Part shown: positions 1 through 64,000 of the stretch, in pieces | How the letters are laid out: every line of letters begins with the position of its first letter | Position numbering within the stretch: position 1 is the first letter of the stretch | NCBI RefSeq assembly: GCF_053078305.1 | Contig: NZ_CP166879.1 | DNA: 64,000 bases | Reading direction: 5' to 3' (one strand) | Notes under the pieces: generated by a model | Database searches by the model: none | The model's input: only the letters and a program-made list of their open reading frames with translations | Told to the model about the DNA's origin: nothing | Made by a program: the position numbers and the translations under genes

Positions 1-8
1 GTCTTCAA

Positions 9-36
9 GAGCCAGCGCCCGCTGGCTCTTTTTTTA
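9..36 (+). terminator. Rho-independent terminator, presumably the 3' end of the upstream gene (asnS in K-12)
   Basis: GAGCCAGCG-ccc-GCTGGCTC hairpin followed by a run of 8 T, read directly. Confidence 0.6.
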
Positions 37-384
37 TCTTTTCTGTCAAGTTATCTGTTTGTTAAGTCAAGCAATCTATTTGCAACCCCGCCATAACGAT
101 CATCCTGTTACGGAATATTACATTGCAACATTTATGCGCAAAAAATAATCCGCATTCTTATTGCGGATTAGTTTTTTCTTAGCTGATAGCACAATTTTCA
201 TACTATTTTTTGGCGTTCTGGATGTCTGAAAGAGGATTTTGTGCCAGGTTGATAAAGTTTCCATCAGAAACAAAATTTCCGTTTAGTTAATTTAAATATA
301 AGGAAATCATATAAATAGATAAAAATTGCTGTAAATATCATCACGCCTCTATGGAAATATGACGGTGTTCACAAAGTTCCTTAA

Positions 385-448
385 TTTTTACTTTTAGTTA
401 CATATTTTTTCTTTTTGAAACCAAATCTTTATCTTTGTAGCACTTTCA
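385..448 (+). promoter_or_regulatory. ompF promoter-proximal OmpR-binding region (F1-F2-F3-like sites)
   Basis: TTTACTTTTAGTTACATATTT, TTCTTTTTGAAACCAAATCT and TTATCTTTGTAGCACTTTCAC lie 150-210 bp upstream of the ompF ATG and match the remembered K-12 ompF control region. Confidence 0.6.
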
Positions 449-595
449 CGGTAGCGAAACGTTAGCTTGAATGGAAAGATGCCTGCAGACACATAAAGAC
501 ACCAAACTCTCATCAATAGTTCCGTAAATTTTTATTGACAGAACTTATTGACGGCAGTGGCAGGTGTCATAAAAAAACCATGAGGGTAATAAATA

Positions 596-1669
596 ATGAT
601 GAAGCGCAATATTCTGGCAGTGATCGTCCCTGCTCTGTTAGTAGCAGGTACTGCAAACGCTGCAGAAATCTATAACAAAGATGGCAACAAAGTAGATCTG
701 TACGGTAAAGCTGTCGGTCTGCATTATTTTTCTAAAGACAATGGTGTAAACAGTTACGGCGGAAACGGCGACAAAACTTATGCCCGTCTTGGTTTTAAAG
801 GGGAAACACAAATCAATTCCGATCTGACCGGTTATGGTCAGTGGGAATATAACTTCCAGGGTAACAACTCTGAAGGCGCTGATGCCCAGAAAGGTAACAA
901 AACTCGTTTGGCATTCGCAGGTCTGAAATTCGCTGATGCGGGTTCTATCGACTACGGTCGTAACTACGGTGTGGTTTACGACGCACTGGGTTACACCGAT
1001 ATGCTGCCTGAGTTTGGCGGTGACACGGCATACAGCGATGACTTCTTCGTTGGTCGTGTAGGCGGCGTTGCTACCTATCGTAACTCCAACTTCTTCGGTC
1101 TGGTTGACGGCCTGAACTTTGCCGTTCAGTACCTGGGCAAAAACGAACGTGCTGGTATTCCTGAGCGTTCCAACGGCGACGGCGTCGGTGGCTCTATCAG
1201 CTACGAATTCGAAGGCTTTGGTATCGTAGGTGCTTACGGTGCAGCAGACCGTACCGACGCCCAGGAAGCCGAATTCCGCGGTCAGGGTAAAAAAGCTGAA
1301 CAGTGGGCAACTGGTCTGAAGTATGACGCGAACAACATCTACCTGGCAGCGAACTACGGTGAAACCCGTAACGCTACGCCAATTGAAGGCGGCTTCGCCA
1401 ACAAAACGCAAGACGTTCTGTTAGTTGCGCAATACCAGTTCGATTTCGGTCTGCGTCCGTCCATCGCTTACACCAAATCTAAAGCGAAAGACGTAGAAGG
1501 TATCGGTGATGTTGATCTGGTGAACTACTTTGAAGTGGGCGCAACCTACTACTTCAACAAAAACATGTCCACCTATGTTGACTACATCATCAACCAGATC
1601 GATTCTGACAACAAACTGGGCGTAGGTTCAGACGACACCGTTGCTGTGGGCATCGTTTACCAGTTCTAA
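596..1669 (+). CDS. ompF: Outer membrane porin OmpF (loop-variant allele)
   Basis: 357-aa ORF; signal peptide [22 protein letters not shown] and beta-barrel core match remembered E. coli OmpF; divergence is confined to loop segments. Confidence 0.95.
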
Positions 1670-1694
1670 TAGCACACCTCTTTGTTAAATGCCG

Positions 1695-1726
1695 AAAAAA
1701 AAAGGACTTTGGTCCTGTTTTTTTTA
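1695..1726 (+). terminator. ompF intrinsic terminator
   Basis: A-run, AGGAC-tttg-GTCCT hairpin, then T-run immediately after the ompF stop. Confidence 0.55.
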
Positions 1727-1854
1727 TGCCTTCCAGAGCAATCTCACGTCTTGCAAAAACAGCCTGCGTTTTCATCAGTAATAGTTGGAATTTTGTAAAT
1801 CTCCCGTTACCCTGATAGCGGACTTCCCTTCTGTAACCATAATGGAACCTCGTC

Positions 1855-3045
1855 ATGTTTGAGAACATTACCGCCGCTCCTGCCGACCCGATTCTGGGCC
1901 TGGCCGATCTGTTTCGTGCCGATGAACGTCCCGGCAAAATTAACCTCGGGATTGGTGTCTATAAAGATGAGACGGGCAAAACCCCGGTACTGACCAGCGT
2001 GAAAAAGGCTGAACAGTATCTGCTCGAAAATGAAACCACCAAAAATTACCTCGGCATTGACGGCATCCCTGAATTTGGTCGCTGCACTCAGGAACTGCTG
2101 TTTGGTAAAGGTAGCGCCCTGATCAATGACAAACGTGCTCGCACGGCACAGACTCCGGGTGGCACTGGCGCACTACGCGTGGCTGCCGACTTCCTGGCAA
2201 AAAATACCAGCGTTAAGCGTGTGTGGGTGAGCAACCCAAGCTGGCCGAACCATAAGAGCGTCTTTAACTCTGCAGGTCTGGAAGTTCGTGAATACGCTTA
2301 TTATGATGCGGAAAATCACACCCTTGACTTCGATGCACTGATTAACAGCCTGAACGAAGCTCAGGCTGGCGACGTAGTGCTGTTCCATGGCTGCTGCCAT
2401 AACCCAACCGGTATCGACCCTACGCTGGAACAATGGCAGACACTGGCACAACTCTCCGTTGAGAAAGGCTGGTTACCGCTGTTTGACTTCGCTTACCAGG
2501 GTTTTGCCCGTGGTCTGGAAGAAGATGCTGAAGGACTGCGCGCTTTCGCGGCTATGCATAAAGAGCTGATTGTTGCCAGTTCCTACTCTAAAAACTTTGG
2601 CCTGTACAACGAGCGTGTTGGCGCTTGTACTCTGGTTGCTGCCGACAGTGAAACCGTTGATCGCGCATTCAGCCAAATGAAAGCGGCGATTCGCGCTAAC
2701 TACTCTAACCCTCCAGCACACGGCGCTTCTGTTGTTGCCACCATCCTGAGCAACGATGCATTACGTGCGATTTGGGAACAAGAGCTGACTGATATGCGCC
2801 AGCGTATTCAGCGTATGCGTCAGTTGTTCGTCAATACGCTGCAGGAAAAAGGGGCAAACCGCGACTTCAGCTTTATCATCAAACAGAACGGCATGTTCTC
2901 CTTCAGTGGTCTGACAAAAGAACAAGTGTTGCGTCTGCGCGAAGAGTTTGGCGTATATGCTGTTGCTTCTGGTCGCGTAAATGTGGCAGGGATGACACCA
3001 GATAACATGGCTCCGCTGTGCGAAGCGATTGTGGCAGTGCTGTAA
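1855..3045 (+). CDS. aspC: Aspartate aminotransferase
   Basis: 396-aa ORF matching remembered AspC ([20 protein letters not shown]...). Confidence 0.97.
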
Positions 3046-3051
3046 GCGTTA

Positions 3052-3088
3052 AAAACAATGAAGCCCGCTGAAAAGCGGGCTTTTTTAT
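3052..3088. terminator. Bidirectional intrinsic terminator between convergent aspC and gloC
   Basis: AAGCCCGC-tgaaaa-GCGGGCTT hairpin flanked by an A-run and a T-run. Confidence 0.7.
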
Positions 3089-3095
3089 GTGTGCC

Positions 3096-3743
3096 TTACC
3101 AGACGGGCATTTCGTCTTGCAGGAAGGGATTATGCAGGCGTTCATAACCAAGTGTGGATAATGGTCCGTGACCCGGAATAAATGTCACGTCATCCCCCAG
3201 TGGCAGCAATTTATCTTTGATTGAAGAAATCAGTTGATTATGATCGCCACGCGGGAAGTCACTGCGCCCTACTCCGCCTTTGAAAATAACATCGCCAGAA
3301 ATCAGCAGCTTTGCCCGATCATCAAAAAACACGACATGACCCGGCGTATGCCCAGGGCAATGTAACACCTGTAAAGTCACATTCCCTATGCTGATGGTAT
3401 CGCCTTCTTTCAGCCAACGATCTGGCGTCAGCGGCTGACACTCTTCCAGACCAAACATACGACTTTGCGCAGGCAAGCCTTGCAGCCAGAACTCATCTTC
3501 TTTTTCCGGGCCAAAAACCGGCACGCCGTAATGTTGCGCCAGTTCCGCCGCTGCGCCAACGTGGTCCAGATGACCATGCGTCAGCAGGATCTGCATCAGT
3601 GTCAGGCCGCTGGCATCAACTTCCTGTTTGATTTTTTCCGCATCGCCGCCAGGATCGACCAGTGCGGCCAGTCGGGTTTGTTCACACCAGATCAATGAAC
3701 AGTTCTGGGAGAATGCGGTGACCGGAATAATACGATAGTTCAT
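3096..3743 (-). CDS. gloC: Hydroxyacylglutathione hydrolase GloC (YcbL), metallo-beta-lactamase fold
   Basis: 215-aa ORF with THGHLDH metal-binding motif; position after aspC. Confidence 0.9.
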
Positions 3744-3769
3744 ACTGCCCCTGTTTCGTTAAGCAATTA

Positions 3770-4318
3770 CTACCAGTGCCGTGCTGGCCCGGTATCAATA
3801 TGCACAAAGTTACTACGTGGGTAATATCCTACACCACCTGCGCGCATAGATAACGCGGCTTTGCGAATATTGCTTAACGCGATACCTTCAATATGGAAAT
3901 CCATCGCCTGGCCTTTAGTGTGATAGCTTTTCTTCGCTACTCCACGGCTGCGGGCGCGTAGTTCATTGTTGGTATCAATGGAACGATAACCGGAAATGAG
4001 TTGCACCGGTTTGCGGGTGCCTAATAACCCTTGCAGGCGATACAACTGGTCGAATAATCCTGGGTCGATGGACTTTATTTTGTTCGCGCGGTAATCGCGG
4101 AAAAAATGGTTAAGTTTTGCCAATTCTTCCTGAATATAGCCTCTGCCATCGAAAAACTCCGCTTTGATTGACTCTCCGGTATGAAGATTATTGAGTGTCA
4201 AAATGCGCGGGCGTGGGGTAGAGAGTGTTGCAAACGCAGGGGTCGGCAGGATGGCGGCACCGAGTGCAACGCCACCAAGCGCCAGCAATTTGCGGCGATT
4301 AGCGTCGAATTTGTCCAT
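3770..4318 (-). CDS. mepK: Peptidoglycan L,D-endopeptidase MepK (YcbK), Tat-exported
   Basis: 182 aa from MDKFDANRRKLLALGG (twin-arginine signal); the ORF-track start 3 codons upstream is rejected. Confidence 0.9.
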   Translation of the reverse strand: MDKFDANRRKLLALGGVALGAAILPTPAFATLSTPRPRILTLNNLHTGESIKAEFFDGRGYIQEELAKLNHFFRDYRANKIKSIDPGLFDQLYRLQGLLGTRKPVQLISGYRSIDTNNELRARSRGVAKKSYHTKGQAMDFHIEGIALSNIRKAALSMRAGGVGYYPRSNFVHIDTGPARHW

Positions 4319-4498
4319 GATAATCAAGTCTACAGGTCAATGTTATCGTTTATATGCACTTCTGGCGCACAAGAGGCACCTTAACCGCCCGTAAAGCAGA
4401 CGTCAAGATGACTCAACCCCAGCAGTGACGGGGGCTGCAGAGAACCACCCCCAATCATGCTAATTATTACGACAACTGATTTCCCCGAACTACTTCAT

Positions 4499-6346
4499 TT
4501 ACCTGATTAATTGTTCCGCTTTCGATACGATTTGCGAGCTGGATCGCGCAGGCAGATCATAATTGTAAATATCTGTACGATACTGGGTACGACCATCTGC
4601 ACCAACAAAGGCCGTCAGGTAGTAGAGATTCACCGGAATCGACTGCCGAATATTGACGTAACGTGTATCACCCTGCTTCAGCGCATCAGAAATACGTTTG
4701 TCATTCCAGCCTGCATCCTGCAACAGCATATTCGCCAGATCGGAAGCTTTATTCACTCGTACACAGCCTGAGCTCAATGCGCGTGTATCACGCTTGAACA
4801 GATTGTGGTTCGGCGTGTCATGCAAATAAATGGCCTCTGAACTCGGCATATTGAATTTATAGCGCCCCAGCGAGTTCCGTGGGCCTGGAGCCTGCTGGAA
4901 GCGAAACGGTAAATTCGAGGCCGTGATTGTAGACCAGTCAACCTGCCATGGGTCAATCGCTTCTCTGCTGTTCCAGCCGCGCATCACCGTATAGCCATGG
5001 CTTTCGAGATATCCCGGATCGTTGCGCACTTTCGGCAGAATATCTTTGCGTGCCAGAGTTGGTGGTACGTTCCACGGCGGGTTTACCACTACGTTGTTAA
5101 GTGCACTGCTCATCATCGGCGTTTTGCGATCGGGGCGACCGACAATGACTCGCGAATCCAGCACCTGATTGCCGTTCTGATAGTAGACCAGCGAATAGGC
5201 CGGAATGTTAACCATGATCCCGGTAGAAAGCTCTGTTGGCAGCAAGCGCAATCGCTGGATGTTGAGTGCCAACACGCCAGCACGCTGGGCGGGCGTTACG
5301 TTTAACCAGTCACGCGTTGCCGGGCCAATAGCACCATCTGCCCCCAATCCTTGCCATGCCTGAAAACGTTTAACGGCTTCCACCAGTTCATTATCGTAGG
5401 CGGCGCGAACGGCAGGCGCAGGTTTACTACGAGACGTCGTTTGCTTATCCATCGGCTTAGTTTCTGCTGTTTCAACAGTAACAGCGGATGGACTGACTAC
5501 CGCGTCAGTTGGCGTGTCATCGCCAGGTAGAGTAATTTTCGGCCCCCCGTCCAACATGCCTGTGCGTTGCAATATTTCACGCAACGCCGGTACGTCGTTA
5601 CTCCACTGCCCTGGGCGCAACGTTGCTTTGCCGGTCAGTTGGGGCCACGGTTTGGTGTCACTGAGTAAGGCCAGTAACGATTGATGCATCGCCGCATATT
5701 GCGGATGCTGCGGTGCCAGTCCTGCAACAAACGTAGGCAATTGACCTTTATCCAGCGCCTGCTGCCATTGGTTAATCACCGAAAGCGGCGGCGTTGCAAG
5801 CGCATAAGGTTTACTGCTATATAGCCAGCGAGTGCCTTTGACCGGAATATTTGCAATGAAATGGAGATAGCCCATCATCGCATCAGAGAGCACCACGTCG
5901 CGTGCCATCCCGTTAACACCAGGATCGGTCAGTAACTCTACCCATTTATTAAACTGCGGCTGGAAACCGGCAATCGCCACCTCTGCCAGCTGTTGCTGGA
6001 AGGCTTTAACAGCATCACGGTTTTCCCACATGGGTTGCATATCGCGTGCGGCATACAACAGTTGAAGCTGGTTAAGATAAACCGGCTTGTAACCTGCGGG
6101 TAATTGAGATTCGATTTGCGTGCGGGCTTTTTCTGCCGCACCTTCAGGCAATGGCTGGATCCCCGCCATTATTGCCGTGGCTTGCGCCTGCGGCAGTGCC
6201 TCGCCCTGTTCACTGACAGCCACCGGGCTGTCGCCAGGGATTACTTCAGGCTCATCGGCCTGCGCATTGAACAGTGGAGCGAATGTTACGGCCAGGCACA
6301 AACTGATTGCCGACAGCCGACGACCACACATCATATTAAGCAACAT
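4499..6346 (-). CDS. ldtD: L,D-transpeptidase LdtD (YcbB)
   Basis: 615-aa ORF with N-terminal signal peptide and YkuD-type catalytic region (HDTPNHNLF...SSGCVRV). Confidence 0.9.
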
Positions 6347-6567
6347 CCCTTGCCCCCTGTTTTTATCATACTCTGAATAGCCAGGCTGTTATTTTACGAC
6401 TTGCCTGTACAACGCCAATACTCACGAAAGTATGACGAGCAAGCCTGTTACTCATCAGGCTTATTTTCAGTATATAAACGCCGATACGTTTTTACATAAC
6501 CTAATGTAAAGAAGTTTAAAGAAAAGCGCGCCGTAATGTGCCACTTTTTTAGTGCAGAAACGGAGTT

Positions 6568-6602
6568 TTCGGAAAAAGAAAAGGCGGCATTGCTGCCGCC
6601 TT
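6568..6602 (-). terminator. Intrinsic terminator after mukB
   Basis: AAGGCGGCA-ttgc-TGCCGCCTT hairpin with a U-run on the minus strand. Confidence 0.6.
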
Positions 6603-6606
6603 AATT

Positions 6607-9600
6607 TTAACTCGCCTGAGAAGGCGCTTCGTCACTTCCTGGAAGCGTTTCAGGGAGTTGCGGCGCAAATCCTCGCAGGCCGACGACGTGAACGTGTTCG
6701 GTATTCTGGAAGACTTTACGCACCAGTTTATAGGTGGTGCCTTTCTCCGGGCTGATATTTTCCGGCGCTGCGATGATGAGCTGCATTTGCAAACGCTCAC
6801 ACAATTCAAACAGCGTGGCGATAGAACGAGCATCCAGTCGCGCTGCTTCATCGAGGAACAGCAGGCGGCAAGGAGAGATATCTTTACCGCGCAGGCGGCG
6901 AGATTCATCTTCCCAGCTTTGTACCACCATCACCAGAATCGACATACCGGTACCAATCGCCTCACCGGTCGACAATGCACCAGACTCTGCGCGCAACCAG
7001 CCATCGGAACCACGGTTAACCTCAACTTCCATTTCCAGATAGTTGCGGTAATCCAGCAGTTCTTCGCCAATGGTCTGCGGCGTGCGCTGCCCCATATCAA
7101 TCTGCGGATTAAGACGCTGATACAATTTCGCCAGCGCTTCCGAGAAGGTCAGACGGTTGCTGTTAAACAGATCCTGATGCTGCTCATGCTGTTCAGAGAG
7201 CACATCCAGCAGCATGGCGTGTGTTTCACGCACGTTCACGTTGAGGCGCACGCTGTTCACCTGACCAAACGATACGTTCTGCAACCCCTGGTTGAGCATA
7301 CGGATACGGTTCTGCTCGCGCTGAATGGTTTTGCGAATGATGTTCGCCACGCTGCGGGAACTGATCGCCAGTTTCTGTTCACGGGAGGTTAATTCTTCGG
7401 TCAGACGGCTAAGTTCGATCTCCATCTGTTCGATAGCTTCCACCGGATCATCGGTACGAATAATATCCTGACGAATACGTTCACGCAGATGCTGATAAAC
7501 CGCCACGAAGAACTGAATTTTACGCTCCGGACGTTTCGGATCTTCCGACATGCGCAGCACGTCGCGCAGATGTTCGTTATCCGCCACCGCCAGACGCAGC
7601 GCACCTAACGCCTTATCCGACATGGAACGCAAATCATCAGCGGAGAGATAAGCCAGCTCACGACGGTGTAAGCGCCGTTCAACGCCGTTATCTTTCACCA
7701 TGCGCATGACTGCACACCAGCCCGCTTTCGCGGTCACTACCTGCTCGCGCATCTCAAAGTAATCACGCTCCAGCTTGCGCAGTTTGCGGGTCAGGTTGTC
7801 CATCTCCGCTTCGCAGAAGGTGAGCGCTTTTTCCAGTTGATTGCGGCGCGAACGGTTATTGCTCAGTTGTGCATGCAGCTCGTCACGGCGAATACGTGCC
7901 CGCTCTTCTGCCCCGCTATCAGCACGCACGCCGATATCCTGCAATTCACGTTGCAGATCGTTGAGTAGCTCTTTTTTGGTGTCGTAAGAACTTTTCAGCG
8001 AAGCCAGCACCTGGTTGTACTGACTCAACTGCGCTGCGTGACCGCGCAACGCTTCGCGAGCGCGGGTACGCTCCGCTTCCGCCTGTTCCAGACGTTCACG
8101 CAGTTTTTCGTTGAGATCGTTGTTACCGCTAAGCATTTCTGCCGAGTCAGAGTAGCTAAAGTGCGCACGACGCTGCACCACTTCCGTCAGGGCAAACGCC
8201 TGCTGACGGGCATCGCGCTGCATCTGCTGAGAGTACGCGTAATCTTCTTTTAACTGTTCGAACTGTTCCGGGTCGCTCTGCAATACCGAAACGATCGGTT
8301 CCAGTTTCGCCAGTTGATTGCCAAACTGCTGAACAAAACGCGCGGCTTCCTGGGCTTCATCCAGACGTTCGCGGATTTCATCGACGCGATCCGCCAGGCT
8401 GTCATCAGCCAACAGGTTGAGACGCGGCAGAATGCGGTTCAGCGCCGTAACGCCCTCTTTCGCCTGCTCAAACTGAATACGCTGCTGCTGGTTATCATTT
8501 TCATGATTACTCAACGCCCGCTCCAGTTCGACGCGACGGCTGTTCAGTTGACGGATTTCTGCTTCCGGGTCAGACTCAAACGCCACCGCCAGATGACTAC
8601 CGATAAAGCGGCTGAACGCCTGATGCAAACGCTGGGTTTTCTGTACATCAAAGGAGAGCGTGGCGAAGCGTTCGGAAAGCACTTCACGCTCGGCATGGAG
8701 ACTTTCAATACGGCTTTCACGCGCAGCACGACCAAACAGCGGCACTTCCGGGAAACGTGAATAACGCCACTGACGATCGGCGATTTTCACCACCACCGCT
8801 TTTTCCAGCTCATCAACGCTGAACACGCTGTCATCGAATGACTGCGGATCCCCTTCGATCAAATAGAGATCTTCCGGGCAATCGGTCAAGCCTTCCAGGT
8901 GTTCAGTTACCTGTGATAGATCTGGCACCACGATGGCGTGGCGTGACGGGCCATACAGCGCTGAGAAGTACGGCGCATCTTCCAGGCTAACGTCGTCATA
9001 AATTTCTGACAGCAGCACACCACCAAAACGCTCCGCCAGCGCGTTCAGACGCTGATCTTCAGAGCCGCCAGGCTGGCTTAAACGTTCGATCTCTTCATCG
9101 ACGGCGTTTTTGCGCGCGCCTACTTCATCGCGTTCAACAATGGCCTCGCGCTCACGCTCCAGCAACTGTTGCAGATATTCAGTGACGTCCTGGCTGGAGG
9201 TGAACTCTTCGCCGCATTGTTCGCTCAACTGGTTGAGACTGTTTTGCGCTGCCAGCCAAACCGGTGCACGCTGCATCAAACTCTGAATGCGAGACTGCAG
9301 CTGTTCCTGCTCCTGGCGCAGTGCCATACGCTCTTCGCGGGCGTTAGACACGCTATCGGAAAGAGAGGCAATACGCGCTTCCAGCTCCTGATGCAGGGCT
9401 TCCAGTTCGTCGATATCAAAATTCTTGCCCTGACGTTTGCAGAAATCTGCCAGCAGACGCTCAGCTTCTTGCTGCTCGCGCAGACGCTGTTCCAGTTCAC
9501 TTAAGCGCATCCGCAACGGTTGAACCTGATCTGCCAGGTGACGCTGCTCGACCCCTTCGCGCAGCAGTTCGCGGGCGACATCCCACGCCTCGTTACGCGC

Positions 9601-11067
9601 CAGCGGGCCGTTGATTGCCATCACCAGCTGATAAGCCTGCTCAAACTGGCTGTGCGCGGTTTGCGCCATGCTCATTTTCTGCTCAAGAGAGAGCATTTTT
9701 TCAGTCGCTTCCAGCTCTTTCGCCTGGAAGGTTTCCAGCCATTCGGCGGCGCTGTCGGCGGTTAAGTCCGGCAGATGGCACAGTTCTTTGGCACGATTAA
9801 GCGCAGCAATCGCCTGGTTATACTGGATCGCGCGCGTTTGCTGGACGTCCAGCGCCTGCTGGTAGTCAGCAAGCTGGCTTTTCAGCTCGTCCACTTCCAG
9901 TTCGGCAGCTTCCGCACGAGCCTCGTTCTCTTCCTGGCGTTCGATGGCTTCTGCCACCACTTCGTTTTGCTCTTCCAGACGGATCTGCAGCTCATCGAGA
10001 TCCGCTTCGTAGCGTTCGATCTTCTCCTGCTGACGCAGTGCGGTTTGCACCAGATTCAGGTGATCGCTGGCCGCCTGATAATCCGCTTCCAGATCGCCTT
10101 CGGCACCGTTGTGCTCTGCCAGCTCACGCGCCATATCGACGTGTTTGTACTGCTCAGCCGCCAGTTGCTGACGCGAAGTATGTAGCTCGCGACGAAACTC
10201 CAGCGCTTTGTCGAGATGGACACGGCGCTCGTTGGCGTGACGCATGTAGTCCGCCGCCACGTAGTTGGTAGCTTCGCTGATCAGATGCTTAAACAGGTCA
10301 CGGTCCGACTGGGTGACACGAATCGCTTCCAGCGTCATGCGGTTTTCACGCAGCGCCGCTTCCATGTCCTGGAACGCTTTACGCACGCCGCTGTTTTCCG
10401 GCAACAGGTAGTCGCGCAGAGAACGGGTAATGGCACTGGAGATCCCGCCATACAGCGAAGCTTCGATCAGACGATAGAATTTGCTACGGTCAGATGCGGA
10501 GCGCAGACGACGCGCGATGATGCCCAGATCGAACATCAGCGAGTGGTAATCGGTAATGGAGTTGAACTGTTTAAACTGCACGCCTTCCATCGCCTCGAGC
10601 TTGTCTTTCAGCTCGTTAAGCGGCAGCACGCGCGCCTGGCGTTCGTTCAGAGTTTCGGTCACCAGCTGTGTCGGCTGCACCGACATCGGCAGTCCCTGAA
10701 TGGCAAATGGTTTGATATCCACTTTACGATCGCGTCCGGCAACCTGTTGCAGACGCACACCGACCACCACGCGCTGGTGGCGCGAGTTAATGGTGTCGAG
10801 CATCGAATAACAGACACCCGCTTTCAGCTTACCGTGCAGACCTTTATCGCGCGAACCGCTGGTGGCCCCGGCTTCCGTAGTGTTACGGAAATGCAGCAGG
10901 GTCAGGTCGGGGATCAGCGCCGTAACGAACGCCGCCATGGTGGTGGATTTACCCGCCCCGTTACCGCCAGAAAGCGTCGTGACCAGCTCGTCAAGGTCAA
11001 AAGTTCGGGCAAAAAAGCCGTTCCAGTTAATCAGCGTCAGTGAGCGAAATTTACCGCGTTCAATCAT
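6607..11067 (-). CDS. mukB: Chromosome partition condensin subunit MukB (SMC-like ATPase)
   Basis: 1486-aa ORF; N-terminal Walker [10 protein letters not shown], long coiled coils, C-terminal ABC signature. Confidence 0.97.
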
Positions 11068-11771
11068 TATTGTTCCTCTCCGCTATCTGGCTGATTCTCT
11101 TCGGTTTCATCGTTGAGTTGCAGATGATTTTCAATCGGCATTGCTTCGCCATCACGAATCAGGCGACGCTGTGCTTCACGGGGATCGTCGCCAGCACGCA
11201 CATCGGCTCCGAAGCGGAACACCGATTCGGTAATGCGGAACTTGCTGCTGTCGTGGCCCATAAACCACACCATGCCTAAACGACGCAGACGGTTGAGCGA
11301 AGAACGTACTTTCTCCTGCAACTTCTGACGGTCAACGTCTGAACCGGTTGAACGGTTGTTCACCAGTTTCAGCAGTTTCGCTTCATCGGCCAGGGTGAGC
11401 AGTTCGTCGTACAGTTCCTGTTGAGTAAAAATCCCCTCATTCGCCAGCCGTTCCGGGCTGAGATAGAGATAGCAGAGGATTTTCCCGACCATCATATCCA
11501 GTTCCGACAAGACGGAACGAGGGATCAGCGTGGTGGAACGTGGACGTAAATAGAAGAACCCTTCCGGTGCACGAATAAGCTCAACGTTATAACGCGCGTA
11601 AAACTCTTCCAGATATTCCTGAAAATCCATCAGGAATGCATGATTATCCAGTTCGTCGAGGCCAATATGGCGGCCTGAACGTAAGGCGCTGTCCAGCGCC
11701 GGAAATAACGGATTCGCCAGCGCCTGCGCCAGCTTAACCGGCAACACTTGTTCAATATTTGTCGATGACAT
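11067..11771 (-). CDS. mukE: Condensin subunit MukE
   Basis: 234 aa from MSSTNIEQV; stop overlaps the mukB start; the ORF-track start is 9 codons longer. Confidence 0.9.
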
Positions 11772-13074
11772 GCGCCTGTACCTTGGCTCCGTAATCATTA
11801 ATCGGCTGCCATTTCGCTGGCAGTCCGGTGAAATCTGCTTGCGCTACGCCAAGACGTACCGCCTGATCAATAACAATGCGCGCAACGTCAAAGTGACGTG
11901 CACGCGGATACTGTGACAGATATTCGCGTACCACCAGACCAAGATCCAGCGGCACTTGTCTGGTTTTGTACACAGCAAGTTGTTCTTCGATGATCGCCGC
12001 CAGCTGTTCGCGGATCTCGTTAAACTCTTCGTATTCCAAATCTGGCGGAAGTTCCCCAGTCACTTCTTCATCGCGCAGTGCCATCTCTTCGTCACGCATA
12101 TCCAGCAGACGATCGGCATTGGCATAAGTTAGCGCCCACGGCTCATCAAAATAGGTTTGTACCGACTGACGTAACCGCTGAGCAAAGACGCGGTTTTTAT
12201 CCATATCGATCGCGGTACGAATAAATTTGTGTACGTGGCGGTCGTAGCCAATCCACAAGTCGATGGATTGCTGGCCCCAACTGATAATACGGTCGAGTTT
12301 GCTCTGCAGATCGAACACCAGACGATCGACAAAATGCAGATCGTCATGAGTCATCGTCGCATCCTGAATGCGCAACAGATTAGCCTGCAATTTGTCGCCT
12401 GCCGCTTCCAGTGTATCCTGCAATTCACGCAGCGTTCCGGAAGTTTCCGAAAGCAACAATTCACAGCTGGAAATCGCCGCCCGCCAGTCTTTGTTCAGCA
12501 ACTGGGCGATATCGTCCTTCACCTGCTGCTGCTGTTCGTCCATCAGACGTTGCGTCAGGTCGATACTGTCGAAAATTTCTGCTACCGAATATTTCAGTGG
12601 CGCATAGACATTACGGTGCCAGTGAAATTCATCACCGCCCTCTTCGGCGGCATCTGCTGCGCGTTTGAGCTCACCCGCCACAATCGACAACTGCATAGAA
12701 AGGCGCAGCGTAGAAAACTCGCGCTGACGGATGTAATAGTCAGTAATGCCGATGCCGAGCGGCGTCAGACGGTAAATTGCGTTCCCTTCTGCCTGCTCGC
12801 TGGTAAAGCGGTTCAGCAGACGTTGACGCACCATGTCGTTGATCGCGTTATTGGCGCGCACGCCGATGGTTTCGCTGGTTTGCTCAAACGCATCACTCAC
12901 ATGGCGGAATGCATCCACCAGCTCGCCTTCACTCATCTCACCATCCAGACGCTCGCCGTTCAGCGTGGCAACCGCCAGCAGAAAAGAGAGTCGGTCTACC
13001 GGCAGCGAGATGGAGAAGTCATTTTTTCTGGCCCAGGCAACCAGTTCGGGGACTGTCTGGGAAAATTCACTCAT
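11752..13074 (-). CDS. mukF: Condensin kleisin subunit MukF
   Basis: 440-aa ORF; overlaps the mukE start; conserved muk operon order. Confidence 0.95.
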
Positions 13075-13856
13075 ACTTTATCCTTGCTCTGCGGTTTGCG
13101 CGCGGTGACATGAATATAACGCCCCAGGGTAATATACGGTTCCTGACGGCAATAACGCGTTTCTAATTCAAGTAATGCTTCATAGCAGTCGCGCTGCTGG
13201 TGCTTCTCGCGCAGATAATCATGAAACACGCGAACGCCTGTCTTACCCATAATTTGCCAACCAGCTTCTTCCAGCCACAGATAAACCTGCGCCGGGTCGC
13301 GTGGATAATCTGGCGAAAGCGTCCGTTTTTTCTTTTTCGGCATTCCCGCCTGCACGTAATCAAAATTCCCGGCGACCATGTTATGCATCAACAAACCATG
13401 CGCATTGTAGAACATTAACGACAACACGCCGCCTGGACGCAACACTGACCACAGGGTCTGCAATACGCTGCGGGGATCAGCCACCCACTCGAGCACCGCA
13501 TGGAACAATATCAGATCAACGGGCGTTTCCAAATGCGAAGCAACATCCTGAGCGGCGCAATGTATAAATTGCATGTTGTCGCTCACACCTTTTGCTTCTG
13601 CCGCCTGTTTTGCGCGGTCGATCATCTGCGCAGAAAGATCGCATAAAATGACCTGATGCCCGCGCTCGGCCATTTTGATTGCGGTCTGCCCTTCTCCACC
13701 GCCCGCATCCAGCACACGCAGTTTTTGCGGACCCATTTCCGCCAGCACGCGATCGAGATCCTGCCACAGAATAGCCTGTCGAAGCTGCCCTTTGGTGGTG
13801 CCGTAAATGTTACGGGAAAACTTTTCCGCAATATCATCAAAATTGCGATCCTGCAT
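13071..13856 (-). CDS. cmoM: tRNA cmo5U34 methyltransferase CmoM (SmtA), SAM-dependent
   Basis: 261 aa from MQDRNFDD; SAM-binding motif VLDAGGGEG; 4-nt overlap with mukF. Confidence 0.9.
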
Positions 13857-13991
13857 TGCTTTCTCCACCGGTTGGCTAAGACGTTTTCTGATAAAGACGC
13901 TATTTTGTCACAGCCACGGCGAGAATGAACCCGTCTGGTGTAATATCGCTGGCGATCCCTTGCTATATGGTTAAAAAAGGAACCAGAAAGG

Positions 13992-14771
13992 ATGCTTTTT
14001 ACACTGAAAAAAGTGATTGGCAATATGTTGCTGCCACTTCCGCTGATGTTGTTAATTATTGGCGCTGGCCTGGCGCTGCTGTGGTTTAGCCGTTTTCAAA
14101 AAACCGGGAAGATTTTTATTAGCATTGGGTGGCTGTCACTCTTGTTATTGAGTTTGCAACCGGTAGCCGACCGCCTGCTGCGTCCCATCGAAAGCACCTA
14201 TCCGACATGGAATAATTCGCAAAAAGTGGACTATATCGTGGTGCTCGGAGGTGGTTATACCTGGAACCCGCAGTGGGCACCGAGCTCTAATTTAATCAAT
14301 AACAGTCTGCCACGCCTGAATGAGGGTATCCGTTTATGGCGCGATAATCCGGGTTCAAAACTGATCTTCACGGGAGGCGTAGCAAAAACCAATACGGTGA
14401 GTACAGCGGAAGTAGGTGCCAGAGTTGCGCAATCGCTGGGCGTACCGCGCGAGCAAATTATCACCCTGGATTTGCCAAAAGATACCGAAGAAGAAGCTGC
14501 GGCAGTGAAACAGGCGATTGGTGACGCCCCTTTCCTGCTGGTGACCTCCGCATCACATCTGCCGCGGGCGATGATCTTTTTTCAGCAGGAAGGGTTAAAT
14601 CCGCTACCAGCCCCGGCGAATCAGTTGGCCATCGACTCGCCGCTTAATCCGTGGGAACGGGCAATCCCTTCTCCGGTCTGGCTGATGCATAGCGATCGTG
14701 TTGGCTATGAAACGCTTGGCCGCATCTGGCAGTGGCTGAAAGGTCCGTCAGGCGAGCCACGGCAAGAGTGA
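13992..14771 (+). CDS. elyC: Envelope biogenesis factor ElyC (YcbC), DUF218 family
   Basis: 259-aa ORF with N-terminal transmembrane segment; conserved position. Confidence 0.85.
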   Translation: MLFTLKKVIGNMLLPLPLMLLIIGAGLALLWFSRFQKTGKIFISIGWLSLLLLSLQPVADRLLRPIESTYPTWNNSQKVDYIVVLGGGYTWNPQWAPSSNLINNSLPRLNEGIRLWRDNPGSKLIFTGGVAKTNTVSTAEVGARVAQSLGVPREQIITLDLPKDTEEEAAAVKQAIGDAPFLLVTSASHLPRAMIFFQQEGLNPLPAPANQLAIDSPLNPWERAIPSPVWLMHSDRVGYETLGRIWQWLKGPSGEPRQE

Positions 14772-15641
14772 TTTTGATGCCAGATCGAAGTTGCGCCGAC
14801 TAAATCGTCCGGTATTAACCAGTTGCGCAACTTCATCCCATAACACATACAACCAACGCCGCCAGATGAACGACTCCGCCACTGGCGCGCGTTGCAGGTA
14901 ACTCCAGAGCAAATCTTCCGCCAGAGAATTATCCATTAGTCGGAACAGTTCGTATTCTCGCGGTGCCCAAAGCATTAGTCCCGGCCCGACCATCGCCAGT
15001 AACTGATCGCTGCGCGAATCTTTCAGCATGCTGCGTAAACAGAAGTTACCGTGAATCAACACACAATTGTCGTTAAAGCCTTCAAATAATGCCGGGAGAC
15101 ATTCGCGAGTGCGAAACAGGATCCGCTTATCCTGCATCGTCAGACCGGTGTTATTGAACTGATTGAGCGTGGTCCATAGCACTTCAACATGTTGCCGGTA
15201 CCATGAGGGCCAGAAATTTTCCTGAGTATTGTCGACCGCGCCGACGCAACCGCGACTGTCCTGACGGTGCCAGGCCAGTAAGGCTTCAACGATTTGGTCT
15301 TTGAGCTGTTCCCAGCGTTCTGGTGTTCGGGCTGGTGCCTCCACCGAAACACCACGCATCCGCTCCAGTAGCAGGACATCAGGGCCGGGGTGTTCTTCAT
15401 GCGTCATCACACCATAAATAGTCGGCATACGGACAGTCCCACTTCTTGCCAGCATGGTGGTTTTCCATGCCAGTTGTCGGGCTTTTCCGGGCGTACTAAA
15501 GCTTCTTGCCATTAGCGGCATTGGGTTTCCCTGGCTGTCATACAAAGCCCACAACGCCGTATCCGCTTTTTCATTGACGCACTCAATACGACTGAGTTTT
15601 TCGCCCAGTAAATGGCTTAATTCGGCACGCAGCTGTTCCAT
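14748..15641 (-). CDS. ycbJ: Putative phosphotransferase/kinase-like protein YcbJ
   Basis: 297-aa ORF; 3' end overlaps the elyC 3' end by 24 nt (convergent). Confidence 0.85.
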   Translation of the reverse strand: MEQLRAELSHLLGEKLSRIECVNEKADTALWALYDSQGNPMPLMARSFSTPGKARQLAWKTTMLARSGTVRMPTIYGVMTHEEHPGPDVLLLERMRGVSVEAPARTPERWEQLKDQIVEALLAWHRQDSRGCVGAVDNTQENFWPSWYRQHVEVLWTTLNQFNNTGLTMQDKRILFRTRECLPALFEGFNDNCVLIHGNFCLRSMLKDSRSDQLLAMVGPGLMLWAPREYELFRLMDNSLAEDLLWSYLQRAPVAESFIWRRWLYVLWDEVAQLVNTGRFSRRNFDLASKSLLPWLA

Positions 15642-15794
15642 TCAGATTACCCTCATAAAAGCTACTGCTTTCATAATGAGCGCCAATATAAAAGATGTCA
15701 CCTGAATGAGATCAATTGTTGAAAAGAAAAATTGAGGAAAATCGTAACGGTACGACACTCCTCCCAAAATTGGCTGGAGTGTCGTGAAGTGAAA

Positions 15795-16720
<926 letters not shown>

Positions 16721-16771
16721 AGTTCCTCCAGATGGATCGGGTTATGAATGCATAAATCTTATCATAATCAT

Positions 16772-18004
16772 TTATGCGACGGGGTCTATTTCCCAGCCGG
16801 TGCGGCAATCCGTAAAGAGACCTTGCGGGCAGTGTCCTAATGTCACCCGCGTTGCCTGCTGCCAGTTAGCGAAATCAGTAATCGCCTGACGTAACCCTTT
16901 TTGCAGCGTTGTCGTTGGTTTAATACCTTCCTGTAACCACAGAGAGATAACTTCAAGGATGCCTGTCTGGCGATGCATTTTGGCATCCATTCGCCCAACT
17001 AATTGCCCACGATGTAATAACGGCAGAACAAAATAGCCATACTGGCGTTTCGGCGCTGGGGTATAGCACTCCAGCCGGTAGCTAAAATCAAAAAGCTGCT
17101 CTGCGCGTTTGCGATCCCAGACAACAGGATCAAAAGGCGAAAGTACCGCGCTGTGCGTTGCAGTGAGCTTTCCGGCCAGCGCTCGCTCGAGTAGCGGCAG
17201 CAAATCAGCATGCAGCCAAAGATTGCCCAATTTTTCAACATGCACAGCAATGATTTGCCGCTGTTCAGCCCTCGCTTCGCGCCACGCTGCCAGTGCCGGA
17301 CGTTTCAGCCGATAGTAATCTGCCAGCCACTGTTCGCGGAATATTCCCAGGCTACGCGCACTGTTATCCAGCATGATGATTTCTGCTTCTGTTTGCGAAA
17401 CGAGATCGCGCTCATCATCCCAGTCAGGCATGACACGGTGGGTTAAATCATAAACGCGCTGGAAGTTGCGCCGTTCAATCACCATCACCTTTCCGGCAGT
17501 AAATAAACCTTCCAGATGCCGTTTATGCGGCTTCCATTCCCACCAGCCGCTTGCACCTTTACGAGGATGCTCAAAATCGGCTGAACGTACCGGCCCCTTA
17601 TCATGAATATGCTGAATTAACTGTGCAATTTCCGCCTCATGTTCCTGCATCCAGGCGTCTTTGTATTTCCAGCCCATTTTTTCAGGTGCCAGCATGCGGT
17701 GGCGAATAAGACGAAAGTCGCTGCGTGGCATAAAGCAGGCTTCATGCGCCCAGTATTCCATTAATTCGCCACGCGCCAGAGACTCATCCAGCCACTGGGC
17801 AGGATAATTTCCCAGACGACTGAAAAGCACCAGATATGGACTACGGGCAACAATATTAATGGTATCGATTTGCAGCAAGGACATGCGGGAGATCGTTGCC
17901 GGAATATCCTCCAACGACGCTCGACGGCGGGGTTTGTTTAACAGGCCTTGCGCGGCAAGGTGAAGATTACGCGCATCAGCAAGGGAGAGGTGCGGCAGCG
18001 ACAT
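16772..18004 (-). CDS. ycaQ: Winged-helix DNA glycosylase YcaQ (interstrand cross-link repair, AlkZ-like)
   Basis: 410-aa ORF in the conserved position upstream of kdsB/ycaR. Confidence 0.85.
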   Translation of the reverse strand: MSLPHLSLADARNLHLAAQGLLNKPRRRASLEDIPATISRMSLLQIDTINIVARSPYLVLFSRLGNYPAQWLDESLARGELMEYWAHEACFMPRSDFRLIRHRMLAPEKMGWKYKDAWMQEHEAEIAQLIQHIHDKGPVRSADFEHPRKGASGWWEWKPHKRHLEGLFTAGKVMVIERRNFQRVYDLTHRVMPDWDDERDLVSQTEAEIIMLDNSARSLGIFREQWLADYYRLKRPALAAWREARAEQRQIIAVHVEKLGNLWLHADLLPLLERALAGKLTATHSAVLSPFDPVVWDRKRAEQLFDFSYRLECYTPAPKRQYGYFVLPLLHRGQLVGRMDAKMHRQTGILEVISLWLQEGIKPTTTLQKGLRQAITDFANWQQATRVTLGHCPQGLFTDCRTGWEIDPVA

Positions 18005-18040
18005 TCATGACTCCATCAATCGAACGCTGCCGCGGCGTAA

Positions 18041-19027
18041 CTAGTTGCCAGAAGCCAGCGAGGTTAGTTGCGCAAGCAGTTTCGCTGGTTCATCACCTGA
18101 AAGCTGTGCGTCAACGGGCAAATACCACCAATTTTCTTCTGCAAAGGCCCGGCATTTCACCGCATCTTTTTCAGTCATTACCAGCGTTTGCCCGGTGCTT
18201 ACCAACGCGCTGACATCCGCATGGTTCAAAGACTGATGATCGGCCAGCGGTACACATTTTTCCGGTTGTACGCCGCACATCTTCAGCGTGGCAAAAAAGC
18301 GCGGCGGATGCCCAATCCCTGCCATCGCCACCACATGTTCAAGCTGAGCAACGTCACAACGCGTACCGGTACGTAAATTCACCGCCTGACCCGGCAGCAG
18401 ATGCATGGGGATTTCACCGCTGCGGGGGACACCGCCGTTGACGATTACCGCATCAACTGACTTTAAGCGCCCCGCTCGCTCACGCATTGGCCCCGCCGGC
18501 AACCACCAGCCATTGCCAAAGCGACGCACACCATCAATAACGACAATTTCCACATCACGCGCCAGACGGTAATGCTGTAAACCGTCGTCGGTTACGATGA
18601 TCTGCACATCAGGGTGTTGCGCCAGAATGGCTTTTACCGCATCAAAACGAACGGGAGAAACCGCAACAGGCGCATCAGTGCGTTGATAAATCAACACAGG
18701 TTCATCACCCGCCTGTGCTGTGGTGGTATCTGCCGACAATAACAGCGGATAAGATTCAGCCTTACCACCATATCCCCGCGATACGACCCCCACGCGAATA
18801 CCGCGCTGTTGCAACTGTTCCACCAGCCAGACAACGACCGGGGTTTTTCCGTTGCCGCCTGCGGTGAGATTACCAACCACGACAACCGGTACGGGGGCAC
18901 GCCAGGCGCGCTTCAGTTTTAGTTTATAGCAAAGACGGATCGCGCCACTCACCAGGCCATACAACCAGGAGAGTGGCAGCAATAGCCGCCACAAAGGGGA
19001 TTCACCAGACCAGATTTTTTCGATCAT
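18041..19027 (-). CDS. lpxK: Tetraacyldisaccharide 4'-kinase
   Basis: 328-aa ORF; P-loop [15 protein letters not shown]; overlaps the msbA stop. Confidence 0.95.
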
Positions 19028-20772
19028 TGGCCAAACTGCATTTTGTGAAGTTGCGCGTAAACGCCGCGGTGCTCAAGCAAATCGTTATGCGTACCGCGTT
19101 CCACAATGACACCATCCTCGACGACCACGATTTCGTCTGCCTTTTCAATGGTAGACAAGCGGTGGGCAATCACCAGAGAGGTACGGTTTTTCTGCAACTC
19201 ATCCAGTGCCGCCTGAATCGCACGTTCGGATTCGGTATCCAGAGCCGAGGTAGCTTCATCCATAATCAGAATCGGGCTATCACGCAGCAAGGCTCGAGCG
19301 ATAGCAATACGCTGACGCTGACCGCCAGAGAGCAGCACGCCGTTTTCACCAATCACTGTATCGAGACCGTTATCCATCTTATTGATGAAGTCCATGGCGT
19401 AGGCCATACGCGCCGCTTCTTCAATTTGCTCACGGCTGTACTGTTCAGTCCGTGCGTAAGCAATGTTGTTAGCAACCGTATCGTTAAACAGATGGACATT
19501 CTGCGACACCAGAGCAACCTGGTTACGTAACGACGCCAGGGTATACTCGCGCAGATCGTGACCATCCATCAGGATTTCGCCTTCATCAATATCGTAAAAA
19601 CGCGTGATCAGGCTGGCGATGGTTGATTTACCTGAACCAGAGCGTCCAACCAGAGCAACCGTCTTCCCTGCCGGAATTTTCAGGTTGATGTTACGCAAGG
19701 CGGGTACGTCACGTCCCGGATAAGTAAAGGTGACATTGCGGAATTCCACGTCGCCAGTCGCACGCTCGATCACGCGCTTACCTTCGTCTTTCTCCTGCTC
19801 ACTGTCCAGAATGGTAAACAGCGTCTGACAAGCCGCCATACCGCGCTGGAACTGGGCGTTAACGTTAGTCAGCGATTTCAGCGGACGCATCAGTGCAATC
19901 ATTGAAGAGAAAACAACGGTAATCGTACCGGCAGTCAGGCTATCCATGACACTTGGGAAGCTCGCCGCATACAGAACAAACGCCAGCGCCAAAGAGGCGA
20001 TCAGCTGAATGATCGGATCAGAGATGGAAGAGGCTGAAACCATTTTCATCCCCTGAAGACGCATTCGGTTGCTGACTTTATCGAAGCGTTTCGTTTCCAC
20101 TTCCTGACCACCGAAAATCAATACTTCTTTATGGCCTTTCAGCATTTGTTCAGCGCTGGTGGTCACCTGCCCCATGGTGTTCTGCATGTTTTTACTGATG
20201 TTGCGAAAACGCTTCGATACTACGCGAATCGCAATCGAAACAATCGGTGCCAGCACAATCAAAATGATCGACAATTGCCAACTGTAATAGAACATCATGA
20301 TGAACAGGCCGATGATCGACGCACCTTCACGCACAACAGTAATCAGTGCGCCAGAAGAGGAAGAAGCAACCTGTTCGGAATCGTAGGTGATACGTGACAA
20401 CAGCGTACCCGTTGACTGTTTGTCAAAGAATGAAACCGGCATTCCCATCATGTGACCAAACAGGCGGCGACGCATGGTCATTACCACCTTTCCTGATACC
20501 CAGGAGATACAGTAGCTGGAGACATAGCTGGTGATACCACGCAAAATCATCAGCCCGATCACCACCAGCGGCATCCACACCAGCACGGAGCGATCTGTTT
20601 TACCAAAGCCATCATCAAGAAGTGGCTTAAGGAGCGATAACATGAAGGTATCGCTGGCTGCGTTGAGGATTAACGCTACGCCCGCCACGATCAGACCCGC
20701 TTTAAAAGGCGCAATGGTTGGCCACAGTCGGCGGAATGTCTGCCACGTAGAGAGATCTTTGTCGTTATGCAT
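19024..20772 (-). CDS. msbA: Lipid A export ABC transporter MsbA
   Basis: 582-aa ORF; six-TM domain plus ABC ATPase ([17 protein letters not shown]). Confidence 0.97.
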
Positions 20773-20808
20773 TCAAAAAACCAGCATTTGTTGAAATAGC
20801 CGCATATT

Positions 20809-23073
20809 CTACCCGTTATCCACTGGCACGCCAAACCACTGATGATACCAACGAGGTAAAATTTGCTCCCTGAGGCTGCTAATCCGCCAGCCTTGCGCTG
20901 AAAAATCGACCGTTACTTGCCCCTGATGAGGAGTATCAAGCCACGTATAACCTTGCTGTTGATAGCGATGCTTAACTTTGTTAGAGGGCAGTCGCCATGC
21001 GTTATAGCGCGATGCCGATGCGAGTGCCACTTTTCCATTCACTCGCTGAATTAATGGCAACGATGATGAGGTATTACTGCCATGGTGAGGTACCTGAAGC
21101 AATGTTGCCTGCACTTGCTGCCAGTAACGGCTTAGCATCTTTTGTTCAGCTGGGGCTTCAATATCACCGGTTAGAAGAATGCTATTCGTCCCGTCATCAA
21201 CCTTAACCACACAGGAATGGTTATTTCCTTTATCGTTGCTACCTTGTAAAGGCCAGTGCGCGCTGAAACGCAATCCTTGCCATTGCCACGCTTCGCCACG
21301 CACACAGGGCTGATGATGTTCCCAGTTTAACGGACTTCTGATCCATAACATCGGCCATATATGCAATATTGAATCCAGCCCTCCCCGGTGATCCAGATGT
21401 TCATGGCTCAGAATAACGCCTTCCGGTTCAAGATTATGCCAGTGGAGCCAGGGGATAATCAGTTGTTGCCCACTATCCCCTTCGGGCCAGGCCAGTCCCG
21501 TGTCATAGAGAATCGCTTTGCCGTTTCTGGCTATCACCATTGCCAGCCCTTGCCCGACATCAAGCATGTACACTTGCCACTCGTCAGGTCGAGGTTTTTG
21601 CCACAGCGGCCAGCACATCAGCAAGCCTACAGCCACACACATTGCTGGCAACGTTCGCCAGGCGTTTAATCGCCATACCACCAGTAAGAACCATGGGGAA
21701 AATGATAGCCATTGCCAACGTTCAGCAATGTTGATCCACCCTTCTGGCAAACTCTTTAACCCCCAGAAAAGTAAAGCCAAAGACCGGTCGGCAAGAAACC
21801 ATAACCCTTGCTCCAGGATTAACGGCCCGCTTAAATGCACAACCATCGCGGCGAGGATCAACGGAACCGTGATAAATGTCACCAAGGGAATTGCTAATAG
21901 ATTTGCAATAAACGAGGTCAGACTAATGCCATGAAATATGACGATTTGCACGGGCATAAGCAGAAGTGTGATTCCCAGTTGCAGATGGATGAGGGAAACA
22001 ACTGCACGCAATACCGGCGGCAGTTGCCACTCAGGACAGGGAAACCACTGATACCAAAATATCAATGCCGCGACCGCAGCGGCAGAGAGCCATAAACTTT
22101 GCGAGAGAATGGCAACAGGATCCATCAGCAAAATTGCCGCCAGACAACATATCCATACATCCCAGCCACTCCACTGTCGCCCACTTAACTTAAGCATTCC
22201 CCACGTAGCAAGCGCCACAACGGTACGCAATGCAGGAGGTTGCATTCCCGTCAGCCAGGCATAAAAAGCAGCACAGCAGATTCCGCCAATTAATGGCATT
22301 TGCCAGTGGATCCAGCGCCCAGGCAGAAAAATTTGTCCACTGCGAATGAGTCCGGCAGCCAGCAACGCCGCAAAAGCGATGTGCAATCCCGATATCGCCA
22401 TTAAATGCGCCGTTCCAGTATCACGCATGATATTTTTGATTTCTTTAGGGACGGATAACCGTTCCCCCATACCTAAACCAAGAATAACCGCATTCCACGG
22501 ATAGGGTTGCAGCGTTGTTTGTAGTGACGCCAGATACTGTGCACGCAGGCTACAATTCGGTTCAATAACACTTGCCTGCAGAAAGCGGCCGGTGAGCGGC
22601 TGATGCTGGGCAATGGCATAACGCTGGCTATCAAAGCCGCCATCATTAAGTTGACCATGAACGGCACGAACTTTGAGTTTCATTGACCACAGTTGTCCGG
22701 CACAAACCGCTTGCGGAAGATATTCGCCATACAGCACAAGGCCTGGCGCAGGGAATATACGTCGACCTTGTAGATAAGTAATTTGACCGTAATGAGTGGT
22801 CATGCCGTCAGTAGCAGTGATCTCAACAATTGCATCCTGCGTCGCGCCAGTTAAGGTTTCTCCTGCCAACAAAATTTGCTTTGCTGATAATATGCCCCAA
22901 ACGAAAAACAGCAACGTCAGCGCGATATAACGGACGGTTTTAACAGGGATAAATGCCAGTACGCAGGCGAAGAGAGTCAGAAACGCAAGGGTTAATGTCC
23001 CAGGCAATTGGGGCAAAATCAGCAACGGAAAAATTCCGCAAATTATGCATACGCCGACTGTCGTTATTTTCAT
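20809..23073 (-). CDS. ycaI: ComEC/Rec2-family inner membrane protein YcaI
   Basis: 754 aa from MKITTVGV; polytopic membrane domain plus C-terminal metallo-beta-lactamase-like region (HEHLDH). Confidence 0.85.
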   Translation of the reverse strand: MKITTVGVCIICGIFPLLILPQLPGTLTLAFLTLFACVLAFIPVKTVRYIALTLLFFVWGILSAKQILLAGETLTGATQDAIVEITATDGMTTHYGQITYLQGRRIFPAPGLVLYGEYLPQAVCAGQLWSMKLKVRAVHGQLNDGGFDSQRYAIAQHQPLTGRFLQASVIEPNCSLRAQYLASLQTTLQPYPWNAVILGLGMGERLSVPKEIKNIMRDTGTAHLMAISGLHIAFAALLAAGLIRSGQIFLPGRWIHWQMPLIGGICCAAFYAWLTGMQPPALRTVVALATWGMLKLSGRQWSGWDVWICCLAAILLMDPVAILSQSLWLSAAAVAALIFWYQWFPCPEWQLPPVLRAVVSLIHLQLGITLLLMPVQIVIFHGISLTSFIANLLAIPLVTFITVPLILAAMVVHLSGPLILEQGLWFLADRSLALLFWGLKSLPEGWINIAERWQWLSFSPWFLLVVWRLNAWRTLPAMCVAVGLLMCWPLWQKPRPDEWQVYMLDVGQGLAMVIARNGKAILYDTGLAWPEGDSGQQLIIPWLHWHNLEPEGVILSHEHLDHRGGLDSILHIWPMLWIRSPLNWEHHQPCVRGEAWQWQGLRFSAHWPLQGSNDKGNNHSCVVKVDDGTNSILLTGDIEAPAEQKMLSRYWQQVQATLLQVPHHGSNTSSSLPLIQRVNGKVALASASRYNAWRLPSNKVKHRYQQQGYTWLDTPHQGQVTVDFSAQGWRISSLREQILPRWYHQWFGVPVDNG

Positions 23074-23228
23074 GCACCCCTCCCTGTTTATGGAAAGTGT
23101 GCAACTTTGTTGAGCGGTTGTCTGGTGGGAATTTTGCGTTCCCCGAGGCACATTCAGAAGAATTTAACGAAAGGGTGAAAACTGCTCAAAACTCTGCGAG
23201 GCAGCTTCCAGTTCCTGATTAGAGAAAT

Positions 23229-23256
23229 GAAAAAAGCACCCGACAGGTGCTTTTCT
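23229..23256 (-). terminator. ihfB intrinsic terminator
   Basis: GCACC-cgaca-GGTGC hairpin with flanking A/T runs downstream of ihfB. Confidence 0.55.
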
Positions 23257-23279
23257 CGCGTTCAAGTTTGAGTAAAAAC

Positions 23280-23564
23280 TTAACCGTAAATATTGGCGCG
23301 ATCGCGCAGTTCTTTACCAGGTTTAAAGTGAGGAACGTATTTTCCTTCCAGTTCTACTTTATCGCCAGTCTTCGGATTACGTCCGGTACGTGGTGCGCGG
23401 TAGTGCAAAGAGAAACTGCCGAAACCGCGGATTTCAATACGCTCGCCCTGCGCAAGAGTCGAGGCCATATGCTCCAGCATCTCTTTTACTGCATCTTCAA
23501 CCGTCTTGGCGGGAATGTGCGATTGCTGGGTGGCAAGTCTTTCTATCAATTCTGACTTGGTCAT
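23280..23564 (-). CDS. ihfB: Integration host factor beta subunit
   Basis: 94-aa [39 protein letters not shown]... Confidence 0.97.
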
Positions 23565-23618
23565 GATTCCTCCGGTTCCTTAAAGGCAAATTAAGCGGCT
23601 GCTGTTGCTGCATTGATT

Positions 23619-23640
23619 AAGGGCGGCCGTAGCCGCCCTT
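23619..23640 (-). terminator. Hairpin downstream of rpsA (weak terminator or processing structure)
   Basis: AAGGGCGGC-cgta-GCCGCCCTT 9-bp stem without a clear U-run. Confidence 0.35.
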
Positions 23641-23723
23641 AGTGCTTGATTACAGGACGAAACCTGCAATCTGTCAAGTAAACTCAACAAACTTCGGAAT
23701 AAAAATCCCGAAGAGTCAGAGAA

Positions 23724-25397
23724 TTACTCGCCTTTAGCTGCTTTGAAAGCTTCAGCCATTGCGTTGTTGGAGAAGTTTGCATCTTCCTGTTTGTTAACAG
23801 TTGCGATTGCATCTTTCTCGTCAGCTTCGTCTTTCGCACGAACAGACAGGCTGATTGCACGGTTTTTACGATCAACGCCGGTGAATTTAGCTTCAACTTC
23901 GTCGCCAACGCTCAGAACCAGGGTAGCGTCTTCAACGCGGTCACGGGATGCTTCAGAAGCACGCAGGTAACCTTCAACGCCGTCAGCCAGTTCTACGGTT
24001 GCGCCTTTAGCGTCAACTGCAGTTACTTTACCGGTTACGATAGCGCCTTTCTTGTTCAGAGCAACCCAGTTGTTGAACGGATCTTCTGCGAGCTGTTTAA
24101 CGCCCAGGGAGATACGTTCACGTTCTGCGTCAACCTGCAGAACAACTGCAGCGATTTCGTCGCCTTTTTTGTATTCACGAACTGCTTCTTCGCCTGCAAC
24201 GTTCCAGGAGATGTCAGACAGGTGAACCAGGCCGTCGATGCCGCCGTCCAGGCCGATGAAGATACCGAAGTCAGTGATAGACTTGATTTTACCTTCAACA
24301 CGGTCGCCCTTATTGTGGGTTTCCGCGAACTGCTGCCACGGGTTAGCTTTGCACTGTTTCAGACCCAGGGAGATACGACGACGTTCTTCGTCGATATCCA
24401 GAACCATAACTTCCACTACATCGCCAACGTTAACAACTTTGGACGGGTGGATGTTTTTGTTGGTCCAATCCATTTCGGAAACGTGTACCAGGCCTTCAAC
24501 GCCTTCTTCGATTTCAACGAAGCAGCCGTAGTCGGTCAGGTTGGTCACGCGACCAGTCAGTTTGGTACCTTCCGGATAACGTTTAGCGATAGCTACCCAC
24601 GGATCTTCGCCCAGCTGTTTCAGGCCCAGGGATACACGGGTACGTTCGCGGTCGAACTTCAGCACTTTAACAGTGATTTCGTCGCCCACGTTGACGATTT
24701 CGCTCGGATGCTTAACGCGTTTCCAAGCCATGTCAGTGATGTGCAGCAGGCCGTCAACGCCGCCCAGATCAACGAATGCACCGTAGTCAGTGAGGTTCTT
24801 AACGATACCTTTAACTTCCATGCCTTCCTGCAGGTTTTCCAGCAGCTGATCGCGCTCTGCGCTGTTTTCGGATTCGATAACGGCACGACGAGAAACAACA
24901 ACGTTGTTGCGCTTCTGATCCAGCTTGATTACTTTAAATTCAAGCTCTTTGCCTTCCAGGTGCAGAGTGTCACGCACCGGACGAACGTCTACCAGAGAAC
25001 CTGGCAGGAACGCACGAATACCGTTCAGCTCAACAGTGAAGCCGCCCTTAACTTTGCCGTTGATAACACCGGTAACAGTTTCAGCATCTTCGTAAGCTTT
25101 TTCCAGCGTGATCCAGGCTTCGTGACGTTTAGCTTTCTCACGGGACAGCAGAGTTTCACCGAAGCCGTCTTCTACTGCGTCCAGAGCAACGTCAACTTCG
25201 TCACCTACCTGGATTTCCAGCTCGCCCTGGGCGTTTTTGAACTGCTCAGCCGGGATGGCGGACTCAGATTTCAGACCAGCGTCAACCAGTACTACATCTT
25301 TGTCGATAGCAACAACAACGCCACGAACGATAGAACCCGGGCGGGTTTCGATTTCTTTTAAGGACTCTTCAAAGAGTTGAGCAAAAGATTCAGTCAT
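23724..25397 (-). CDS. rpsA: 30S ribosomal protein S1
   Basis: 557-aa ORF with six S1 repeats. Confidence 0.98.
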
Positions 25398-25507
25398 GTT
25401 TAATCTTCAGGTTTATATTTAACGTCCACCTGGCTCCATGCCGGATGGGGTTGTTTAACATACCCGCTGTCATTCCATTGCAACGGGGGTACTGCAAATT
25501 CGGTCGC

Positions 25508-26191
25508 TTATGCGAGAGCCAATTTCTGGCGCGCGTATTGTAGCGTTTTTTCAATCACTTGCTCAATGCTTAAGGTGGTGGAATCCAACACTAAAGCATC
25601 GGCTGCCGGAACCAGTGGCGCTACCGCTCGGTTACGATCGCGGTCGTCGCGTTCTTTGATCTCGGCCAAAAGGCGTTCAAAGTTAACACTAAAGCCCTTC
25701 TCCTGCAACTGTAGCATGCGGCGATGCGCACGTTCTTCCGAGGAGGCGTCAAGGAAAATTTTCACTGGCGCATCAGGGAATACCACCGTTCCCATGTCGC
25801 GGCCATCGGCAATCAGGCCTGGTAATTCGCGAAACGCGCGTTGGCGACGCAATAATGCTTCACGAACGCGTGGGAATGCCGCGACTTGTGAAGCAGCATT
25901 CGCCACTTCCTGAGTACGAATTTCGCCGCTGACATCTTCCCCTTCGAGGATCACTTCCAGATTGCCATTGGTCGACACAAAACGTACATCCAGATGGGAT
26001 GCCAGCGGCACCAGCGCATCTTCCGAAGCAACATCAACATGGTGATGTAATGCCGCTAGTGCCAGTACGCGATAAATTGCACCCGAGTCCAGCAGATGCC
26101 ATTGCAACGCTTCCGCCATAGCCTTACACAAGGTGCCTTTCCCTGCACCGCTTGGGCCATCAATGGTAATAACCGGGGCAATTGCCGTCAT
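25508..26191 (-). CDS. cmk: Cytidylate kinase
   Basis: 227-aa ORF; P-loop GPSGAGKGT. Confidence 0.97.
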
Positions 26192-26363
26192 CTTTATCTC
26201 CTTAAAACAGGCGTACCGTTAACATAACCGCGCGCATTATACGCGCCGACGCCACAAATCGTTAACGTTGTGTGCAAAAACCAGTTTTGTCTGTATTCAG
26301 ATGGGGATTTATTGCGCAATTATAGCGGGCTGGCAGAAGACCAGCCCGAAAGATGACAATGAT

Positions 26364-27128
26364 TTACTTACCAGAGGCGATACGATCACGGATGTGTTGC
26401 GCACGCTCTGTTGATGGTGGGTGAGAGTCAAACATGGACTGGGTGCGACCGCCATCCAGGCTAGCCAGTTTTTCAAAGCTGCCAACCAGCCCCTGGGTGC
26501 TGATGCCACGTTTCTTCAACAGATCAAAGGAGAAATCATCTGCTTCGGACTCTTTATCACGGGAGTATTTAGCATTGATAGCGCCTTCTGCGATATCGCC
26601 TAATTGTGAGCGGGAAAGCTGGGAAGCCACACCGCTGGTAGCTGAAATGGCATCGCGTGCGGCAACGATCGCATAAGAAGCTTTCATTTCAGCCAGCGAG
26701 TGACCCAACGCGACGTGGCCCAGTTCATGGCCCAGAACGCCTTCAATTTCGTTATCGTTCATCATGTCCATCAGGCCACTGTAAACACGAACACAGCCGT
26801 TCGCCATCGCCCATGCGTTGACGTCGCTGGTCATATAAACCTTATAGTTGACCGGCGTGCCATTAATATTGTTACCCAATGCTTTGGCGATTTTTGCCAG
26901 ACGTTTACCGTACTTGCTGGATTTACTTGCGACTTGATTGCCGCTGTCCATTTCGGCACAGCCCTGATTGGCAATCGCTTTTGCATCGGCATCGCTTAAC
27001 GTTGCTGCTTTATAGGCATTTAAACCGGAGCTGATAGCCATATTGGTATCAATACCGTGGGTATTTTGACACCCTGTCAGTAATGCTGCAGAGGTCGCAA
27101 TCGCCAGCAGTAATTTAGTATTCTTCAT
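26364..27128 (-). CDS. ycaL: M48-family metalloprotease lipoprotein YcaL
   Basis: 254 aa from MKNTKLLLAIATSAALLTGC (lipobox); HELGH zinc motif. Confidence 0.9.
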   Translation of the reverse strand: MKNTKLLLAIATSAALLTGCQNTHGIDTNMAISSGLNAYKAATLSDADAKAIANQGCAEMDSGNQVASKSSKYGKRLAKIAKALGNNINGTPVNYKVYMTSDVNAWAMANGCVRVYSGLMDMMNDNEIEGVLGHELGHVALGHSLAEMKASYAIVAARDAISATSGVASQLSRSQLGDIAEGAINAKYSRDKESEADDFSFDLLKKRGISTQGLVGSFEKLASLDGGRTQSMFDSHPPSTERAQHIRDRIASGK

Positions 27129-27225
27129 GTGAATCATCCGTTGATTAATCATATATAAATATTATGTATCAACAACTTACATTGACAAGCGACGCTACCA
27201 TTAATCAAAATGACTCACAAGGTCC

Positions 27226-27259
27226 GAAAAAAAACGCCGGCAATGTGCCGGCGTTTTGA
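27226..27259 (-). terminator. Intrinsic terminator after aroA
   Basis: ACGCCGGC-aatgt-GCCGGCGT hairpin flanked by A-run and T-run. Confidence 0.65.
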
Positions 27260-27296
27260 TAAAGAAAGATTTGGCTATTTATTGCCCGTTGCTCAT

Positions 27297-28580
27297 TCAG
27301 GCTGCCTGGCTAATCCGCGCCAGCTGCTCGAAATAATCCGGAAATGTTTTGGCCGTACATTTGGGATCAAGAATCGTCACTGGTGTATCTGACAACGCCA
27401 CCAGCGAAAAACACATCGCCATCCGGTGATCATTGTATGTCGCGATCTCGGCAAAGTTCAGTTTTTCCGGTGGAGTGATACGAATGTAATCGTGCCCCTC
27501 TTCTACTTCCGCACCGACTTTACGCAGTTCTGTTGCCATCGCAAACAGGCGATCGGTCTCTTTAACACGCCAGTTATAGATATTGCGCAGCGTGGTGGTG
27601 CCTTTTGCAAATAACGCCGCGGTGGCAATGGTCATCGCCGCATCGGGAATATGGTTCATATCCATATCAATAGCGTTCAGTTCACCACGCGTACAGGAAA
27701 TATAATCATCGCCCCAGCAAATGGTCGCGCCCATTTTTTCCAGCACATCAGCAAAGCGAATATCACCCTGCATACTGTTACGTCCAATACCGGTCACTTT
27801 TACAGTGCCGCCTTTGATTGCTGCTGCTGCCAGAAAGTAAGAAGCCGAAGATGCATCGCCTTCGACCAAATAAGTACCCGGAGACTGATAAGACTGCCCG
27901 CCTTTTACGACAAATTGTTGATAGTGCTGATTTTCAATTTCAACACCAAACGTCTTCATCAGATTGAGTGTGATGTCGATATAAGGTTTAGAAACCAGAT
28001 CGCCTTTAATACGAATCACCGTATCTTCCGGCGCAAGAGGCGCAGTCATTAACAGTGCGGTGAGGAATTGGCTGGAAACGGAGCCATCAACGTCAACGTT
28101 GCCGCCAGTAAAGCCGCCCTGTAAACGCAACGGCGGATAATTTTCTTGTTCCAGGTAAGTGATCTTCGCCCCGCCCAGGCGCAGCGCATCCACCAGATGA
28201 CCAATCGGGCGCTCTTTCATACGCGGCTCACCGGTCAGCACAATATCATTGCTACCCAGACAAAGAGCTGCCGCCAGCGGGCGCATTGCCGTTCCGGCAT
28301 TTCCGAGGAACAACTCCAGGGCACCTTCTGCGTGTAATGGACCGCCGTTACCGATAATTTCGCAACGCGTACGATCGGCTGAAAGCGTATAGCTTACCCC
28401 TAACGCTGCTAATGCATTCAGCATATGGCGCACGTCATCGCTATCCAGCAGATTGGTTAATACTGTTTTGCCGTGTGCTAATGCCGCCAGCAATAAAGCG
28501 CGGTTAGAAACGCTCTTGGAACCGGGCAGATTAATAGTGCCATCGACACGAGCGATGGGTTGTAACGTCAGGGATTCCAT
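27297..28580 (-). CDS. aroA: 3-phosphoshikimate 1-carboxyvinyltransferase (EPSP synthase)
   Basis: 427-aa [26 protein letters not shown]... Confidence 0.97.
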
Positions 28581-28600
28581 GAACTCAACTCTCTACAACA

Positions 28601-28631
28601 GAAATAAAAACCCCACAGGCTGGCTGTGGGG
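28601..28631 (-). terminator. serC-aroA intercistronic hairpin (attenuator-like)
   Basis: On the minus strand CCCCACAG-ccagc-CTGTGGGG followed by a U-run, between the serC stop and the aroA start. Confidence 0.5.
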
Positions 28632-28650
28632 ATTAAGCAAAATTTCGGCA

Positions 28651-29739
28651 TTAACCGTGACGGCGTTCGAACTCAACCATGAAGTCTGTCAGCGCTTTAA
28701 CGCCTTCCAGCGGCATGGCATTATAAATAGACGCGCGCATTCCGCCGACCACACGGTGACCTTTCAGTGCATGAAGGCCTGCAGCAAAAGACTCTTCAAG
28801 GAACAATTTGTCAAGCGCACTGTCCGCCAACTGGAACGGCACGTTCATCCGCGAACGGTTAGCTTTCGCCACGTCATTGCGGTAGAAATCGCTGTTATCA
28901 ATCACCCCATATAGCAGTTCTGCTTTTTGCTGATTGATTTTATCCATTTCAGCTACACCGCCGTTCGCTTTCAGCCATTTAAAGACCAGACCAGACAGAT
29001 ACCAGGCAAATGTCGGCGGCGTGTTAAACATGGAGCCATTATCGTTGAGGATGGAATAATCCAGAATCGACGGACACGCGACATTCGCTTTGCCCAGCAA
29101 ATCTTCACGGACGATGACGATTGTCAGGCCTGCCGGGCCGATATTTTTCTGCGCGCCAGCGTAAATCACGCCATAACGGCTGACGTCAATCGGACGGGAA
29201 AGAATGGTTGAAGAGAAGTCGGCGGCAACCACCACATCTTTGCCGAAGTCTGGCGTTTCGTCGATGGCGATACCGTCGATGGTTTCATTCGGGCAGTAAT
29301 GCATATAAGCAGCATTATCAGAGAGTTGCCATTCACGCATTGGCTTAACCGCGCGCAGACCATCAACAGTCACTTTGGCGTCAAAGACATTAGGCGTGCA
29401 GTATTTTTTCGCTTCTTTAATGGCACTTGCCGCCCAGTAACCGGCATCAACATAATCTGCGGTGGTTTTATCACCGAGAATATTCAGCGGTACCGCAGCA
29501 AACTGACCGCGACCACCGCCATGGCAGAATAATACCTTGTAGTTGGAGGGGACATTAAGAAGATCGCGAAAATCCTTCTCGGCTTCCTCTGCAACCTGAA
29601 TGAACTCTTTGCCACGGTGACTCACTTCCATCACCGACGTACCAAGACCGTTCCAGTCGCGCAGTTCCTGTTGAGCCTGTTTAAGCACCTCTGCCGGTAG
29701 CATTGCCGGACCAGAACTAAAATTGAAGATTTGAGCCAT
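28651..29739 (-). CDS. serC: Phosphoserine aminotransferase
   Basis: 362-aa [18 protein letters not shown]... Confidence 0.97.
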
Positions 29740-29937
29740 TTCCCCTCACCACGTTGCGTTGCTATTAACCCGCGGTCAATCGATTGCGACCACAGGTAAT
29801 ACATTATTCCTGTGGCTATCGGTTTTATCATTCAGTGACACACATCGCAATGAGTAAAACCGTTGAGGGCAAAAATGTGGCTTGCATCACACAAAAGAAT
29901 CTCTCGGATTATTAGCAAAAAGCCGATGTTTTTACTG

Positions 29938-30630
29938 TCAGGTCACCCGTTTTGCCCGACTTGCCTTCGTCCATTCTGGATTTGCACAGCGCGGACATAA
30001 TTGTTTTTCCCCCGCTTTCATATGAATGATTTCACTACAACGAATACAGGCATAGTCCGCCGACTCCGGCACCACTTTGTAACGCTGCGTACAATCACTG
30101 GGTAAAATAAGTAAACCCGGTTTCACCTTGTCATCTTCAAAGAAATAGACACTGATTTGCCCGTTGGTTTCGAGAATCGCCAGACGTACTTGCCCCAACT
30201 GCTCTACACCGCGCAATCGTAGCTCCATAAAGAACTCAAATTCCGTCATGTTGGAGTTATTGAGTTTCGACCAGGCCAGCTCGCCATCTTCAATAATGAC
30301 AACCGGCTTACCTTCCAGAAGATCTTCCAGTTTTTCACTGTGTGCCATCAACCACATTACCAGGCGGTATAACAACGCCAGAGTGATAAAGACGATAAGT
30401 ACCGGGACCATCGGCACATCATCATAAAACGCCACATCTCCCGCCGCTGACCCCAGCGTCAGAATGATTAACACTTCAAACAGCGACATCTGCCGCACTC
30501 CGCGTCTTCCGGTCATTTTGAGGAACAAAAAAACCAGTACAAAGGTGTACAGACTACGTAGTGCAACTTCGCCAAGGAAATCAAAAGGCACTTTATCAAA
30601 TGCCATACGGTGGAGATCGAACGCCTTCAT
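29938..30630 (-). CDS. ycaP: Inner membrane protein YcaP (DUF421 family)
   Basis: 230-aa ORF with transmembrane segments and a C-terminal CxxC pair; conserved position. Confidence 0.85.
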   Translation of the reverse strand: MKAFDLHRMAFDKVPFDFLGEVALRSLYTFVLVFLFLKMTGRRGVRQMSLFEVLIILTLGSAAGDVAFYDDVPMVPVLIVFITLALLYRLVMWLMAHSEKLEDLLEGKPVVIIEDGELAWSKLNNSNMTEFEFFMELRLRGVEQLGQVRLAILETNGQISVYFFEDDKVKPGLLILPSDCTQRYKVVPESADYACIRCSEIIHMKAGEKQLCPRCANPEWTKASRAKRVT

Positions 30631-30759
30631 TTTTATGCTCTTAACGTGGTTTATCCGCTAAAAGCATAGTCAACAGTTCATCGGCATGGCGGCGGTGATA
30701 GCGCCTTTGAGATAAAACCCGTATTATTGCGCGCTTTCCGTACGACTAAAGTGATTTTC

Positions 30760-32520
30760 ATGACGCAAACATTTATCCCCGGCAAAGATGCCGCACTGGA
30801 AGATTCCATCGCTCGCTTCCAGCAAAAACTTTCAGACCTCGGCTTTCAGATTGAAGAGGCCTCCTGGCTGAATCCCGTGCCTAACGTCTGGTCTGTACAT
30901 ATTCGCGACAAAGAGTGCGCACTGTGTTTTACCAACGGTAAAGGCGCAACCAAGAAAGCGGCGCTGGCTTCTGCACTCGGTGAATATTTCGAGCGTCTCT
31001 CAACCAACTACTTTTTTGCTGATTTCTGGCTGGGCGAAACCATCGCCAACGGTCCATTTGTGCATTATCCCAACGAAAAATGGTTCCCACTGACCGAAAA
31101 TGACGATGTGCCAGAAGGGCTGCTCGATGACCGTCTGCGCGCATTTTACGATCCGGAGAATGAATTGACCGGCAGTATGCTGATTGACCTACAATCCGGT
31201 AACGAAGATCGTGGTATTTGCGGTCTGCCGTTTACGCGCCAGTCCGACAATCAGACCGTTTATATTCCGATGAATATCATTGGTAACCTGTACGTTTCTA
31301 ACGGTATGTCTGCTGGCAATACCCGTAACGAAGCACGCGTTCAGGGGTTGTCCGAAGTTTTCGAACGCTACGTGAAAAACCGCATTATTGCTGAAAGCAT
31401 CAGCTTGCCGGAAATCCCGGCAGACGTGCTGGCGCGTTACCCAGCGGTGGTTGAAGCGATCGAAACACTGGAAGCAGAAGGTTTCCCGATCTTCGCATAT
31501 GATGGTTCCCTTGGCGGCCAGTATCCGGTGATTTGCGTGGTACTGTTTAATCCTGCTAACGGCACCTGCTTTGCCTCTTTCGGTGCGCATCCTGATTTTG
31601 GCGTAGCACTGGAACGTACAGTGACCGAGCTGCTGCAAGGTCGTGGCCTGAAAGATTTGGATGTGTTTACTCCGCCAACCTTCGATGATGAAGAAGTCGC
31701 TGAACATACCAACCTCGAAACGCACTTTATCGATTCCAGCGGTTTAATCTCCTGGGACCTGTTCAAGCAGGATGCCGATTATCCGTTTGTGGACTGGAAT
31801 TTCTCCGGCACCACGGAAGAAGAGTTTGCTACGCTGATGGCTATCTTCAACAAAGAAGATAAAGAAGTTTATATTGCCGATTACGAGCATCTGGGCGTTT
31901 ATGCTTGCCGTATTATCGTGCCTGGCATGTCCGATATTTATCCGGCTGAAGATCTGTGGCTCGCGAATAACAGTATGGGCAGCCATTTACGTGAAACGAT
32001 TCTTTCGCTACCAGGCAGCGAGTGGGAAAAAGAAGATTACCTGAACCTCATCGAGCAACTGGATGAAGAAGGTTTTGATGACTTTACCCGCGTGCGTGAG
32101 CTGTTGGGTCTGGCGACCGGGTCGGATAACGGTTGGTACACCCTGCGTATCGGTGAATTAAAAGCCATGCTGGCGCTGGCTGGTGGCGATCTGGAACAGG
32201 CTCTGGTCTGGACCGAATGGACGATGGAGTTTAACTCATCGGTATTCAGCCCGGAACGCGCCAACTATTATCGCTGCCTGCAAACGTTGTTATTACTGGC
32301 ACAGGAAGAAGATCGCCAGCCGCTGCAATATCTGAATGCGTTTGTTCGCATGTACGGCGCAGATGCCGTGGAAGCCGCCAGTGCGGCAATGAGCGGCGAA
32401 GCGGCGTTTTATGGCTTGCAACCAGTAGATAGCGATCTGCACGCGTTTGCTGCACATCAGTCGCTGTTGAAGGCCTACGAAAAGCTGCAGCGCGCCAAAG
32501 CAGCATTCTGGGCAAAATAA
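30760..32520 (+). CDS. ycaO: YcaO-domain protein (ribosomal protein S12 methylthiotransferase accessory factor)
   Basis: 586 aa from MTQTFIPGK; the ORF-track start 11 codons upstream is rejected. Confidence 0.9.
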   Translation: MTQTFIPGKDAALEDSIARFQQKLSDLGFQIEEASWLNPVPNVWSVHIRDKECALCFTNGKGATKKAALASALGEYFERLSTNYFFADFWLGETIANGPFVHYPNEKWFPLTENDDVPEGLLDDRLRAFYDPENELTGSMLIDLQSGNEDRGICGLPFTRQSDNQTVYIPMNIIGNLYVSNGMSAGNTRNEARVQGLSEVFERYVKNRIIAESISLPEIPADVLARYPAVVEAIETLEAEGFPIFAYDGSLGGQYPVICVVLFNPANGTCFASFGAHPDFGVALERTVTELLQGRGLKDLDVFTPPTFDDEEVAEHTNLETHFIDSSGLISWDLFKQDADYPFVDWNFSGTTEEEFATLMAIFNKEDKEVYIADYEHLGVYACRIIVPGMSDIYPAEDLWLANNSMGSHLRETILSLPGSEWEKEDYLNLIEQLDEEGFDDFTRVRELLGLATGSDNGWYTLRIGELKAMLALAGGDLEQALVWTEWTMEFNSSVFSPERANYYRCLQTLLLLAQEEDRQPLQYLNAFVRMYGADAVEAASAAMSGEAAFYGLQPVDSDLHAFAAHQSLLKAYEKLQRAKAAFWAK

Positions 32521-32851
32521 AATCAAATAGCCTACGCAATGTAGGCTTAATGATTCGTCTGAGTTATATTACGGGGCGTTTTTTTAATGCCCCGCTTTAC
32601 ATATATTTGCATTAATAAAATAATTGTAATTATAAGGTTAAATATCGGTAATTTGTATTTAATAAATACGATCGATATTGTTACTTTATTCGCCTGGTGC
32701 TCCCTTTTAATTAACTGTTTTAGCGGAGGATGCGGAAAAAATTCAACTCATTTGTTAATTTTTAAAATTTATTTTTATTTGGATAATCAAATATTTACTC
32801 CGTATTTGCATAAAAACCATGCGAGTTACGGGCCTATAAGCCAGGCGAGAT

Positions 32852-32880
32852 ATGATCTATATCAATTTCTCATCTATAAT
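32852..32880 (+). promoter_or_regulatory. focA-pflB promoter: FNR site (aTGAT-ctat-ATCAA) with downstream TATAAT -10
   Basis: Near-consensus FNR dyad at 32852-32865 and TATAAT at 32875-32880 in the AT-rich focA upstream region. Confidence 0.6.
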
Positions 32881-32925
32881 GCTTTGTTAGTATCTCGTCG
32901 CCGACTTAATAAAGAGAGAGTTAGT

Positions 32926-33783
32926 GTGAAAGCTGACAACCCTTTTGATCTTTTACTTCCTGCTGCAATGGCCAAAGTGGCCGAAGAGGCGGGTGTCTAT
33001 AAAGCAACGAAACATCCGCTTAAGACTTTCTATCTGGCGATTACCGCCGGTGTTTTCATCTCAATCGCATTCGTCTTCTATATCACAGCAACCACTGGCA
33101 CAGGCACAATGCCCTTCGGCATGGCAAAACTGGTTGGCGGCATTTGCTTCTCTCTGGGGCTGATTCTTTGTGTTGTCTGCGGAGCCGATCTCTTTACTTC
33201 CACAGTGTTGATTGTTGTTGCTAAGGCGAGTGGGCGCATCACCTGGGGTCAGTTGGCTAAAAACTGGCTAAATGTCTATTTTGGCAACCTGGTCGGCGCA
33301 CTGCTGTTTGTACTTTTAATGTGGCTTTCCGGCGAGTATATGACCGCAAATGGTCAATGGGGACTAAACGTCCTACAAACCGCCGACCACAAAGTGCACC
33401 ATACTTTTATTGAGGCCGTCTGCCTTGGTATCCTGGCAAACCTGATGGTATGTCTGGCAGTATGGATGAGTTATTCTGGCCGCAGCCTGATGGACAAAGC
33501 GTTTATCATGGTGCTGCCGGTCGCGATGTTTGTTGCCAGCGGTTTTGAGCACAGTATCGCAAACATGTTTATGATCCCGATGGGTATTGTAATCCGCGAC
33601 TTCGCATCTCCGGAATTCTGGACCGCTGTCGGTTCTGCACCGGAAAATTTTTCTCACCTGACCGTGATGAACTTCATCACTGATAACCTGATTCCGGTTA
33701 CGATCGGTAATATTATCGGCGGTGGTTTGTTGGTTGGGTTGACATACTGGGTCATTTACCTGCGTGAAAACGATCACCATTAA
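32926..33783 (+). CDS. focA: Formate channel FocA (GTG start)
   Basis: 285 aa from V/MKADNPFDLLLPAAMAK, GTG at 32926 in frame; the 398-aa ORF-track version runs through the AT-rich promoter region. Confidence 0.9.
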   Translation: MKADNPFDLLLPAAMAKVAEEAGVYKATKHPLKTFYLAITAGVFISIAFVFYITATTGTGTMPFGMAKLVGGICFSLGLILCVVCGADLFTSTVLIVVAKASGRITWGQLAKNWLNVYFGNLVGALLFVLLMWLSGEYMTANGQWGLNVLQTADHKVHHTFIEAVCLGILANLMVCLAVWMSYSGRSLMDKAFIMVLPVAMFVASGFEHSIANMFMIPMGIVIRDFASPEFWTAVGSAPENFSHLTVMNFITDNLIPVTIGNIIGGGLLVGLTYWVIYLRENDHH

Positions 33784-33837
33784 TGGTTGTCGAAGTACGC
33801 AGTAAATAAAAAATCCACTTAAGAAGGTAGGTGTTAC

Positions 33838-36120
<2,283 letters not shown>

Positions 36121-36159
36121 TTAGATTTGACTGAAATCGTACAGTAAAAAGCGTACAAT

Positions 36160-36189
36160 AAAGGCTCCACGAAAGTGGGGCCTTTTTTA
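36160..36189 (+). terminator. pflB intrinsic terminator
   Basis: GGCTCCAC-gaaa-GTGGGGCC hairpin (GNRA loop) followed by TTTTTT. Confidence 0.65.
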
Positions 36190-36311
36190 GCACGAGAGCC
36201 TTTTTTGTCAGCTATCTATACTTTAAGGTGACTGCCAAAACAGACTCGACGTAGCCTTCGAGCTGCGCACCAACACGGCCTCAGATGGGCCACATCTGGA
36301 GAAACACCGCA

Positions 36312-37052
36312 ATGTCAGTTATTGGTCGCATTCACTCCTTTGAATCCTGTGGAACCGTAGACGGCCCAGGTATTCGCTTTATCACCTTTTTCCAGGGCTG
36401 CCTGATGCGCTGCCTGTATTGTCATAACCGCGACACCTGGGACACGCATGGCGGTAAAGAAGTTACCGTTGAAGATTTGATGAAGGAAGTGGTGACCTAT
36501 CGCCACTTTATGAACGCTTCCGGCGGCGGCGTTACCGCATCCGGCGGTGAAGCAATCCTGCAAGCTGAGTTTGTTCGTGACTGGTTCCGCGCCTGTAAAA
36601 AAGAAGGCATTCATACCTGTCTGGATACCAACGGTTTTGTTCGTCGTTACGATCCGGTGATTGATGAACTGCTGGAAGTAACCGACCTGGTAATGCTCGA
36701 TCTCAAACAGATGAACGACGAGATCCACCAAAATCTGGTTGGAGTTTCCAACCACCGCACGCTGGAGTTCGCTAAATATCTGGCGAACAAAAATGTGAAG
36801 GTGTGGATCCGCTACGTTGTTGTCCCAGGCTGGTCTGACGATGACGATTCAGCGCATCGCCTCGGTGAATTTACCCGTGATATGGGTAACGTTGAGAAAA
36901 TCGAACTTCTCCCCTACCACGAACTGGGCAAACACAAATGGGTGGCGATGGGTGAAGAATACAAACTCGATGGTGTTAAACCACCGAAGAAAGAAACTAT
37001 GGAACGCGTGAAAGGCATTCTTGAGCAGTACGGTCATAAGGTAATGTTCTAA
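36312..37052 (+). CDS. pflA: Pyruvate formate-lyase activating enzyme (radical SAM)
   Basis: 246 aa from [20 protein letters not shown]; radical-SAM CxxxCxxC motif (CLYCHNRD). Confidence 0.97.
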
Positions 37053-37057
37053 TTTCC

Positions 37058-37096
37058 CCGTAAAGCGGCAACTTTATTGAGTTGCCGCTTTTTTAT
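37058..37096 (+). terminator. pflA intrinsic terminator
   Basis: AAGCGGCAAC-tttattga-GTTGCCGCTT 10-bp stem followed by a T-run. Confidence 0.7.
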
Positions 37097-37261
37097 TCCG
37101 CGCTGCATAAATAATTCAGAGCTCTATTTCTCACGCCCTTACAGCACAGCTTCCAAATGTATTACCCAAACCGCCAGTATATGTCCTGCGGCTTGCGCGC
37201 ATTTCTCGATTATGTAAAAACGGGTCAGATCTGCCAGAGTCAGCATCACCGACCACAATAA

Positions 37262-38692
37262 TTATTTACTATTCGCTTTACGCGCCAGCAGCGGGAATAT
37301 CAGTCCTAATCCTACCAGCACAAACGGCGTTGCAACATTCAGCGCCAACTGGAAGGTCCACTCTGCAGTGAAGGCTTCCATTTTCGGGAAGATCCCCGTC
37401 AAACAGGCAAAGGCGGTAAAGGCAAAACACCAAATCCCGACGGTCATTGCCAGAGGCTTATTACGAATAAAGACATATTCTGGTTTATATTTCTGCGCCA
37501 GGCGAACGACTGCAATAAATGCAACAAATACCCATAAATAACGCAGCGGCATCACTACCGAGTTAAGATTCAACAGCCATTTATAGAGATTGTTCATATC
37601 ACCGATGCCGAGAGTCGGCAGCATAATCAGAATTGCCACCAGCACCAGGGTCAGAAAATAGCCATTAACGGGCGTACCAGAAGCGTTGGTACGACATAAA
37701 CTGGCTGGAATATATTTGCTGTCAGCATCACCTAATAGCACTTTAAGCGGGGCATCAATCGAGAATACCAGCGCAGCTACTTGTCCCAGGGTATTCGCAA
37801 TGGCGTAAATCACCATTAAAGTATTACCCATGTTGTAATACTCGCCCAGCTTCTGAAAAGCGTAATATTGACCGTTAGTCATTAAGTCATCCGGGATATT
37901 ACGCGAGTCAAACATCATCCCCATCGCCAGTGAGCCCAGAATGGCACAAACCGCAACCATCACCGCCAAGCATAGCATCCCTTTTGGAAATTCTTTTCCT
38001 GGGTTGCGCGTTTGATTAACGTAAGGAGAAATCTTCTCTGCTCCGCCAACCGCGAAAACCAGCATTGAAATAGTGGTAATGTAGGTAAAGTCGATATGAG
38101 GAATGAACGTTTCCCAGGTAATGTTTGTGGTCGCAATATGCACTTCAGTAATCGCAGGCGCGGTTACCGCCATCGCCACATACAGGAGCGACATAACAAA
38201 CATCGCAATCCCTGCCACAGAACCGACGATTTTCAGCGATTTCATACCGCGTGAAGCAACCCACATAAAGAAGATAAACAGCACCAGCGTTAACCCCTGT
38301 AACGCTACGACTGAATATTCTTTGATTAGCGAACCGTCGCCTTTCATCGCCCAACCGAGCGCAATCAGTATTGCCTGGGGTTTTTGTGCCAGATAGGGAA
38401 TATGCACCACCCAGTAGGTCCACGCGGCGAGGTAAGCCAGTCCGGGTCCCATCGTGTGTTTAATCCAAGTACTGACCCCGCCTTTCCCATCTTTGAAGGT
38501 CGAGCCTAACTGACCAACAATTAGCGCATAAGGTGTGAAATAGAGCGCAAAGATAAACACCCATGAAAAAACAACCACCAGCCCCTGGTTGGCATAGTTA
38601 TTAACAACGTTGCCAAAACCCCAGACAGTGATAAAAGACATCAGCGCAATGTTGTACCATCGCAGCTGTTTTTCCTGAACATTCCCAGCCAT
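37262..38692 (-). CDS. ycaM: APC-family amino acid transporter YcaM
   Basis: 476 aa from MAGNVQEKQLRWYNIAL; polytopic membrane protein; the ORF-track start is 64 codons longer. Confidence 0.85.
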   Translation of the reverse strand: MAGNVQEKQLRWYNIALMSFITVWGFGNVVNNYANQGLVVVFSWVFIFALYFTPYALIVGQLGSTFKDGKGGVSTWIKHTMGPGLAYLAAWTYWVVHIPYLAQKPQAILIALGWAMKGDGSLIKEYSVVALQGLTLVLFIFFMWVASRGMKSLKIVGSVAGIAMFVMSLLYVAMAVTAPAITEVHIATTNITWETFIPHIDFTYITTISMLVFAVGGAEKISPYVNQTRNPGKEFPKGMLCLAVMVAVCAILGSLAMGMMFDSRNIPDDLMTNGQYYAFQKLGEYYNMGNTLMVIYAIANTLGQVAALVFSIDAPLKVLLGDADSKYIPASLCRTNASGTPVNGYFLTLVLVAILIMLPTLGIGDMNNLYKWLLNLNSVVMPLRYLWVFVAFIAVVRLAQKYKPEYVFIRNKPLAMTVGIWCFAFTAFACLTGIFPKMEAFTAEWTFQLALNVATPFVLVGLGLIFPLLARKANSK

Positions 38693-38901
38693 AGACAAAT
38701 CCTTCGCCAAAATTAAAGGGGCATCTGTAAAACGAGGGATTATGCGCGGCAAATAAGAAGTGCGGAAATAGCGAAATGCAAAATTATAACCTGCTGCACA
38801 TTTTATTTTTAAACGAATAAAATTTGGAAAAAAGCAAGTCAGATAGAAGAAACAAAAAAGCAGAGTGTGAAACAGTAAGTTCACACTCTGCTTGAATTCA
38901 T

Positions 38902-40050
38902 TTACACGTGAGCAACGGGTTTCGGCGTATGACCGGCGTTGCGAAGCAGCATCAGCAAATAGATAAACGATACGCTGGCGATCATGATAAACAATAAATT
39001 ATCGGAGAAATTCTGCATTAGCATAGCGGTAAATGACGGGCCAAGCAGACTTCCCACGGTATAGCTCAACAGTAAGGCCTGGTTCATCGCCACCAGTTGA
39101 TGATGTTCAACTTTCTCGCAAGCCCAGGCCATCGCCACCGGATATAGCGTAAAGCCAGCGGCACCGAGGATGAATAACGCTGGGGCCATCGCCGCCTGGC
39201 TAAGCATCGCGATACTGCCGAGAATGACGACAAAGACCTGAACACGCAACACCAGCAGTCGACCAAACTTATCCGCCAGACGTCCAATCGGCCATTGTCC
39301 GAGGATACCCGCACTGACCAGTACCGCCATCCAGAAACCAATGCTGGCATTGCTCACCCCTTTGTGATTGAGGTACAACGGCATCAGGCCATATAGAGAT
39401 CCCAGAACGATTCCTGAGATAATGCAGCCATTCACGCCAAGCCGCGCCTGACGGAGTTTTAGCATTGACGTAATTGACGTCGAATCATGGTTTTCAGCCT
39501 GCTGATTCAGGACACGCGTAAACAACAGCGGTAAGATCCCTGCCAACGTCAAACCTGTAACCCACGGCAATACGCTCATCAGCTCGGTTGAGACTTTGCT
39601 GACCAGTAACTGGCCTAAAAACGTTCCCACGTAATAAACCATCATATACGCAGCAAGCAAACGCCCACGGTTACGTGACGTCCCACTGCACATCAGCGCG
39701 CTCTCAACGACTACCCAAATCATGGCACAGCCGACGCCCGCGACAAAACGCCACGCCAACCAGCTCCAGAAACCAATCATCAGGCCAAGGCCGGCACAGC
39801 CAGCGGCAAAAATGAAGGAGGCCAGATAATAGCTGCGGTTAAAGCCAATGCGTTTAATGACATACCCTGTCAGCAATGTACCGACAAGGTTGCCGGTAAA
39901 ATAGGATGAGCTGACAACGCCTACCTGCCATGTGGACATGTGTTCCTGGGCGAGCCAAAGCGGCACGAGTGTATTTAACACCGCGATCGCCAGAGTCAAC
40001 AAAAGCAGGCCAGACAGCAAAAGCATGACAGGCCGGGTATACGTGGACAT
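38902..40050 (-). CDS. ycaD: MFS transporter YcaD
   Basis: 382-aa ORF with 12 predicted transmembrane segments. Confidence 0.9.
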
Positions 40051-40364
40051 GAATTAAAACCGTGAGGAAGTTCAAATTTCATGCGCATCATGCCACCGCC
40101 AAAAACATTGTCAATGGGTGAAAATACGCGCATATCGCAGCGGCGGTATTATCGATTTATATTACTCATTCATAACGCTAATACTGAAGAGATGATTAAT
40201 CTCATCTGATTGTTTTTATTGATCTAACACAAATTTCATACGCTTCGTTCAGTCGAAAAATTTCATGGTCACAGCAAACTCATATTTCCCGTCTATGCTT
40301 TCAGAGCAATGCATCGCGTCTGACCGATTTCAGACGTACCACTGACTCTCGAAAGGAGAAGAGG

Positions 40365-40991
40365 ATGACCAAACCGTATGTTCGTCTTGATAAAAATGAT
40401 GCTGCCGTTTTGCTTGTTGATCACCAGGCTGGTTTACTTTCCCTTGTACGGGATATCGAACCCGATAAGTTTAAAAATAACGTGCTGGCGCTGGGTGACC
40501 TGGCTAAGTATTTCAACTTACCAACTATTCTTACCACCAGTTTTGAAACCGGTCCTAACGGCCCATTAGTTCCAGAACTGAAAGCACAATTCCCCGATGC
40601 ACCTTACATTGCTCGCCCGGGCAATATTAATGCCTGGGATAACGAAGATTTTGTAAAAGCAGTCAAAGCGACAGGTAAAAAACAGTTAATTATTGCCGGT
40701 GTGGTAACCGAAGTTTGCGTGGCATTCCCGGCGCTTTCAGCCATTGAAGAGGGGTTTGATGTGTTTGTCGTGACTGACGCATCAGGGACCTTTAATGAAA
40801 TTACCCGGCATTCGGCGTGGGATCGCATGTCGCAAGCTGGTGCGCAATTGATGACATGGTTCGGCGTGGCTTGCGAGCTACACCGTGACTGGCGTAATGA
40901 TATTGAAGGACTGGCGACGTTGTTCTCTAACCACATTCCTGATTATCGTAATTTGATGACCAGTTATGACACGTTAACGAAGCAGAAATAA
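40365..40991 (+). CDS. ycaC: Isochorismatase-family hydrolase YcaC
   Basis: 208-aa ORF MTKPYVRLDKNDAAVLLVDHQAGLL... Confidence 0.93.
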   Translation: MTKPYVRLDKNDAAVLLVDHQAGLLSLVRDIEPDKFKNNVLALGDLAKYFNLPTILTTSFETGPNGPLVPELKAQFPDAPYIARPGNINAWDNEDFVKAVKATGKKQLIIAGVVTEVCVAFPALSAIEEGFDVFVVTDASGTFNEITRHSAWDRMSQAGAQLMTWFGVACELHRDWRNDIEGLATLFSNHIPDYRNLMTSYDTLTKQK

Positions 40992-40995
40992 AAGA

Positions 40996-41018
40996 GAACC
41001 GGGGCCGAAACCCCGGTT
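40996..41018. terminator. Bidirectional terminator between convergent ycaC and dmsC
   Basis: AACCGGGG-ccgaaa-CCCCGGTT perfect hairpin. Confidence 0.6.
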
Positions 41019-41026
41019 GTTACTGA

Positions 41027-41890
41027 TTAGCTTGCGACGGCCATCCCCACGGTCATATGCAAACCATAGAATACGCCGCGACCGATTAATTCCCCTGCCA
41101 GAAGCAGAATGAATGAGACGGATAGTAGCGGAACCGCAGGCTGATAACCTTTTAGCTGTGGTGCAATCCACAAGCACAGGGCAACGGCCAAAAGCACGAT
41201 CCGCCAGGACATCAGCGCACCATAGTCCGGCACCAGCGCTGCGGCCTGCTGCACAGAACTATGAATAGTCGCCAGCTCTGCGCCCTGCATCACTGACATC
41301 ACGCCACTCACTACCAGTGCAAGTACAGAAATGGCTGGCAGCAGACGCATCGCCCAGCCATCGACGCCAGCCAGACTCAGCAACAGGTAACCCAGTAACG
41401 GGCCGCCCATAAACATTGTCAGGAAGAAGCCCATCGGCGTCCAGATGCTGTACCAGGTCGGAACGGTATCAATGCTGTTATAGACACGCACCATCATCCA
41501 GACAAAGACTACGCCAAGAACCATCGTCACTACCAGCCACAGCGTACGCAATGCCGGTGACAGCTTTTTCAGCATTGCCAGCAACCAGCCGATGCCGCCT
41601 ACAGCAAAAAAGATCGAACCGCTGGCGATTTCGTTACTGAGTGCTGAAGCCCCTACCCGGTTGAGCGAGTTAAAGGCGCGCATCGGTGAACCAAGATGGA
41701 GCATAGAGGCGATAAAGCCAATGCCCATCAGCACCCATAAGCCAAACATGCAGGCGATAACACGCTGCTGGGTTTCTGCTCGCAGGTCGCCTTTGAGCAG
41801 CGCCAAAGCCAGAACGATAAAACCACCCGCCACACATTGCCCGAAGACCGTGAAGATCATCAGCGGCCATTCATGCCATCCACTTCCCAT
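41027..41890 (-). CDS. dmsC: DMSO reductase membrane anchor subunit
   Basis: 287 aa from MGSGWHEWPLMIFT; the ORF-track start is 21 codons longer. Confidence 0.93.
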   Translation of the reverse strand: MGSGWHEWPLMIFTVFGQCVAGGFIVLALALLKGDLRAETQQRVIACMFGLWVLMGIGFIASMLHLGSPMRAFNSLNRVGASALSNEIASGSIFFAVGGIGWLLAMLKKLSPALRTLWLVVTMVLGVVFVWMMVRVYNSIDTVPTWYSIWTPMGFFLTMFMGGPLLGYLLLSLAGVDGWAMRLLPAISVLALVVSGVMSVMQGAELATIHSSVQQAAALVPDYGALMSWRIVLLAVALCLWIAPQLKGYQPAVPLLSVSFILLLAGELIGRGVFYGLHMTVGMAVAS

Positions 41891-41891
41891 C

Positions 41892-42509
41892 TCACACCTC
41901 CTTCGGGTTTGCCAGATAGCCAGTGGTATCCCCGGTCGGGCGGCTATTGGCATTGGGTTTGATCACAATATTCGGTTTGGTAAAGTGAGCTCGCGGCAAC
42001 GGCGCAACGGCCGCCAGATCGCCATGTTTTTTACGCAGCTCGTCGATAGGGCCGAAATCCAGCGCCCGCAGCGGACAAGATTCAACACAGATCGGCTTTT
42101 TACCCTCCGCAACACGGTCATAACAACCATCGCATTTGGTCATATGGCCTTTCGTTTCGTTATATTGCGGTGCGCCATACGGGCAAGCCATATGGCAGTA
42201 GCGGCAACCAATGCACACATCTTCATCGACCACAACAAAACCATCTTCACGTTTATGCATCGCACCGCTCGGGCAGACTTTAGTACAAGCCGGATCTTCG
42301 CAGTGGTTGCACGAAATCGACAGATAGTAGGCAAACACGTTCTGGTGCCAGACACCGTTATCTTCCTGCCAGTCGCCACCAGCATATTCATAAATGCGGC
42401 GGAAGCTGACTTCTGGTGTCAAATCTTTGTAGTCTTTACAAGCCAGCTCGCAGGTTTTGCAACCGGTGCAACGGCTGGAATCAATAAAAAATCCATACTG
42501 GGTTGTCAT
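41892..42509 (-). CDS. dmsB: DMSO reductase iron-sulfur subunit (4x [4Fe-4S] ferredoxin)
   Basis: 205-aa ORF with four CxxCxxC...CP clusters. Confidence 0.97.
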   Translation of the reverse strand: MTTQYGFFIDSSRCTGCKTCELACKDYKDLTPEVSFRRIYEYAGGDWQEDNGVWHQNVFAYYLSISCNHCEDPACTKVCPSGAMHKREDGFVVVDEDVCIGCRYCHMACPYGAPQYNETKGHMTKCDGCYDRVAEGKKPICVESCPLRALDFGPIDELRKKHGDLAAVAPLPRAHFTKPNIVIKPNANSRPTGDTTGYLANPKEV

Positions 42510-42519
42510 CGGTTACTCC

Positions 42520-44964
42520 TTACACCTTTTCAACCTGAACAAGGTTTGTATGTGACGGATTCCCCTTAGCGAGAGGAGACGGACGTTGAGTGGTCAGTAC
42601 GTTAATACAACCACCCTTATCGACACGTTTTGCATCCGGGTCATACCAGGCACCTTCACCCAGTGCGACCACACCCGGCATCATTCGTGGCGTCACTTTC
42701 GCCTCAATATGAACCTCACCACGATCGTTAAAGATCCTGACTTTATCGCCGTTGTGGATACCGCGTTTTTGGGCATCAAGCGGGTTGATCCACATTTCCT
42801 GACGGCAAGCCGCTTTCAGCACATCAACGTTGCCGTAAGTTGAGTGAACGCGAGATTTATAGTGGAAACCCGTAAGCTGCAGCGGATACTGTTTGTTCAG
42901 CGGATCCTGATAACTTTCAAAGCCCGGCGTGTAGATCGGCAGTGGATCGATCACATCGCCTTCTGGCAATTCCCAGGTAGCGGCAATGTCAGCCAGCGCC
43001 TGCGAATAAATCTCAATTTTGCCCGATGGCGTAGTCAGTGGGTTTGCCTGCGGATCTTCACGGAAGGCTTTATAAGCAACGTGATGCCCTTGTGGGTCGC
43101 GCTTTTTAAAGATCCCCTGCTTGCGGAACTCTTCAAACGTTGGCAGTTCAGGAATCGCTTCCCGCGACTGGGCATACAGATGCCGCATCCACTCTTCCTG
43201 TGTACGACCTTCAGTAAACTGTTGCTCAACGCCAAGACGTTTTGCCAGTTCGCTGGTCATCTCATAGATGGTCTTACATTCAAAGCGCGGTTTAATCACC
43301 TGATCGTTGAAAATCACGTAAGACATATTCCCGCAGGATGCATCCAGCGCAAAGTCCATCTGTTCGGAAGCGGTGCAGTCAGGCAGCAGGATGTCAGCAT
43401 ATTTCGCCGATGAAGTCATGTGGCAGTCGATAACCACAATCAGCTCGCACTTCTTATCATCCTGGAGGATTTCATGGGTACGGTTGATTTCAGAATGCTG
43501 GTTAATCAGGCAGTTACCGGCATAGTTCCAGATCATTTTGATCGGCACATCCAGCTTATCTTTCCCGCGCACACCATCACGCAGCGCCGTCATTTCCGGG
43601 CCACGTTCAATGGCATCGGTCCACATAAACATCGAAATGCTGGTCTGGATCGGGTTTTCCAAGGTCGGCATACGGACAAACGGTAAGCTGTATGAACCTT
43701 CACGCGCGCCGCTGTTCCCTCCATTAATACCAACGTTACCGGTCAGAATCGCCAGCATCGAGATAGCGCGAGTCGCGATTTCGCCGTTGGCGTGGCGCTG
43801 CGGCCCCCATCCCTGGCTGATAAACGCCGGTTTGGTACTGCCGATTTCACGAGCCAGTTTGATGATTTTGTCTGCCGGAACACCGGTGATTTGCGAGGCC
43901 CATTCCGGTGTTTTAGCCACGCCATCTGGCCCTTCACCCAGAATATAAGCTTTATAGTGGCCATTTTTCGGCGCACTGGCTGGCAGGGTTTTCTCGTCAT
44001 AGCCAACGCAATATTTATCGAGGAATGCCTGATCCACCAGGTTTTCGGTGATCATGACATACGCCAGACCGTTAACCAGTGCGGCATCTGTTCCTGGACG
44101 AATAGGGATCCACTCATCTTCGCGCCCGGCACCGGTGTCGGTATAGCGCGGATCGATGATGATCATGCGGGCATTAGATTTCTGGCGTGCCTGTTCAAGA
44201 TAGTAAGTCACCCCACCGCCACTCATTCGCGTTTCGCCAGGGTTATTACCAAACAGCACTACCAGCTTACTGTTTTCGATATCCGACGGGCTGTTGCCAT
44301 CTGCCCAGCCGCCGTAGGTATAGTTCAGACCTTCCGCAATTTGCGCGGAAGAGTAGTCACCGTAATGGTTCAGATAACCGCCGCAGCAGTTCATCAGCCG
44401 CGCGACCAGGGTATTTCCCGGCGGCCAGGAGCGGGTCATGGTGCCACCCAGCGTACCGGTGCCATAGTTAAGATAGATGGATTCGTTGCCGTACTCTTTG
44501 ATCAGGCGCTGCATATTGGTCGCGATGATGTCGTAGGCTTCTTCCCAGCTAATGCGCTCGAATTTGCCTTCACCGCGCGCCCCGACTCGTTTCATCGGAT
44601 ATTTCAGGCGGTCCGGATTATAGACACGGCGACGCATGGAACGCCCACGCAAACAGGCGCGAACCTGGTGCAGGCCGTCGTAATTGTCATCGCCGGTATT
44701 GTCCGTTTCGACATATTTGATTTCACCGTCCACGACGTGCATACGTAGCGGGCAGCGACTACCACAGTTAACTGTACAGGCGCTCCAGATAACCTTTTCG
44801 TCTGATTTTGTTGGAATGGCGCTATCGACAGCGTGCGCAATCCGACTAAAAGGTAATGTTAATGCGCTGCTGGCCATTGCCAGGCCGCCGATCGCTGTCG
44901 TTTTTACCAAACCACGGCGACTCACCTCAGCAGCCAATACCGCATCAGGGATTTTCGTTTTCAT
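42520..44964 (-). CDS. dmsA: DMSO reductase catalytic subunit (molybdopterin, Tat-exported)
   Basis: 814-aa ORF; twin-arginine signal (EVSRRGLVKT); molybdopterin oxidoreductase family. Confidence 0.97.
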   Translation of the reverse strand: MKTKIPDAVLAAEVSRRGLVKTTAIGGLAMASSALTLPFSRIAHAVDSAIPTKSDEKVIWSACTVNCGSRCPLRMHVVDGEIKYVETDNTGDDNYDGLHQVRACLRGRSMRRRVYNPDRLKYPMKRVGARGEGKFERISWEEAYDIIATNMQRLIKEYGNESIYLNYGTGTLGGTMTRSWPPGNTLVARLMNCCGGYLNHYGDYSSAQIAEGLNYTYGGWADGNSPSDIENSKLVVLFGNNPGETRMSGGGVTYYLEQARQKSNARMIIIDPRYTDTGAGREDEWIPIRPGTDAALVNGLAYVMITENLVDQAFLDKYCVGYDEKTLPASAPKNGHYKAYILGEGPDGVAKTPEWASQITGVPADKIIKLAREIGSTKPAFISQGWGPQRHANGEIATRAISMLAILTGNVGINGGNSGAREGSYSLPFVRMPTLENPIQTSISMFMWTDAIERGPEMTALRDGVRGKDKLDVPIKMIWNYAGNCLINQHSEINRTHEILQDDKKCELIVVIDCHMTSSAKYADILLPDCTASEQMDFALDASCGNMSYVIFNDQVIKPRFECKTIYEMTSELAKRLGVEQQFTEGRTQEEWMRHLYAQSREAIPELPTFEEFRKQGIFKKRDPQGHHVAYKAFREDPQANPLTTPSGKIEIYSQALADIAATWELPEGDVIDPLPIYTPGFESYQDPLNKQYPLQLTGFHYKSRVHSTYGNVDVLKAACRQEMWINPLDAQKRGIHNGDKVRIFNDRGEVHIEAKVTPRMMPGVVALGEGAWYDPDAKRVDKGGCINVLTTQRPSPLAKGNPSHTNLVQVEKV

Positions 44965-45134
44965 AATGGCTCACTCAAGCTTGCTCACGATTGATTCCAG
45001 TAACAAACCGTATTGTGTAATTATTTCTATAGCAGATCGCTATATAGGCTTGTATACATCGAATAATTTGAAAATCAAAGAGATAGGTAGATTTTCACTC
45101 GAAAGTAGTATTACGTGTAAGTGAGGAGTAATTA

Positions 45135-45148
45135 TTGTTCGGTATCAA
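45135..45148 (-). promoter_or_regulatory. FNR binding site of the dmsA promoter (TTGAT-accg-AACAA on the dmsA strand)
   Basis: Consensus FNR dyad ~175 bp upstream of the dmsA start codon; dmsABC is a classic FNR-activated operon. Confidence 0.7.
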
Positions 45149-45191
45149 AGGGAGACAAAAAAAGCGCCCGCAGGAGGTTTAACGCTACTTA

Positions 45192-45253
45192 CTCCCCTTG
45201 ATGATTTGCTTATTTTTCAATGAGTAAATCAAAACAAGGGGAGCAAATAAGCA
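45192..45253. repeat. Interleaved inverted repeats immediately 3' of int: candidate prophage attL core / Int binding region
   Basis: CTCCCCTTG (45192-45200) and TGCTTATTT (45207-45215) are each repeated in inverted form as CAAGGGGAG (45235-45243) and AAATAAGCA (45245-45253). Confidence 0.4.
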
Positions 45254-45263
45254 CAAGTTACAA

Positions 45264-46256
45264 CTAATCGATGGACAGTTTATGGACACTTTCAGCCAGC
45301 GGATTAAAGCTGATTGCATCCTGTAAAAAGTCCGGCGAAAAATGCGCATACGTCATCGTTTGTTGAATCGTGGCATGGCCCAGGATTCGTTGTAGCGTAA
45401 CGATATTTCCGCCATTCATCATGAAATGTGTAGCGAATGTATGACGCATGACATGGGTGGCCTGCCCTTTCGGTAAGTCCGGCTTCACCTCCTGAAGGAT
45501 CTCCCGAAATCTGAGGTAATCAGCCTGGTACAACAATCCGGTTCTGCGGGTTTTAATTAACGCAAGTACCGCATCAGAAACGGGAACGGCGCGAGATTTT
45601 CCGTTCTTGGTGTTAAAGAACATCACGCGGTTACCTACAATATGTTCCCCACGTAAACCAGCTGCTTCACCCCACCTTGCCCCCGTGGAAAGACACAGAA
45701 TGGCAACACGCCGCGCATCTCCATCGAGTCGTTCAAGCAGTCGTTCAATCTCCTCATCTGAAAGAAAGGCCATCTCTGTGTTCCTGACTTTCAGCTTACG
45801 TATTCCCCGAACCGGGTTTTCGTTATGGAACACCTCACCCTCAATCAGCGAGCTGAACATTGCAGACAAGGCACACAAATCGCGGTTAATGCTGGAAGGC
45901 ATTAACCCGGCCTGTAATTTGTCGGACCGGTACCCGAGCATAAATTTTCGCGTCATCTGACTGGCACGAGGATCACCCATCTCACGGTTTATCTTTTCCA
46001 GTCTGACCCTGTAGGTATCCCCGTAATCCTGGTTACGACCATCAAGCAACCACCAGGCCTCTATCAGTTCGGATAACCGACGCTGATCTGCTGGCTTAGC
46101 CTGCCATGGCTTATCATGAAAATTCTGCAAAACATACCTTTCAAACTCCTGCGCCTTTGACTTCAGGGTAAAAATCTTACGAATCCGCTTTCCTTCCGTC
46201 CCTTGTGGCCTTACATCAACCTTATAACGTCCGTCTTTGAGTTGCTTAATCGACAT
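45264..46256 (-). CDS. int: P2-type tyrosine integrase
   Basis: 330 aa from MSIKQLKDGRYKVDVRP; strong similarity to remembered P2 Int (LSTGARWGEAA, HxxRHTFATHF, ILGHATIQQTMTYAHF); ATG with GGAGGGG Shine-Dalgarno. Confidence 0.9.
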   Translation of the reverse strand: MSIKQLKDGRYKVDVRPQGTEGKRIRKIFTLKSKAQEFERYVLQNFHDKPWQAKPADQRRLSELIEAWWLLDGRNQDYGDTYRVRLEKINREMGDPRASQMTRKFMLGYRSDKLQAGLMPSSINRDLCALSAMFSSLIEGEVFHNENPVRGIRKLKVRNTEMAFLSDEEIERLLERLDGDARRVAILCLSTGARWGEAAGLRGEHIVGNRVMFFNTKNGKSRAVPVSDAVLALIKTRRTGLLYQADYLRFREILQEVKPDLPKGQATHVMRHTFATHFMMNGGNIVTLQRILGHATIQQTMTYAHFSPDFLQDAISFNPLAESVHKLSID

Positions 46257-46325
46257 GATTAGCCCCTCCAACGGATAAATTAACCAAACACTCCCTGCGG
46301 GATGAAACCCGCTCGATGTGTAACG

Positions 46326-46673
46326 TCAGCCAGCATTGCGGCCTGATCGGGATGATTTTTGGGTAACGTCGATTGAAGCCAGATCGCCCTCCGACTGAGA
46401 AGATCCATCAAGAGAGAGAGCCGGGGCAATTTGACCCCCAGCTTCAAACGTTTCATCAGTTGTTAACCAAAGTGCATATTTTTTAAAACGTAAATTTTTT
46501 GTGATCTTTAATAAGATCTCACTTCCGATTCCATCTTGCCTTCCCGTTTCGTAATACCTCTGCGTATTAACAGGAATCCCTGTAAGCTCAAAGAATTGCT
46601 TCCTTGTAAGCCTCTCACTTTTCCGGATCATCAAGATTTTTTCACCGATACTTATTGACAGTGTCGAATTCAT
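46326..46673 (-). CDS. P2 C-type immunity repressor (HTH)
   Basis: 115 aa from MNSTLSISIGEKILMIRKSERLTRKQ; resembles remembered P2 C (EKIVLMRKSEYLSRQQLADLTG, GQIAPAL); upstream of int on the same strand. Confidence 0.8.
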   Translation of the reverse strand: MNSTLSISIGEKILMIRKSERLTRKQFFELTGIPVNTQRYYETGRQDGIGSEILLKITKNLRFKKYALWLTTDETFEAGGQIAPALSLDGSSQSEGDLASIDVTQKSSRSGRNAG

Positions 46674-46774
46674 ACCACTAAAATCCTCGCAAAAGTGTCG
46701 TAATTTCGACATTAAACAAACCAAAACAAACCTTCATAAGGTGCAATAGGCGCACCTGTGCGAGAGGATAACAA

Positions 46775-47299
46775 ATGCGGGACTTCATTGCCGATAAAGA
46801 GTTATCTGACACCGATCACACAACTGGAGCGGCGTACATCAACGCCGATACCAGTCAACAAGAAGCAACAGATAACAACGACGAACAAAAGCCACAGCGC
46901 ACATATAAAAAAGGGGCAACCCTGCGGCTGGATGGCCCAATAGCCGGGCTTTGCTCACTTGAAAAAGGGGCCGCCTACATCGGATTAACAAAAACAGCAT
47001 TACGCGCAGCTCTCCAGCGTAACCAGATGCCAGGGCATAAAACCCGCTCAAACCCTGAAGATGAGAATTCGGATGGTGTTTGGTGGTTTAACGTCAGAGA
47101 GTGGGACAAGCTGGCCGACGAACTCCCGGAATGTGAGCCACCAGAATGGCACAACTGGAAAAGCTACTGGACATACGACCGCCAGAAAAGAAAGTTTACC
47201 CCGGCTGATAAGGAAGATTGCCAGACCGTCAATGGAAAACGGGTTTACAAAGGCAGAAAGTCAAAGCTGGAACAGAGCCAGGATGTAAACGAACGGTGA
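46775..47299 (+). CDS. Cox-like excisionase/early regulator with N- and C-terminal extensions; start uncertain
   Basis: The central segment ATLRLDGPI...AAYIGLTKTALRAAL...DGVWWFNVREWD aligns by eye with P2 Cox; first gene of the rightward early operon, divergent from C. Confidence 0.55.
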   Translation: MRDFIADKELSDTDHTTGAAYINADTSQQEATDNNDEQKPQRTYKKGATLRLDGPIAGLCSLEKGAAYIGLTKTALRAALQRNQMPGHKTRSNPEDENSDGVWWFNVREWDKLADELPECEPPEWHNWKSYWTYDRQKRKFTPADKEDCQTVNGKRVYKGRKSKLEQSQDVNER

Positions 47300-47305
47300 T
47301 GAACG

Positions 47306-47701
47306 ATGAGCGGCAAAAATAAGTCAGAAAAAAACACAACCGTCCTTAAGCAGTTAAGCCTCCTGAAAGAGGAACACAAGGACGCCACGATACTGATGCA
47401 TCTGGAAGGCTCACCGAAAATAACAATCACAACAACCTATAGCGAGTTACACAAAGAGCTTGAAGGATTAATTAACTTTTGTTCAAAGCTAAAAGCGAAT
47501 GAAAACATTGATGACCTGATACTTAAACCAGAAGCAGAGTTCGGGCACTTTTGCGAAAGTAGAGAAAATGGATGCATCGGAATAATGCTATACGCAACCC
47601 GCGGAATAATGATTAATCTGCCCGTTGAGCAGGCTGTGGATATATTCGGAGAAATGGCACTTAATAAAACCACTATTTACAAAAGAAAAATGCCGGAGTA
47701 A
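47306..47701 (+). CDS. Hypothetical phage early protein (lower-GC moron candidate)
   Basis: 131-aa ORF starting 7 nt after the cox-like stop; GC ~40% by hand count against ~55-60% in the rest of the prophage. Confidence 0.5.
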   Translation: MSGKNKSEKNTTVLKQLSLLKEEHKDATILMHLEGSPKITITTTYSELHKELEGLINFCSKLKANENIDDLILKPEAEFGHFCESRENGCIGIMLYATRGIMINLPVEQAVDIFGEMALNKTTIYKRKMPE

Positions 47702-47714
47702 CCCGGCATGGTTA

Positions 47715-47909
47715 TTAGTATGTTGGTCCCTTAGAAAAGTTCCAGGAACTCTTGCGAGGGTATTTATGAAGTACTTTTTCGCGGACATCGTTAGCCAGAT
47801 CTCTGATTTGATCGTGCTTATCATCAGAAGACGGAGGAACTTCGGGGATTTTATCCACGATTTCAATTACTGATTTAAGCATTTTTATTAATTCATCGTC
47901 GTAAGACAT
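47715..47909 (-). CDS. Hypothetical small protein, reverse-oriented inside the early operon
   Basis: 64 aa from MSYDDELIKMLKS with a perfect AGGAG Shine-Dalgarno 6 nt upstream; convergent with the 47306 gene; lower GC. Confidence 0.5.
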   Translation of the reverse strand: MSYDDELIKMLKSVIEIVDKIPEVPPSSDDKHDQIRDLANDVREKVLHKYPRKSSWNFSKGPTY

Positions 47910-48016
47910 TGTTATCTCCTTTTTCTGGTTGTGTGGAAACACCAGAATACCACGCGCCGGGCGTGGTTAAACATCCCGGCACTGATTTTCATTTAACTTA
48001 AACGGGGTTTTCCGAT

Positions 48017-48355
48017 ATGACACAGCGACGCAGCTTCCGCACTGGCGCAGAACGCCACGCAGCCCGTTTCTCAACCAGCGCATCACGCAGCAACTCGCAC
48101 TACAGCCTGCAGGAAACGCACGCCACACCTGACGGGCATCCGGTTAAACAAACCGGTAAACACACCTGGCTGATTAATGATGCCGGAATTGTCATTCACC
48201 GGGGCGCACGCAACCCGATTACCGGAAATACCTGTTACTCCCTGACTCGCGGAGATGAGCAGTTCGGGCAGGATTTCACCCTGCACGAAGCATTAAGAAC
48301 GGCAGACCGGTTAATCAGCGGTCGCAGTTTTCAGCACCCGGAACATCGCCGCTGA
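48017..48355 (+). CDS. Hypothetical phage early protein
   Basis: 112-aa ORF in the early operon; no recognisable motif. Confidence 0.45.
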   Translation: MTQRRSFRTGAERHAARFSTSASRSNSHYSLQETHATPDGHPVKQTGKHTWLINDAGIVIHRGARNPITGNTCYSLTRGDEQFGQDFTLHEALRTADRLISGRSFQHPEHRR

Positions 48356-48374
48356 TAAATAAAAGGATTCAGCC

Positions 48375-48617
48375 ATGATCGAAGCCTACAAAATACTTAT
48401 TAATAATGCGTTGCAGCGTTATCACTTCGAACTCGCAAACCGGGGGGTAACCCGGGACGAAGGACTTCGTAACTCACTGCGGGGCGCAATTATGGGACTG
48501 TATAACTGCGCACTGGGCAGCGATGACCGCGAAGCACTGGAAGAATTAAAAGTTATTGTGGCCGAACTGTTTGAAGGTGAAATCGTTGAGCCTTATTTCA
48601 CAGAGGTGGCAGCATGA
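48375..48617 (+). CDS. Hypothetical phage early protein
   Basis: 80-aa ORF with AAGGAT Shine-Dalgarno; stop overlaps the next start (ATGA). Confidence 0.5.
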   Translation: MIEAYKILINNALQRYHFELANRGVTRDEGLRNSLRGAIMGLYNCALGSDDREALEELKVIVAELFEGEIVEPYFTEVAA

Positions 48618-48739
48618 GCGTATTTCTTTCATGGGTGATTCTGATTATTTCCGTGCTTATGGCGATTGGCATTATGCGAATTATCGAAGCGCTGAAAAAT
48701 ATCGAATCTTTATTTACTGGCGAAGAACGCCGTAAATAA
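48614..48739 (+). CDS. Small hydrophobic (single-TM) peptide, translationally coupled
   Basis: 41 codons MSVFLSWVILIISVLMAIGIMRIIEALKNIESLFTGEERRK; absent from the ORF track (<60 aa); ATGA overlap with the upstream gene. Confidence 0.4.
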   Translation: MSVFLSWVILIISVLMAIGIMRIIEALKNIESLFTGEERRK

Positions 48740-48818
48740 ATAACCAACCGGACAGAAAACATTAAAACCATCCGCATCTGCGGAGGGCTTCACTCAATCC
48801 AGAAACGGAGAAACAGCT

Positions 48819-49097
48819 ATGAGCACCAATACACCTACAGAAATAAACAAACTATTTACCGACCCGGCGCATATTGAATTGACGCAAAAAACGCTGACTG
48901 AAATAACCAATGTACTGGATGAAAGAATATCAGAAATAGATAAAGACAAGCATTTTGCTACTTACATGGCCCTGCAAATGCAAAGCATGGCAATGGTGAC
49001 AGCAAAACAGACCATCAGTGAACTCTATATGAAAAACCTGCGCCTTGAGCACGAACTGGCAGAACTCCGGGCACAGTCCGGCCAGTTTTCAGCGTGA
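48819..49097 (+). CDS. Hypothetical phage early protein
   Basis: 92-aa ORF with ACGGAG Shine-Dalgarno; helical C-terminus. Confidence 0.5.
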   Translation: MSTNTPTEINKLFTDPAHIELTQKTLTEITNVLDERISEIDKDKHFATYMALQMQSMAMVTAKQTISELYMKNLRLEHELAELRAQSGQFSA

Positions 49098-49108
49098 GGG
49101 GCAGGACG

Positions 49109-49360
49109 ATGAACAGCATATTTACCGCCACAAGACGAACCCTGCTGACGCATTTCACCGATGCCGCGGGCCGCGAATTCATGGTGGAAAGTTATTTAAT
49201 CACAACGACCACGCCGTGCCCGTCAGACGCTGATTATCTCTACATCCATCTGGCTGACGGAACACAAATCACCGCGATTGCCAGTACCGTTCGCGAAGTA
49301 ATGACCATCAGAGGGGCATGGAAATCAGAAACACAAGCCCACGGAGAGCTGCGGCCATGA
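49109..49360 (+). CDS. Hypothetical phage early protein
   Basis: 83 aa from MNSIFTATRR with GAGGGG Shine-Dalgarno; stop overlaps the next start. Confidence 0.5.
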   Translation: MNSIFTATRRTLLTHFTDAAGREFMVESYLITTTTPCPSDADYLYIHLADGTQITAIASTVREVMTIRGAWKSETQAHGELRP

Positions 49361-49569
49361 TCAGCAAGTACACCACCAACGCACGTAAACCCGGTAAAGA
49401 CGCACGCCACCACATCGCCGTACTCCGCAATCTGTTACTGGAGGAAATCGACGACTTCACGGCGACGCTGAGCGGTCCGGGCGCACCAGTAACACCAGGT
49501 GAGATCCACCGGGACCTTAAACGCCGTATTGAAAACGCCATTGATTACACCCTGAACCCGACCGAATAA
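49357..49569 (+). CDS. Hypothetical phage early protein
   Basis: 70 aa from MISKYTTNARKPGK; ATGA coupling to the upstream gene. Confidence 0.45.
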   Translation: MISKYTTNARKPGKDARHHIAVLRNLLLEEIDDFTATLSGPGAPVTPGEIHRDLKRRIENAIDYTLNPTE

Positions 49570-49595
49570 CCGGAACAGTAACGGAGGTTATCGCG

Positions 49596-50150
49596 ATGAG
49601 ACTTACACCAATGGGAATACCGGGCAAAGCCCCGGCACATGTGAAGGCGTGGACACAGCAGGAAGATCGGTTACTCATCTCGCTTTATCAGGAACACAAC
49701 ACACATCAGATGGCTGAACGAATTCAGCGAACCCGTAAAGCAGTTATGCACCGGATTCGTTTTTTACGTAATCGTGGGCTGATTGGCCGCAAGAGAAAAG
49801 CACCACTGAGTACAGAAGCCATAGCCTTTCTTATTAAAAACCGTCATGTAAAAACCGCACAGGAAATGGCTCTGGAAGTGGGATGTAGTGAGTGCACAGT
49901 GAGGTACACACTGCGTAAACGGGGTTACAACCTGAAAAAATGCGGTGAGAACCACCATTGCGCCAGATACAGCGATCATCTGGTTGAGCTGGTCACGGAG
50001 CTACGCGACATACACAACATGACGTTCTGCATGATCGCTGAACACATCAACAGCACGATACAGATGCACATTAACGACGATGCGGCGTTTCATCTCTACC
50101 ACCGCCGCACAGCGGCTGACGCCGCGCTCTGTGAACTGTTACCGGGCTGA
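49596..50150 (+). CDS. Putative DNA-binding early protein with two HTH-like segments
   Basis: 184-aa ORF with GGAGG Shine-Dalgarno; two helix-turn-helix-like stretches judged by eye; no family assigned. Confidence 0.5.
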   Translation: MRLTPMGIPGKAPAHVKAWTQQEDRLLISLYQEHNTHQMAERIQRTRKAVMHRIRFLRNRGLIGRKRKAPLSTEAIAFLIKNRHVKTAQEMALEVGCSECTVRYTLRKRGYNLKKCGENHHCARYSDHLVELVTELRDIHNMTFCMIAEHINSTIQMHINDDAAFHLYHRRTAADAALCELLPG

Positions 50151-50269
50151 GTGATCATCATGCACACACAAAAAAACCGCTTGCCATGCCGCAATCAGTC
50201 AGGTTACATTCCCACTGCACCTCATAAAACGGGTGCCGGGATTACCACCCCGCCGACTACACAAGCGCA

Positions 50270-50291
50270 CAACCGCGCCAGCGGTTTTTTT
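50270..50291 (+). terminator. Intrinsic terminator inside the prophage early region
   Basis: AACCGC-gcca-GCGGTT hairpin followed by TTTTTTT. Confidence 0.5.
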
Positions 50292-50470
50292 GTGCGTACT
50301 GTATCGCCACGTCTTTTTCGCGTCAGAATTATGGCGGGGCGTACGGGGCCGACTTCGGTCGGGCCGGGGTCTTGTGTAGCCGGTTGTGGTAACCCTGTAC
50401 GTCTCGCCACCCTGAGATTACCGCCTCGGGTTGGTGAGTTTTCACAACTTACTACACAAGGGGCCACACC

Positions 50471-50698
50471 ATGGCAAACCGCAAACAACAGCGCGTCCGC
50501 GCTGAGCGTCTTCACATCCGCACCGAAATCAACCGCAGACTCTGGCGCGCATCACGCGTCGCGCAAATCATGTACATCAACATGCTGCATGAACACGCAC
50601 ACGCGCTGTCAGACCGTTACTGTGCCGCCGTCTTCAGCTACCTGGCGGATGACCTGGCAGAGCTGCAGGACCTTATCAACCAGCAACACCACCACTAA
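50471..50698 (+). CDS. Hypothetical phage protein
   Basis: 75-aa ORF with AAGGGG Shine-Dalgarno; basic N-terminus, His-rich C-terminus. Confidence 0.45.
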   Translation: MANRKQQRVRAERLHIRTEINRRLWRASRVAQIMYINMLHEHAHALSDRYCAAVFSYLADDLAELQDLINQQHHH

Positions 50699-50766
50699 AC
50701 AACATCCTGAAGCCATCCCGCACCCGTGCGCGGGAGGCTTCCGCACGTCTGTTACCGGAGGTTCTC

Positions 50767-51189
50767 ATGAAGAACGTTAAGGGACTTTCAGATATTCAGG
50801 ATTTTTTTAACTGGATGTGGGCAGTGGATCCCCGGCTGGCTTCCCGCCTGAACGACTGGCACGACTATTACCGCCGCGCCTGTAAACAGGCCGCCAGACG
50901 CGTCACCACATACGGGGATTTCTCCTTCACCGTTGACGGCAGTTACCGCGTGGACGTGAAAGGCGATGGTGATGGTTTTGGTTTTGGTTTATTTCACATC
51001 AACGGAACCGACAGCACCGCCATCAGCTGGTCGTCGTCAGAGATGACGCTTGTTCTGGAAATGACAAACCACAGCGTGGCCGTGAAAGGTATATACACCG
51101 CAGAAGACTTTATCGGTGAATACCAGCGCCTTCTCGTGCTGTACCGGGCAGCGTTTCAGGCGGCAACTGCCGGGGAGTGCGACGCATGA
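50767..51189 (+). CDS. Hypothetical phage protein
   Basis: 140-aa ORF with GGAGG Shine-Dalgarno; stop overlaps the gpA start (ATGA). Confidence 0.5.
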   Translation: MKNVKGLSDIQDFFNWMWAVDPRLASRLNDWHDYYRRACKQAARRVTTYGDFSFTVDGSYRVDVKGDGDGFGFGLFHINGTDSTAISWSSSEMTLVLEMTNHSVAVKGIYTAEDFIGEYQRLLVLYRAAFQAATAGECDA

Positions 51190-53705
51190 GCGACCATAAC
51201 GCACAACTGGCGTACCCGTGGAACGCCCCGCTGCCGGTTATCGATCCTGAAACGTTCGGCAGAGCGCAACCAACCGCATTACGCCAGGCCATTCAGAGCT
51301 ACATCAACGAAGACATTCGCACTGACGCCAGACTGGATGAAGAAACCGTCGCCTTCCTGACAACCACAGACGAAGGGAAGCGAATTAATTCGCATCTTCA
51401 CCACGACGAAGAGCGTCGGATCAGACTGGAAAAACTGACGCGACACAAACGCGAAAATCCACCCACGCTGGTATCTGAAGCCATGGCAGAGCTGCGCGCC
51501 CTGCCGCCGTTTCTTGCCGGTCCGCTCATCCGTGACCTGGCCCGCCTGAGCCGCAAACAGGAGAGCGCACGCCGGGAAGGGCTTAAGAATAACAGCGCAT
51601 ATGCGGCGGATAACTTCGTTCGTCACGGCCTGCGTGCCCGCCTGAAACGTATCGCCCGTGTGAATGAACGCTTTGCCACCCCGGCCTTTAAGGCCACCGC
51701 CGCCCGCGAACGGCTGGATGAACTGCTTATGCTGCCGCAGCTGAGCCGTGACGAAATCCAGCGCCTTGCCACCCTGACCGCCACCGCGTTTTCCGCCGCA
51801 CTGGAGCGCGCATGTGATGAGGTCATCGAAAAGACCGGCAGGGGTGACGATGACCTGTTCACCTGGTTACTGACCTACCAGCCACTGGCACGCATGGCGT
51901 TAAAACTGGGTATCACACCACCCTGCTGGCCGTCGCTGGAAATCAGACCCGACCGCCGCACCGCCCCCGACCCGGAACAGGTGCCGGGTGCGGTCATGCG
52001 CCTTTCCTGTGCGACATGGTGGAACAGTCAGTTAAGACACCTCCGGGACATCTGGCGTGAAGAGCTGTTACGCGCCGCAGGTCTGGTGTCACGTAAGACA
52101 TCGGTATATATCAGCCATGAAGCGTTACTGGACTGGCGCGAAAAACGCCAGCGCACCCGCGATTTTCTGAAGGCCTGGGACATCGAGAACGAAGAGGGAG
52201 AACGGTTCAGCCTTGAGGATATCTACTGGGCAGGTCTCTCTAATCCGCGTAACCGCCGTAACGAGATGATGGCCTGCGTCCGGGGAATGGAGCAGGTCGC
52301 CGAAGCACGCGGCGACCTGGCGTTTTTCGTCACCGTCACAGCCCCTTCCCGTTTTCACAGCGTGAACGATGACGGCAGCCTGAACCCGAAATACTGCGGA
52401 GCAACGGTACGTGATGCCAGTGATTATCTGGTTTACCGCTTTTTCGCCGCCGTCCGCAGGGCCATCAACAAGGCCGGGCTGGGCTGGTACGGCGTGCGCA
52501 CAGTGGAGCCCCACCACGACGGTACACCGCACTGGCACATGCTGGTATTCACCAGCCCGGAAAACGAAGCCCGTATCACTGAAATCATGCGCAACGCCGC
52601 CATCAGGGAGGACCGCGCAGAGCTGGGTGATGATATCTCCCCGCGTTTTAAATGCGAAAAAATCGACCCGGCAAAAGGCACACCGGCGAGCTATATCGCG
52701 ACCTATATCGGTAAGAACCTGGACGCCAGCGCCTTCATGGGGAATGACCCGAAAACCGGCAAACCTTACGTCGATAAGGAATCAGGCAAAACCATGGCCG
52801 AAACCGTGGAGAACGCCATCGGCTGGGCGGCCCTTCACCGCATCCGCCAGTTCCAGTTCTTCGGTATCCCTCCCCGCCAGGTATGGCGCGAACTCCGCCG
52901 CCTTGCCGGGCAGATGGCCCGTAACCCGGCTGCCCCGCAGCGTCTGGACCATGACGACATTGACGCCATACTGGCCGCCGCCGACGTGGGATGTTTTGCC
53001 ACCTATATCACCCGCCAGGGTGGTGTGCTCATTCCCCGCAACACGTACCTGGTCCGCACCGCATACGAAACTGCCGAAGAGGCCAACGACTACGGCGAAT
53101 TCCCGCAACGCATTTACGGCGTCCGCGCCCCGTCACTCGGGGAGCGCTACACCATATGCACCCACCCGGACACCTGGAAACTGGTCAGACGTAAGCCGGA
53201 AAACGAAGACCGCACGGACGAGGGTTTTGACGTTGAGTGCGGCTTTGCCGCACCTTGGACTCGTGGCAATAACTGTCCCCCTGACCAGAATCTGACCATA
53301 AACGACCCGCCAGAAAGGCAGCCGGACGGACGCAGGGAGCAGCGACTTACCCTGCCGGAAGGTGATTTGGGTGAATGGTTAAGGTCACTGACCCCCACAG
53401 AGCGAAAACAACTCACCAGGCAGCTGAAAAACCCGCCACCTGACACGGAAACCGTGAAAAACGGCGGCATCAGTGCGCCCGCTGGCGGCGTTCGCGTGAG
53501 TGTCGCACTGACCGCTGAGCCACACATCACCGCACAAATCACCCGTGAGCTTGATGCGCTGGGCGTGCAGCTGCATGAAAGCGCCGTCGTTTCCGTCCGG
53601 CACGGTGCCCGCGTGCGCCTGGCTGACGGGCGCACCGCGTACTGGAATGACAGCACCCGCCGCATTGATATCACCCCCGCACCGAATACGGAGGCGCCAC
53701 AATGA
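51186..53705 (+). CDS. Rolling-circle replication initiator endonuclease (P2 gpA-like)
   Basis: 839 aa from MSDHNAQLAYPW (ATG with GGGGAG Shine-Dalgarno; the ORF track uses a GTG 9 nt upstream); HUH motif GTPHWHMLVF; size and position as in P2/186. Confidence 0.85.
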   Translation: MSDHNAQLAYPWNAPLPVIDPETFGRAQPTALRQAIQSYINEDIRTDARLDEETVAFLTTTDEGKRINSHLHHDEERRIRLEKLTRHKRENPPTLVSEAMAELRALPPFLAGPLIRDLARLSRKQESARREGLKNNSAYAADNFVRHGLRARLKRIARVNERFATPAFKATAARERLDELLMLPQLSRDEIQRLATLTATAFSAALERACDEVIEKTGRGDDDLFTWLLTYQPLARMALKLGITPPCWPSLEIRPDRRTAPDPEQVPGAVMRLSCATWWNSQLRHLRDIWREELLRAAGLVSRKTSVYISHEALLDWREKRQRTRDFLKAWDIENEEGERFSLEDIYWAGLSNPRNRRNEMMACVRGMEQVAEARGDLAFFVTVTAPSRFHSVNDDGSLNPKYCGATVRDASDYLVYRFFAAVRRAINKAGLGWYGVRTVEPHHDGTPHWHMLVFTSPENEARITEIMRNAAIREDRAELGDDISPRFKCEKIDPAKGTPASYIATYIGKNLDASAFMGNDPKTGKPYVDKESGKTMAETVENAIGWAALHRIRQFQFFGIPPRQVWRELRRLAGQMARNPAAPQRLDHDDIDAILAAADVGCFATYITRQGGVLIPRNTYLVRTAYETAEEANDYGEFPQRIYGVRAPSLGERYTICTHPDTWKLVRRKPENEDRTDEGFDVECGFAAPWTRGNNCPPDQNLTINDPPERQPDGRREQRLTLPEGDLGEWLRSLTPTERKQLTRQLKNPPPDTETVKNGGISAPAGGVRVSVALTAEPHITAQITRELDALGVQLHESAVVSVRHGARVRLADGRTAYWNDSTRRIDITPAPNTEAPQ

Positions 53706-54106
53706 CCCGCTTTTATTGCGCCATGCAGCGCCAGCGTTTTGACGAAATGATGCGCCAGCGCACGCCCTTACTGACCCTGAACAACATTGCCACGGGGCCA
53801 CAACCGGGCGATGAGCTGGAAATCACGGTCGTCAGTCCCGATCGCACCACCACGGCCATCATCACCGACATACTCAACGGACGACCGGACAGCACCAACC
53901 GCAGCTGGCTTGTCGCCGTTCGTCCGCGCCGTCCGCCCGGAGAGCCGGAGCCGCTCACGCCTGCCGGAAAAATCATGCGGCAGTACCACGAAGAGCAGGA
54001 ACACAAACACAACGCAGAACTGACCAGAACACTGGCATCGATTAACCGCAAAGCGGCAATTGCCCGCTATGTGCATTCAGCCGCAGGCAGACAATCACGC
54101 AGGTAA
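53702..54106 (+). CDS. Hypothetical protein, first gene of the accessory cassette after gpA
   Basis: 134-aa ORF; ATGA overlap with the gpA stop; ACGGAGG Shine-Dalgarno; Pro-rich central segment. Confidence 0.55.
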   Translation: MTRFYCAMQRQRFDEMMRQRTPLLTLNNIATGPQPGDELEITVVSPDRTTTAIITDILNGRPDSTNRSWLVAVRPRRPPGEPEPLTPAGKIMRQYHEEQEHKHNAELTRTLASINRKAAIARYVHSAAGRQSRR

Positions 54107-54154
54107 ACAAAGACCATGAACATAACCAGAAACAGCCAACTAAAGGAGCGCACC

Positions 54155-54325
54155 ATGAACAGCACCAGGAGGATCAGCGACAGAGAGCTTACGAAAATGA
54201 TTGAGTCGGCACAGCAGCTGCTTTCACGACAAAACCCGGTCGTGGAAGAAACATGGTGGGAGAATTTACTGGCAGCACTGACCGAACTCCGGGAACGCCG
54301 GAACAACGAAGGAGCCGCCAAATGA
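54155..54325 (+). CDS. Hypothetical small helical protein
   Basis: 56 aa from MNSTRRISDRELTKM with AAGGAG Shine-Dalgarno; the ORF-track start at 54116 lacks one. Confidence 0.45.
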   Translation: MNSTRRISDRELTKMIESAQQLLSRQNPVVEETWWENLLAALTELRERRNNEGAAK

Positions 54326-54648
54326 AGACCCCAGGAATGACCGGAAAGGAAATCATTTTACGCTACCTGGAAACGCACACACGTTTCAGCGCCCCAGAAC
54401 TGGTAGAAAAACTGGGCGTGAAAAGAACCGTCATTAATCAGGCCGCCGGGAAAATGGTACGGGAAGGCCTGCTGGTTGTGGATGGATACACGGACAAGAT
54501 AACGCATTACCGGAAGCCAACGGAAAAGGAACGACAGGAACTGGCGCAACGGGCTGAACGGCAGCAGGAAAAATCAGTCATCGAAGCCTGCAAGCGCAGC
54601 GAAATCATGAAGCGAATTCTGTTTATCTACGGCGCTGCATTCCGTTAA
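54322..54648 (+). CDS. Putative winged-helix DNA-binding protein
   Basis: 108 aa MKTPGMTGKEIILRYLETHTRFSAPELVEKLGVKRTVINQAAGKMVREGLLV...; ATGA overlap with the upstream gene; AAGGAG Shine-Dalgarno. Confidence 0.5.
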   Translation: MKTPGMTGKEIILRYLETHTRFSAPELVEKLGVKRTVINQAAGKMVREGLLVVDGYTDKITHYRKPTEKERQELAQRAERQQEKSVIEACKRSEIMKRILFIYGAAFR

Positions 54649-54661
54649 AGGAGCTGGTGAG

Positions 54662-54688
54662 TCGGGGCAAAAATTCTTTTTGCCCCGG
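54662..54688. terminator. Bidirectional terminator between the accessory cassette and the ogr-like gene
   Basis: Perfect palindrome CGGGGCAAAAA-ttc-TTTTTGCCCCG. Confidence 0.7.
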
Positions 54689-54713
54689 CGAAGCAGCAGA
54701 CAAGCGAAGCGCG

Positions 54714-54977
54714 TCAGGAACGCCGCGACAGTAGTTCAAGCGCATACCGGCGATCTTCCGGGCGCATGGCATCAACAAGAAACTTCACCATATTGCGACC
54801 GGAGCGGGCGCCGGGGCTGAGGGTATGGGAAAAGGTCATCGTACAGACGAAGGTGTGCCCGCATTCGACATCACTGCATGCACAGTACAGATCCGCAAGT
54901 TCAGGGGTTTTCCAGTCTGTCTTCCGGATGACAGCAGGTGCGCCACAGTCAGGACACCGGGCTTTAAAAATCCGCAT
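54714..54977 (-). CDS. Ogr/Delta-family zinc-finger late-gene transcription activator
   Basis: 87 aa from MRIFKARCPDCG...YCACSDVECGHTF, matching the remembered Ogr pattern CPxC...YxCxNxxCxxTF; GGGAGG Shine-Dalgarno. Confidence 0.75.
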   Translation of the reverse strand: MRIFKARCPDCGAPAVIRKTDWKTPELADLYCACSDVECGHTFVCTMTFSHTLSPGARSGRNMVKFLVDAMRPEDRRYALELLSRRS

Positions 54978-55014
54978 CTTACCTCCCGATAACACGTATC
55001 CCGGGGAAGACATT

Positions 55015-56067
55015 TTACCCGACCGGCACCACTTTTTCTTCCGCCACATGCCCGGCTTCCACATCAAAACGAAGATAAAGGTGTTCCGGTATATCGGGAT
55101 CGCTGTTCACGGCGTTCATGATTTTACGCTGAAGCGGTATCACCTCATCCTTGCGGTACGTTTCACGCGTCGTTTCCGGGTTAGGGATGGTGGCCCCGTT
55201 CGTGGGGATGATCCCCGCAAGACCGGCAGGAAAGCGGTGTGCCGTAAACACATCCTGGGCGCTGATCCCCTTGATGTTTGAAAATTCATCCTTGGCGCTC
55301 ACCTCACCAATCGGAATAATTTTCACCCCATCCGGCGAACCTTTGGGGATGTTGATGTACAGATTGCGGAAATTTCCCAGCCCCTTAGACTCCGCCACCT
55401 TCTCGCGGATCTCATCCTCCATCTCCGTGGTGATCCCAGGGTCGTTCGTATACAGCAAAAAGCCCATATGCGCCCCGTTGTTGTAGTAACGGCGACGAAA
55501 AAGGCTGGCCTCGCTGTTCAGCAGCGCCGAGTGAATGCCACCGATATAATCCGGCAGCCCGTAAATTTGCTGACGCGGATCATACATCCGCAGAAAGATA
55601 ATATCTTCCGGCGTATAGACCAGCGCGGGACCTTCCTGAAGCACCACGAACTCACCGGTTTTGCGGCGCCGGAGATACAGCGACGGAAGCGGCTCAAGTG
55701 CCACGACGTCGCCGAATACGTTACGCACCTTGAGCAGGGCGAGATCGCCGAACAACAGGTAGTCAAATACCGCCTGTTCCATCTGGTCCGTTGTGAGGCC
55801 ACCACCGGTATAGCCCCCCGCCACCATGTTACGGCGGGCATACAGCACCCCACCGTGCTGGGCGTTAAGGTTCGGGAGCTGCGCCAGTGCCAGGCGGTTA
55901 ATCGGCAGCTGCCAGTGGTTGTGTTCGTTGTCATACCAGATGTTATGGTAGTCCGTGCCGGTGGTCAGCACCGGTTCCGGCTGACCAAACGTGATTGTGC
56001 TGCCACGTGCGGGCGTGAATGCTTTTTTCGTCACGCGTGACGTTTTGTTTCTGCGTTTCTTGCTCAT
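55015..56067 (-). CDS. Portal protein (P2 gpQ-like)
   Basis: 350 aa from MSKKRRNK, ATGA-coupled to the terminase stop; size and position as P2 Q. Confidence 0.75.
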   Translation of the reverse strand: MSKKRRNKTSRVTKKAFTPARGSTITFGQPEPVLTTGTDYHNIWYDNEHNHWQLPINRLALAQLPNLNAQHGGVLYARRNMVAGGYTGGGLTTDQMEQAVFDYLLFGDLALLKVRNVFGDVVALEPLPSLYLRRRKTGEFVVLQEGPALVYTPEDIIFLRMYDPRQQIYGLPDYIGGIHSALLNSEASLFRRRYYNNGAHMGFLLYTNDPGITTEMEDEIREKVAESKGLGNFRNLYINIPKGSPDGVKIIPIGEVSAKDEFSNIKGISAQDVFTAHRFPAGLAGIIPTNGATIPNPETTRETYRKDEVIPLQRKIMNAVNSDPDIPEHLYLRFDVEAGHVAEEKVVPVG

Positions 56068-57890
56068 GCGGCTTTCCCGAAGGCCCATGTGGACGGGCGT
56101 TCATAGTCATAATCTACAGGCTCATTAATCACGGCGTGCGAAATGGCAAAAAACACATCCGCATGCCCCGTAACATCCGACCGTTCCGCCACGAACGTCA
56201 GCGCGTTACCGCTTTTTGTGGTGGTGCGGCGTATGGACATGAACGACGCGGGGATCTCCGTGCGTTCACGGCTGGCCTCATCAATGGCGTCTTTCGCCCA
56301 CTCGATACGCTTATGGGCCACCACGTCTATCATTTTCATCACCAGGCGGTTTTTGCTCTCCACGCTGTAAAGAATGGCGTTAGCCTCACGTGGCGCAAAG
56401 CGACTGACGATATCAAACACCCCTTTCCCGATACCGGTGATATCTATGCCGATATAGGTAATGTTAAAGCGCTGCATCAGTTCGCGGATCTGATCGGCCT
56501 GCCAGGTGAAGTTAAATCCCTGCCACTGCCAGACGGCGAGTACACGGAACCGCTCGCCCTCATGGACAGGCGGAGCCACAATCACAAACGTGGAATTATC
56601 CCCGGACCTTGACGGGTCAAAGCCCGCCCATACCTCACGATTGCCGAACGGACGTGCCGCCGTGGGATCGTAGTCACCCCACGTCTCCATCTCCACCTCG
56701 CACCTGACCAGTTCGGAGAACTTAAATACCGCATCCTTGCTGTCAACAAACTCGCAGCCGTACAGCATCGCATAGGTGGTCGGGTTGTAGCGGTTCCTGA
56801 TACGTTCAATATCAACCCGTGCAGACAGGCCACCCGCCACCGCCTCTTCCAGCCGGATAATGTAGCGCCAGATCCCGTCAGGGCATTCACAGCCCACACG
56901 CATCGCGCTTTCTTTCGGAAACTCAACCGCACGACGCGCCGGGTCATCCCCGCGCCAGTCGTCACCATTCCAGACCAGATAAGCCTGGTGGGTTTTGGCG
57001 CTGGGTGTGGAAAAATACGTCGTGCGGTATTTGTCGTGGGTCGCCATTGCCGAGGCCACTTCATGCAGTCGCGTGAATTTTGGGATCCAGAACACCTCAT
57101 CGCCGTAAAGGTGGCCGTTAAATCCCTGGGCGGTGCTGACATTGGTGGACAGGAAGCGCAGCATTGCACCATTGCTCAGACGGATATGCTTACCCGTGAG
57201 CGTGATCCCAAACTGCAGGGCGAAGTTAATAATATATTCACGAAAGATTTCCGCCTGTACCCGTGACGCAGAAAAGAAAATCTGGTTATCACCGGTCACC
57301 ACCGCATCTTCGAACGCTTCCCATGCAAAATACCAGGTCATGCCGATCTGGCGGCTCTTGAGGATGAAACGGCGCTCACGGTGCCGGTTCTCGCGGCAGT
57401 GCAGCTGGTAGGCATAAAGATTTTTACGCGCCCATTCATCCAGCATTTCAGCAGTCAGTCCGGAAACGTCGTTTTTCCGGTAGCGCCGCTTTTTCCCTTC
57501 TCCCCCGCCGCAGGTCCCCGCAGCCGCGCCGTCCTCATACCCTGCCGGACGCAGGGCGGCAATTTCCGCCATCCTTTCAGCGTGTTTGTTTTTCTGGGCG
57601 ATGATCTTCACGTGCTGCGCGATAAGTTCACGCAGTTCGGCAAGTTCACACTCTGTCTTGCCCTCCCGTCCGGTCAGCACATCAATACGCCGGGCGATCA
57701 CGTCCTCAACGGATTCAGCGGGCAGCAGGGCGGCCCACTGCCCCACATCACACCAGTGGTAAACCGTGCGCGGCGGAATACCGAGTTCCGCCGCAATATC
57801 GCGGGGGTGCCACCGCTTCAGGTAAAGCGATCGCGCCGCCTCTTTGATTTCGTCAGAATATTTAGCCATGCGCCCATTATGGCGGCGCAT
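56064..57890 (-). CDS. Terminase large (ATPase) subunit (P2 gpP-like)
   Basis: 608-aa ORF directly upstream of the portal gene, divergent from the scaffold/capsid genes as in P2; exact start uncertain. Confidence 0.8.
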   Translation of the reverse strand: MRRHNGRMAKYSDEIKEAARSLYLKRWHPRDIAAELGIPPRTVYHWCDVGQWAALLPAESVEDVIARRIDVLTGREGKTECELAELRELIAQHVKIIAQKNKHAERMAEIAALRPAGYEDGAAAGTCGGGEGKKRRYRKNDVSGLTAEMLDEWARKNLYAYQLHCRENRHRERRFILKSRQIGMTWYFAWEAFEDAVVTGDNQIFFSASRVQAEIFREYIINFALQFGITLTGKHIRLSNGAMLRFLSTNVSTAQGFNGHLYGDEVFWIPKFTRLHEVASAMATHDKYRTTYFSTPSAKTHQAYLVWNGDDWRGDDPARRAVEFPKESAMRVGCECPDGIWRYIIRLEEAVAGGLSARVDIERIRNRYNPTTYAMLYGCEFVDSKDAVFKFSELVRCEVEMETWGDYDPTAARPFGNREVWAGFDPSRSGDNSTFVIVAPPVHEGERFRVLAVWQWQGFNFTWQADQIRELMQRFNITYIGIDITGIGKGVFDIVSRFAPREANAILYSVESKNRLVMKMIDVVAHKRIEWAKDAIDEASRERTEIPASFMSIRRTTTKSGNALTFVAERSDVTGHADVFFAISHAVINEPVDYDYERPSTWAFGKAA

Positions 57891-58035
57891 CCGGCCCGCA
57901 TTCAGGCAGAAAATTTCGGCTGTGTTCGGCTATCCCGCGTTATCCGAAGACAGCCGAATTCAGCCAGTAGCCCCCCGCTGTAAAAATCCCGACACTCACC
58001 GGAGTTCTTCAGATTTTCACGTAAAAGAGGCCACG

Positions 58036-59085
58036 ATGCCGCAGCCAACGTTGATGACCGACTGGATATGTATCGCCACATCAGGACCGACCGTTGACGG
58101 CCGCGAAATTGATCCGCAGTGGCTGACTGATGCCGCTGAAACCTATTCCCGCAACACCTACACGGCGATGCTGTGGCCCTGGCATGAGGAAGAAATCGGA
58201 CACCGCCAGTACACCAGTAATCTGGGTGAAGTGGACTCACTGAAAGCGGAAACCGGCGAGGACGGTAAAACCCGCCTCTACGCACGGCTGGTCCCTAACC
58301 AGTACCTGATTGAAGCCAACAGACTGGGGCAGAAGCTGTTCACATCCGCCGAGATAGTGGAGAACTTCGCCCGGAGCGGACGCGACTATCTCCTGGGCGT
58401 GGCGGTGACGGATATCCCCGCCAGTCTGGGGACGGAAAAAATCCGCTTCACCCTGAACAACGAGGAATACACGGCACAGCGGGCGAACTGCCAGACGTTC
58501 ACGCTGGGCAGCCTGTCACCGGACACCTCCCCGCCCCCCCGTAAACCTGAATCATTCCTGAAACGCCTGTTCAGCGCAGGACAGACCGACAACACCGACA
58601 CCAGTAAGCCTGATACAGGCGAGGACGCAAAAATGGACGAAATTAAAGCACTGCTTGAAAAGCTGATCACCCTGGTGGAAGGCGGCAGCGCCGCTGCCGC
58701 TGGCGAGGGCACAGCAGACACACCGGAAGAAGCAAAAGCCGAAGTCGCGGAAATCGCCGCCGAAATCGCCGATGCCGCCGCAGAGGTGGCAGAACTGGCA
58801 GAAGAAGTGGAAGCCGCCCCGGAAGATGAGGTTAAGGCTGAAGCCTTCAGCGCCGCGAAAGCGAAGCTGGAAGACGCGATTAAAGCGTTCAGTGCCATCA
58901 CACCGGAAAAAGGCGAACGTTACCGCCGCTTTGCCGCCCGTCGCCGGGACGACACCGACAAAGAAGAAATCAAAGCTATTGCCGAAAAACTTAACGACCT
59001 GACCACGAAGCTGTCAGCAACCGGCATCACGCCACGACCGGCTGGCACACCGGCAGAAAGCGAAAAACCGTTTGACTTTGTTTAA
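58036..59085 (+). CDS. Capsid scaffolding protein (P2 gpO-like)
   Basis: 349 aa from MPQPTLMTDW with AAGAGG Shine-Dalgarno; LLGVAVTDIPASLGTE resembles P2 gpO LVGLAVTDDPASLGTE; Ala/Glu-rich helical C-terminal half. Confidence 0.75.
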   Translation: MPQPTLMTDWICIATSGPTVDGREIDPQWLTDAAETYSRNTYTAMLWPWHEEEIGHRQYTSNLGEVDSLKAETGEDGKTRLYARLVPNQYLIEANRLGQKLFTSAEIVENFARSGRDYLLGVAVTDIPASLGTEKIRFTLNNEEYTAQRANCQTFTLGSLSPDTSPPPRKPESFLKRLFSAGQTDNTDTSKPDTGEDAKMDEIKALLEKLITLVEGGSAAAAGEGTADTPEEAKAEVAEIAAEIADAAAEVAELAEEVEAAPEDEVKAEAFSAAKAKLEDAIKAFSAITPEKGERYRRFAARRRDDTDKEEIKAIAEKLNDLTTKLSATGITPRPAGTPAESEKPFDFV

Positions 59086-59096
59086 GGACACGCAAC

Positions 59097-60125
59097 ATGC
59101 AACTGAACCAGAAAACCGAATCACTGCTTCGTAAGTACGCTGCCGGACTGGGCGCGGCAAACGGGGTTGACGACGTCACACGCTATTTTGCGCTGTCTGA
59201 CCCGAAGGAGACCGCGCTGCGTGACGCCATCATGCACTCCGACGAGTTTTTATCAAAACTGCCGAACGTGCTGGATGTTGAACAGGTGACAGGCCAGGTG
59301 GTTACCACCGGCGTTCCGGGCCTCCATACCGGACGTAAAAAAAATGCCCGTTTCACCCTTCCGCTGGGTGTTACCGGGAATGAATACAAGCTGGCTGAAA
59401 CCGATTCCGGTGCCCACCTCCTGTACACCACACTGGTCACCTGGGCAAACGCAGGCGGTGAAAACGAGTTCTTTAACCGCATTCAGAATTTTGTTAACAG
59501 ACAGATCGCGCTGGATATCCTGCGCATCGCCTTTAACGGTACCAGCGTGGCCGAAGATACCGACCCGGTAACCAACAAAAACGGCGAGGACGTCAACACC
59601 GGCTGGCATGCCATCGTCAAAGGCCGCAGCGCAAAACAGATCGTGGAGGCTGGCCCGACGCTGGGCAAGGGTGGCGACTTTATCGGGCTGGATGCAGCCG
59701 TGGCAGACCTCGTGCACACCCTCATTGATGAGTCGTATCGCGGTCATCCGGATCTGGTGGTACTGGTTGCGCCCGATCTTGTGGCACAGGACAAGGTGAC
59801 GCTGCTTAACGCCATCGACGCCCCCACGGAAAAAGTGGCCGCGCAGCTTATCGGTCGCCAGATCGCCGGGCTGACAGCATACACCCCGCCGTTCATGCCG
59901 GAAGGACGCCTGATTGTCACCACGCTGGCAAACCTTCACATCTACACGCAGCGCGGCACCCGTCAGCGCCGTGCGGAGTGGAACGACGATCGCAAGCGTT
60001 TTGAAAACAACTATCTGCGCATGGAAGGTTACGCCGTGGAGCACGACGAAATTTACGCGGCCTACGACAAGCTGACCATCAAGGGCGCAGAAGCGGCAGA
60101 AGAGCCCGCATCTGGCGGCGCATAA
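59097..60125 (+). CDS. Major capsid protein (P2 gpN-like)
   Basis: 342-aa ORF; GKGGD...LDA and HPDLVVLV motifs resemble P2 gpN; position after the scaffold gene. Confidence 0.8.
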   Translation: MQLNQKTESLLRKYAAGLGAANGVDDVTRYFALSDPKETALRDAIMHSDEFLSKLPNVLDVEQVTGQVVTTGVPGLHTGRKKNARFTLPLGVTGNEYKLAETDSGAHLLYTTLVTWANAGGENEFFNRIQNFVNRQIALDILRIAFNGTSVAEDTDPVTNKNGEDVNTGWHAIVKGRSAKQIVEAGPTLGKGGDFIGLDAAVADLVHTLIDESYRGHPDLVVLVAPDLVAQDKVTLLNAIDAPTEKVAAQLIGRQIAGLTAYTPPFMPEGRLIVTTLANLHIYTQRGTRQRRAEWNDDRKRFENNYLRMEGYAVEHDEIYAAYDKLTIKGAEAAEEPASGGA

Positions 60126-60142
60126 GCACAGAGGGCGGCGCA

Positions 60143-60841
60143 ATGACACCCTGCCAGCGACACCGGGCGAAAATCCGCACACAGGAGGCACTCGAACGCC
60201 GGGAGGCGCTGACGGCCTCCCCGGTCAGCTTCCACCTGTTACGCGCGGAGCTTGATCGCGATGTGGCACGGCTGCGCAGTCTTCCGGTCCGTGAAGAGCG
60301 GCTGGCGTTCAAGCGCGACATTCTCCTGCCGCGCTGGCTGCCCGTCGCGGAGCGCTATATCGCTGACGGAAAGCGCCACGCCTGCCCGGTACTGGTGTAC
60401 TGCATCATCTGGCTGTTCGACACGGGCGACCTGAGTCGCGCCCTTGACTGGGCAGACATTGCCATCAGTGAAGGCCAGGCCACGCCGGACAACTTCCGCA
60501 GCACCCTGCCCGCCTTCGTGGCAGACACGGTGCTGCAGTGGGCCACCGACAACAGCGAGGCCGGACACAGCATAGAACCGTATTTTTCGCGCACCTTCAG
60601 GAACGTCACCACCTCGTGGCGGCTGCATGAGGAAATCCGCGCGAAGTGGTTCAGATTTGCCGGGCTGTATCTTCTGCGCGACGAGGCGGGCAAACCGAGA
60701 GCCACCGCGATTAATGATACTGCCGTACTGGAAAAGGCAGACGCATACCTGGCACAGGCGGCAGCACTGAGCCGTACCGCTGGCGTAAAAAGTATCAGGG
60801 CGCGCATCAGGGCACGCATCAGCGCCCTTAATGCAGCGTAA
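60143..60841 (+). CDS. Terminase small (endonuclease) subunit (P2 gpM-like)
   Basis: 232-aa ORF after the capsid gene with AGAGGG Shine-Dalgarno; gene order. Confidence 0.7.
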   Translation: MTPCQRHRAKIRTQEALERREALTASPVSFHLLRAELDRDVARLRSLPVREERLAFKRDILLPRWLPVAERYIADGKRHACPVLVYCIIWLFDTGDLSRALDWADIAISEGQATPDNFRSTLPAFVADTVLQWATDNSEAGHSIEPYFSRTFRNVTTSWRLHEEIRAKWFRFAGLYLLRDEAGKPRATAINDTAVLEKADAYLAQAAALSRTAGVKSIRARIRARISALNAA

Positions 60842-60948
60842 ACGACTACCCGCAGGGCCGGGCGGGCGCGGGAGGAGGCATCAGTGACGGAAACTGTATG
60901 GCCGTGGAATCCCGGACAGCCCGCCTTTTTATTCATATGAGGCACGTC

Positions 60949-61422
60949 ATGAGCGAACCGAGCTTCAGCGTCAGCGGTAAACCGCTGAAATCCACACCGC
61001 AGACGGTGACAAACGGCGAGCCGTTCTGGCCGGACCTTAATCTGGCTGAGCTTCAGGGGTCACGCACGCTTCCGGCTGATTTACCCGACGACACGGCGGC
61101 CATGGCGCTACTTGCCGCAGTGGCCGAGGTAAACACCACGCTGGCGCCGGTTGTGGCGCACTGGAAGGCGCAGGGGCATGAACGCGCCGCAGACGTACCG
61201 GGGGCCAGGCTGGGCGATGAAACCCAGCTGGTCGCACAGTACAAAAAGGCCGTTTATGCCCGTGCCAAGGCCGATCTTATGGGCGAGTTCGCCACCATTG
61301 GTCGCCGTGAAACCTATCCGGGGCAGGAAAGCGAGGACACACGCGCCACCTTACTGGCTGAAGCCTCGCTGGTCATGCGTAACATGCTGGGGCACAGACG
61401 CGCGGGAGTGCACATTATATGA
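60949..61422 (+). CDS. Head completion/stabilisation protein (P2 gpL-like)
   Basis: 157 aa from MSEPSFSVSG; WPDLNLAEL...AVAEVN...YKKAVYARA resembles remembered P2 gpL. Confidence 0.65.
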   Translation: MSEPSFSVSGKPLKSTPQTVTNGEPFWPDLNLAELQGSRTLPADLPDDTAAMALLAAVAEVNTTLAPVVAHWKAQGHERAADVPGARLGDETQLVAQYKKAVYARAKADLMGEFATIGRRETYPGQESEDTRATLLAEASLVMRNMLGHRRAGVHII

Positions 61423-61892
61423 ACCAGCTGGAAAGCCTGACCGCCTTCATTACCGAAAATCTGCCGCCTGACGCCATGCAGTTCTTCATGAGCAGTCAGG
61501 AAGACGCGCAGCTTATCCGCAGTCAGAAGGCGCTGGGTAACGACCAGATCCGCATGGGCGTGATGACGTACACCGGCGTGATTGCATGGGATAACTTCCC
61601 GTTCCGCAAATACTCACCGGGGCTGGTTTACGCGCTGGTCATGGCCTGGCTGGAAGAGCACGCGGACCCGCTGAGGGAGGAATTCCGCCCGGAGGATGTG
61701 AACGTCGACCCGCAGTTTAACGATGAGGACTCGTGCCTTCTCGATATCACGGTGGGACTGGCTGACCCGCTGATCATCCGGGTTCAGGAAGACGGCCCCG
61801 TTCCGTACAGGGGGAAACGCTGGACACTGGTTAACCCTGAAATCTGGACGGCGGAAACCATGGATCTGTTTGTCAGCAGGAGCCGCGAATGA
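61419..61892 (+). CDS. Putative tail completion protein (gpR-like)
   Basis: 157-aa ORF ATGA-coupled to gpL; weak by-eye resemblance to P2 gpR (LVYALVMAWLEEHADP). Confidence 0.4.
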   Translation: MNQLESLTAFITENLPPDAMQFFMSSQEDAQLIRSQKALGNDQIRMGVMTYTGVIAWDNFPFRKYSPGLVYALVMAWLEEHADPLREEFRPEDVNVDPQFNDEDSCLLDITVGLADPLIIRVQEDGPVPYRGKRWTLVNPEIWTAETMDLFVSRSRE

Positions 61893-62599
61893 TAAGCGGC
61901 CAGCTGAACCCGCAGCAGCTGGCAGAAGCACAGGCGATGCTTCAGTCGCTGGATCTGCCCCCGAAAAAACGCCGTCGCCTGTTATGGCGTATTGCCCGGC
62001 ACGGCATTATCGCCGCTGCCAGACGCCATCAGCGCGATCAGGCCGCACCGGACGGTACAGCATGGGCACCCCGGAAACGCGGTAAGGGGAAAATGTTCAG
62101 AAAGCTGCCGCGTCTTCTGGCGGTCCGTGAGATGCCCGGACAGGATGCCGTAAAGGTTTATTTCCGTAACGGCAATCACACCAGTGGCAGGAGCCGCATC
62201 AGTGCCGGTGCCGTGGGCTGGGTTCACCACAACGGCGCAGAAATCCGGGTCAGTGCTGACAGCTTCAGCGGTCAGGACCAGAACGGGCAGACCGCCACCC
62301 GCCGACAGGCAAAACGACTGCGGGAGCTGGGCTTTAAGGTACGCCAGAAGGGGCGCTGGCGGAAAGCATCCATGAAATACCTGTTAACGCTTTCGCGGGC
62401 GCAGGCCGGGTTGCTGATCACCATTATGGAAGATCAGATTATCGCCGGACCACGCCAGCAGAAGGCCCGGACATGGACCATTACCCTTCCGTCGCGCGTC
62501 TTTCTGGGGGTAACAAACGAAGAATTTTCACACATCCTGGCACGCCAGATGAACGCAATGGGCTACGGCCTGGACGTTGACGCACAGGATATCAGATAA
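61889..62599 (+). CDS. Putative virion morphogenesis / tail completion protein (gpS / Mu G-like)
   Basis: 236-aa ORF ATGA-coupled to the upstream gene; position in the head-tail joining module. Confidence 0.4.
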   Translation: MISGQLNPQQLAEAQAMLQSLDLPPKKRRRLLWRIARHGIIAAARRHQRDQAAPDGTAWAPRKRGKGKMFRKLPRLLAVREMPGQDAVKVYFRNGNHTSGRSRISAGAVGWVHHNGAEIRVSADSFSGQDQNGQTATRRQAKRLRELGFKVRQKGRWRKASMKYLLTLSRAQAGLLITIMEDQIIAGPRQQKARTWTITLPSRVFLGVTNEEFSHILARQMNAMGYGLDVDAQDIR

Positions 62600-62610
62600 G
62601 GAGTCACACC

Positions 62611-63756
62611 GTGAGCTGGCCGAATGTAACCGTAAGCCATCAGAACCGTTTCAACGGTGCCACCCGTGAAGTGGAGCGCACGCTGCTTTTTGTGGGCTAT
62701 GGCAAAAAGAACACAGGTAACACCCTTTCCGTCTCCCCTGAGACCGACCTGGACGACGTGCTGGGACCGGATGAAAGCCTGCTTAAATCCACGCTTACCG
62801 CCGCAATCGCCAACGGTGGCCAGAACTGGTTTGCCTATGTTCACGTTCTGTCTGAACCCAAACCCCCGGCACCGGAGGGTGGCGACGCTAACGCCGCATG
62901 GGTGGACGCGGTGAAAAAAGCGCAGACCATTGCTTCTGCCGAGGGCGTGGTGATTGCCATTGACATCACGGCCAAAGATGCCGTTAACCGCGCCACCGAA
63001 ACCCGCGCCCTGCTTCAGTCCGCTTATGGCCGCTTTGTCTGGTTCATGCTGTGCGTGGCCGGACCGGGCAAGGATGAAGCATGGGCGGCATACGTCACCC
63101 GCATCAGTGCCATACAGGACGGCGTGGCAGCACCTGGCGTGATGGTGGTTCCCCGCTTATGGGGAAATGAGCCCGGCGTACTGGCGGGCCGTCTCTGTAA
63201 TCCTTCCGTCACCGTTGCGGACAGTCCGGCACGTGTGGCAACCGGTGCCCTGGTGGCGATGGGTAACGATGAGATCCCGCAGGACGGCAAGAAACAGCCC
63301 CTTGAGCTGGCCACGCTGCGCTCGCTGGAAGGCAAACGCTTCAGCGTGCCCATGTGGTATCACGATTTCGACGGGCTCTACTGGTCAGACGGACGCACCC
63401 TTGATGTGGAGGGGGGCGATTACCAGGTCATCGAAAACGTGCGCGTGGTGGATAAGGTCTCCCGCCGTGTACGTCTGCGCGCCATTGCCCGCCTTGCGGA
63501 TCGCGCACTCAACAGCACACCGGGCAGCATTGCCGCCAGCCAGACATATTTCAGCCGCACGCTGCGTGAAATGGCGCTCGCCACGGAGATTAACGGCGTA
63601 CCGTTCCCCGGCGAGGTTAAACCGCCACAGGACGGGGATATCACCATCGTCTGGACCAGCAGTACACACGTGCAGATTTACATTGTGGTACGCCCCTACG
63701 AGAGCGCAAAAGCCATTGGCGTAAGTATTGAACTCGACACAGCACTGGAGATCTGA
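62611..63756 (+). CDS. Putative tail sheath-type structural protein (GTG start)
   Basis: 381-aa ORF with TAAGGAG Shine-Dalgarno, followed immediately by a small structural ORF; assignment by position only. Confidence 0.35.
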   Translation: MSWPNVTVSHQNRFNGATREVERTLLFVGYGKKNTGNTLSVSPETDLDDVLGPDESLLKSTLTAAIANGGQNWFAYVHVLSEPKPPAPEGGDANAAWVDAVKKAQTIASAEGVVIAIDITAKDAVNRATETRALLQSAYGRFVWFMLCVAGPGKDEAWAAYVTRISAIQDGVAAPGVMVVPRLWGNEPGVLAGRLCNPSVTVADSPARVATGALVAMGNDEIPQDGKKQPLELATLRSLEGKRFSVPMWYHDFDGLYWSDGRTLDVEGGDYQVIENVRVVDKVSRRVRLRAIARLADRALNSTPGSIAASQTYFSRTLREMALATEINGVPFPGEVKPPQDGDITIVWTSSTHVQIYIVVRPYESAKAIGVSIELDTALEI

Positions 63757-63757
63757 C

Positions 63758-64000
63758 ATGGCCGGAAATGAACGTATCAGCGGCGGCGCGTTTGATATCA
63801 ACTACGACGGGATCATGATCCACGTGGAAAGCGCCACCGTCACCATCACCGACAACAGCGCCGTGGCACAGACGCGCGGCGTGCCGAACGGCTACACCCG
63901 TGGTTCTGTTTCTGCCGATGTGGAGGTGGAAGTCGACGCGCAGAACTTTAAAAAGTTTGGTGCCGTGGCCCGCTCTGCGGGGTCGTGGCGTGCCATTCCT
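63758..64000 (+). CDS. Putative tail tube-type structural protein (partial, runs off the window end)
   Basis: ATG at 63758 with GGAG Shine-Dalgarno; open frame to the window end (MAGNERISGGAFDINYDG...). Confidence 0.3.
   Translation, partial: MAGNERISGGAFDINYDGIMIHVESATVTITDNSAVAQTRGVPNGYTRGSVSADVEVEVDAQNFKKFGAVARSAGSWRAIP

Follow-up and report, generated by a model that had tools for sequence, protein, structure and literature searches.

The locus examined here raises the question of how a porin comes to present an outer surface that differs from the K-12 form while its barrel stays the same, and what kind of variation such an allele represents in Escherichia coli. OmpF is a main entry route of beta-lactams and fluoroquinolones, and T-even-like phages, several colicins, and CDI toxins also use it as their receptor or translocator. 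We analysed a stretch of 64,000 nucleotides (hereafter the window; contig NZ_CP166879.1 of RefSeq assembly GCF_053078305.1), in which ompF lies at positions 596..1669; the gene, its parts, its upstream region, and the hairpin that follows it are given on the plus strand. A preliminary description, made from the letters alone, had recognised an OmpF allele with a K-12-like signal peptide and strand core, had suggested that its differing segments, including a "shortened" one, plausibly lie in surface-exposed loops, and had read them as the expected signature of diversifying selection.

The gene is an intact ompF of the short-L6 allele class and encodes WP_000977905.1. A six-frame scan of the window gives an ATG..TAA open reading frame at 596..1669 (357 codons and a stop), whose residues 1–357 align to residues 1–362 of the PDB OmpF chains of K-12 (3hw9, 2omf, and others) with E = 8e-216. 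RefSeq labels the identical ompF DNA (100%) of strain DSM 103246 as “porin OmpF” under the same accession, and Pfam PF00267 is precomputed for the representative of the identical protein cluster. The signal peptide (22 codons, 596..661) aligns without a change to that of K-12, and the protein ends in VYQF. Full-length similarity, locus, a predicted 16-strand fold, the L3 constriction, the signal peptide, and the C-terminal Phe all agree with an OmpF orthologue. The first part of the preliminary description is thus borne out, and the four peptides that it quoted are present in the translation.

The surroundings of the gene are those of K-12. Upstream lies the asnS–ompF intergenic region, which was located by comparison with the annotated loci of K-12 and DSM 103246 and holds the promoter/regulatory region and the 5′ UTR (1..595); it differs from K-12 at 1–6 positions per 100 nt, an ordinary level for E. 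coli. Downstream, a terminator-like hairpin can be read from the sequence at 1694..1726 (an A-run, an AGGAC/GTCCT stem, and a T-run), followed by aspC (1855..3045) and then gloC, mepK, ldtD, and mukB. The flanks of the gene align with the asnS–ompF–aspC–gloC region of K-12. AsnS, AspC, and PncB have the same protein accessions in DSM 103246 and K-12.

Compared with K-12 MG1655, the protein has 20 substitutions, one additional residue after mature R163, and lacks six residues (mature 241–246), which amounts to 27 changed columns. Loop boundaries were taken from an AlphaFold2 model of the window allele (37-sequence alignment, pLDDT 80.5, 16 strands), which superimposes on OmpF crystal structures with TM scores of 0.91/0.96 and an rmsd of 1.4 Å. 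Published anchors, namely K25 in L1, residues 164–167 in L4, R235 in L6, and L3 at 102–135, fit these boundaries (PMC12152960).

The extracellular loops hold 22 of the 27 changed columns. In L1 (residues 47–57) and its junction with strand 2 (734..775), alignment and model place G26D, E29V, and M38K (mature numbering), two columns in the loop itself and M38K at the junction. L2 (residues 89–101, 860..898) has the single change T77K and keeps the latching-loop residue E71. Five columns fall in L4 (residues 181–195, 1136..1180), where NERD-TARR is replaced by NERAGIPER through one insertion and four substitutions, and six in L5 (residues 219–232, 1250..1291), namely N198D, L199A, Q203E, P204F, L205R, and N207Q. 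The remaining eight are in L6 (residues 258–270, 1367..1405), which in the alignment has a short form compared with K-12 TPITNKFTNTSGFANK. Outside the loops, Y90F, V93A, and F96I map to the periplasmic turn T2 and the neighbouring strand ends (929..949), and Y182F to the periplasmic end of strand 8 (1208..1210). No changed column is found in L3, L7, L8, or the mid-membrane strands.

The concentration of amino-acid changes in loops is real and far beyond chance. Aligning the allele to K-12 and mapping its differences onto the structural model, along the lines of two checks that the preliminary description had proposed, shows that the allele is not identical to K-12 and that its differences are not evenly spread: changed columns are enriched in loops with an odds ratio of 11.9 (Fisher p = 3e-8), and the enrichment persists within the diverged tract alone (p = 2e-6) or when loops are padded by two residues (p = 1.6e-5). 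The placement of the differing segments in surface loops therefore stands for L1, L4, L5, L6, and one residue of L2, and fails for the four changes on the periplasmic side. The residues of the constriction are unchanged, namely the basic K16, R42, R82, and R132, the acidic D113, E117, and D121 that face them, G119, G120, and the PEFGG motif, and so are the latch residue E71 and its partner R100. In L3 (residues 125–153, 968..1054), the residue check and the dS comparison reveal only synonymous changes and a protein identical to K-12. Since L3 and the pore residues are the same as in K-12, the diffusion properties are expected to be unchanged.

The DNA tells more about the origin of these changes than the protein does. 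The allele class is defined by a divergent tract in the centre of the gene, which spans about 715..1388 in comparison with K-12 and holds all the amino-acid differences; class-fixed differences, obtained from 9 carriers and 6 K-12-type alleles, lie at 733..1388. Counted against K-12 per 100 nt, there are 0 differences at 594–693, 6–22 at 694–1475, 0–1 at 1476–1675, and about 1 over the next 6 kb. Altogether about 105 differences are packed into about 780 nt, as against 0–3 per 100 nt outside, and the borders between the divergent tract and the near-identical flanks are abrupt. In a comparison of 18 strains, 17 have the same first 104 nt of the coding sequence. From K-12-type alleles, the central tract diverges by 12.5% in DNA.

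Most of this divergence is silent. By the Nei–Gojobori method, the core (K-12 codons 36–270) has a dS of 0.485 and a dN of 0.053 against K-12 (dN/dS 0.11), corresponding to 57 synonymous and 27 non-synonymous differences. The loops L1, L2, L4, L5, and L6 reach a dS of about 1.2 and a dN of 0.19 (dN/dS 0.16), the non-loop core has a dS of 0.31–0.36 and a dN of about 0.014–0.016 (dN/dS 0.04), and L3 shows 7 differences, all of them synonymous (dS 0.47, dN 0). The ends of the gene are nearly free of change, with dS and dN both 0 for codons 1–35 and values of 0.016 and 0 for codons 271–362. The neighbouring genes aspC, gloC, and ldtD have a dS of 0.044, 0.027, and 0.026, respectively, with a dN of 0–0.006. 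Neutral divergence in the middle of the gene is 10–20 times that of its surroundings, and recent diversification in place is therefore ruled out. The gene is a mosaic: its signal-peptide end, its last third (strands 12–16 with L7 and L8), and the genes on either side have ordinary E. coli sequence, whereas a middle of about 675 bp, covering L1–L6, belongs to a divergent lineage of ompF sequence.

These figures bear directly on the idea that pressure from phages or colicins made the loops of this strain's ompF accumulate indels and point mutations locally. The clustering of amino-acid changes in loops and the known role of OmpF as a phage and colicin receptor would both fit such an origin; however, the core has 57 synonymous differences beside its 27 non-synonymous ones, and the protein-identical L3 is as diverged at silent sites as the core around it. 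The distribution of alleles is against it as well. Among 5,426 complete E. coli genomes, the full gene is found at ≥99% identity in 484, and a 781-nt core at ≥99% in 483, at 95–99% in 3, and at 80–90% in 4,936 (listed values 86.7–88.9%), with no allele at 90–95% identity. Thus intermediates between 89% and 95% are lacking in this set, whereas an identical protein recurs in hundreds of genomes of different backgrounds, and the short L6 is a widespread state outside the K-12 type. We consider an origin by local diversification very improbable. The changes are not fresh loop-by-loop ones; they belong to a 12.5% divergent tract with a loop dN/dS of 0.12–0.16 that is shared by a recombining class.

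The window allele belongs to a discrete minority class carried by about 9% of the complete genomes of E. coli. Every other allele that we fetched encodes 362 aa. The K-12-type alleles, whose backgrounds are as much as 2.8% apart, vary among themselves by 0–4.6% in the core, and each is 10.7–13.7% away from the window type. Of the window type itself, 13 carriers were fetched with flanks, 10 of which were used for the flank comparison, and backgrounds were judged from about 11 kb of flanks. WP_000977905.1 is encoded by every intact copy among the 13, and two carriers share one 4-nt frameshift.

One allele in several backgrounds, together with recombinants between classes, indicates that the tract moves by recombination. 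The flanks of the carriers form at least three groups that are 1.6–2.2% apart (DSM 103246 and APEC37; E21, MLI108K3, 22AH104, and Ch1; HS-02, MS6198, and CUVET19), and the 676-bp cores across these groups are only 0–5 bases apart, giving a class diversity of 0–0.7%. In most between-group pairs, the core differences are fewer than expected from the flank rate (P from 7e-6 to 0.03). Recombinants are seen in the 2 HS-C allele (WP_000977907.1), which has a window-type L1 block and is K-12-type in the remainder, and in REL606, which has a window-type synonymous patch near 1009–1047 in the L3 region. At ≥99% identity, the window-type L1 block occurs in 763 genomes and the L4–L5 block in 486, and the window-type L6 junction sequence is present in 494 complete genomes. 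From these counts it follows that L4, L5, and L6 travel together: the three blocks are almost always linked, and L1 is the only one to reassort commonly, in about 5% of genomes. Up to position 1674 the window is the same as DSM 103246, and 33 differences follow in the next 6 kb, which looks like another recombination breakpoint just 3′ of ompF.

Where the divergent middle came from can be approached through the paralogous porins of the same genome and through other species. Conserved strand sequence among porin paralogues could support gene conversion from phoE, ompC, or ompN, and PhoE also has a short L6. At the 20 substituted columns, however, PhoE, the only paralogue compared directly, has the residue of the window at 3 and that of K-12 at 5, and conversion from PhoE was rejected on this ground. 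The non-loop core has a dN of only about 0.014–0.016, as against a protein divergence of about 40% to the paralogues, and a search of E. coli genomes with megablast sensitivity finds no other match to the L4–L5 block. Conversion from any of these paralogues is scarcely credible, the least probable of the origins that we weighed.

The comparison with other species changes the polarity of the most conspicuous difference. A short L6 is also found in E. albertii (TPIK-GGFANK), in L074 (a divergent Escherichia representative), in Citrobacter, Cedecea, and Enterobacter cloacae, and in PhoE of E. coli. Because the short form is common to other genera, E. albertii, and PhoE, it is the K-12 type that carries a 6-aa insertion in L6, and the window allele, described at first as “shortened”, has the widespread state. 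On the periplasmic side, the T2 state of the window is the same as that of L074 and nearly that of E. albertii and the Enterobacteriaceae family consensus; at these sites K-12 has the derived form. Window-type L1, L2, and the length of L4 also resemble states in other genera.

The distance between the central segment and the K-12 type equals that to the ompF of another Escherichia species. In the non-loop core, the window and K-12-type alleles are separated by a dS of 0.33–0.36, compared with 0.02–0.05 among K-12-type alleles, 0.30 between K-12 and L074, and 0.41 between K-12 and E. albertii. The same measure for the window type is 0.45 against L074, 0.65 against E. albertii, and 0.93–0.96 against Citrobacter. 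The ends of the gene, by contrast, place the allele with E. coli (dS 0.01). In core DNA identity, the window is nearest to Escherichia among the sequences compared, with K-12 first (87.5%), followed by L074 (86.1%), E. albertii (84.8%), and Citrobacter and others (≤80%). The matches listed in our species scan comprise E. albertii, the divergent “E. coli” SCPM-O-B-8794, Citrobacter, Enterobacter, Kosakonia, and others, and do not include E. fergusonii, E. marmotae, or E. ruysiae. Among these matches, with one genome per species, no donor is closer than K-12 to the window core, and none of the listed matches from another species has a window-type core. The 90% protein cluster of the window type gives no donor either, as all of its named members that were sampled are E. 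coli.

Such a depth could be explained by neutral introgression, in which a single import by homologous recombination brought the segment in from a divergent, unsampled Escherichia-like species, after which it drifted and hitch-hiked among E. coli lineages with no advantage of its loops. This would account for a core that is separated from every other E. coli allele by a distance of between-species size, for the very low diversity of the class, for a dN/dS below 1 throughout, and for several loop states that are common in other genera (D and K in L1, K in L2, the length of L4, “TDAQ” in L5, and the short L6). Against a neutral import stand the bounds of the tract, which stops just beyond the variable loops though the flanks recombine equally well, the presence of the allele in 9% of genomes and several backgrounds, and the strong loop bias of its amino-acid changes; moreover, the closest candidates among the listed matches, L074 and E. 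albertii, are further from the window core than K-12 is. We regard this explanation as unlikely. The low class diversity taken alone is ambiguous, since it fits a small balanced class and a fairly recent import alike.

Two tests of selection were applied. Pairwise dN/dS at loop codons does not exceed 1, and synonymous loop sites are near saturation, so the ratio is uninformative rather than negative. In a McDonald–Kreitman-style comparison, fixed differences (24 non-synonymous and 42 synonymous) show a higher non-synonymous share than polymorphic ones (10 and 43), with an odds ratio of 2.5 and p = 0.04 for a set of 16 unsystematic sequences and a crude classification of multi-base changes in L5. 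The loop bias of replacements and this marginal excess lend weak support to frequency-dependent persistence. Selection by phages or colicins is a plausible, weakly supported ultimate cause. Our literature searches returned nothing specific on functional differences between natural OmpF alleles or on balancing selection at ompF.

Taken as a whole, we think it probable that the window carries a functional ompF of the short-L6 class that is a mosaic with an old central cassette, exchanged by recombination, which alters the outer face of the porin and may persist by negative frequency-dependent selection. The cassette is swapped among E. coli lineages via homologous recombination, for which the invariant gene ends and flanks provide the homology. 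The barrel, the E71 latch, and the L3 constriction are the same as in K-12, and the protein would therefore be predicted from its sequence to form the same diffusion channel. Its outward face, altered in L1, L4, L5, L6, and one residue of L2, may have changed receptor specificity, and antibodies, phage K20, OmpF-using T-even relatives, colicins, and CDI toxins are the agents expected to read it. Most likely, a rare surface type would escape enemies that are adapted to the common one.

Several published observations concern these agents. Antibody epitopes are located on L1, L4, and L5 of OmpF, and mature residues 164–167 form a water-exposed epitope region (PMC12152960). Phage K20 binds L5–L7, a result of Traurig & Misra (1999) that PMC12032242 and bioRxiv 10.1101/2021.09.21.461324 both cite, and OmpF is a primary receptor of T-even-like phages (PMC8594841; PMC12032242). 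Loop polymorphism in OmpC and OmpF has been ascribed to pressure from phages and immunity, and that of porins is widely ascribed to CDI as well; polymorphism in L4, L5, and L7 of OmpC governs recognition by CdiA-EC536, and the OmpF variants tested were interchangeable as co-receptors (PMC5056734).

A bolder version of frequency-dependent persistence holds that the two ompF classes are a very old balanced polymorphism, in which the cassette, judged by synonymous divergence, split about when the Escherichia species separated and has been kept in E. coli at around 10% by phage or colicin selection. The window-type cassette would then branch outside K-12, E. albertii, and the cryptic-clade representative, and recombination would have wiped out the divergence at the gene ends. 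We put this forward as a tentative possibility, on the doubtful side. If true, ompF would be a clean bacterial case in which a trans-species polymorphism of a receptor comes down to a defined minimal cassette under selection (L1–L6).

For the mosaic reading that we prefer, the practical meaning is that about 1 in 11 E. coli genomes combines the usual channel with another outer face, and a further 5% or so has the L1 block only. This bears on the prediction of host range in phage therapy, on OmpF-based vaccines and nanobodies, and on typing, and antibiotic permeability should stay the same.

The allele is of an already known kind, as it is catalogued in RefSeq and loop-centred mosaic evolution has been published. 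The many carriers of WP_000977905.1 (for example DSM 103246, MS6198, E21, HS-02, and APEC37) have the protein of the window and ompF DNA that is 99.3–100% identical. With K-12 OmpF (P02931; PDB 2OMF, 3HW9; WP_000977920.1), the window allele shares the locus, the signal peptide, L3, L7, L8, and strands 12–16, and it differs in the 20 substitutions, the residue gained in L4, and the six residues fewer in L6. According to bioRxiv 10.1101/2021.09.21.461324, E. coli ompF evolves as a mosaic of about five groups with hypervariable extracellular-loop regions and gain or loss of L6 residues; these groups are discordant with the strain phylogeny, for which local recombination is invoked. The preprint treats fhuA, lamB, ompA, ompC, and ompF, and its OmpF groups resemble the window allele in being discrete and differing in loops. 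Relative to the preprint, the present analysis adds the dS figures, the number of genomes among 5,426 that carry each block, and the polarity of the L6 length change. The sharper points are the between-species depth of the cassette, the nearly complete linkage that joins L4 to L5 and L6, and the derived long L6 of K-12; the trans-species age of the cassette is a possible, mildly novel angle, and the only one. OmpC offers a parallel, being likewise a trimeric general porin with modular surface-loop variation on a conserved barrel, but its more than 220 variants have freely recombining loops, whereas L4, L5, and L6 of window-type ompF are nearly always inherited as one linked unit (PMC5056734 for OmpC).

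The ompF allele of strain 2 HS-C (locus L094; protein WP_000977907.1) is a recombinant, in which the window-type L1 block (window positions 715–808) is joined to a remainder of K-12 type. The window-type L1 block is present in 763 genomes, as compared to 486 with the rest of the cassette, an excess of about 277. A finer exchange was observed in the L3-coding region, where a short patch at approximately 1009–1047 carries window-type synonymous sites also in REL606 (L091), which has the E. coli B-type allele, and in a further comparison locus, L095. The protein is identical across this patch in both loci, and the shared synonymous sites indicate small-scale mosaic exchange between the allele classes.

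The first 104 nt of ompF (596–699), which include the translation-initiation region, are invariant in 17 of the 18 strains, in which the flanks diverge by up to 2.8%; this 5' region is presumably where the micF RNA pairs with ompF. Outside the coding tract, the sole site with a fixed difference between the nine carriers of the short-L6 allele and the six K-12-type strains is position 215, located 381 nt before the ATG of ompF; the sample being so small, this may be due to chance. Positions 1–1674 are identical to those of DSM 103246 (L002), while 33 differing sites occur over the next 6 kb (1675–7669), and a recombination breakpoint may be located right at the ompF terminator.

Two carriers, PEC1013 (L088) and 7/2 (L089), have the same allele and the same flank type, and ompF is annotated as a pseudogene in both. 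They share the same 4-nt insertion, CGAA, which causes a frameshift in ompF at the equivalent of position ~1349. Because the insertion is identical and both genes are annotated as pseudogenes, this looks like porin loss inside one clone.

Further downstream, K-12, REL606, O111 11128, and 2 HS-C have about 170–186 bp of additional DNA in the aspC–gloC intergenic region, at the point corresponding to positions 3076–3081. This extra DNA, probably a repetitive intergenic element, is missing in the window, in every short-L6 carrier, and in EDL933, as judged from the alignment together with the gloC coordinates.

At the other end of the window, a prophage (45264–64000) adjoins dmsA (42520–44964, minus strand) and continues past the window end. 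No tRNA gene was found anywhere in the 64 kb. Its GC content is 0.55–0.61, as compared to about 0.50 in the remaining window. The prophage belongs to the P2 family, and its genes encode an integrase (45264–46271, minus strand), a Cox-like protein (46775–47299), a GpA replication protein (51177–53705), a portal protein (55015–56088, minus strand), a large terminase (56064–57890, minus strand), a GpO scaffold (57844–59085), a DUF2586 protein (62611–63756), and a major capsid protein of P2 type (59097–60125).

Follow-up and report, generated by a model that had tools for sequence, protein, structure and literature searches.

The genes elyC and ycbJ face each other tail to tail, and the last codons of one are written on the opposite strand of the last codons of the other. 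Does this shared segment serve a purpose, be it in gene expression or in coding, or is it a tolerated by-product of the way elyC came to end within its neighbour? We addressed the question starting from a 64,000 nt stretch of contig NZ_CP166879.1 (RefSeq assembly GCF_053078305.1), referred to as the window in the following.

Geometry of the overlap

In the window elyC is located at 13992-14771 on the plus strand and ycbJ at 14748-15641 on the minus strand. According to the sequence and a mechanically derived list of open reading frames, the two share a 3' segment of 24 nt on both strands (14748-14771, TCAGGCGAGCCACGGCAAGAGTGA), which contains seven codons and the stop of each gene. Read on the plus strand it encodes S-G-E-P-R-Q-E-stop (ElyC residues 253-259), on the minus strand S-L-L-P-W-L-A-stop (YcbJ residues 291-297). 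Both frames are exactly antisense, with codon position 1 facing position 3 and position 2 facing position 2. Hence each TGA stop is the complement of a TCA serine codon of the partner. The elyC stop (14769-14771, plus strand) corresponds to YcbJ Ser291, as tabulated by codon for the 82 loci described below, the ycbJ stop (14748-14750, minus strand) to ElyC Ser253, and the latter stop is TGA in all 82 loci. A second in-frame TGA one codon past the elyC stop (14775-14777, plus strand), the complement of the TCA codon of YcbJ Ser289, provides a back-up stop in E. coli.

The identity of the two genes is supported by their reading frames, Pfam, NCBIfam and the RefSeq annotation. ElyC (259 aa) is an envelope biogenesis factor with a DUF218 domain at residues 80-231 and matches the NCBIfam equivalog NF007794 over its full length (1-259 of 259, E 1e-153). 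YcbJ (297 aa) belongs to the YcbJ family phosphotransferases with an APH-like fold; the Pfam APH match covers residues 64-249 and the NCBIfam equivalog NF007890 spans the entire protein (1-297 of 297, E 1e-171). No sequence relatives of ElyC or YcbJ were found in the PDB. The gene names, the position and the length of 24 nt given in a preliminary description of the locus are exact by the list of reading frames, the sequence and the NCBIfam equivalogs. A shorter true stop of either gene, which that description had considered as a way in which the overlap might vanish, does not apply, as both stops are the first ones in frame and are conserved in orthologues. elyC and ycbJ are a convergent (tail-to-tail) overlapping protein-coding pair in all three respects by which the class is defined.

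Among six convergent neighbour pairs annotated across the region of the window, elyC-ycbJ is the only one with overlapping coding sequences. Two further gene ends were noted on the way. For cmoM, which is divergent from elyC, the start is ambiguous: the longest reading frame begins with GTG at 13868 (minus strand, 265 aa), the RefSeq annotation at 13856 (261 aa). A remnant of a LysR-family gene, annotated without its N-terminus and known as ycaN in K-12, lies in the region 37151-37264 and ends with TAA at 37259-37261. This stop directly abuts that of ycaM (complement of TTA, 37262-37264), resulting in a convergent pair with a gap of zero. ycaM-ycaN is likewise part of a published list of E. 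coli excludons (PMC12288877).

Conservation in E. coli and in the Enterobacteriaceae

The RefSeq annotation of K-12 MG1655 (NC_000913.3) places ycbJ at 971752-972645 (plus strand) and elyC at 972622-973401 (minus strand), and thus contains the identical 24-nt overlap. This pair (b0919/b0920) is the same locus and shows no structural difference from the window. E. coli XH990 (NZ_CP019359.1) is identical to the window over 13900-15800, and RefSeq annotates the 24-nt overlap there too. Outside that segment, XH990 differs from the window at the start of the latter and runs out of register beyond about 40000. The overlap is also retained in the RefSeq annotation of the most divergent E. coli variants sampled. 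Of 5426 complete E. coli genomes, 5425 contain a 44-nt stretch that encloses the overlap; 1292 genomes are identical to the window in this stretch and 4122 fall into the band of 95-99% identity. Just upstream of the overlap, residue 252 of ElyC is Pro in the window and Ser in K-12.

For a survey of the family, one genome per species was scanned with ElyC and both stops were located in each of 82 Enterobacteriaceae loci. The overlap measures 24 nt in 71 of them, 21 nt in 8 and is missing in 3, and it never exceeds 24 nt. Loci with 24 nt include Escherichia, Salmonella, Citrobacter, Klebsiella, Enterobacter, Raoultella, Kosakonia, Kluyvera and others, while the eight loci with 21 nt comprise Buttiauxella, Yokenella, a Cedecea species, S. 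enterica subsp. arizonae and a few more. The preliminary description had suspected conservation in E. coli and proposed a comparison with the K-12 annotation; the guess was correct, yet it understated the depth, since conservation reaches beyond the species to the family. Its expectation of low novelty holds as well, the overlap being present in the K-12 annotation and in two papers.

In this register antisense stops arise exclusively from the sense codons TTA, CTA and TCA, which make up 15 of the 298 codons of ycbJ. An open antisense run of seven codons is therefore expected, and the length of the overlap by itself is unremarkable when compared to chance. Its persistence across genera is beyond chance. 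Four-fold degenerate sites in the flanks of the overlap are near saturation, yet a longer overlap does not occur in any of the 82 loci. The upper bound of 24 nt shows selection on the length of ElyC, whose end is accordingly not wholly free.

Two strains with a peculiar locus are worth recording. In Escherichia albertii NBRC 107761 (= DSM 17582; locus L006, positions 3271-3273) elyC contains an in-frame amber codon at codon 91, which is Trp in E. coli; the remaining reading frame and the 24-nt overlap are intact. The amber codon in this type strain is either a sign of a recent pseudogene or a sequencing error. In E. coli R9 (NZ_CP107164.1; locus L093, from position 2597 onward) a ~38-kb block interrupts the locus 8-14 nt downstream of the elyC stop, corresponding to 14779-14785 in the window. 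The insertion site is located inside the last codons of ycbJ, leaving elyC intact and displacing the 3' end of ycbJ. The insert begins with a small gene of a recombinase family and phage tail-fibre genes; it separates the halves of the locus by ~38 kb, and the same 7 nt (GCCAGAT) occur at either side.

YcbJ is the dominant reading frame

The YcbJ tail SLLPWLA is near-invariant. All 82 loci encode Pro294 and Trp295, Leu is found at residues 292, 293 and 296 with occasional exceptions of Ile or Val, and Ser291 is present in 75 of 82. The ElyC tail (SGEPxQE) varies where YcbJ codons change synonymously. For instance, CTC, CTT or CTG at Leu296 of YcbJ result in Glu, Lys or Gln at ElyC residue 255. 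Altogether E, K, Q, D and N are found at residue 255, G and R at 257, and E, Q, K and D among others at 258 and 259. Column entropy within the overlap peaks at third positions of YcbJ codons, and its mean is lower than in the flanks. Because the variation tracks synonymous sites and third positions of YcbJ, the ElyC tail is mainly an antisense passenger and YcbJ the dominant frame.

The position of the elyC stop behaves differently from the tail sequence. The Ser291 codon is TCA in 73 of 82 loci, compared to a nearby serine at the variable position -9 with 8 TCA, 10 TCG, 4 TCT and 1 AGC. In two of the three Citrobacter loci that lack the overlap, the Ser291 codon has drifted to TCG and TCT. 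Moreover, all lineages in which Ser291 is replaced (by Asn, Gly or Ala) exhibit TTA or CTA at Leu292, so that elyC stops one codon earlier. The TCA bias at Ser291 together with TTA or CTA at Leu292 leads us to conclude that selection acts on where elyC stops, and mostly not on the sequence of the tail. Two further sites stand out: YcbJ codon 297 ends in C in each of the 82 loci, and CCC and CCG are the sole codons used for Pro294. The ElyC frame or the RNA may hence add some constraint in the overlap beyond what YcbJ needs.

Origin of the overlap and its loss in Citrobacter

YcbJ belongs to a very narrow family. Of 1.84 billion cluster representatives searched exhaustively, 201 match at E <= 0.001 and 45 at E <= 1e-30, mostly fragments of close relatives and very few full-length proteins. 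In a word-indexed protein search with YcbJ, all 120 matches listed are close relatives, and outgroups are absent among the matches listed. Of the informative contigs, one of Cedecea/Dryocola type (73% identity) shows the 21-nt overlap. On a Plesiomonas-type contig (42% identity; the cluster includes proteins of Plesiomonas shigelloides) ycbJ and the DUF218 gene are convergent and separated by a spacer of 30 nt, and ElyC is shorter, ending in ...WLTLKGKH. The spacer is filled by a perfect 12-bp hairpin (GGAATAACCGC...GCGGTTATTCC; L086, positions 2020-2070) that includes the ycbJ stop. By its appearance this hairpin may act on transcription from either side, as a terminator or a pause element, and would have been lost in the Enterobacteriaceae. 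A relative with 33% identity has a spacer of 107 nt and a fragment with 57% identity a spacer of 14 nt; next to a relative with 44% identity the DUF218 gene is absent between ycbJ and cmoM.

As the convergent pairs of the outgroups have spacers, the convergent arrangement is older than the overlap. The overlap itself looks derived: once the spacer and the old stop had gone, elyC would have grown at its 3' end by about eight codons. This direction of evolution rests on few outgroup loci, one with a taxon via a cluster of 90% identity and the others metagenome contigs.

The reverse step is seen in Citrobacter youngae, C. werkmanii and Citrobacter sp. wls619, where elyC and ycbJ are separated by gaps of 93, 58 and 117 nt, respectively. 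REP-like palindromes (GCCTGATGGCGACGCTGACGCGTCTTATCAGGCCTAC and relatives) make up the inserted DNA. In these three species ElyC has the C-terminus WLKGxEH and YcbJ still SLLPWLA. Since the three species exist without the overlap and without the ElyC tail, neither is indispensable.

Transcript ends, terminators and RNA structure

Owing to the coding overlap, a full-length mRNA of either gene runs at least 24 nt into the partner, and the 3' ends are mutually antisense. The preliminary description had pointed this out; it follows logically for any pair of full-length mRNAs and agrees with the listing of the pair as an excludon (PMC12288877).

A pattern scan for intrinsic terminators (G+C-rich stem-loop with U-tract) found none at 14700-14850 for either gene end. 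What is present is a weak, imperfect inverted repeat (14725-14767) with arms at 14725-14737 and 14755-14767, which are 85% complementary and separated by a 17-nt spacer such that the ycbJ stop lies in the loop. The repeat is followed by only four T, leaving the terminator pattern incomplete. Its consensus fold across 78 loci keeps 6 pairs with -4.8 kcal/mol and zero compensatory changes, and the core TGGCT/AGCCA coincides with Trp-Leu codons of ElyC WQWL and YcbJ LPWL. On the minus strand the fold at the overlap is no better than that of shuffled sequences (z = +0.8). With six invariant pairs and no covariation, a conserved RNA structure across the overlap was rejected.

A perfect 10-bp inverted repeat (GAAGTTGCGC / GCGCAACTTC, 28-nt spacer) lies at 14787-14834 within ycbJ, 16 nt downstream of the elyC stop. 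The repeat is restricted to the E. coli lineage and no run of T follows. Due to this repeat, the plus strand of the elyC 3' region inside ycbJ folds better than shuffled sequences in E. coli (z = -2.9). A conserved structure in that region was considered and rejected as well, since the repeat is not conserved and the consensus of 78 loci contains zero pairs. Rfam gave no match at E <= 1 in 13800-16000.

Published Term-seq data of K-12 were mapped onto the window. A Rho-dependent termination region lies inside ycbJ at K-12 972120 (plus strand in K-12; PMC7815308, supplementary file 2), corresponding to about 15273 on the minus strand of the window and about 370 nt after the ycbJ start. This suggests that much of the transcription entering ycbJ falls short of the overlap. 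Further upstream, the primary 3' end of the kdsB transcript (K-12 971644; PMC7815308, supplementary file 1) maps to about 15749 on the minus strand. Inspection of the sequence places it 5 nt after an 8-bp hairpin, and it separates kdsB from ycbJ. Apart from the Rho region at 972120, the Term-seq tables contain no 3' end at K-12 971700-973400, the overlap included. A candidate promoter upstream of ycbJ (sigma-70-like -35/-10 match GTGACA, 17 nt, CATTAT; 15673-15701, minus strand) was noted; promoter-like matches in the region are no more numerous than in shuffled sequence. Because a canonical terminator or conserved RNA structure is missing at the junction, the 3' ends of both transcripts are probably set by Rho, by collision of polymerases or by RNA processing.

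Alternative explanations

Could the overlap be maintained for the sake of expression? One such reading takes it as a regulatory excludon, in which transcriptional interference and/or dsRNA cut by RNase III causes expression of one gene to lower that of the other. ycbJ-elyC is indeed one of the 165 convergent excludons that ExcludonFinder identified in MG1655 from transcripts overlapping in at least 50% of 58 RNA-seq samples (PMC12288877). Overlap and gene order are also maintained throughout the family, and no terminator separates the genes. However, the listing needs nothing more than overlapping RNA-seq coverage, which a coding overlap guarantees, and the main text of PMC12288877 gives neither reciprocal expression nor RNase III data for the pair. 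Furthermore, the cost of damage to two reading frames accounts for the conservation equally well, and spacers take the place of the overlap in the outgroups and, with REP elements, in three Citrobacter. We thus regard regulation of this kind as unlikely. An even stronger version, with the overlap as a selected, family-wide coupling device that renders expression of the envelope factor ElyC and of the orphan, kinase-like YcbJ mutually dependent via polymerase collision or RNase III, appears quite improbable to us. If it were true, the elyC stop would be hard-wired in a serine codon of YcbJ, and this would explain the length of 21-24 nt across the Enterobacteriaceae.

A related reading assigns the region the role of a bidirectional terminator of the collision type, with a pause hairpin used from both directions. 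Such terminators have been described at convergent pairs, e.g. ynaJ-uspE, and need a hairpin and no U-tract (bioRxiv 10.1101/2022.10.23.513370). Like these, elyC-ycbJ is a convergent pair without canonical intrinsic terminator and with an inverted repeat at the junction; the repeat straddles the ycbJ stop, a core of 5-6 bp is found in nearly all loci, and a strong hairpin occurs at the equivalent place in the Plesiomonas-type outgroup. Unlike ynaJ-uspE, the hairpin is weak, lacks covariation and is explained by coding, namely by invariant Trp-Leu codons on both strands. Given in addition the low consensus energy, the minus-strand fold and the lack of 3' ends at the overlap in the Term-seq tables (PMC7815308), we consider this role very unlikely. 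Alternatively, the seven residues at the end of ElyC might be functional, which would amount to true dual coding with selection in both frames. The pattern S-G-x-P-G/R persists and the elyC stop is tightly held in position. In addition, the constant C at the end of YcbJ codon 297 and the avoidance of CCA and CCT at Pro294 keep Gly/Asp/Ala and Gly/Arg, respectively, in ElyC. Against this, residues 255, 257, 258 and 259 vary freely, the tail is located outside the DUF218 match and it is absent in the outgroups as well as in the three Citrobacter species, so that dual coding also seems a rather improbable reason for the overlap. As for an annotation artefact, with one of the frames not translated to its annotated end, we found no support: stops are read mechanically and starts alone are open to annotation choice, both reading frames match their equivalogs end to end, the first in-frame stops are conserved across genera and few parts of the region are as well conserved as the YcbJ tail. 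There is hardly any chance that the overlap is an artefact.

A probable origin by 3' extension

The explanation we favour, and hold to be highly probable, is a real and anciently fixed tail-to-tail overlap: the 3' end of elyC would have moved into ycbJ, and the arrangement was then locked in as a tolerated by-product. Judging from the outgroups, the two convergent genes would at first have been separated by a short spacer, with a shorter ElyC that stopped some two residues past the motif W-L-x-L-K-G. The ancestor of the Enterobacteriaceae would have lost both this spacer and the old elyC stop. Translation of elyC would then have proceeded through the antisense of the ycbJ 3' end up to the first antisense stop, the complement of the Ser291 TCA codon, or, in the 21-nt lineages, the complement of the TTA or CTA codon of Leu292.

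This scenario resembles a model that PMC3887535 attributes to Kingsford et al. 2007, in which a gene is extended at random at its 3' end as far as the next stop and so comes to overlap a convergent neighbour. As in the model outlined there, the genes are spaced apart in the outgroups and their ElyC is shorter, the added part runs up to the first antisense stop, and the tail is poorly conserved. Unlike in the neutral model, the elyC stop was then held fixed across a whole bacterial family. Both features tested for 3' extension, i.e. non-overlapping outgroups with a shorter protein and a tail that behaves as a passenger, are found here. Compared to the other convergent excludons of MG1655, of which ycbJ-elyC is one of 165 pairs with overlapping transcription, the arrangement differs in that most of them overlap in their 3' UTRs only, with a mean intergenic distance of 95 nt (PMC12288877), whereas here the coding sequences overlap. 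The overlap as such is already known. It is stated in a recent study, which attributes the phenotype of a ycbJ deletion to inactivation of elyC (bioRxiv 10.1101/2025.02.11.637708). What is added here are small increments: the conservation throughout the family, the derived origin, the stop codon lock, the reversal mediated by REP elements and the absence of a conserved RNA element.

Taken together, the overlap of elyC and ycbJ is real but ordinary and raises no major question. Its main value is one of caution, as neither gene can be deleted or tagged at its 3' end without also touching the partner. The standard Keio deletion design is said to keep the last six codons and the stop, 21 nt in total. 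If applied unchanged, each deletion would remove exactly the stop of the partner: 14769-14771 in the case of the ycbJ deletion and 14748-14750 in the case of the elyC deletion. Rather than a purpose-built regulator, the overlap is most likely a low-cost, locked-in by-product. In this respect the locus represents a clean small example of how 3' extension creates a convergent overlap that subsequently becomes frozen, and the REP insertions of Citrobacter provide a natural reversal.

Follow-up and report, generated by a model that had tools for sequence, protein, structure and literature searches.

The 209-bp spacer between pflA and ycaM in the stretch of DNA analysed here, whose host is E. coli, is most likely (with a probability of roughly 0.85) the scar of one old deletion of the genes ycaK and ycaN. 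The stretch as a whole, 64,000 nucleotides long, is called the window. Its spacer runs from 37053 to 37261, the pflA stop ending at 37052 and the ycaM stop codon (TTA on the plus strand) lying at 37262-37264, and the order around the site is pflB, pflA, spacer, ycaM, ycaD, ycaC (plus strand) and dmsCBA (minus strand). Strain ET350 matches the window with 100% identity from pflA to ycaM, and its RefSeq annotation has the same genes and, at the equivalent of 37151-37261, a pseudogene. An earlier note on this DNA had described the pflA terminator as being followed by about 165 bp and then by the ycaM stop, and these coordinates are correct. The locus contains the following features:

33838-36120, plus strand: pflB (from the list of open reading frames)
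36312-37052, plus strand: pflA, pyruvate formate-lyase activating enzyme, intact (open reading frame; the coordinates map onto the ET350 RefSeq annotation)
37053-37108: left part of the spacer, 56 bp, colinear with K-12 (BLAST and sequence print-outs)
37062-37097, plus strand: intrinsic terminator of pflA, a 13-pair hairpin at 37062-37091 and then a T-run (terminator scan)
37109-37148: 40-bp 'filler' at the deletion junction, without counterpart in the 1,511 bp that K-12 has here
37149-37261, plus strand: 3' remnant of ycaN, 113 bp, a pseudogene of a LysR-type regulator (identity to K-12 and PGAP annotation)
37212-37254, minus strand: putative intrinsic terminator of ycaM inside the ycaN remnant, a hairpin at 37254-37223 and then CGTTTTTAC (inferred from RNA folding)
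37262-38692, minus strand: ycaM, permease of the APC family, intact (open reading frame and annotation)
38902-40050, minus strand: ycaD, MFS transporter, a flanking core gene (open reading frame and annotation)

A search for open reading frames in the spacer (37053-37261) gave neither a YcaK-related frame nor an intact YcaN. For two of the neighbouring genes the mechanically determined frames are longer than the RefSeq proteins, namely for ycaM (540 aa from a GTG, 37262-38884, against 476 aa) and for focA (398 aa, 32587-33783, against 285 aa), and the 398-aa form of focA is also called by one gene caller in a public assembly. These longer frames are probably upstream in-frame extensions only.

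In K-12, the two genes are found at exactly this place. The earlier note had placed ycaN and ycaK between ycaM and pflA on the K-12 map, and it would have been refuted if pflA directly adjoined ycaM in K-12 as well. The placement was right: in the K-12 derivative ER1821R, ycaK (591 bp, minus strand) and ycaN (909 bp, plus strand) lie between pflA and ycaM, and the locus of MG1655 matches in the same way. The gap between pflA and ycaM measures 1,680 bp in K-12 versus 209 bp in the window. BLAST gives two colinear blocks, one in which the window up to 37108 corresponds to the ER1821R locus (L002) up to 2324, and one in which the window from 37149 onwards corresponds to that locus from 3836 onwards, so that the window has 40 bp in place of 1,511 bp and is shorter by 1,471 bp. 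The K-12 DNA that is missing from the window consists of 25 bp downstream of ycaK, all of ycaK, the 99-bp intergenic region with the divergent promoters, and the first 796 of the 909 bp of ycaN, and 40 unrelated bp are found instead. The position, the flanking genes, the terminators and the last 113 bp of ycaN are the same as at the K-12 ycaK (b0901)-ycaN (b0900) locus. The window thus has what is expected of a deletion allele, namely flanks that are colinear with K-12 around the ycaK-ycaN gap and a residual fragment of a deleted gene. The last 14 colinear bp on the left side of the spacer (ATTCCGCGCTGCAT) lie beyond the pflA terminator, are common to K-12, and are missing from the LF82-type allele that is described below.

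The residual fragment is the 3' end of ycaN, and it is just such a short remnant of ycaK or ycaN that the earlier note had proposed to look for in the spacer. With 96.5% DNA identity to K-12 ycaN, it encodes YcaN residues 267-302 and the stop codon, and 34 of the 36 amino acids are identical. It abuts the ycaM stop codon as does the 3' end of ycaN in K-12, where the stop codons of the two genes adjoin each other (ER1821R). It lacks the N-terminal HTH and the greater part of the substrate-binding domain, an in-frame stop is found upstream at 37112-37114, and the in-frame translation upstream of the remnant (FRALFLTPLQHS) has no resemblance to YcaN. There is no single intact open reading frame with HTH_1 and a complete LysR_substrate domain, as a functional LysR regulator would have it, and PGAP labels the remnant in ET350 as a 'LysR family transcriptional regulator' that is incomplete, 'missing N-terminus', and a pseudogene. 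As ycaK is gone and ycaN is truncated, the strain can make neither the YcaN regulator nor the YcaK NAD(P)H oxidoreductase.

The presence of the ycaN remnant means that the window is a deletion scar that descends from a ycaN-bearing arrangement, and not a site that was never occupied. The opposite has to be considered, i.e. that the lineage never had ycaK and ycaN and that K-12 gained both by insertion, as there are several observations that agree with it. Salmonella has ycaD, ycaM (473 aa), an unrelated 290-bp spacer, and pflA, then sopD2, and C. rodentium has ycaD and ycaM, then PTS and transketolase genes, in both cases without ycaK and ycaN; relatives of ycaK-ycaN outside E. coli are only distant, and E. 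fergusonii has the short form. However, had the genes been inserted into an empty site, the 'empty' allele could not contain the last 36 codons of ycaN together with their stop, and the eleven closest homologues align to YcaN up to residues 287-300, which marks the C-terminal region as genuine LysR sequence and not as recruited spacer. A primary absence is thus very improbable. The outgroups are informative in another respect: as Salmonella and C. rodentium have ycaM without ycaK and ycaN, the order before the acquisition of the two genes was probably pflA-ycaM, and ycaM is ancestral at the locus. A 'different ancestral arrangement', which the earlier note had offered as a second explanation, therefore applies only at this deeper level, whereas the window itself has the scar and not the primitive state. 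The neighbourhood of pflA and ycaM is a recurrent site of accessory DNA. In C. rodentium (L098 7778-11146), genes of a PTS EIIA, a transketolase and an EIIC follow directly after ycaM, and in Salmonella (L091 9452-10411) a gene of the SopD family is found between pflA and pflB.

Deletion of ycaK and most of ycaN did not simply remove a part of the present K-12 sequence in one step, as the filler at 37109-37148 has no match in K-12. The 40 bp are conserved in all examined E. coli with the window-type allele and in E. fergusonii, and no source was found for them in the deleted segment of K-12, elsewhere in the window, or elsewhere in K-12-type genomes, where only the flanks matched (two matches per genome). 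The longest exact match of the filler is a 10-mer, and the same length is reached by 172 of 2,000 shuffles (8.6%). Also a 7-bp homology extension (AGCACAG) with a 10-bp gap at the junction is indistinguishable from chance, and an IS sequence, an inverted repeat and a target duplication are all absent from the spacer. As there is no IS, inverted repeat or convincing microhomology at the junction, illegitimate recombination is the most economical mechanism. A deletion that was made by an adjacent insertion element, with later loss of the element and the 40 bp as its debris, is a weaker alternative. Rearrangements by IS1 have indeed occurred at the locus in the strains CUPS04 and EC96, but the spacer has none of the traces of an element named above, the filler is without a further match in the window and without any in the K-12 segment, and the clean loss of an IS is rare, which renders this route improbable.

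The scar is widespread in E. coli. Among 5,426 complete genomes, the K-12 type with ycaK-ycaN is found in 3,341 (about 61%), the window type with the 209-bp spacer in 1,023 (about 19%; counted when the spacer was matched over at least 80%), the LF82 type, in which pflA and ycaD are separated by 96 bp, in 1,047 (about 19%), and other rearrangements in about 15. About 38% of the complete E. coli genomes are thus without YcaN and YcaK, being of the window type or the LF82 type. Strains of O157:H7 and O145 are among the window-type genomes, which come from diverse hosts, serotypes and sequence backgrounds. Six sampled genomes of this type have the same 209-bp spacer, with scattered substitutions only and no indels, and their ycaM differs from that of the window at up to 52 of 1,431 positions. 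Judged from these sequences, the window-type junction goes back to one event and has been inherited or spread since then. The 'strain-specific deletion' of the earlier note was thus half right: the 113-bp remnant testifies to the deletion, but the allele is not specific to the strain, as it is found in 1,023 of the 5,426 E. coli genomes and in E. fergusonii. A recent deletion that is private to the strain or its clone is suggested by nothing beyond a comparison with K-12 alone, and with the junction being present in that many diverse complete genomes, and in E. fergusonii at 7-9% divergence, its probability is next to nil.

The LF82-type allele is likewise common at the same site and likewise has an intact pflA terminator, but its deletion is larger and includes ycaM. 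About 3.2 kb with ycaK, ycaN and ycaM are removed, which brings the terminators of pflA and ycaD together; in LF82 (L003 6769-6864), which belongs to phylogroup B2, and in the other genomes of this type, the two terminators are 4 bp apart. As ycaM is present in the outgroups, the LF82 form is derived and does not represent an empty site; it is a secondary deletion with an independent junction. A scenario with ycaM as a recent import and the LF82 junction, with its two adjoining terminators, as the empty site was rejected, as ycaM adjoins ycaD in E. fergusonii, Salmonella and C. rodentium. The best full-length named matches listed in the YcaM protein search are from Paenibacillus and Clostridium (65-70%), in a search whose 90% clustering and limit of 8,000 candidates hid nearer orthologues. 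An exact look-up of the PflA protein gave E. coli-type contexts only, nine of the K-12 type and one of the LF82 type. Two YcaM variants (P0005 and P0006, 90-92% identical) were considered as genes of a sister species and discarded, as both are shortened versions of ycaM (429 and 436 aa) that were called in K-12-type contigs; the truncations are probably assembly errors. In CUPS04 (L005 4026-5418), a ycaK stub lies on one side of an IS1 and a truncated ycaM on the other, and EC96 (H71) has two IS1 copies inside ycaK-ycaN. These are rare independent IS1 events at the same locus.

The same scar is present in E. fergusonii. Four genomes of this species have the order ycaD, ycaM, 209-bp spacer, pflA, and their spacer aligns base for base with that of the window, filler and remnant included, at 91-93% identity. 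The remnant is decayed further in E. fergusonii, with many private changes and an internal premature stop. That the scar is shared at this identity means that the allele is old; its minimum age is given by the 7-9% by which the E. coli and E. fergusonii spacers differ. The identity between the two species is 94% for pflA, 85% for ycaM, and 77% for ycaD. When it is followed along the locus, values of 91-98% in pflA and the spacer give way to about 89-93% at ycaM's 3' end and then to 73-77% in most of ycaD. Due to this fall the locus must have a recombinant history, and a strictly vertical descent of the spacer is unproven. It could thus be that a single deletion was shared with E. fergusonii by interspecies recombination of a tract that comprised pflA, the spacer and the 3' part of ycaM, and in this case the deletion could postdate the species split. 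The drop of identity from pflA and the spacer to ycaD does indicate recombination breakpoints, and E. coli recombines often. However, the divergence of 6-9% in pflA and the spacer is close to what the genomes of E. coli and E. fergusonii usually show, and any transfer must therefore be ancient; moreover, the anomalous divergence is on the ycaD side and not on the pflA side, and the E. fergusonii remnant has its own private changes and premature stop. Such a transfer is a serious alternative to descent from before the split, albeit an unlikely one.

On the ycaD side, the E. fergusonii gene is as distant from that of E. coli as is the Salmonella gene, and in E. fergusonii CP040805.1 (L090 1-11149, compared with 33901-40993 of the window) there is no dmsABC between serS and ycaC. 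The identity decreases gradually within ycaM, and this suggests that the ycaM-ycaD-ycaC side was replaced long ago in one of the two species.

Traces of the history of the two alleles are found directly at the breakpoints. Four SNPs are diagnostic for the alleles, one no more than 3 bp from the left breakpoint and three no more than 17 bp from the right one. Intact-type E. coli have T at the left site and G, C, T at the right sites (13 of 13 loci), deleted-type E. coli have G at the left and A, G, C at the right (6 of 6 loci), and E. fergusonii has G at the left and G, C, C at the right (4 of 4 loci), which means that it shares two sites with each allele. Over the rest of the remnant, approximately 95 bp, the two E. 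coli alleles do not differ, except for one base that is private to the window. This pattern is suggestive of an old indel, the linkage of which has been erased by recombination except at the breakpoints, but it is not a proof. It is conceivable, if rather doubtful, that the polymorphism of intact and deleted alleles predates the split of E. coli and E. fergusonii and that each allele is favoured in some niches, for example through the control by YcaN of ycaC, ycaD and focA and of formate handling, beside the pfl operon. With no intact ycaN in other Escherichia representatives, simple parsimony would favour the deleted form as the ancestral state of E. coli, and the intact form of K-12-like strains would have persisted as a polymorphism or would have been re-imported.

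As to the origin of ycaK-ycaN, no intact YcaN orthologue was found in other Escherichia, Salmonella and Citrobacter representatives (one genome per GTDB species). The best relatives of YcaN among the GTDB species representatives are 59-74% identical. One is from a Caballeronia, and the others are from Enterobacterales, namely Limnobaculum, Rahnella, Cedecea, Serratia and Symbiopectobacterium together with two Enterobacter isolates. Each of the eleven closest relatives (L006-L016) has a divergent neighbouring YcaK homologue with 50-57% identity, and none of them is near pflA or ycaM. The pairs of Limnobaculum, Rahnella, Cedecea, Serratia, Symbiopectobacterium and others consist of a LysR regulator and a Flavodoxin_2-type reductase that are divergently encoded about 100 bp apart, as are ycaN and ycaK, but they are found in contexts unrelated to that of E. 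coli, and the window keeps no more of such a pair than the last 36 codons of the regulator. YcaK is 98-99% identical within E. coli and 67% identical in its next named relative, and the ycaK-ycaN-ycaM stretch has a GC content of 42-49%, versus 50-55% in the flanks. Of the characteristics of a genomic island, neither an integrase gene nor a tRNA is seen: the annotation of K-12 has no genes besides ycaK and ycaN in the gap from pflA to ycaM, and no tRNA is found anywhere in the window. From these comparisons, ycaK-ycaN looks like an imported module of a LysR regulator and its target, a part of which was later deleted.

Both genes that converge on the spacer may have kept their transcription termination. 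In the K-12, LF82 and E. fergusonii forms alike, the pflA terminator is conserved, with its hairpin and T-run immediately behind the stop codon. On the minus strand, folding of the spacer gives the hairpin 37254-37223, which is followed by CGUUUUUAC (z = -3.6); a simple terminator scan did not report it. The ycaM terminator inside the ycaN remnant is thus a putative one, but if it is real, it would explain why the allele is tolerated and why the tail of ycaN has been retained. An Rfam search of the spacer had no hit at gathering score, the only match being that of the pflA hairpin to STnc250 with 17.7 bits (gathering score 42; E = 0.61). A sigma-70-like match (CTGGCA-17-CATAAT, 9 of 12 positions) is found at 37209-37237 on the minus strand, inside the remnant and facing pflA. 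With one site found and 0.4 expected, it is probably noise.

To the right of dmsA (42520-44964), the window continues with a P2-family prophage (45000-64000) instead of the genes serS, rarA and lolA that are found there in E. fergusonii. K-12 likewise has serS, rarA and lolA at this place. The prophage encodes an integrase-like frame (45264-46271, minus strand), a replication protein (51177-53705, plus strand), portal and terminase (55015-57890, minus strand), and scaffold and capsid (57844-60125, plus strand), and of its 19 kb only 17% are covered, at 82% identity, by the best phage matches (P88-like, vB_EcoM-569R5).

The history of the locus can be tentatively drawn as follows. The ycaK-ycaN pair may have entered the gap between pflA and ycaM by horizontal transfer in the Escherichia lineage, and an ancestor of the window had the order pflA-ycaK-ycaN-ycaM that is kept in K-12. 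Illegitimate recombination with filler DNA would then have caused the deletion, before or around the split of E. coli and E. fergusonii. Intact and deleted alleles would have coexisted in E. coli since that time, and recombination would have homogenised all but the bases beside the breakpoints. As the deletion appears to have spared both convergent terminators, that of pflA and the putative one of ycaM, the flanking genes would stay correctly expressed.

A literature search gave no paper that explicitly describes a ycaK-ycaN deletion. Perna et al. reportedly described K-12-specific segments ('K-islands') in 2001 when K-12 was compared with O157:H7. The locus described here likewise has about 1.5 kb of K-12 DNA that O157:H7 lacks, and O157:H7 and O145 have exactly the junction of the window; in addition to such a presence or absence, the polarity of the deletion, as evident from the remnant, and its frequency in the population have been worked out here. 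That ycaK and ycaN are absent from O157:H7-type genomes is already visible in the RefSeq annotation, and nothing suggests a new kind of element or mechanism. What is mildly novel is only how old the polymorphism seems to be and that E. fergusonii shares it.

In K-12, a deletion of ycaN changed the expression of ycaC, ycaD and focA, and the ycaN-ycaK-ycaM cluster was seen by the authors of that study only in E. coli K-12 and Shigella boydii (PMC9068703). The genes ycaM and ycaN have also been listed as a convergent 'excludon' pair with overlapping transcripts (PMC12288877). As YcaN is absent, neither the K-12 links to ycaC, ycaD and focA (PMC9068703) nor the ycaM-ycaN pair (PMC12288877) can apply in O157:H7-like or LF82-like strains. 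K-12 is not the reference state for the pflA-ycaM locus. The junction and the four flanking SNPs make a clean three-state typing marker, and the scar that is shared with E. fergusonii is a small and defined case for the persistence of an indel polymorphism in a recombining species.

Follow-up and report, generated by a model that had tools for sequence, protein, structure and literature searches.

The final part of the 64,000-nucleotide stretch analysed here (hereafter the window) very probably carries, at 45175–64000, the left-hand 18.8 kb of a temperate P2-family (Peduoviridae) prophage that was integrated into the serS terminator by a P2-type integrase. An earlier note had placed such a prophage at 45135–64000; the prophage is indeed present, but its start lies at 45167/45175, position 45135 being the first base of the dmsA FNR site. 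Comparison with the unoccupied site places the insertion target in the hairpin loop of the intrinsic terminator after serS and not merely at a position “upstream of the dmsA promoter”. The features on which this reading is based are listed in Table 1.

Table 1. Features of the host–prophage junction and of the part of the prophage contained in the window.
Feature	Position	Strand	Basis
dmsA, last host gene before the prophage	42520–44964	-	814-aa ORF; homologous position annotated dmsA in K-12 and N51
STnc130 (RF02084), putative sRNA beside dmsA	45055–45189	+	Rfam, 122.3 bits (gathering score 55)
dmsA FNR site TTGTTCGGTATCAA (reverse complement TTGATACCGAACAA), host DNA	45135–45148		Pattern search, 1 mismatch
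Host half of serS terminator (A-tract, 5' stem, loop), AAAAAAAGCGCCCGCAGG	45157–45174		Identical to K-12 up to 45174
attL core/overlap CCCGCAGG, crossover region, 8 bp	45167–45174		Only stretch common to attB (K-12), attL (window) and attR (N51)
Inverted-repeat-rich part of P' arm, at position of P2 attP Cox-binding region	45186–45253		Repeats, fold, position
int, P2-type tyrosine integrase, 330 aa	45264–46256	-	phrog_1 integrase, E 1e-72
P' arm-type Int sites ATGGACAGTTT/ATGGACACTTT, direct repeats 11 bp apart (ATGGACA)	45271–45292	+	Repeat search
C-like immunity repressor, HTH, 115 aa	46326–46673	-	phrog_147 transcriptional regulator, E 3e-27
Pe-like early promoter TTGACA-18-TAAAAT	46655–46703	+	Promoter scan, 11/12 matches
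cox, excision directionality and switch protein, 174 aa	46775–47299	+	Pfam Phage_Cox, E 5e-6; phrog_23196, E 3e-95
Small early-operon genes: unknown (131 aa), DUF4761-like, DUF4754-like, 184-aa DNA-binding protein (49596–50150)	47306–50150	+	PHROG; PGAP names in N51
isrK (50217–50291) and C4 antisense RNA (50327–50414)	50217–50414	+	Rfam, 63.6 and 79.6 bits, both above gathering scores
“Derepression protein”, antirepressor-like, 75 aa	50471–50698	+	Pfam Derepression PF25738, E 3e-7; phrog_3688
gpA-type replication endonuclease, 842 aa	51177–53705	+	phrog_91 “nicking at origin of replication”, E 8e-237
Three small cargo ORFs between gpA and ogr: 134 aa, 69 aa, 131 aa (Ren-like/MarR-like)	53702–54648	+	phrog_14984, phrog_14672, phrog_142
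Ogr/Delta-like late activator	54714–54962	-	phrog_603, E 1.5e-28
Portal, gpQ-like	55015–56088	-	TIGR01540, 236.5 bits (cut-off 166)
Terminase large subunit (TerL), gpP-like	56064–57890	-	PHROG terminase large subunit families
Scaffold (gpO-like), P2-family major capsid (59097–60125), terminase small subunit (60143–60841)	58036–60841	+	phrog_73, TIGR01551, phrog_74
Head completion/adaptor, tail terminator, tail completion, tail sheath (62611–63756), start of next gene	60898–64000	+	phrog_71, phrog_65, phrog_26, phrog_907

Site-specific insertion in the serS terminator

Identity with K-12 MG1655 ran from dmsA through its promoter and ended at 45174, the break at 45174/45175 confirming that the K-12 type of serS–dmsA intergenic sequence is interrupted, and serS, named in the earlier note as the K-12 neighbour of dmsA, was found there in the K-12 annotation, its stop codon 28 bp past the core. 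The K-12 site (attB) contains, between the two genes, the hairpin AAAAAAAGCGCC-CGCA-GGCGCTTTTT; the serS terminator hairpin AAAAAGCGCC-UGCG-GGCGCUUUUUUU folds at -15.4 kcal/mol, and the 8-bp core covers the loop plus two base pairs from either arm of the stem. The window's own attR lies outside the 64 kb, and the right end and completeness were checked in relatives, specifically in E. coli N51, whose prophage (~33.6 kb) is 98–99% identical to that of the window. A matching core, sought at the other prophage end, was present in N51 attR with serS directly after it. The hairpin fold is lost at the window attL, weakened at N51 attR and kept at the attL of p11B-type lysogens. It is broken at attL and weakened at attR because the host match of this phage variant consists of the 8-bp core only, whereas the attP of commoner relatives carries the whole 20-bp hairpin, which is regenerated on both sides.

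The interleaved inverted repeats noted previously close to the FNR site, ahead of a P2-type integrase, were recovered as three pairs (45186–45200/45235–45249, 45202–45214/45219–45231 and 45207–45215/45245–45253), the first arm lying 38 bp and the junction 26 bp beyond the distal FNR-site edge. This region folded better than 200 of 200 shuffles (z = -3.9) and includes a block, CTTATTTTTCAA, that is invariant among relatives. In P2 a Cox site lies between the core and the P' arm, and by their position the repeats may bind Cox or IHF. The P' arm repeats overlap the 3' end of int and were invariant in all eight aligned relatives, which are diverged. On the other side, N51 attR contains a P arm pair ATGGACG/CTGGACA (L003, 13720–13737) and an A/T-rich block similar to the IHF site annotated in P2. 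No motif common to the attL arm and the Pe/Pc region emerged from a k-mer search.

The integrase aligned with P2 Int (Peduovirus P2, NC_001895) over its full length with 54% identity (E 2e-137), including the R..HxxR..Y region, and shared 88.8% aa identity with the integrase of vB_EcoM-569R5. In its Int homologue, arm repeats on both arms and identical core, the right-end features being those of N51, the recombination module is of the P2 type. The attP also has the order known from P2 (terminator, two arm repeats, IHF-like A/T block, core, spacer and two arm repeats over the int 3' end), and in P2 two copies of the arm motif TGTGGACA occupy the corresponding position with respect to int; the motif here is (A)TGGACA. 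P2, by contrast, has a 27-bp core at another attB. In the mechanism that these comparisons suggest, a P2-type tyrosine integrase would have recombined the phage attP with the serS–dmsA terminator hairpin by strand exchange inside CCCGCAGG, giving the left junction, which reads from the host A-tract and 5' stem through the core into the phage P' arm, composed of the inverted-repeat-rich stretch at the position of the P2 Cox region followed by the two Int arm sites over the end of int. By analogy with P2, integration would require Int and IHF, and excision Cox in addition.

An assembly artefact, or a rearrangement that is not site-specific, could also have put phage DNA beside dmsA, and only one end is visible in the window, but nothing else speaks for this extremely improbable reading. 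It is refuted by the core in N51 attR, by attL, attR and attB being related exactly as site-specific recombination predicts, and by the recurrence of the junction, which was found base for base in eight other complete genomes and near-identically in 334. Of 5426 complete E. coli genomes, 5077 had an unoccupied attB and 348 a split one, and at 344 of the split sites this integrase type stood next to dmsA. Approximately 6% of complete E. coli genomes thus hold a relative at the same site, contrary to the earlier description of a strain-specific insertion.

Family membership and completeness of the prophage

The assignment to Peduoviridae, already made in the earlier note, is upheld by a major capsid protein scoring 281.1 bits against TIGR01551 major_capsid_P2 (curated cut-off 219.65), a gpA-type endonuclease, Cox, an Ogr/Delta match and a contractile-tail sheath. 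The portal and TerL genes (55015–57890, minus strand) diverge from the scaffold–capsid–TerS–head completion genes (58036–61422, plus strand) in the manner of Q P and O N M L. The int–C/cox gene arrangement was found, with a strong Pe-like promoter whose -10 is flanked by the direct repeats AGTGTCGAA (46660–46668) and AGTGTCGTAA (46694–46703); these are candidate operators, given a layout resembling that of P2 O1/O2 around Pe. The consensus promoter scan flagged no Pc-like promoter. Homologue names agreed with these assignments, the repressor being annotated immunity repressor GpC in 569R5, and the cox and ogr products “Cox family DNA-binding protein” and “Ogr/Delta-like zinc finger protein”, respectively, by PGAP in N51. 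The gene order runs from attL through int, C, the putative Pc/Pe switch, cox, the early genes with an isrK/C4 and derepression module, gpA, ogr and portal to TerL, with scaffold, capsid, TerS, head completion and contractile tail genes placed divergently thereafter. The P2 gene order claimed earlier was thus found for the early and head genes, but after the head-completion gene the order of tail and lysis genes departs from that of P2. Among the small genes, the ORF at 47306–47701 had no match in Pfam, PHROG or PADLOC, and the three cargo ORFs had no convincing match in PADLOC or Pfam searches.

The prophage shares with P2 the divergence of int–C from cox, an early promoter flanked by direct repeats, gpA, Ogr, divergent Q–P and O–N–M–L modules and a genome size of ~33.6 kb (as measured in the N51 relative). 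It differs from P2 in its Cox protein (174 aa versus 91 aa), in the absence of the old and tin genes, in the isrK/C4 RNA and derepression-protein module of the early operon, in having ogr beside the portal gene and not at the right end, and in the sheath and tube genes that come after the head-completion genes and are followed by lysis genes. A megablast of 45135–64000 against 50,697 phage records (INPHARED) returned 20 records and no isolated phage close at the nucleotide level, the best covering 17% at 81.6% identity. Membership of the genus Peduovirus was not supported: P2 was not among the 20 records and none exceeded 17% cover. In TerL searches, the four best matches (76% aa identity) were all from Irrigatiovirus, and all others, including 18 named Peduovirus, were below 60%.

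By these sequence matches the nearest counterpart of the head and tail module is that of Irrigatiovirus SI7, and the phage is not P2 itself. SI7 has the best TerL match of any phage record and the same order as the window from head to sheath; together with SW3 and SW5, also Salmonella phages of the Peduoviridae, it shares the order head, neck, sheath, tube, lysis, tape-measure and baseplate (the right part being seen in N51) and ~71% nucleotide identity from capsid to tail completion. The Irrigatiovirus phages, however, infect Salmonella, have genomes of ~30 kb and an integrase only ~50% identical, and are unrelated at the nucleotide level in the early region. The prophage records vB_EcoM-569R5, vB_EcoM-705R2 and “Entero_P88”, which are P88-like and Xuanwuvirus-related, share ~81% nucleotide identity with the early region and gpA over part of the length, and the 569R5 record includes dmsA adjoining int, indicating the same chromosomal site. 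Only 17% of the window prophage is covered, and their core matches the whole 20-bp hairpin AAAGCGCCCGCAGGCGCTTT. The p11B-type relative differs in that its tail and late genes follow the classical P2 order and its ogr lies at the right end. Overall, the prophage is an ordinary one.

The copy in the window is presumably complete and active. Every gene of the visible part is an intact ORF with full-length family matches. The sheath (phrog_907, E 1e-146) lies inside the window, the gene after it is cut by the window end at 64000, and the tube, tape measure and baseplate J genes were seen only in the N51 relative. The alternative of a defective and immobile P2-like remnant draws on the visibility of the left 18.8 kb only, on the INPHARED result and on N51, the closest complete relative, in which the tail-fibre gene is annotated as broken into two partial pseudogenes, so that defective copies may occur within this phage type. 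For the element as a whole this alternative is unlikely, as judged against the intact genes and against near-identical copies at other sites: JNEC-KY171 has an identical integrase protein and a 98–99% identical attL arm at the ihfB terminator, and OkiPb01677 a 98–99% identical attL arm at the rraA terminator, its integrase being annotated under a different protein accession. Near-identical copies at three chromosomal sites in different strains therefore imply recent integration events.

Possible consequences for dmsA and STnc130

A search for TTGATN4ATCAA allowing one mismatch gave 45135–45148 as the sole match upstream of dmsA. The published dmsA FNR site of Bearson et al. 2002 reportedly reads TTGATaccgAACAA. 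The FNR site of dmsABC has been placed at -41.5 (PMC3688515), and the FNR-dependent dmsA start is placed at ~45100 from this published spacing. The junction would then lie ~75 bp upstream of this start (near -75 of dmsA P1), and a single SNP relative to K-12 occurs in the 210 bp of host sequence that separate the junction from the dmsA ATG. The FNR site, the core promoter (-35/-10) and the leader of dmsA are all intact and remain host DNA, and regulation of dmsABC is therefore most likely unchanged or only subtly changed by the insertion; the altered dmsA regulation proposed in the earlier note is, on the sequence, speculation.

A change in neighbouring host expression, that is, lysogenic conversion by position through read-through or loss of the STnc130 terminator, is accordingly not the favoured outcome and appears rather unlikely, though two routes are possible. 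In the first, a Pc–C–int transcript running in the dmsA direction would read through the broken attL hairpin into the dmsA promoter; int and dmsA share a strand, DNA upstream of ~-75 is replaced, the hairpin upstream of the U-tract is lost and a scan of the window found no terminator-like site in the interval from the int stop codon to the dmsA promoter. In the second, the putative antisense sRNA STnc130, without its terminator, would alter the dmsA leader or int. The terminal hairpin of STnc130 is the attB hairpin; in the window the insertion breaks two of its eight terminator pairs and replaces the U-tail with phage DNA, leaving no intact hairpin with U-tail, and the model score falls from 140.1 bits in K-12 to 122.3 bits, compared with 137.4 bits in a p11B-type lysogen. 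Against both routes stand the intact dmsA promoter region, near-identical to that of K-12, and the listing of STnc130 only as a “putative sRNA”, while occupancy of the site in 6% of genomes, together with regeneration of the hairpin in most relatives, suggests selection for neutrality.

Host-phage boundary and attachment core

The element inserted upstream of dmsA belongs to a well-known family of temperate prophages and is ordinary in itself; its integration site is common in E. coli genomes. The host/phage boundary was fixed to the base, and the attachment site is the loop of the terminator that follows serS. The K-12 annotation places serS next to dmsA, as stated in the earlier note, and the K-12 MG1655 match upstream of dmsA runs to 45174 and then stops, with the serS stop codon 28 bp past the junction. 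The K-12 serS-dmsA intergenic sequence reads gggagacAAAAAAAGCGCCCGCAGGCGCTTTTTagattc, the intrinsic terminator of serS, whose hairpin folded at -15.4 kcal/mol and has a U7 tail. The left junction in the window reads gggagacAAAAAAAGCGCCCGCAGG/aggtttaacgctac (the slash marking the boundary), while the prophage of E. coli N51, 98-99% identical to window 45175-64000, has ccactaaaaccaCCCGCAGGcgctttttagattc at its far end, followed by serS. Comparison of the K-12 site, the window left junction and the N51 far end gives the common core CCCGCAGG, which spans the hairpin loop and two base pairs of each stem. The two checks proposed in the earlier note thus came out in favor of an insertion, the serS-dmsA sequence being interrupted and a matching core lying at the other prophage end, the latter as found in the N51 relative. 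A difference between Blast end points (575 vs 581) was discounted as an extension artefact, four of the six next bases matching by chance. The site is empty in strain 602354.

Measured from core to core in N51, the phage genome is about 33.6 kb long. The far junction (attR) of the window prophage itself would read ...CCACCCGCAGGCGCTTTTTAGATTC, then serS, about 33.6 kb from 45167, and the excised circle would contain the phage site (attP) as …AAAACCACCCGCAGGAGGTTTAACG…. From these sequences we infer an attP of AAAACCA-CCCGCAGG-AGGTTTAA, itself an imperfect inverted repeat, which resembles the empty host site attB (AAAAGCG-CCCGCAGG-CGCTTTTT) outside the core as well.

Features of the window at and around the prophage
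Feature	Position	Strand	Basis or remark
Empty ihfB terminator AAAAAAGCACCCGACAGGTGCTTTT	23229-23256		upstream of ycaI; secondary attachment site of the same phage type in JNEC-KY171
dmsA	42520-44964	-	814-aa ORF
STnc130, putative Salmonella sRNA next to dmsA	45055-45189	+	Rfam; terminal hairpin is the serS terminator
FNR-type site TTGTTCGGTATCAA	45135-45148		pattern match
Common core CCCGCAGG	45167-45174
Inverted repeat, pair 1	45186-45200/45235-45249		interleaved
Inverted repeat, pair 2	45202-45214/45219-45231		interleaved
Inverted repeat, pair 3	45207-45215/45245-45253		interleaved
int, tyrosine integrase	45264-46256	-	330 aa; phrog_1
P'-arm repeats ATGGACAGTTT/ATGGACACTTT	45271-45292		overlap the end of int
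Variable cargo ORF	47306-47701	+	131 aa
isrK	50217-50291	+	Rfam
C4 antisense RNA	50327-50414	+	Rfam; in tandem with isrK
"Derepression protein"	50471-50698	+	75 aa; Pfam PF25738; just downstream of isrK/C4
Three small variable cargo ORFs	53702-54648	+	between gpA and ogr; one Ren-like/MarR-like (phrog_142)

Gene content and relatives of the prophage

The genes follow the P2 prophage order, with attL, int, C (repressor), cox and gpA, then Q-P (portal and large terminase) divergent from O-N-M-L (scaffold, capsid, small terminase and head completion). The P2 early and head gene order described in the earlier note was borne out by family matches of the ordered genes, which comprised a C-like HTH repressor (phrog_147), Cox (Pfam Phage_Cox; phrog_23196), a gpA-type replication nuclease (phrog_91, E 8e-237), an Ogr-like activator (phrog_603), portal (TIGR01540, above cut-off), large terminase (PHROG terminase large subunit families), scaffold (phrog_73), a P2-family major capsid (TIGR01551, 281 bits with a cut-off of 219.65), small terminase (phrog_74), head completion, tail terminator and tail completion proteins (phrog_71, phrog_65 and phrog_26) and tail sheath (phrog_907). 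The capsid, portal, terminases, scaffold and sheath rule out a P4-like satellite or other integrative element. A strong early promoter (TTGACA-18-TAAAAT) lies between the repressor gene and cox, with direct repeats AGTGTCG(A/T)AA around its -10, a layout resembling that of the P2 O1/O2 operators.

The assignment to the P2 family holds in a refined form, the element being a mosaic and not P2 itself. In a megablast of the 18.9 kb of prophage against 50,697 phage records, none covered more than 17%. For part of its length the early region matched P88-like prophage records at about 81% identity, and the integrase was 88.8% aa identical to that of the P88-like vB_EcoM-569R5. This record (ON470599.1), listed as a "phage" in INPHARED/GenBank, is a prophage prediction with host dmsA beside int, so that vB_EcoM-569R5 sits at the serS-dmsA site and the ends of its record are not true phage ends. 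The closest virion module was that of Irrigatiovirus SI7/SW3/SW5, with about 71% nucleotide identity and 76% aa identity for TerL (next best TerL at most 58%); SI7 has the same gene order, with sheath and tube straight after the neck genes and then lysis genes. On sequence comparison, the element is a mosaic member of the Peduoviridae whose early region is P88-like and whose virion module is Irrigatiovirus-like. It has no close relative among isolated phages, which makes it of use to phage taxonomy and prophage catalogues; the result is mainly one of annotation. Among complete E. coli genomes none was identical to the window, the best matches reaching 96-98% across the early region, with 100% identity confined to the 181-bp junction.

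The early operon carries isrK, C4 and a derepression protein, which together look like an RNA-controlled antirepressor module of the P1-immI/P4 style within a P2-family phage; the 320-bp isrK/C4 stretch has no PGAP annotation in N51. Between gpA and ogr, where P2 has old and tin, the prophage has three small cargo ORFs. The 131-aa protein encoded at 47306-47701 had no PHROG, Pfam or PADLOC match and the ORF at 53702-54106 no Pfam match, and a search for defence-system cargo with PADLOC gave weak winged-helix-type matches only. At the right end of relatives, just inside attR and beyond the window, Hok/Gef toxin genes, one to three in tandem and with repeated flanking sequence, were seen at 12496-13584 in N51 (L003), 3864-4949 in OkiPb01677 (L013) and 11062-11202 in p11B (L012); they face serS in N51 and p11B, the OkiPb01677 copy being at the rraA site, beside zapB.

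Recombination module and use of the site

The integrase, which the earlier note had called P2-type and placed after interleaved inverted repeats, shares 54% identity with P2 Int along its whole length, and the repeats resolve into three interleaved pairs within 45186-45253. In P2 the annotation of attP starts with the ogr terminator, followed by an Int P-arm site, the IHF site, the 27-bp core, the Cox site and an Int P'-arm site, the last overlapping the 3' end of int, with TGTGGACA as arm repeats. The attR arm of N51 correspondingly has a terminator, the repeats ATGGACG/CTGGACA at a spacing of 11 bp, an A/T block ctttattttcaatatgtta resembling the P2 IHF-site sequence cttttatttcaatttattg, and the core. 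The arm repeats were invariant in all eight aligned relatives. The inverted repeats occupy the place of the Cox-binding region of P2, a position suggesting that they could be protein-binding sites. The region folded better than 200 of 200 shuffles. A conserved RNA/DNA structure was rejected: in an alignment of eight sequences (few of them distinct), judged by eye, the outer stem CTCCCCTTG/CAAGGGGAG alone was preserved in part, with a single compensatory change, and the two remaining pairs showed no conservation. When k-mers of the attL arm and of the Pe/Pc promoter region were compared for Cox boxes, only CAAAACAA came up, and no shared motif was called. The host stretch left of the core (atcaaagggagacaaaaaaagcg, within 45144-45166) resembles a P'-arm stretch (aacaaggggagcaaataagca, within 45233-45254), an inverted copy of which lies at 45190-45202 and could base-pair with the host sequence according to the fold predicted for the attL transcript; the resemblance may be due to chance in A-rich DNA.

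Of 5426 complete E. coli genomes, 5077 had the serS-dmsA site empty and 348 had it split, with this integrase type joined to dmsA in 344 of the latter. The insertion is absent from K-12, as stated in the earlier note, but cannot be called strain-specific, as about 6% of these genomes have the site occupied. The attL junction sequence was common to 334 genomes (at least 80% identity), and the window's own variant (at least 95%) was found in ten, eight at serS-dmsA, one at the ihfB terminator upstream of ycaI (JNEC-KY171, with an identical integrase protein) and one at the rraA terminator (integrase annotated under a different protein accession). The three targets are all terminators of the form A-tract, GC-stem, loop, GC-stem, T-tract. 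The commoner, p11B-type relatives share a 20-bp core AAAGCGCCCGCAGGCGCTTT with attB, so that the complete hairpin is restored at each junction, whereas the window variant keeps only an 8-bp core. Full-text literature searches found no paper naming a serS-dmsA att site.

Possible effects on neighboring transcription

At the window attL, sequence and folding showed the loss of the hairpin that precedes the U7 tract, and at the N51 attR folding left serS with a weakened stem (GCGCC/GGUGG) and a U4 tail. A consensus terminator scan gave no terminator-like site from the int stop to the dmsA promoter; this scanner misses the native K-12 serS terminator because the A/T tracts pair into the stem, and hairpin states were therefore judged by folding. 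The int and dmsA genes lie on the same strand. Transcription of Pc-C-int might read through as far as the dmsA promoter. The STnc130 match is opposite in strand to dmsA, overlaps its promoter and FNR site, and scored 122.3 bits in the window vs 140.1 in K-12, with two of eight terminator pairs broken; if STnc130 exists in E. coli, it would be left without its terminator.

These features can be combined into a broader proposal. The lineage would use intrinsic terminator hairpins as att sites, primarily the bidirectional serS/STnc130 terminator; most members, with the complete hairpin in attP, would restore it at either end, and the window variant, with its 8-bp core, would show relaxed targeting, with two of ten lysogens in other terminators (ihfB and rraA). 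The broken serS-dmsA terminator would then permit Pc-C-int read-through into the FNR-controlled dmsABC promoter and remove the STnc130 terminator. If true, this would amount to position-dependent lysogenic conversion of anaerobic respiration control. We consider the combination of terminator targeting, variant-dependent hairpin loss and positional effects on dmsABC or STnc130 improbable.

The one point of wider reach is the terminator-as-attB pattern together with the hairpin that the window variant does not regenerate, a setting in which it can be tested simply whether the place of a prophage lets transcription leak into an operon under tight oxygen control. A large effect on dmsABC is argued against by the intact FNR site, core promoter and leader. 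The dmsABC FNR site is listed at -41.5 (PMC3688515); with that spacing the FNR-dependent dmsA start falls at about 45100, and the host/phage junction at about -75. In the 210 bp upstream of dmsA a single position differs from K-12 (45036, A in the window and T in K-12). This position adjoins a CTATATA...TATACAT motif in the dmsA leader that resembles a ModE-type site. Elsewhere on the host side, about 1.5 kb with ycaK and most of ycaN is absent relative to K-12 and N51, with about 40 unrelated bases instead (37108-37149); the last ~110 bp of ycaN are left at this scar, which is flanked by pflA and ycaM.

Follow-up and report, generated by a model that had tools for sequence, protein, structure and literature searches.

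A predicted P2-type C/cox switch in a dmsA-adjacent Escherichia coli prophage, with a candidate C operator at the early promoter and candidate Cox boxes in the C-cox spacer

The half-sites recognized by the C repressors of P2-type phages are separated by 22 bp in P2, 26 bp in P2 Hy dis, and 34 bp in WPhi, and they flank the -10 hexamer of the early promoter Pe in P2 and WPhi and the -35 hexamer in P2 Hy dis (PMC1904268). The operators of all three phages have been described as non-palindromic direct repeats, and the P2 C dimer, which is symmetric, reaches across two successive major grooves, with its recognition-helix positions at residues 31 to 39 (PMC2995052). In the P2 switch, O1 and O2 carry the half-site TTTAGAT(C/G) at that 22-bp spacing, Pe and Pc are face to face, and Cox boxes are present both across Pc and at attP. 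In the annotated P2 record, the C start codon is covered by the Pe -35, O1 falls between the -35 and the -10, O2 comes just past the -10, and Pc is nearer cox. The boxes bound by P2 Cox are 10 to 11 bp apart and overlap Pc, with a second set at attP, and have the consensus TTAAA(G/C)NC(A/C) (PMC3936717). The C operator of WPhi consists of two 10-bp direct half-sites, O1 and O2, of sequence TATTGGTGAC, which lie 34 bp apart from center to center and flank the Pe -10 (PMC1904268).

Two further systems resemble the locus described here. In phage 186, Apl, one of the recombination directionality factors that also act as switch regulators, binds direct repeats one helical turn apart that are located between the early promoters and at att (PMC7498355); 186 differs in having a CI-type repressor and CII, whereas a Cox homologue, not Apl, is encoded here. 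PhiECO5 of E. coli UTI89, tentatively assigned to P2-type immunity class IX in 2011, is a P2-type prophage with the order int-C-cox at roughly the same chromosomal position (PMC3448106). It was reported as a new immunity class with a spacer that could not be aligned to that of P2, and no operators were defined for it (Nilsson et al. 2011, PMC3448106). The prophage examined here may belong to the PhiECO5 lineage, as presumed from the UTI89 coordinates alone.

The window, by which we mean the whole stretch of 64,000 nucleotides that was analyzed, is part of an E. coli chromosome with a P2-like prophage integrated beside dmsA. Prophages of this dmsA-adjacent family are common in E. coli and are also found in ST131 strains, for example EC958. 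The genes at the left end of the prophage and its neighbor are the following.

42520 to 44964, minus strand: dmsA
45264 to 46256, minus strand: P2-type tyrosine integrase gene (RefSeq CDS; Pfam Int_N and Phage_integrase)
46326 to 46673, minus strand: C immunity repressor gene, 115 aa, P2 C family with a helix-turn-helix (HTH), ATG at 46673 to 46671
46775 to 47299, plus strand: Cox-like gene, 174 aa, ATG at 46775

The genes are thus ordered int-C-cox, and the cox-like gene is the first of the early operon. In the RefSeq annotation of the near-identical strain N51, the int, C, and cox genes have the same ends as in the window, and downstream lies a full P2-family prophage with a replication endonuclease, Ogr/Delta, portal, terminase, GPO scaffold, and P2-family capsid.

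The initial annotation had singled out the 101 bp between the C start and the cox-like ATG (46674 to 46774), an interval with which the N51 RefSeq annotation agrees, and had named a tandem AAACAAACC pair and a GGTGC-N7-GCACC dyad as plausible operators of the immunity switch; a direct sequence check found both motifs as it had given them, in sequence and in coordinates. We agree that this is a C/cox switch, but the word "divergent" that was applied to it is probably inexact, because the -35 of the predicted Pe lies inside the C ORF, which would make the two promoters face to face (convergent). At a rough probability of 0.6, we read the locus from sequence comparison as a P2-type face-to-face switch in which O1 and a palindromic O2 make up the C operator, the tandem repeat belongs to a Cox operator, and the dyad is fortuitous.

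The repressor shares 41% identity with P2 C, with homology across the HTH domain and the GQIAPAL motif, and ~45% with the P2-family C of WPhi. It matches the "C protein" structures 2XCJ/2L49 in the PDB (E=4.6e-18) and phrog_147 (E=3e-27), and by these sequence measures it is a true P2 C homologue. The premise of the initial annotation that P2-type C repressors bind repeated half-sites, placed around Pe, is borne out by the literature (PMC1904268) and applies to a protein of this family. The start MNSTLS is supported by one relative, L017, in which a stop codon lies directly upstream. The Cox-like protein scores 27.4 bits against Pfam Phage_Cox (cut-off, 27.5) over residues 59 to 130 and also matches phrog_23196 and phrog_1831; RefSeq names it "Cox family DNA-binding protein," and its gene position agrees. 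It is only 21% identical to P2 Cox and is longer (174 versus 91 aa), the extensions being a variable acidic N-terminal stretch of ~45 to 58 aa and a conserved Trp-rich and basic C-terminal part (PPEWHNWKSYWTYDRQKRKF...). Long versions of 182 to 192 aa are found in Salmonella and Serratia, and a PDB sequence search with the Cox-like protein gave no match.

The early promoter and the candidate C operator were located around the C start.

46655 to 46684, plus strand: predicted Pe, with -35 TTGACA at 46655 to 46660, an 18-bp spacer, and -10 TAAAAT at 46679 to 46684; start at ~46691
46662 to 46669, plus strand: O1, candidate C half-site TGTCGAAT, between the Pe -35 and -10 and overlapping C codons 2 to 4
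46696 to 46711, both strands: candidate O2, a 16-bp palindrome TGTCGTAATTTCGACA made of two inverted O1 half-sites, at ~+5 to +21 of Pe

The predicted Pe fits the consensus at 11 of 12 positions and was the sole strong promoter match in the switch region in a consensus scan; it was also the top-scoring promoter, at the same position, in 25/25 aligned switch regions. The position of its -35, at or within the C start, is the one annotated for P2 and seen in WPhi. Directly after this -35 begins the first copy of a direct repeat, AGTGTCG (46660 to 46666), and the second copy, 34 bp away (46694 to 46700), forms the left arm of the palindrome, which has a single mismatched pair. Among 5,000 dinucleotide-preserving shuffles, a 7-bp direct repeat appeared in 574 and an O2-like palindrome in 196, and AGTGTCG was not enriched across the 64-kb window. 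By statistics alone the direct repeat and the palindrome are weak, and the case for them rests on comparison.

The comparison set comprised 41 related loci, all of them in E. coli or E. albertii, which represent 26 distinct switch regions and were drawn mainly from E. coli RefSeq and IMG/VR, and to these we added three type-A loci from Salmonella and Serratia, found as close C homologues by exact-protein look-ups and distinct from one another, for a total of 29. A Cox-anchored scan of species-representative genomes contributed just one extra locus, in E. albertii. The 29 distinct switch regions fall into three immunity types with three different C recognition helices.

Type A (the window): half-site TGTCGAA, recognition helix VNTQRYYET
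Type B (EC958 and others; the common ST131 type): half-site AGATA[AC][ACT]C, recognition helix LA[TA][IV]RNYES (for example, LATIRNYES)
Type C (U13A and others): half-site TTCACC, recognition helix VGTIGNYES

With regard to PhiECO5, the window carries type A, as against the type B that is common in ST131. All three types have a half-site directly next to the conserved TTGACA and, 32 to 34 bp downstream, a palindrome built from that half-site. The half-sites do not vary within a type, in contrast to the bases immediately before O2 and the center of the palindrome, which vary freely. O1 is TGTCGAAT in each of five type-A loci, which come from E. coli, Salmonella, and Serratia, and in the other types it is replaced by AGATAACC/AGATACTC or by TTCACC, in step with the recognition helix of C. 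The O2 arms TGTCG/CGACA are likewise fixed in the type-A loci, where the center and the upstream spacer vary and one Salmonella locus (L046) has a perfect palindrome, TGTCGAATATTCGACA; types B and C have palindromes of their own half-sites at the O2 position, and 6 of the 8 O2 pairs are changed on both sides across types. Thus, O1 and O2 behave as an immunity operator would, being fixed within a type and changing with the C recognition helix, although the relatives share descent and comprise only three immunity types, so that this co-variation amounts to few independent events. Part of the conservation of O1 could also stem from coding, since it overlaps C codons 2 to 4.

An exchange between otherwise identical prophages can be seen in IMGVR_UViG_3300018479_000124 (L010). 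Over int, cox, and the downstream region its identity to the window is ~100%, and the exception is a cassette of ~330 bp (~46400 to 46733). Here the identity falls to ~50%, and the cassette, which covers the N-terminal DNA-binding domain of C, Pe, and the half-sites, carries a repressor domain and half-sites of type C. We give even odds to the more specific reading that a palindrome of inverted half-sites 11 to 12 bp apart at the Pe start, together with a lone direct half-site in the promoter spacer, forms the operator of a symmetric C dimer and that immunity is exchanged as a ~330-bp cassette while the Cox operator stays constant. In that case the operator would be a variant of the P2 type, and the unit exchanged between otherwise identical prophages would consist of the C DNA-binding domain, Pe, and the three half-sites.

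In its placement, the candidate operator agrees with those of the P2-type phages. O1 lies in the Pe spacer by the -35 and O2 past the -10, 34 bp apart in the window and 32 to 34 bp apart in relatives; like known P2-type operators, the pair flanks the Pe -10 with a separation in the range of 22 to 34 bp, and it changes with the recognition helix. The one departure is that P2-type operators consist of non-palindromic direct repeats only, whereas O2 is palindromic in every type, which is a difference of architecture and not of likely mechanism. The arms of O2 are 11 to 12 bp apart from center to center, a spacing that, by analogy, fits the symmetric P2 C dimer. The locus shares with P2 the int-C-cox order, the overlap of the Pe -35 with the C start, and half-sites that flank the -10, and it differs from P2 in the 34-bp rather than 22-bp separation, in the palindromic O2, and in its candidate Cox box core, [AG]CAA[AG]. 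With WPhi it shares the TTGACA -35 at the C start and a half-site in the promoter spacer with another approximately three helical turns downstream; the half-site itself is different (TGTCGAAT), and the distal site is palindromic here versus a single direct copy in the O2 of WPhi. These comparisons suggest that O1 (TGTCGAAT) and the palindromic O2 around Pe are likely the C operator, and a better candidate than the repeats that had been flagged. O1 itself lies outside the flagged interval, within the C ORF.

Salmonella phage SEN5 (L042) was considered as a member of the same class and rejected: the N-terminal domain of its C is 63% identical, but its direct repeats have another sequence, TCTACCAT, at a distance of 33 bp, which places it in a separate class. 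Each of these repeats is embedded in a GGTA-N5/8-TACC inverted repeat (positions 656 to 720 of L042), and the annotated C start of SEN5 seems to lie ~11 codons too far upstream. This comparison points to palindromic features in P2-family operators outside the dmsA prophages as well.

The tandem repeat between C and cox is followed by further, weaker units in the same phase.

46714 to 46722 and 46724 to 46732, plus strand: tandem repeat AAACAAACC-A-AAACAAACC, candidate Cox boxes 1 and 2, with cores ACAAA at 46716 to 46720 and 46726 to 46730
46734 to 46753, plus strand: degenerate candidate boxes 3 and 4 in 10-bp phase, TCATAAGGTG and CAATAGGCGC (TCACAAGGCG and CGACAAGCGC in relatives)

The repeat is more than chance, as a tandem run of at least 9 at an offset of 6 to 12 was found in only 17 of 5,000 dinucleotide-preserving shuffles of the 101 bp; AAACAAACC with at most one mismatch shows no enrichment across the 64 kb (23 observed versus 19.6 expected). 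It is kept in all three immunity types, and in L010, where it lies at the right edge of the exchanged cassette, it is still 16/19 identical, so the repeat does not track immunity. Most relatives have AAACAAACCA, AAACAAACCA, TCACAAGGCG, and CGACAAGCGC in 10-bp phase and hence four in-phase [AG]CAA[AG] cores, and in Salmonella and Serratia the [AG]CAA[AG] cores stay while the flanking bases change. In the lineage of the window, boxes 3 and 4 read ATAAG and ATAGG, and just two switch boxes match [AG]CAA[AG]. The count is therefore two exact and two degenerate boxes, with a fifth only if an out-of-phase 10-mer is admitted, compared to at least six per site in P2. The resemblance of these boxes to the P2 cox-box consensus is loose; only TTAAACAAA at 46712 to 46720 is near it (8/9), and relatives do not have the TT of this sequence. 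Such a mismatch is expected, since the two Cox proteins are only 21% identical. In prophages of the OZ392464 type the boxes are altered, yet no clear change is seen in the recognition helix of Cox.

A second array of the same kind was found in the att arm, beside the integrase gene.

~45163 to 45176: apparent att core (host/prophage junction), near AAAGCGCCCGCAGG, upstream of dmsA
45234 to 45257, plus strand: second phased [AG]CAA[AG] array, candidate Cox (excisionase) site in the att arm, with cores at 45234, 45243, and 45253
45271 to 45288, plus strand: Int arm-type direct repeats, ATGGACA twice with an 11-bp period, inside the int 3' end and kept in relatives

The junction appears to lie at the position given because related prophages start to diverge there. 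The annotated P' arm Int sites of P2 are two copies of TGTGGACA in the equivalent place, nearly the same sequence as the ATGGACA repeats here. The annotated P2 Cox site is just core-proximal to them, and the att-arm array of the window sits, like that site, between the att core and the Int arm repeats. We scanned both strands of the 64-kb window for at least three [AG]CAA[AG] cores at 9- to 11-bp spacing, for which block shuffles predict 0.1 arrays per 64 kb, and the window holds exactly one, at 45234/45243/45253; the motif was defined post hoc, after both regions had been inspected, which makes this result supportive and not decisive. The same att-arm array is present in six relatives (L002, L003, L006, L044, L045, and L047), and the relatives, those from Serratia and Salmonella among them, have arrays of this kind nowhere but in the C-cox spacer and at this att position. 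The locus resembles P2 in having one phased direct-repeat array between the operator and cox and a second between the att core and the Int arm repeats. Taken together, the sequence comparisons suggest that the tandem repeat is probably a real regulatory site, and we lean toward the reading that it represents Cox boxes over or near Pc.

If this reading is correct, a C dimer would bind the half-site TGTCGAAT at O1 in the Pe spacer and at O2, where two inverted copies lie 34 bp (~three helical turns) downstream, and occupancy of O1 and O2 would block Pe and hold cox and the early operon off. The Cox-like protein would bind the 10-bp-phased [AG]CAA[AG] array from 46714 to ~46753, in which the tandem repeat supplies the two best boxes. 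As in P2, it would polymerize on the phased boxes and shut off Pc, and it would use the att-arm array at 45234 to 45257 to direct excision. The GGTGC-N7-GCACC dyad would have no function as a dyad. Read in this way, the locus is an ordinary member of the well-studied P2-type switches with modest twists: its distal site is palindromic, immunity is exchanged in the manner of a cassette, and Cox is unusually long.

The position of Pc bears on the first of the alternatives. The consensus scan found no minus-strand promoter, and a position weight matrix scan for Pc gave three weak, mutually inconsistent candidates.

-10 at 46711 to 46716, minus strand: weak Pc candidate TTATGA-17-TTTAAT
C-cox spacer, minus strand: weak Pc candidate TTGTTT-16-GAAATT
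Overlapping the cox Shine-Dalgarno with its -10, minus strand: weak Pc candidate, conserved TCGGCA-18-TATCCT, with a WPhi-like long overlap

The long overlap arrangement has been described for WPhi (PMC1904263). Wherever the promoter is placed, Pc must overlap or read through the box array, since its transcript has to start to the right of the C Shine-Dalgarno at 46685 to 46688 (~46690). An unlikely alternative is that the repeat has been conserved as part of Pc, its reverse complement supplying TTGTTT hexamers that resemble a -35 or else the promoter spacer, or as an unstructured A/C-rich leader that aids ribosome loading on the cox mRNA. Two of the weak minus-strand candidates do use the repeat in such a way, as the spacer (TTATGA-17-TTTAAT) or as the -35 (TTGTTT-16-GAAATT), and in the predicted fold of the Pe leader the repeat is single stranded between two hairpins. 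Neither role would explain the in-phase att-arm array at the position of the P2 Cox site or the retention in Salmonella and Serratia of the [AG]CAA[AG] cores with changed flanks, and a third 10-bp unit, as found in L032, would wreck a fixed promoter spacer. A promoter or leader role is not exclusive of Cox binding over Pc, with which it is compatible.

Distinctly less probable is the possibility that the palindrome at 46696 to 46711 is an RNA hairpin and not a repressor site, acting as a 5' stabilizer of the early transcript or as a C-leader structure that pairs alternatively with O1 at the C start codon. The palindrome does fold as a hairpin at the 5' end of the predicted Pe transcript, and the Pe leader, whose fold comprises the operator palindrome and a window-specific stem, is modestly more stable than shuffles (z=-2.2). 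The both-sided changes across types in 6/8 pairs would also suit a hairpin, and several type-B variants (GATTATC) would be G-U wobbles in minus-strand RNA. However, the third, direct half-site by the -35 changes along with the arms, the arm pair of L011 is non-complementary, and the geometry is as in the WPhi operator. In the SCU-172 and OZ392464 types, O1 differs from the arms of O2 (AACC versus ACTC), which would make for poor alternative pairing, while both variants still fit one degenerate half-site. The fold of the minus-strand leader is no better than that of shuffles (z=0.04), and a permissive Rfam search over 46200 to 47400 found no credible RNA family. Neither a promoter or leader role for the repeat nor a hairpin role for the palindrome explains the third co-varying half-site or the att-arm array.

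Least probable is the proposal of the initial annotation that the tandem AAACAAACC repeat, with or without the dyad, is the C operator: P2-type C proteins do bind direct repeats and this one is non-random and lies between C and cox, but it is retained in three immunity types, each with a recognition helix of its own (VNTQRYYET, LATIRNYES, and VGTIGNYES), it is located at ~+23 to +41 from the predicted Pe start and flanks neither the -10 nor the -35, its 10-bp period is like that of Cox/RDF boxes and unlike the 22, 26, or 34 bp seen in known C operators, the dyad is no better than chance and unconserved, and a better candidate exists that co-varies with C. In position, in spacing within 22 to 34 bp, and in immunity specificity alike, the flagged repeats thus depart from P2-type C operators, and it is at the least highly likely that they are not the C operator; of the earlier claim, what stands is that the repeat is probably a regulatory site, and what falls is its assignment to the repressor. 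No IHF consensus match was seen in the repeat by inspection. Bending by A-tracts was also considered, and by inspection the A-tracts recur every ~5 bp and would not sum to a bend.

The dyad overlaps candidate boxes 3 to 5.

46739 to 46757: dyad (A)GGTGC-N7-GCACC(T), with GGTGC at 46740 to 46744 and GCACC at 46752 to 46756

Its arms extend to 6 bp (AGGTGC/GCACCT). Dyads with arms of at least 6 and a spacer of 3 to 10 occurred in 450 of 5,000 shuffles of the 101 bp, and the dyad is therefore not above chance. It is also lineage specific: most relatives have GGCGCGACAAGCGCACC or GGCACGACAAACGCACC, with a left arm of GGCGC or GGCAC, and no compensating change was found among them in the right arm. 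RNAalifold at the dyad showed no covariation and just an invariant 4-bp GCGC/GCGC stem. The dyad is probably fortuitous and without function as such, and the suggestion that it is an operator was not borne out.

For P2-like prophages more generally, a conspicuous tandem repeat between C and cox is not to be assumed to be the immunity operator. Telling the immunity elements, which form three interchangeable cassettes, from the Cox elements helps to predict superinfection immunity, how inducible a prophage is, and the swapping of cassettes. As for the recognition of DNA by P2-family repressors, the palindromic distal site offers a small, testable clue and, if the variant operator outlined above is real, the prophage family would offer a tractable system for asking how symmetric P2-family dimers read "non-palindromic" direct repeats (PMC2995052).

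Several minor observations were made along the way. The C-terminal ~35 aa of C (46326 to 46440; GQIAPALSLDGS.QSEGD...TQKS.RS.RNAG) form a longer tail than that of P2 C, which is reported to be disordered and dispensable (PMC2995052), and they are kept in all immunity types. A mosaic boundary between prophages falls within the C gene, and across the prophage family the immunity types occur in differing combinations with variants of the right-hand (cox-side) module. In IMGVR_UViG_2541047944_000005 (L032), ~70 to 100 bp upstream of cox, there are three tandem copies of AAACAAACCA versus two, an expansion by exactly one helical turn (the 10-bp unit). A second close AAACAAACC pair lies inside the DUF4761 ORF at 48017 to 48355, with one copy at 48146 and AAACACACC at 48158 (48146 to 48166, plus strand), 12 bp apart; this pair may have arisen by chance within coding sequence or may be another binding site.

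Farther into the early region, a 75-aa ORF (50471 to 50698, plus strand) matches the Pfam "Derepression protein family" (PF25738) at 30.6 bits, and its counterpart in N51 is named "derepression protein" in RefSeq. This family includes the P4 epsilon-type antirepressors that act on P2 C. That a P2-like prophage carries a derepression protein may be relevant to the cross-induction of co-resident prophages.

Follow-up and report, generated by a model that had tools for sequence, protein, structure and literature searches.

A long-form cox gene in a P2-like prophage beside Escherichia coli dmsA, with conserved coding extensions at both ends

The open reading frame at 46775–47299 on the plus strand of the window (the whole 64,000-nucleotide stretch of contig NZ_CP166879.1 analyzed here) is very probably the cox gene of a P2-like (Peduoviridae) prophage beside E. 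coli dmsA, encoding 174 aa from the ATG at 46775. The frame, which appears as an ORF, in RefSeq, and in PHROG, comprises 174 codons and a TGA stop codon (47297–47299), and within a P2-type int-C-cox module adjoining dmsA no gene read rightward precedes it. A first-pass annotation of the same DNA had described a Cox-like gene of this extent, which is present as described, and had offered two alternatives for its length: an internal, non-canonical start or a Cox with extra domains. The evidence below supports the long form, in short a Cox with coding extensions. Such a long Cox is already known from RefSeq/PGAP, from PHROGs, and from a 2011 comparative paper, and the finding is in that sense an ordinary one. 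Nothing changes in the gene call itself; the value of the analysis is modest and lies in settling the doubt about the start codon by comparative evidence.

The surroundings of the gene follow the P2 plan. The host gene dmsA (42520–44964, minus strand) lies beside the prophage module, followed by a gene for a P2-type tyrosine integrase (45264–46256, minus strand; 330 aa from the PGAP start; Pfam Int_N and Phage_integrase) and one for a P2 C-type immunity repressor, a small helix-turn-helix (HTH) protein of 115 aa (46326–46673, minus strand; PHROG 147; same start in PGAP) that is 41% identical to P2 C (E = 6e-26). As in P2, cox heads the early operon, facing C and adjacent to int. The order int-C-cox is kept in six related loci that have int on the contig, while the seventh, at a contig end, has C-cox only. 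Variants of the same prophage at dmsA occur in UTI89, in ST131 strains, and as the induced phages vB_EcoM-705R2 and 569R5, each encoding a 173–174-aa protein annotated as Cox-family or transcriptional regulator. Between dmsA and the integrase gene there is also a full-length match to the Rfam enterobacterial sRNA STnc130 (45055–45189, plus strand; 122 bits, gathering score 55), which would place the prophage junction within ~75 bp, between the sRNA end and the int stop at 45264.

Existing resources describe the protein at its full length. In PGAP annotation of a 99.4% identical stretch of E. coli 04-00955, which has the same set of genes, it corresponds to WP_152659916.1, “Cox family DNA-binding protein”, a RefSeq protein ~99% identical to the window Cox, with the same start. 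Residues 1–170 match positions 1–169 of the 174-position profile of PHROG 23196 (E = 3.1e-95), a long Cox-like family labeled “transcriptional regulator”. Among 63 database homologs with E ≤ 1e-3, most intact ones are 166–192 aa long and cover 96–99% of the query, and homologs of this length come from five genera (E. coli/Escherichia, Shigella, Salmonella, Yersinia, and Serratia). Alignment of homologs, a check that the first-pass annotation had itself named, thus supports the long form, with both extensions conserved as coding sequence. Nei-Gojobori estimates, summed across eight long-class genes, give a dN/dS of 0.14 for the whole gene.

The Cox core occupies codons 49–134 (46919–47176, plus strand) and consists of a winged HTH followed by helices 3 and 4 with a PPEWHNW motif; in the family alignment the whole of P2 Cox (91 aa) corresponds to residues 49–128. 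Pfam PF10743 (Phage_Cox) matches residues 59–130 with 27.4 bits (E = 3e-6), 0.1 bit short of its gathering score of 27.5, and the precomputed Pfam entry of a 99%-identical protein (P0001) lists PF10743. By the same estimates, dN/dS is 0.06 in the winged HTH (residues 60–117) and 0.04 in the PPEWHNW region (residues 118–141). Direct searches connect the protein to P2 Cox weakly (BLASTP E = 0.022; hhalign probability 11%), and a PDB sequence search returned no Cox match either with the window protein or with a long-class-only profile. The link was therefore made through intermediate-length homologs and through the fold. BLASTP leads from the window protein to pro483-type Cox proteins of 118–129 aa (E = 4e-13) and from these to P2 Cox (E = 4e-10). 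An AF2 model built from 83 diverse sequences, in an alignment that included the P2 Cox sequence, reaches a pLDDT of 87–96 over approximately residues 50–120 and 65 for residues 121–130 (an earlier model from a shallow 32-sequence alignment had a mean pLDDT of 48.8 and was unusable). [quoted passage not shown]

Individual residues point to the same family. P86, W125, and W128 of the window protein align with P38, W81, and W84 of P2 Cox, which mutagenesis has shown to be needed for oligomerization or filament formation and for function (PMC3936717), and all three are invariant in 83/83 sequences; A18, G22, P45, W62, P74, and E76 of P2 Cox are conserved as well. Some ~15 residues of what the first-pass annotation took for a C-terminal tail are in fact Cox helices 3 and 4. 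Its sizes for the additions (~42 aa N-terminal and ~45 aa C-terminal) come close to the ~48 and ~40 aa found here, but residues ~118–134, with PPEWHNW, belong to the core. Judged from transitive homology, predicted fold, oligomerization residues, and synteny, the window protein is a member of the Cox family.

A different reading of these data is that a winged-HTH regulator of the Xis/AlpA/MerR-like superfamily has come to sit in the cox slot and is not functionally a Cox, for instance a transcription factor only, with another protein as directionality factor. The Pfam score just below threshold would be compatible with this, as would the failure of any NCBIfam model to match the window Cox, the acidic wing described below, the want of convincing Cox boxes on the att side, and the other excisionases and MarR-type folds that Foldseek lists at weak E-values. 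Against it stand 4LHF as sole fold match with E ≤ 1e-3, the invariance of the family-specific Trp pair and Pro, the transitive link to P2 Cox, and the synteny kept with a P2 C homolog and a P2-type Int; moreover, the neighboring ORFs scanned with Pfam and PHROG contain no other Xis-like gene. We consider this reading very unlikely and treat the protein as a Cox.

The window protein nonetheless departs from P2 Cox (PDB 4LHF, PF10743) in size and charge. It is 83 residues longer, with 48 residues added at the N terminus and 40 at the C terminus, and the shared core, although of the same winged-HTH fold with helices 3 and 4, is only ~20% identical. The wing arginine R51 (essential) and R73 and R78 of P2 Cox have been implicated in DNA contact. 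In place of R51 the window protein has the wing loop NPEDENSDG with a charge of −4 (−3 to −5 in the long class), and neither R73, K75, nor R78 is conserved: E121 and P123 stand at the positions of R73 and K75, and basic equivalents of R73 and R78 are absent. Intermediate-length proteins likewise have no R73/R78 equivalents; the R51/R73/R78 set is a feature of P2 Cox and not of the whole Pfam family. An acidic wing in place of an essential arginine suggests that the DNA-binding geometry may differ from that of P2 Cox.

A profile search returned 405 relatives, and among those listed the lengths fall at ~118–150 aa and 166–192 aa. The intermediate class (118–150 aa; pro483 gp03, Peduovirus P24E6b, and Arsenophonus pArsFIN13) resembles the window protein in having an N-terminal extension followed by a basic patch, an AP-x-EWH-x-WK motif, and a short basic C-terminal tail. 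Its N-terminal extensions are shorter, however (~24–34 aa, net charge ~−2), and lack the MxxFIADKELSD peptide; the conserved ~40-aa tail is missing as well, and the wing loop is near-neutral (mean net charge ~−1). Since this class too carries an N-terminal extension and a basic tail, P2 Cox is not the norm, and this best-studied Cox, at 91 aa, marks the short end of a continuum that runs through ~118–150 aa to ~166–192 aa. Long-class proteins combine an acidic wing with a basic patch before the core and a basic tail (~+8), a correlation that is descriptive only, as the sequences are phylogenetically related. This rearrangement of charge suggests that the filament and DNA-wrapping model of P2 may not transfer unchanged to the long class.

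Known counterparts of the window gene are the long Cox of PhiECO5 (UTI89, WP_001204238.1) and its ST131/vB_EcoM-705R2 relatives, which share the dmsA site, the int-C-cox order, a length of 173–175 aa, the architecture, and, for the PhiECO5-type protein, the annotation “Cox family DNA-binding protein” given to the window homolog. The window protein is 74% identical to the ST131/vB_EcoM-705R2-type Cox, a figure that holds for this type and not for the UTI89 protein itself. The two groups differ in linker sequence, in part of the downstream early genes, and in immunity type, with C proteins 53% identical and other operators. The UTI89 prophage is the PhiECO5 analyzed by Nilsson et al. 2011 (PMC3448106), who give it a new immunity class (IX) and comment that one Cox group “was larger” than the P2 group. 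A functional analogy for what the tail could do can also be drawn with lambda Xis (in part from PMC3936717), which has a winged-HTH core, a flexible C-terminal tail, and filaments on direct repeats; it differs from Cox in having no role as a switch repressor and in a tail that is not basic or conserved in the same way, and there is no detectable sequence relation.

The start of the gene, which had been called uncertain, is the ATG at 46775 that PGAP also uses. Upstream, an in-frame TAA at 46769, two codons 5′ of this ATG, closes the frame. Downstream, no in-frame ATG, GTG, or TTG occurs between codons 2 and 84 of the window cox; the next is Met85, which sits in the HTH, in the recognition-helix region of the DNA-binding fold. 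A Shine-Dalgarno sequence GAGGA (46764–46768, plus strand) lies 6 nt before the ATG and is of the same type as in P2. It forms part of a block, GAGGATAAC-AAATG (Shine-Dalgarno, spacer, and start), that is unchanged in 8/8 divergent loci, while the operator DNA around it is no longer recognizably similar. Between the −10 of the candidate early promoter Pe and the ATG there are 91 nt, close to the 93 nt of P2. Across ten loci spanning ~31–86% protein identity, the 42–68 codons of frame 1 ahead of the DGP motif contain no stops (10/10 loci), whereas the same stretch is interrupted in frame 3 in 9/10 loci and in frame 2 in 5/10; a search of the ten loci for a conserved internal in-frame start codon found none, and two loci have no in-frame internal start codon at all. 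The closed frame, the invariant Shine-Dalgarno block, the spacing from Pe, the open frame 1, and the conserved N-terminal peptide described below together place the start at 46775, and an internal non-canonical start is ruled out by TAA 46769, the want of a start codon before codon 85, and the invariant Shine-Dalgarno and ATG.

A short, P2-sized Cox read from an internal non-canonical codon, with 46775–46918 as a 5′ leader or regulatory DNA that is open by accident, could draw on the fast evolution of the linker (dN/dS 0.47 overall, ~1 in close pairs), on the reduced synonymous change in codons 1–12, and on the overlap of these codons with the sole minus-strand promoter-like site, so that conservation there could be at the DNA level, but is extremely improbable against the invariant ribosome-binding block, the missing start codons, a frame 1 that stays open despite indels while the other two do not, and an N-terminal peptide kept even at 37–42% overall identity.

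Read from ATG 46775, the N-terminal extension relative to P2 Cox is ~48 aa long and, as the first-pass annotation had noted, acidic (net charge −7 over residues 1–41). It begins with a conserved peptide, MRDFIADKELSD (codons 1–12; 46775–46810, plus strand), found in nearly all intact homologs. Its consensus, M-R/Q-x-x-I-A-D-K-E-L-S-D, varies at the R/Q position (M-x-x-x-I-A-D-K-E-L-S-D) across Escherichia, Shigella, Salmonella, Yersinia, and Serratia and is still recognizable in relatives of 37–42% identity; M1, A6, L10, and S11 are invariant among 32 sequences, and dN/dS over residues 1–12 is 0.39. Synonymous divergence is low in codons 1–12 (pS 0.34 vs ~0.7 elsewhere in the eight long-class genes), which suggests an overlapping nucleotide-level signal. 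Over 46764–46810, nucleotide conservation exceeds what the protein requires, and there are two candidate causes, a hairpin and a minus-strand promoter-like site. The candidate hairpin would pair GGAUAAC at the Shine-Dalgarno with GUUAUCU in codons 9–11. The minimum-free-energy fold contains it (z = −1.9); folding of the alignment reaches no more than −2.4 kcal/mol, with one compensatory pair. A hairpin that sequesters the Shine-Dalgarno is not established.

Codons 13–41 (46811–46897, plus strand) encode an acidic, variable linker that is rich in indels and predicted to be disordered. Its dN/dS is 0.47, all indels among homologs are in frame, and past the 12-residue motif the N-terminal part of the AF2 model falls below a pLDDT of 50. 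With frame and composition kept, sequence free, and many in-frame indels, the linker behaves like a disordered spacer. A basic patch, RTYKKGA (codons 42–48; 46898–46918, plus strand), follows directly before the first strand; patch and first strand together (residues 42–59) have a dN/dS of 0.21, and K46 is invariant among the 32 sequences. The ten residues preceding the core carry a charge of +4 to +6 in most long-class members shown, and −1 to +2 in a Salmonella subgroup of 173 aa.

The basic C-terminal tail (codons 135–174, DRQKRKF...GKRVYKGRKSKLEQ; 47177–47296, plus strand) is specific to the long class and extends ~40 aa past the end of P2 Cox, with 12 K+R and a net charge of +5. R136, F141, K146, C149, and R161 are invariant among the 32 sequences, and dN/dS over residues 142–166 is 0.10; going by these substitution patterns, the tail is constrained as much as a folded or binding segment. 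AF2 predicts a β-hairpin at residues 149–158 and a helix at 164–173 (pLDDT ~71–78). In tblastn searches of phage sequences, the N-terminal extension alone and the tail alone each found matches only in the long-Cox family, and we thus have no evidence of a module shared with other proteins. The suggestion of extra domains therefore goes too far: the N terminus consists of a 12-residue motif and a linker predicted to be disordered, and at the other end only residues 135–174 are a true addition.

The first-pass annotation also proposed promoter and operator mapping in 46674–46900; in and around this interval the sequence offers a candidate Pe, candidate operators, and repeats, but no convincing Pc at the position expected from P2. 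The candidate Pe (46655–46684, plus strand; TTGACA, 18 nt, TAAAAT) matches 11/12 consensus positions, its TTGAC is invariant in 8/8 loci, and its −35 overlaps the start of C, as that of the annotated P2 Pe does. Flanking its −10 are candidate C-repressor operators (46662–46711), made up of a half-site TGTCGAAT (46662–46669) and a palindrome TGTCGTAATTTCGACA (46696–46711). In the 8-locus alignment this inverted repeat changes with repressor type. Each type has its putative half-site in the Pe spacer and its palindrome just past the −10 (L004, L005, L009–L012, and L015; alignment A3), and the putative operator sequence reads TGTCGAA in the window and GATAACC in ST131; the S1-CAM and Yersinia types have TTCACC. 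Operators exactly as in the window recur in a prophage of Serratia marcescens, whose C protein is 77% identical, which suggests one immunity type common to the two genera.

Two tandem 10-bp direct repeats, TAAACAAACC and AAAACAAACC (46713–46732, plus strand), are candidate Cox-binding sites; their position is kept across long-Cox loci while the operators differ. A weight matrix of these switch repeats gave three matches in the dmsA-int gap of the window and none on the att side of four other loci. Without enrichment in related loci, Cox boxes at the att side are not supported. A search for a convincing sigma-70 match for Pc at the P2-equivalent position found none. On the minus strand, the sole promoter-like site (TCGGCA-18-TATCCT, 8/12, plus an extended TG) overlaps cox codons 1–7 and the Shine-Dalgarno, and this site could be Pc.

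All activities of the window protein we infer, in large measure by analogy with P2 Cox. In the switch region between Pe and Pc it would bind direct repeats and keep the promoter of the repressor gene repressed. Its homology and position further predict a role as recombination directionality factor of the neighboring integrase, and for both tasks it would, like P2 Cox, form oligomers on DNA by way of helix 4 with its conserved Trp residues. DNA-backbone contacts that have been lost from the wing and helices 3/4 probably come instead from the basic patch and tail. Alternatively, these two segments may bind Int in the manner of the lambda Xis tail. The acidic N-terminal arm could moderate such contacts, or its conserved tip may dock a partner.

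A more speculative extension, which we regard as rather unlikely, is that the additions of the long class (a conserved N-terminal peptide on an acidic disordered arm, and a conserved basic tail matched by an acidic wing) make up a regulatory module that P2 Cox lacks, acting as an autoinhibitory arm or a dosage degron. In the autoinhibitory form, the acidic arm would cover the basic tail, which binds DNA or Int in this model, until the N-terminal peptide is engaged by a partner such as a host factor, Int, or the C repressor; in the degron form, the module would set Cox dosage. If real, it would give phages with a classically non-inducible C-type repressor a lytic or excision switch that responds to a signal.

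The cox-proximal genes vary among otherwise similar prophages, and those 3′ of cox in the window differ from the P2 orf78/B genes. After cox comes a 131-aa ORF (47306–47701, plus strand) that matched nothing in Pfam, PHROG, or NCBIfam, then a small ORF that PGAP calls hypothetical (47715–47909, minus strand); DUF4761 and DUF4754 genes and a Myb/HTH DNA-binding protein (49596–50150) lie further 3′. Eight window ORFs scanned against Pfam gave no match to PF25738 (“Derepression”), and proteins of this family are found in the early regions of Yersinia and Salmonella long-Cox prophages (L010 6309–6540 and L012 5301–5576). Finally, a metagenomic relative (L013 1495–2896) has four tandem HTH_3-type repressor-like genes, instead of one, between int and a 161-aa long Cox.
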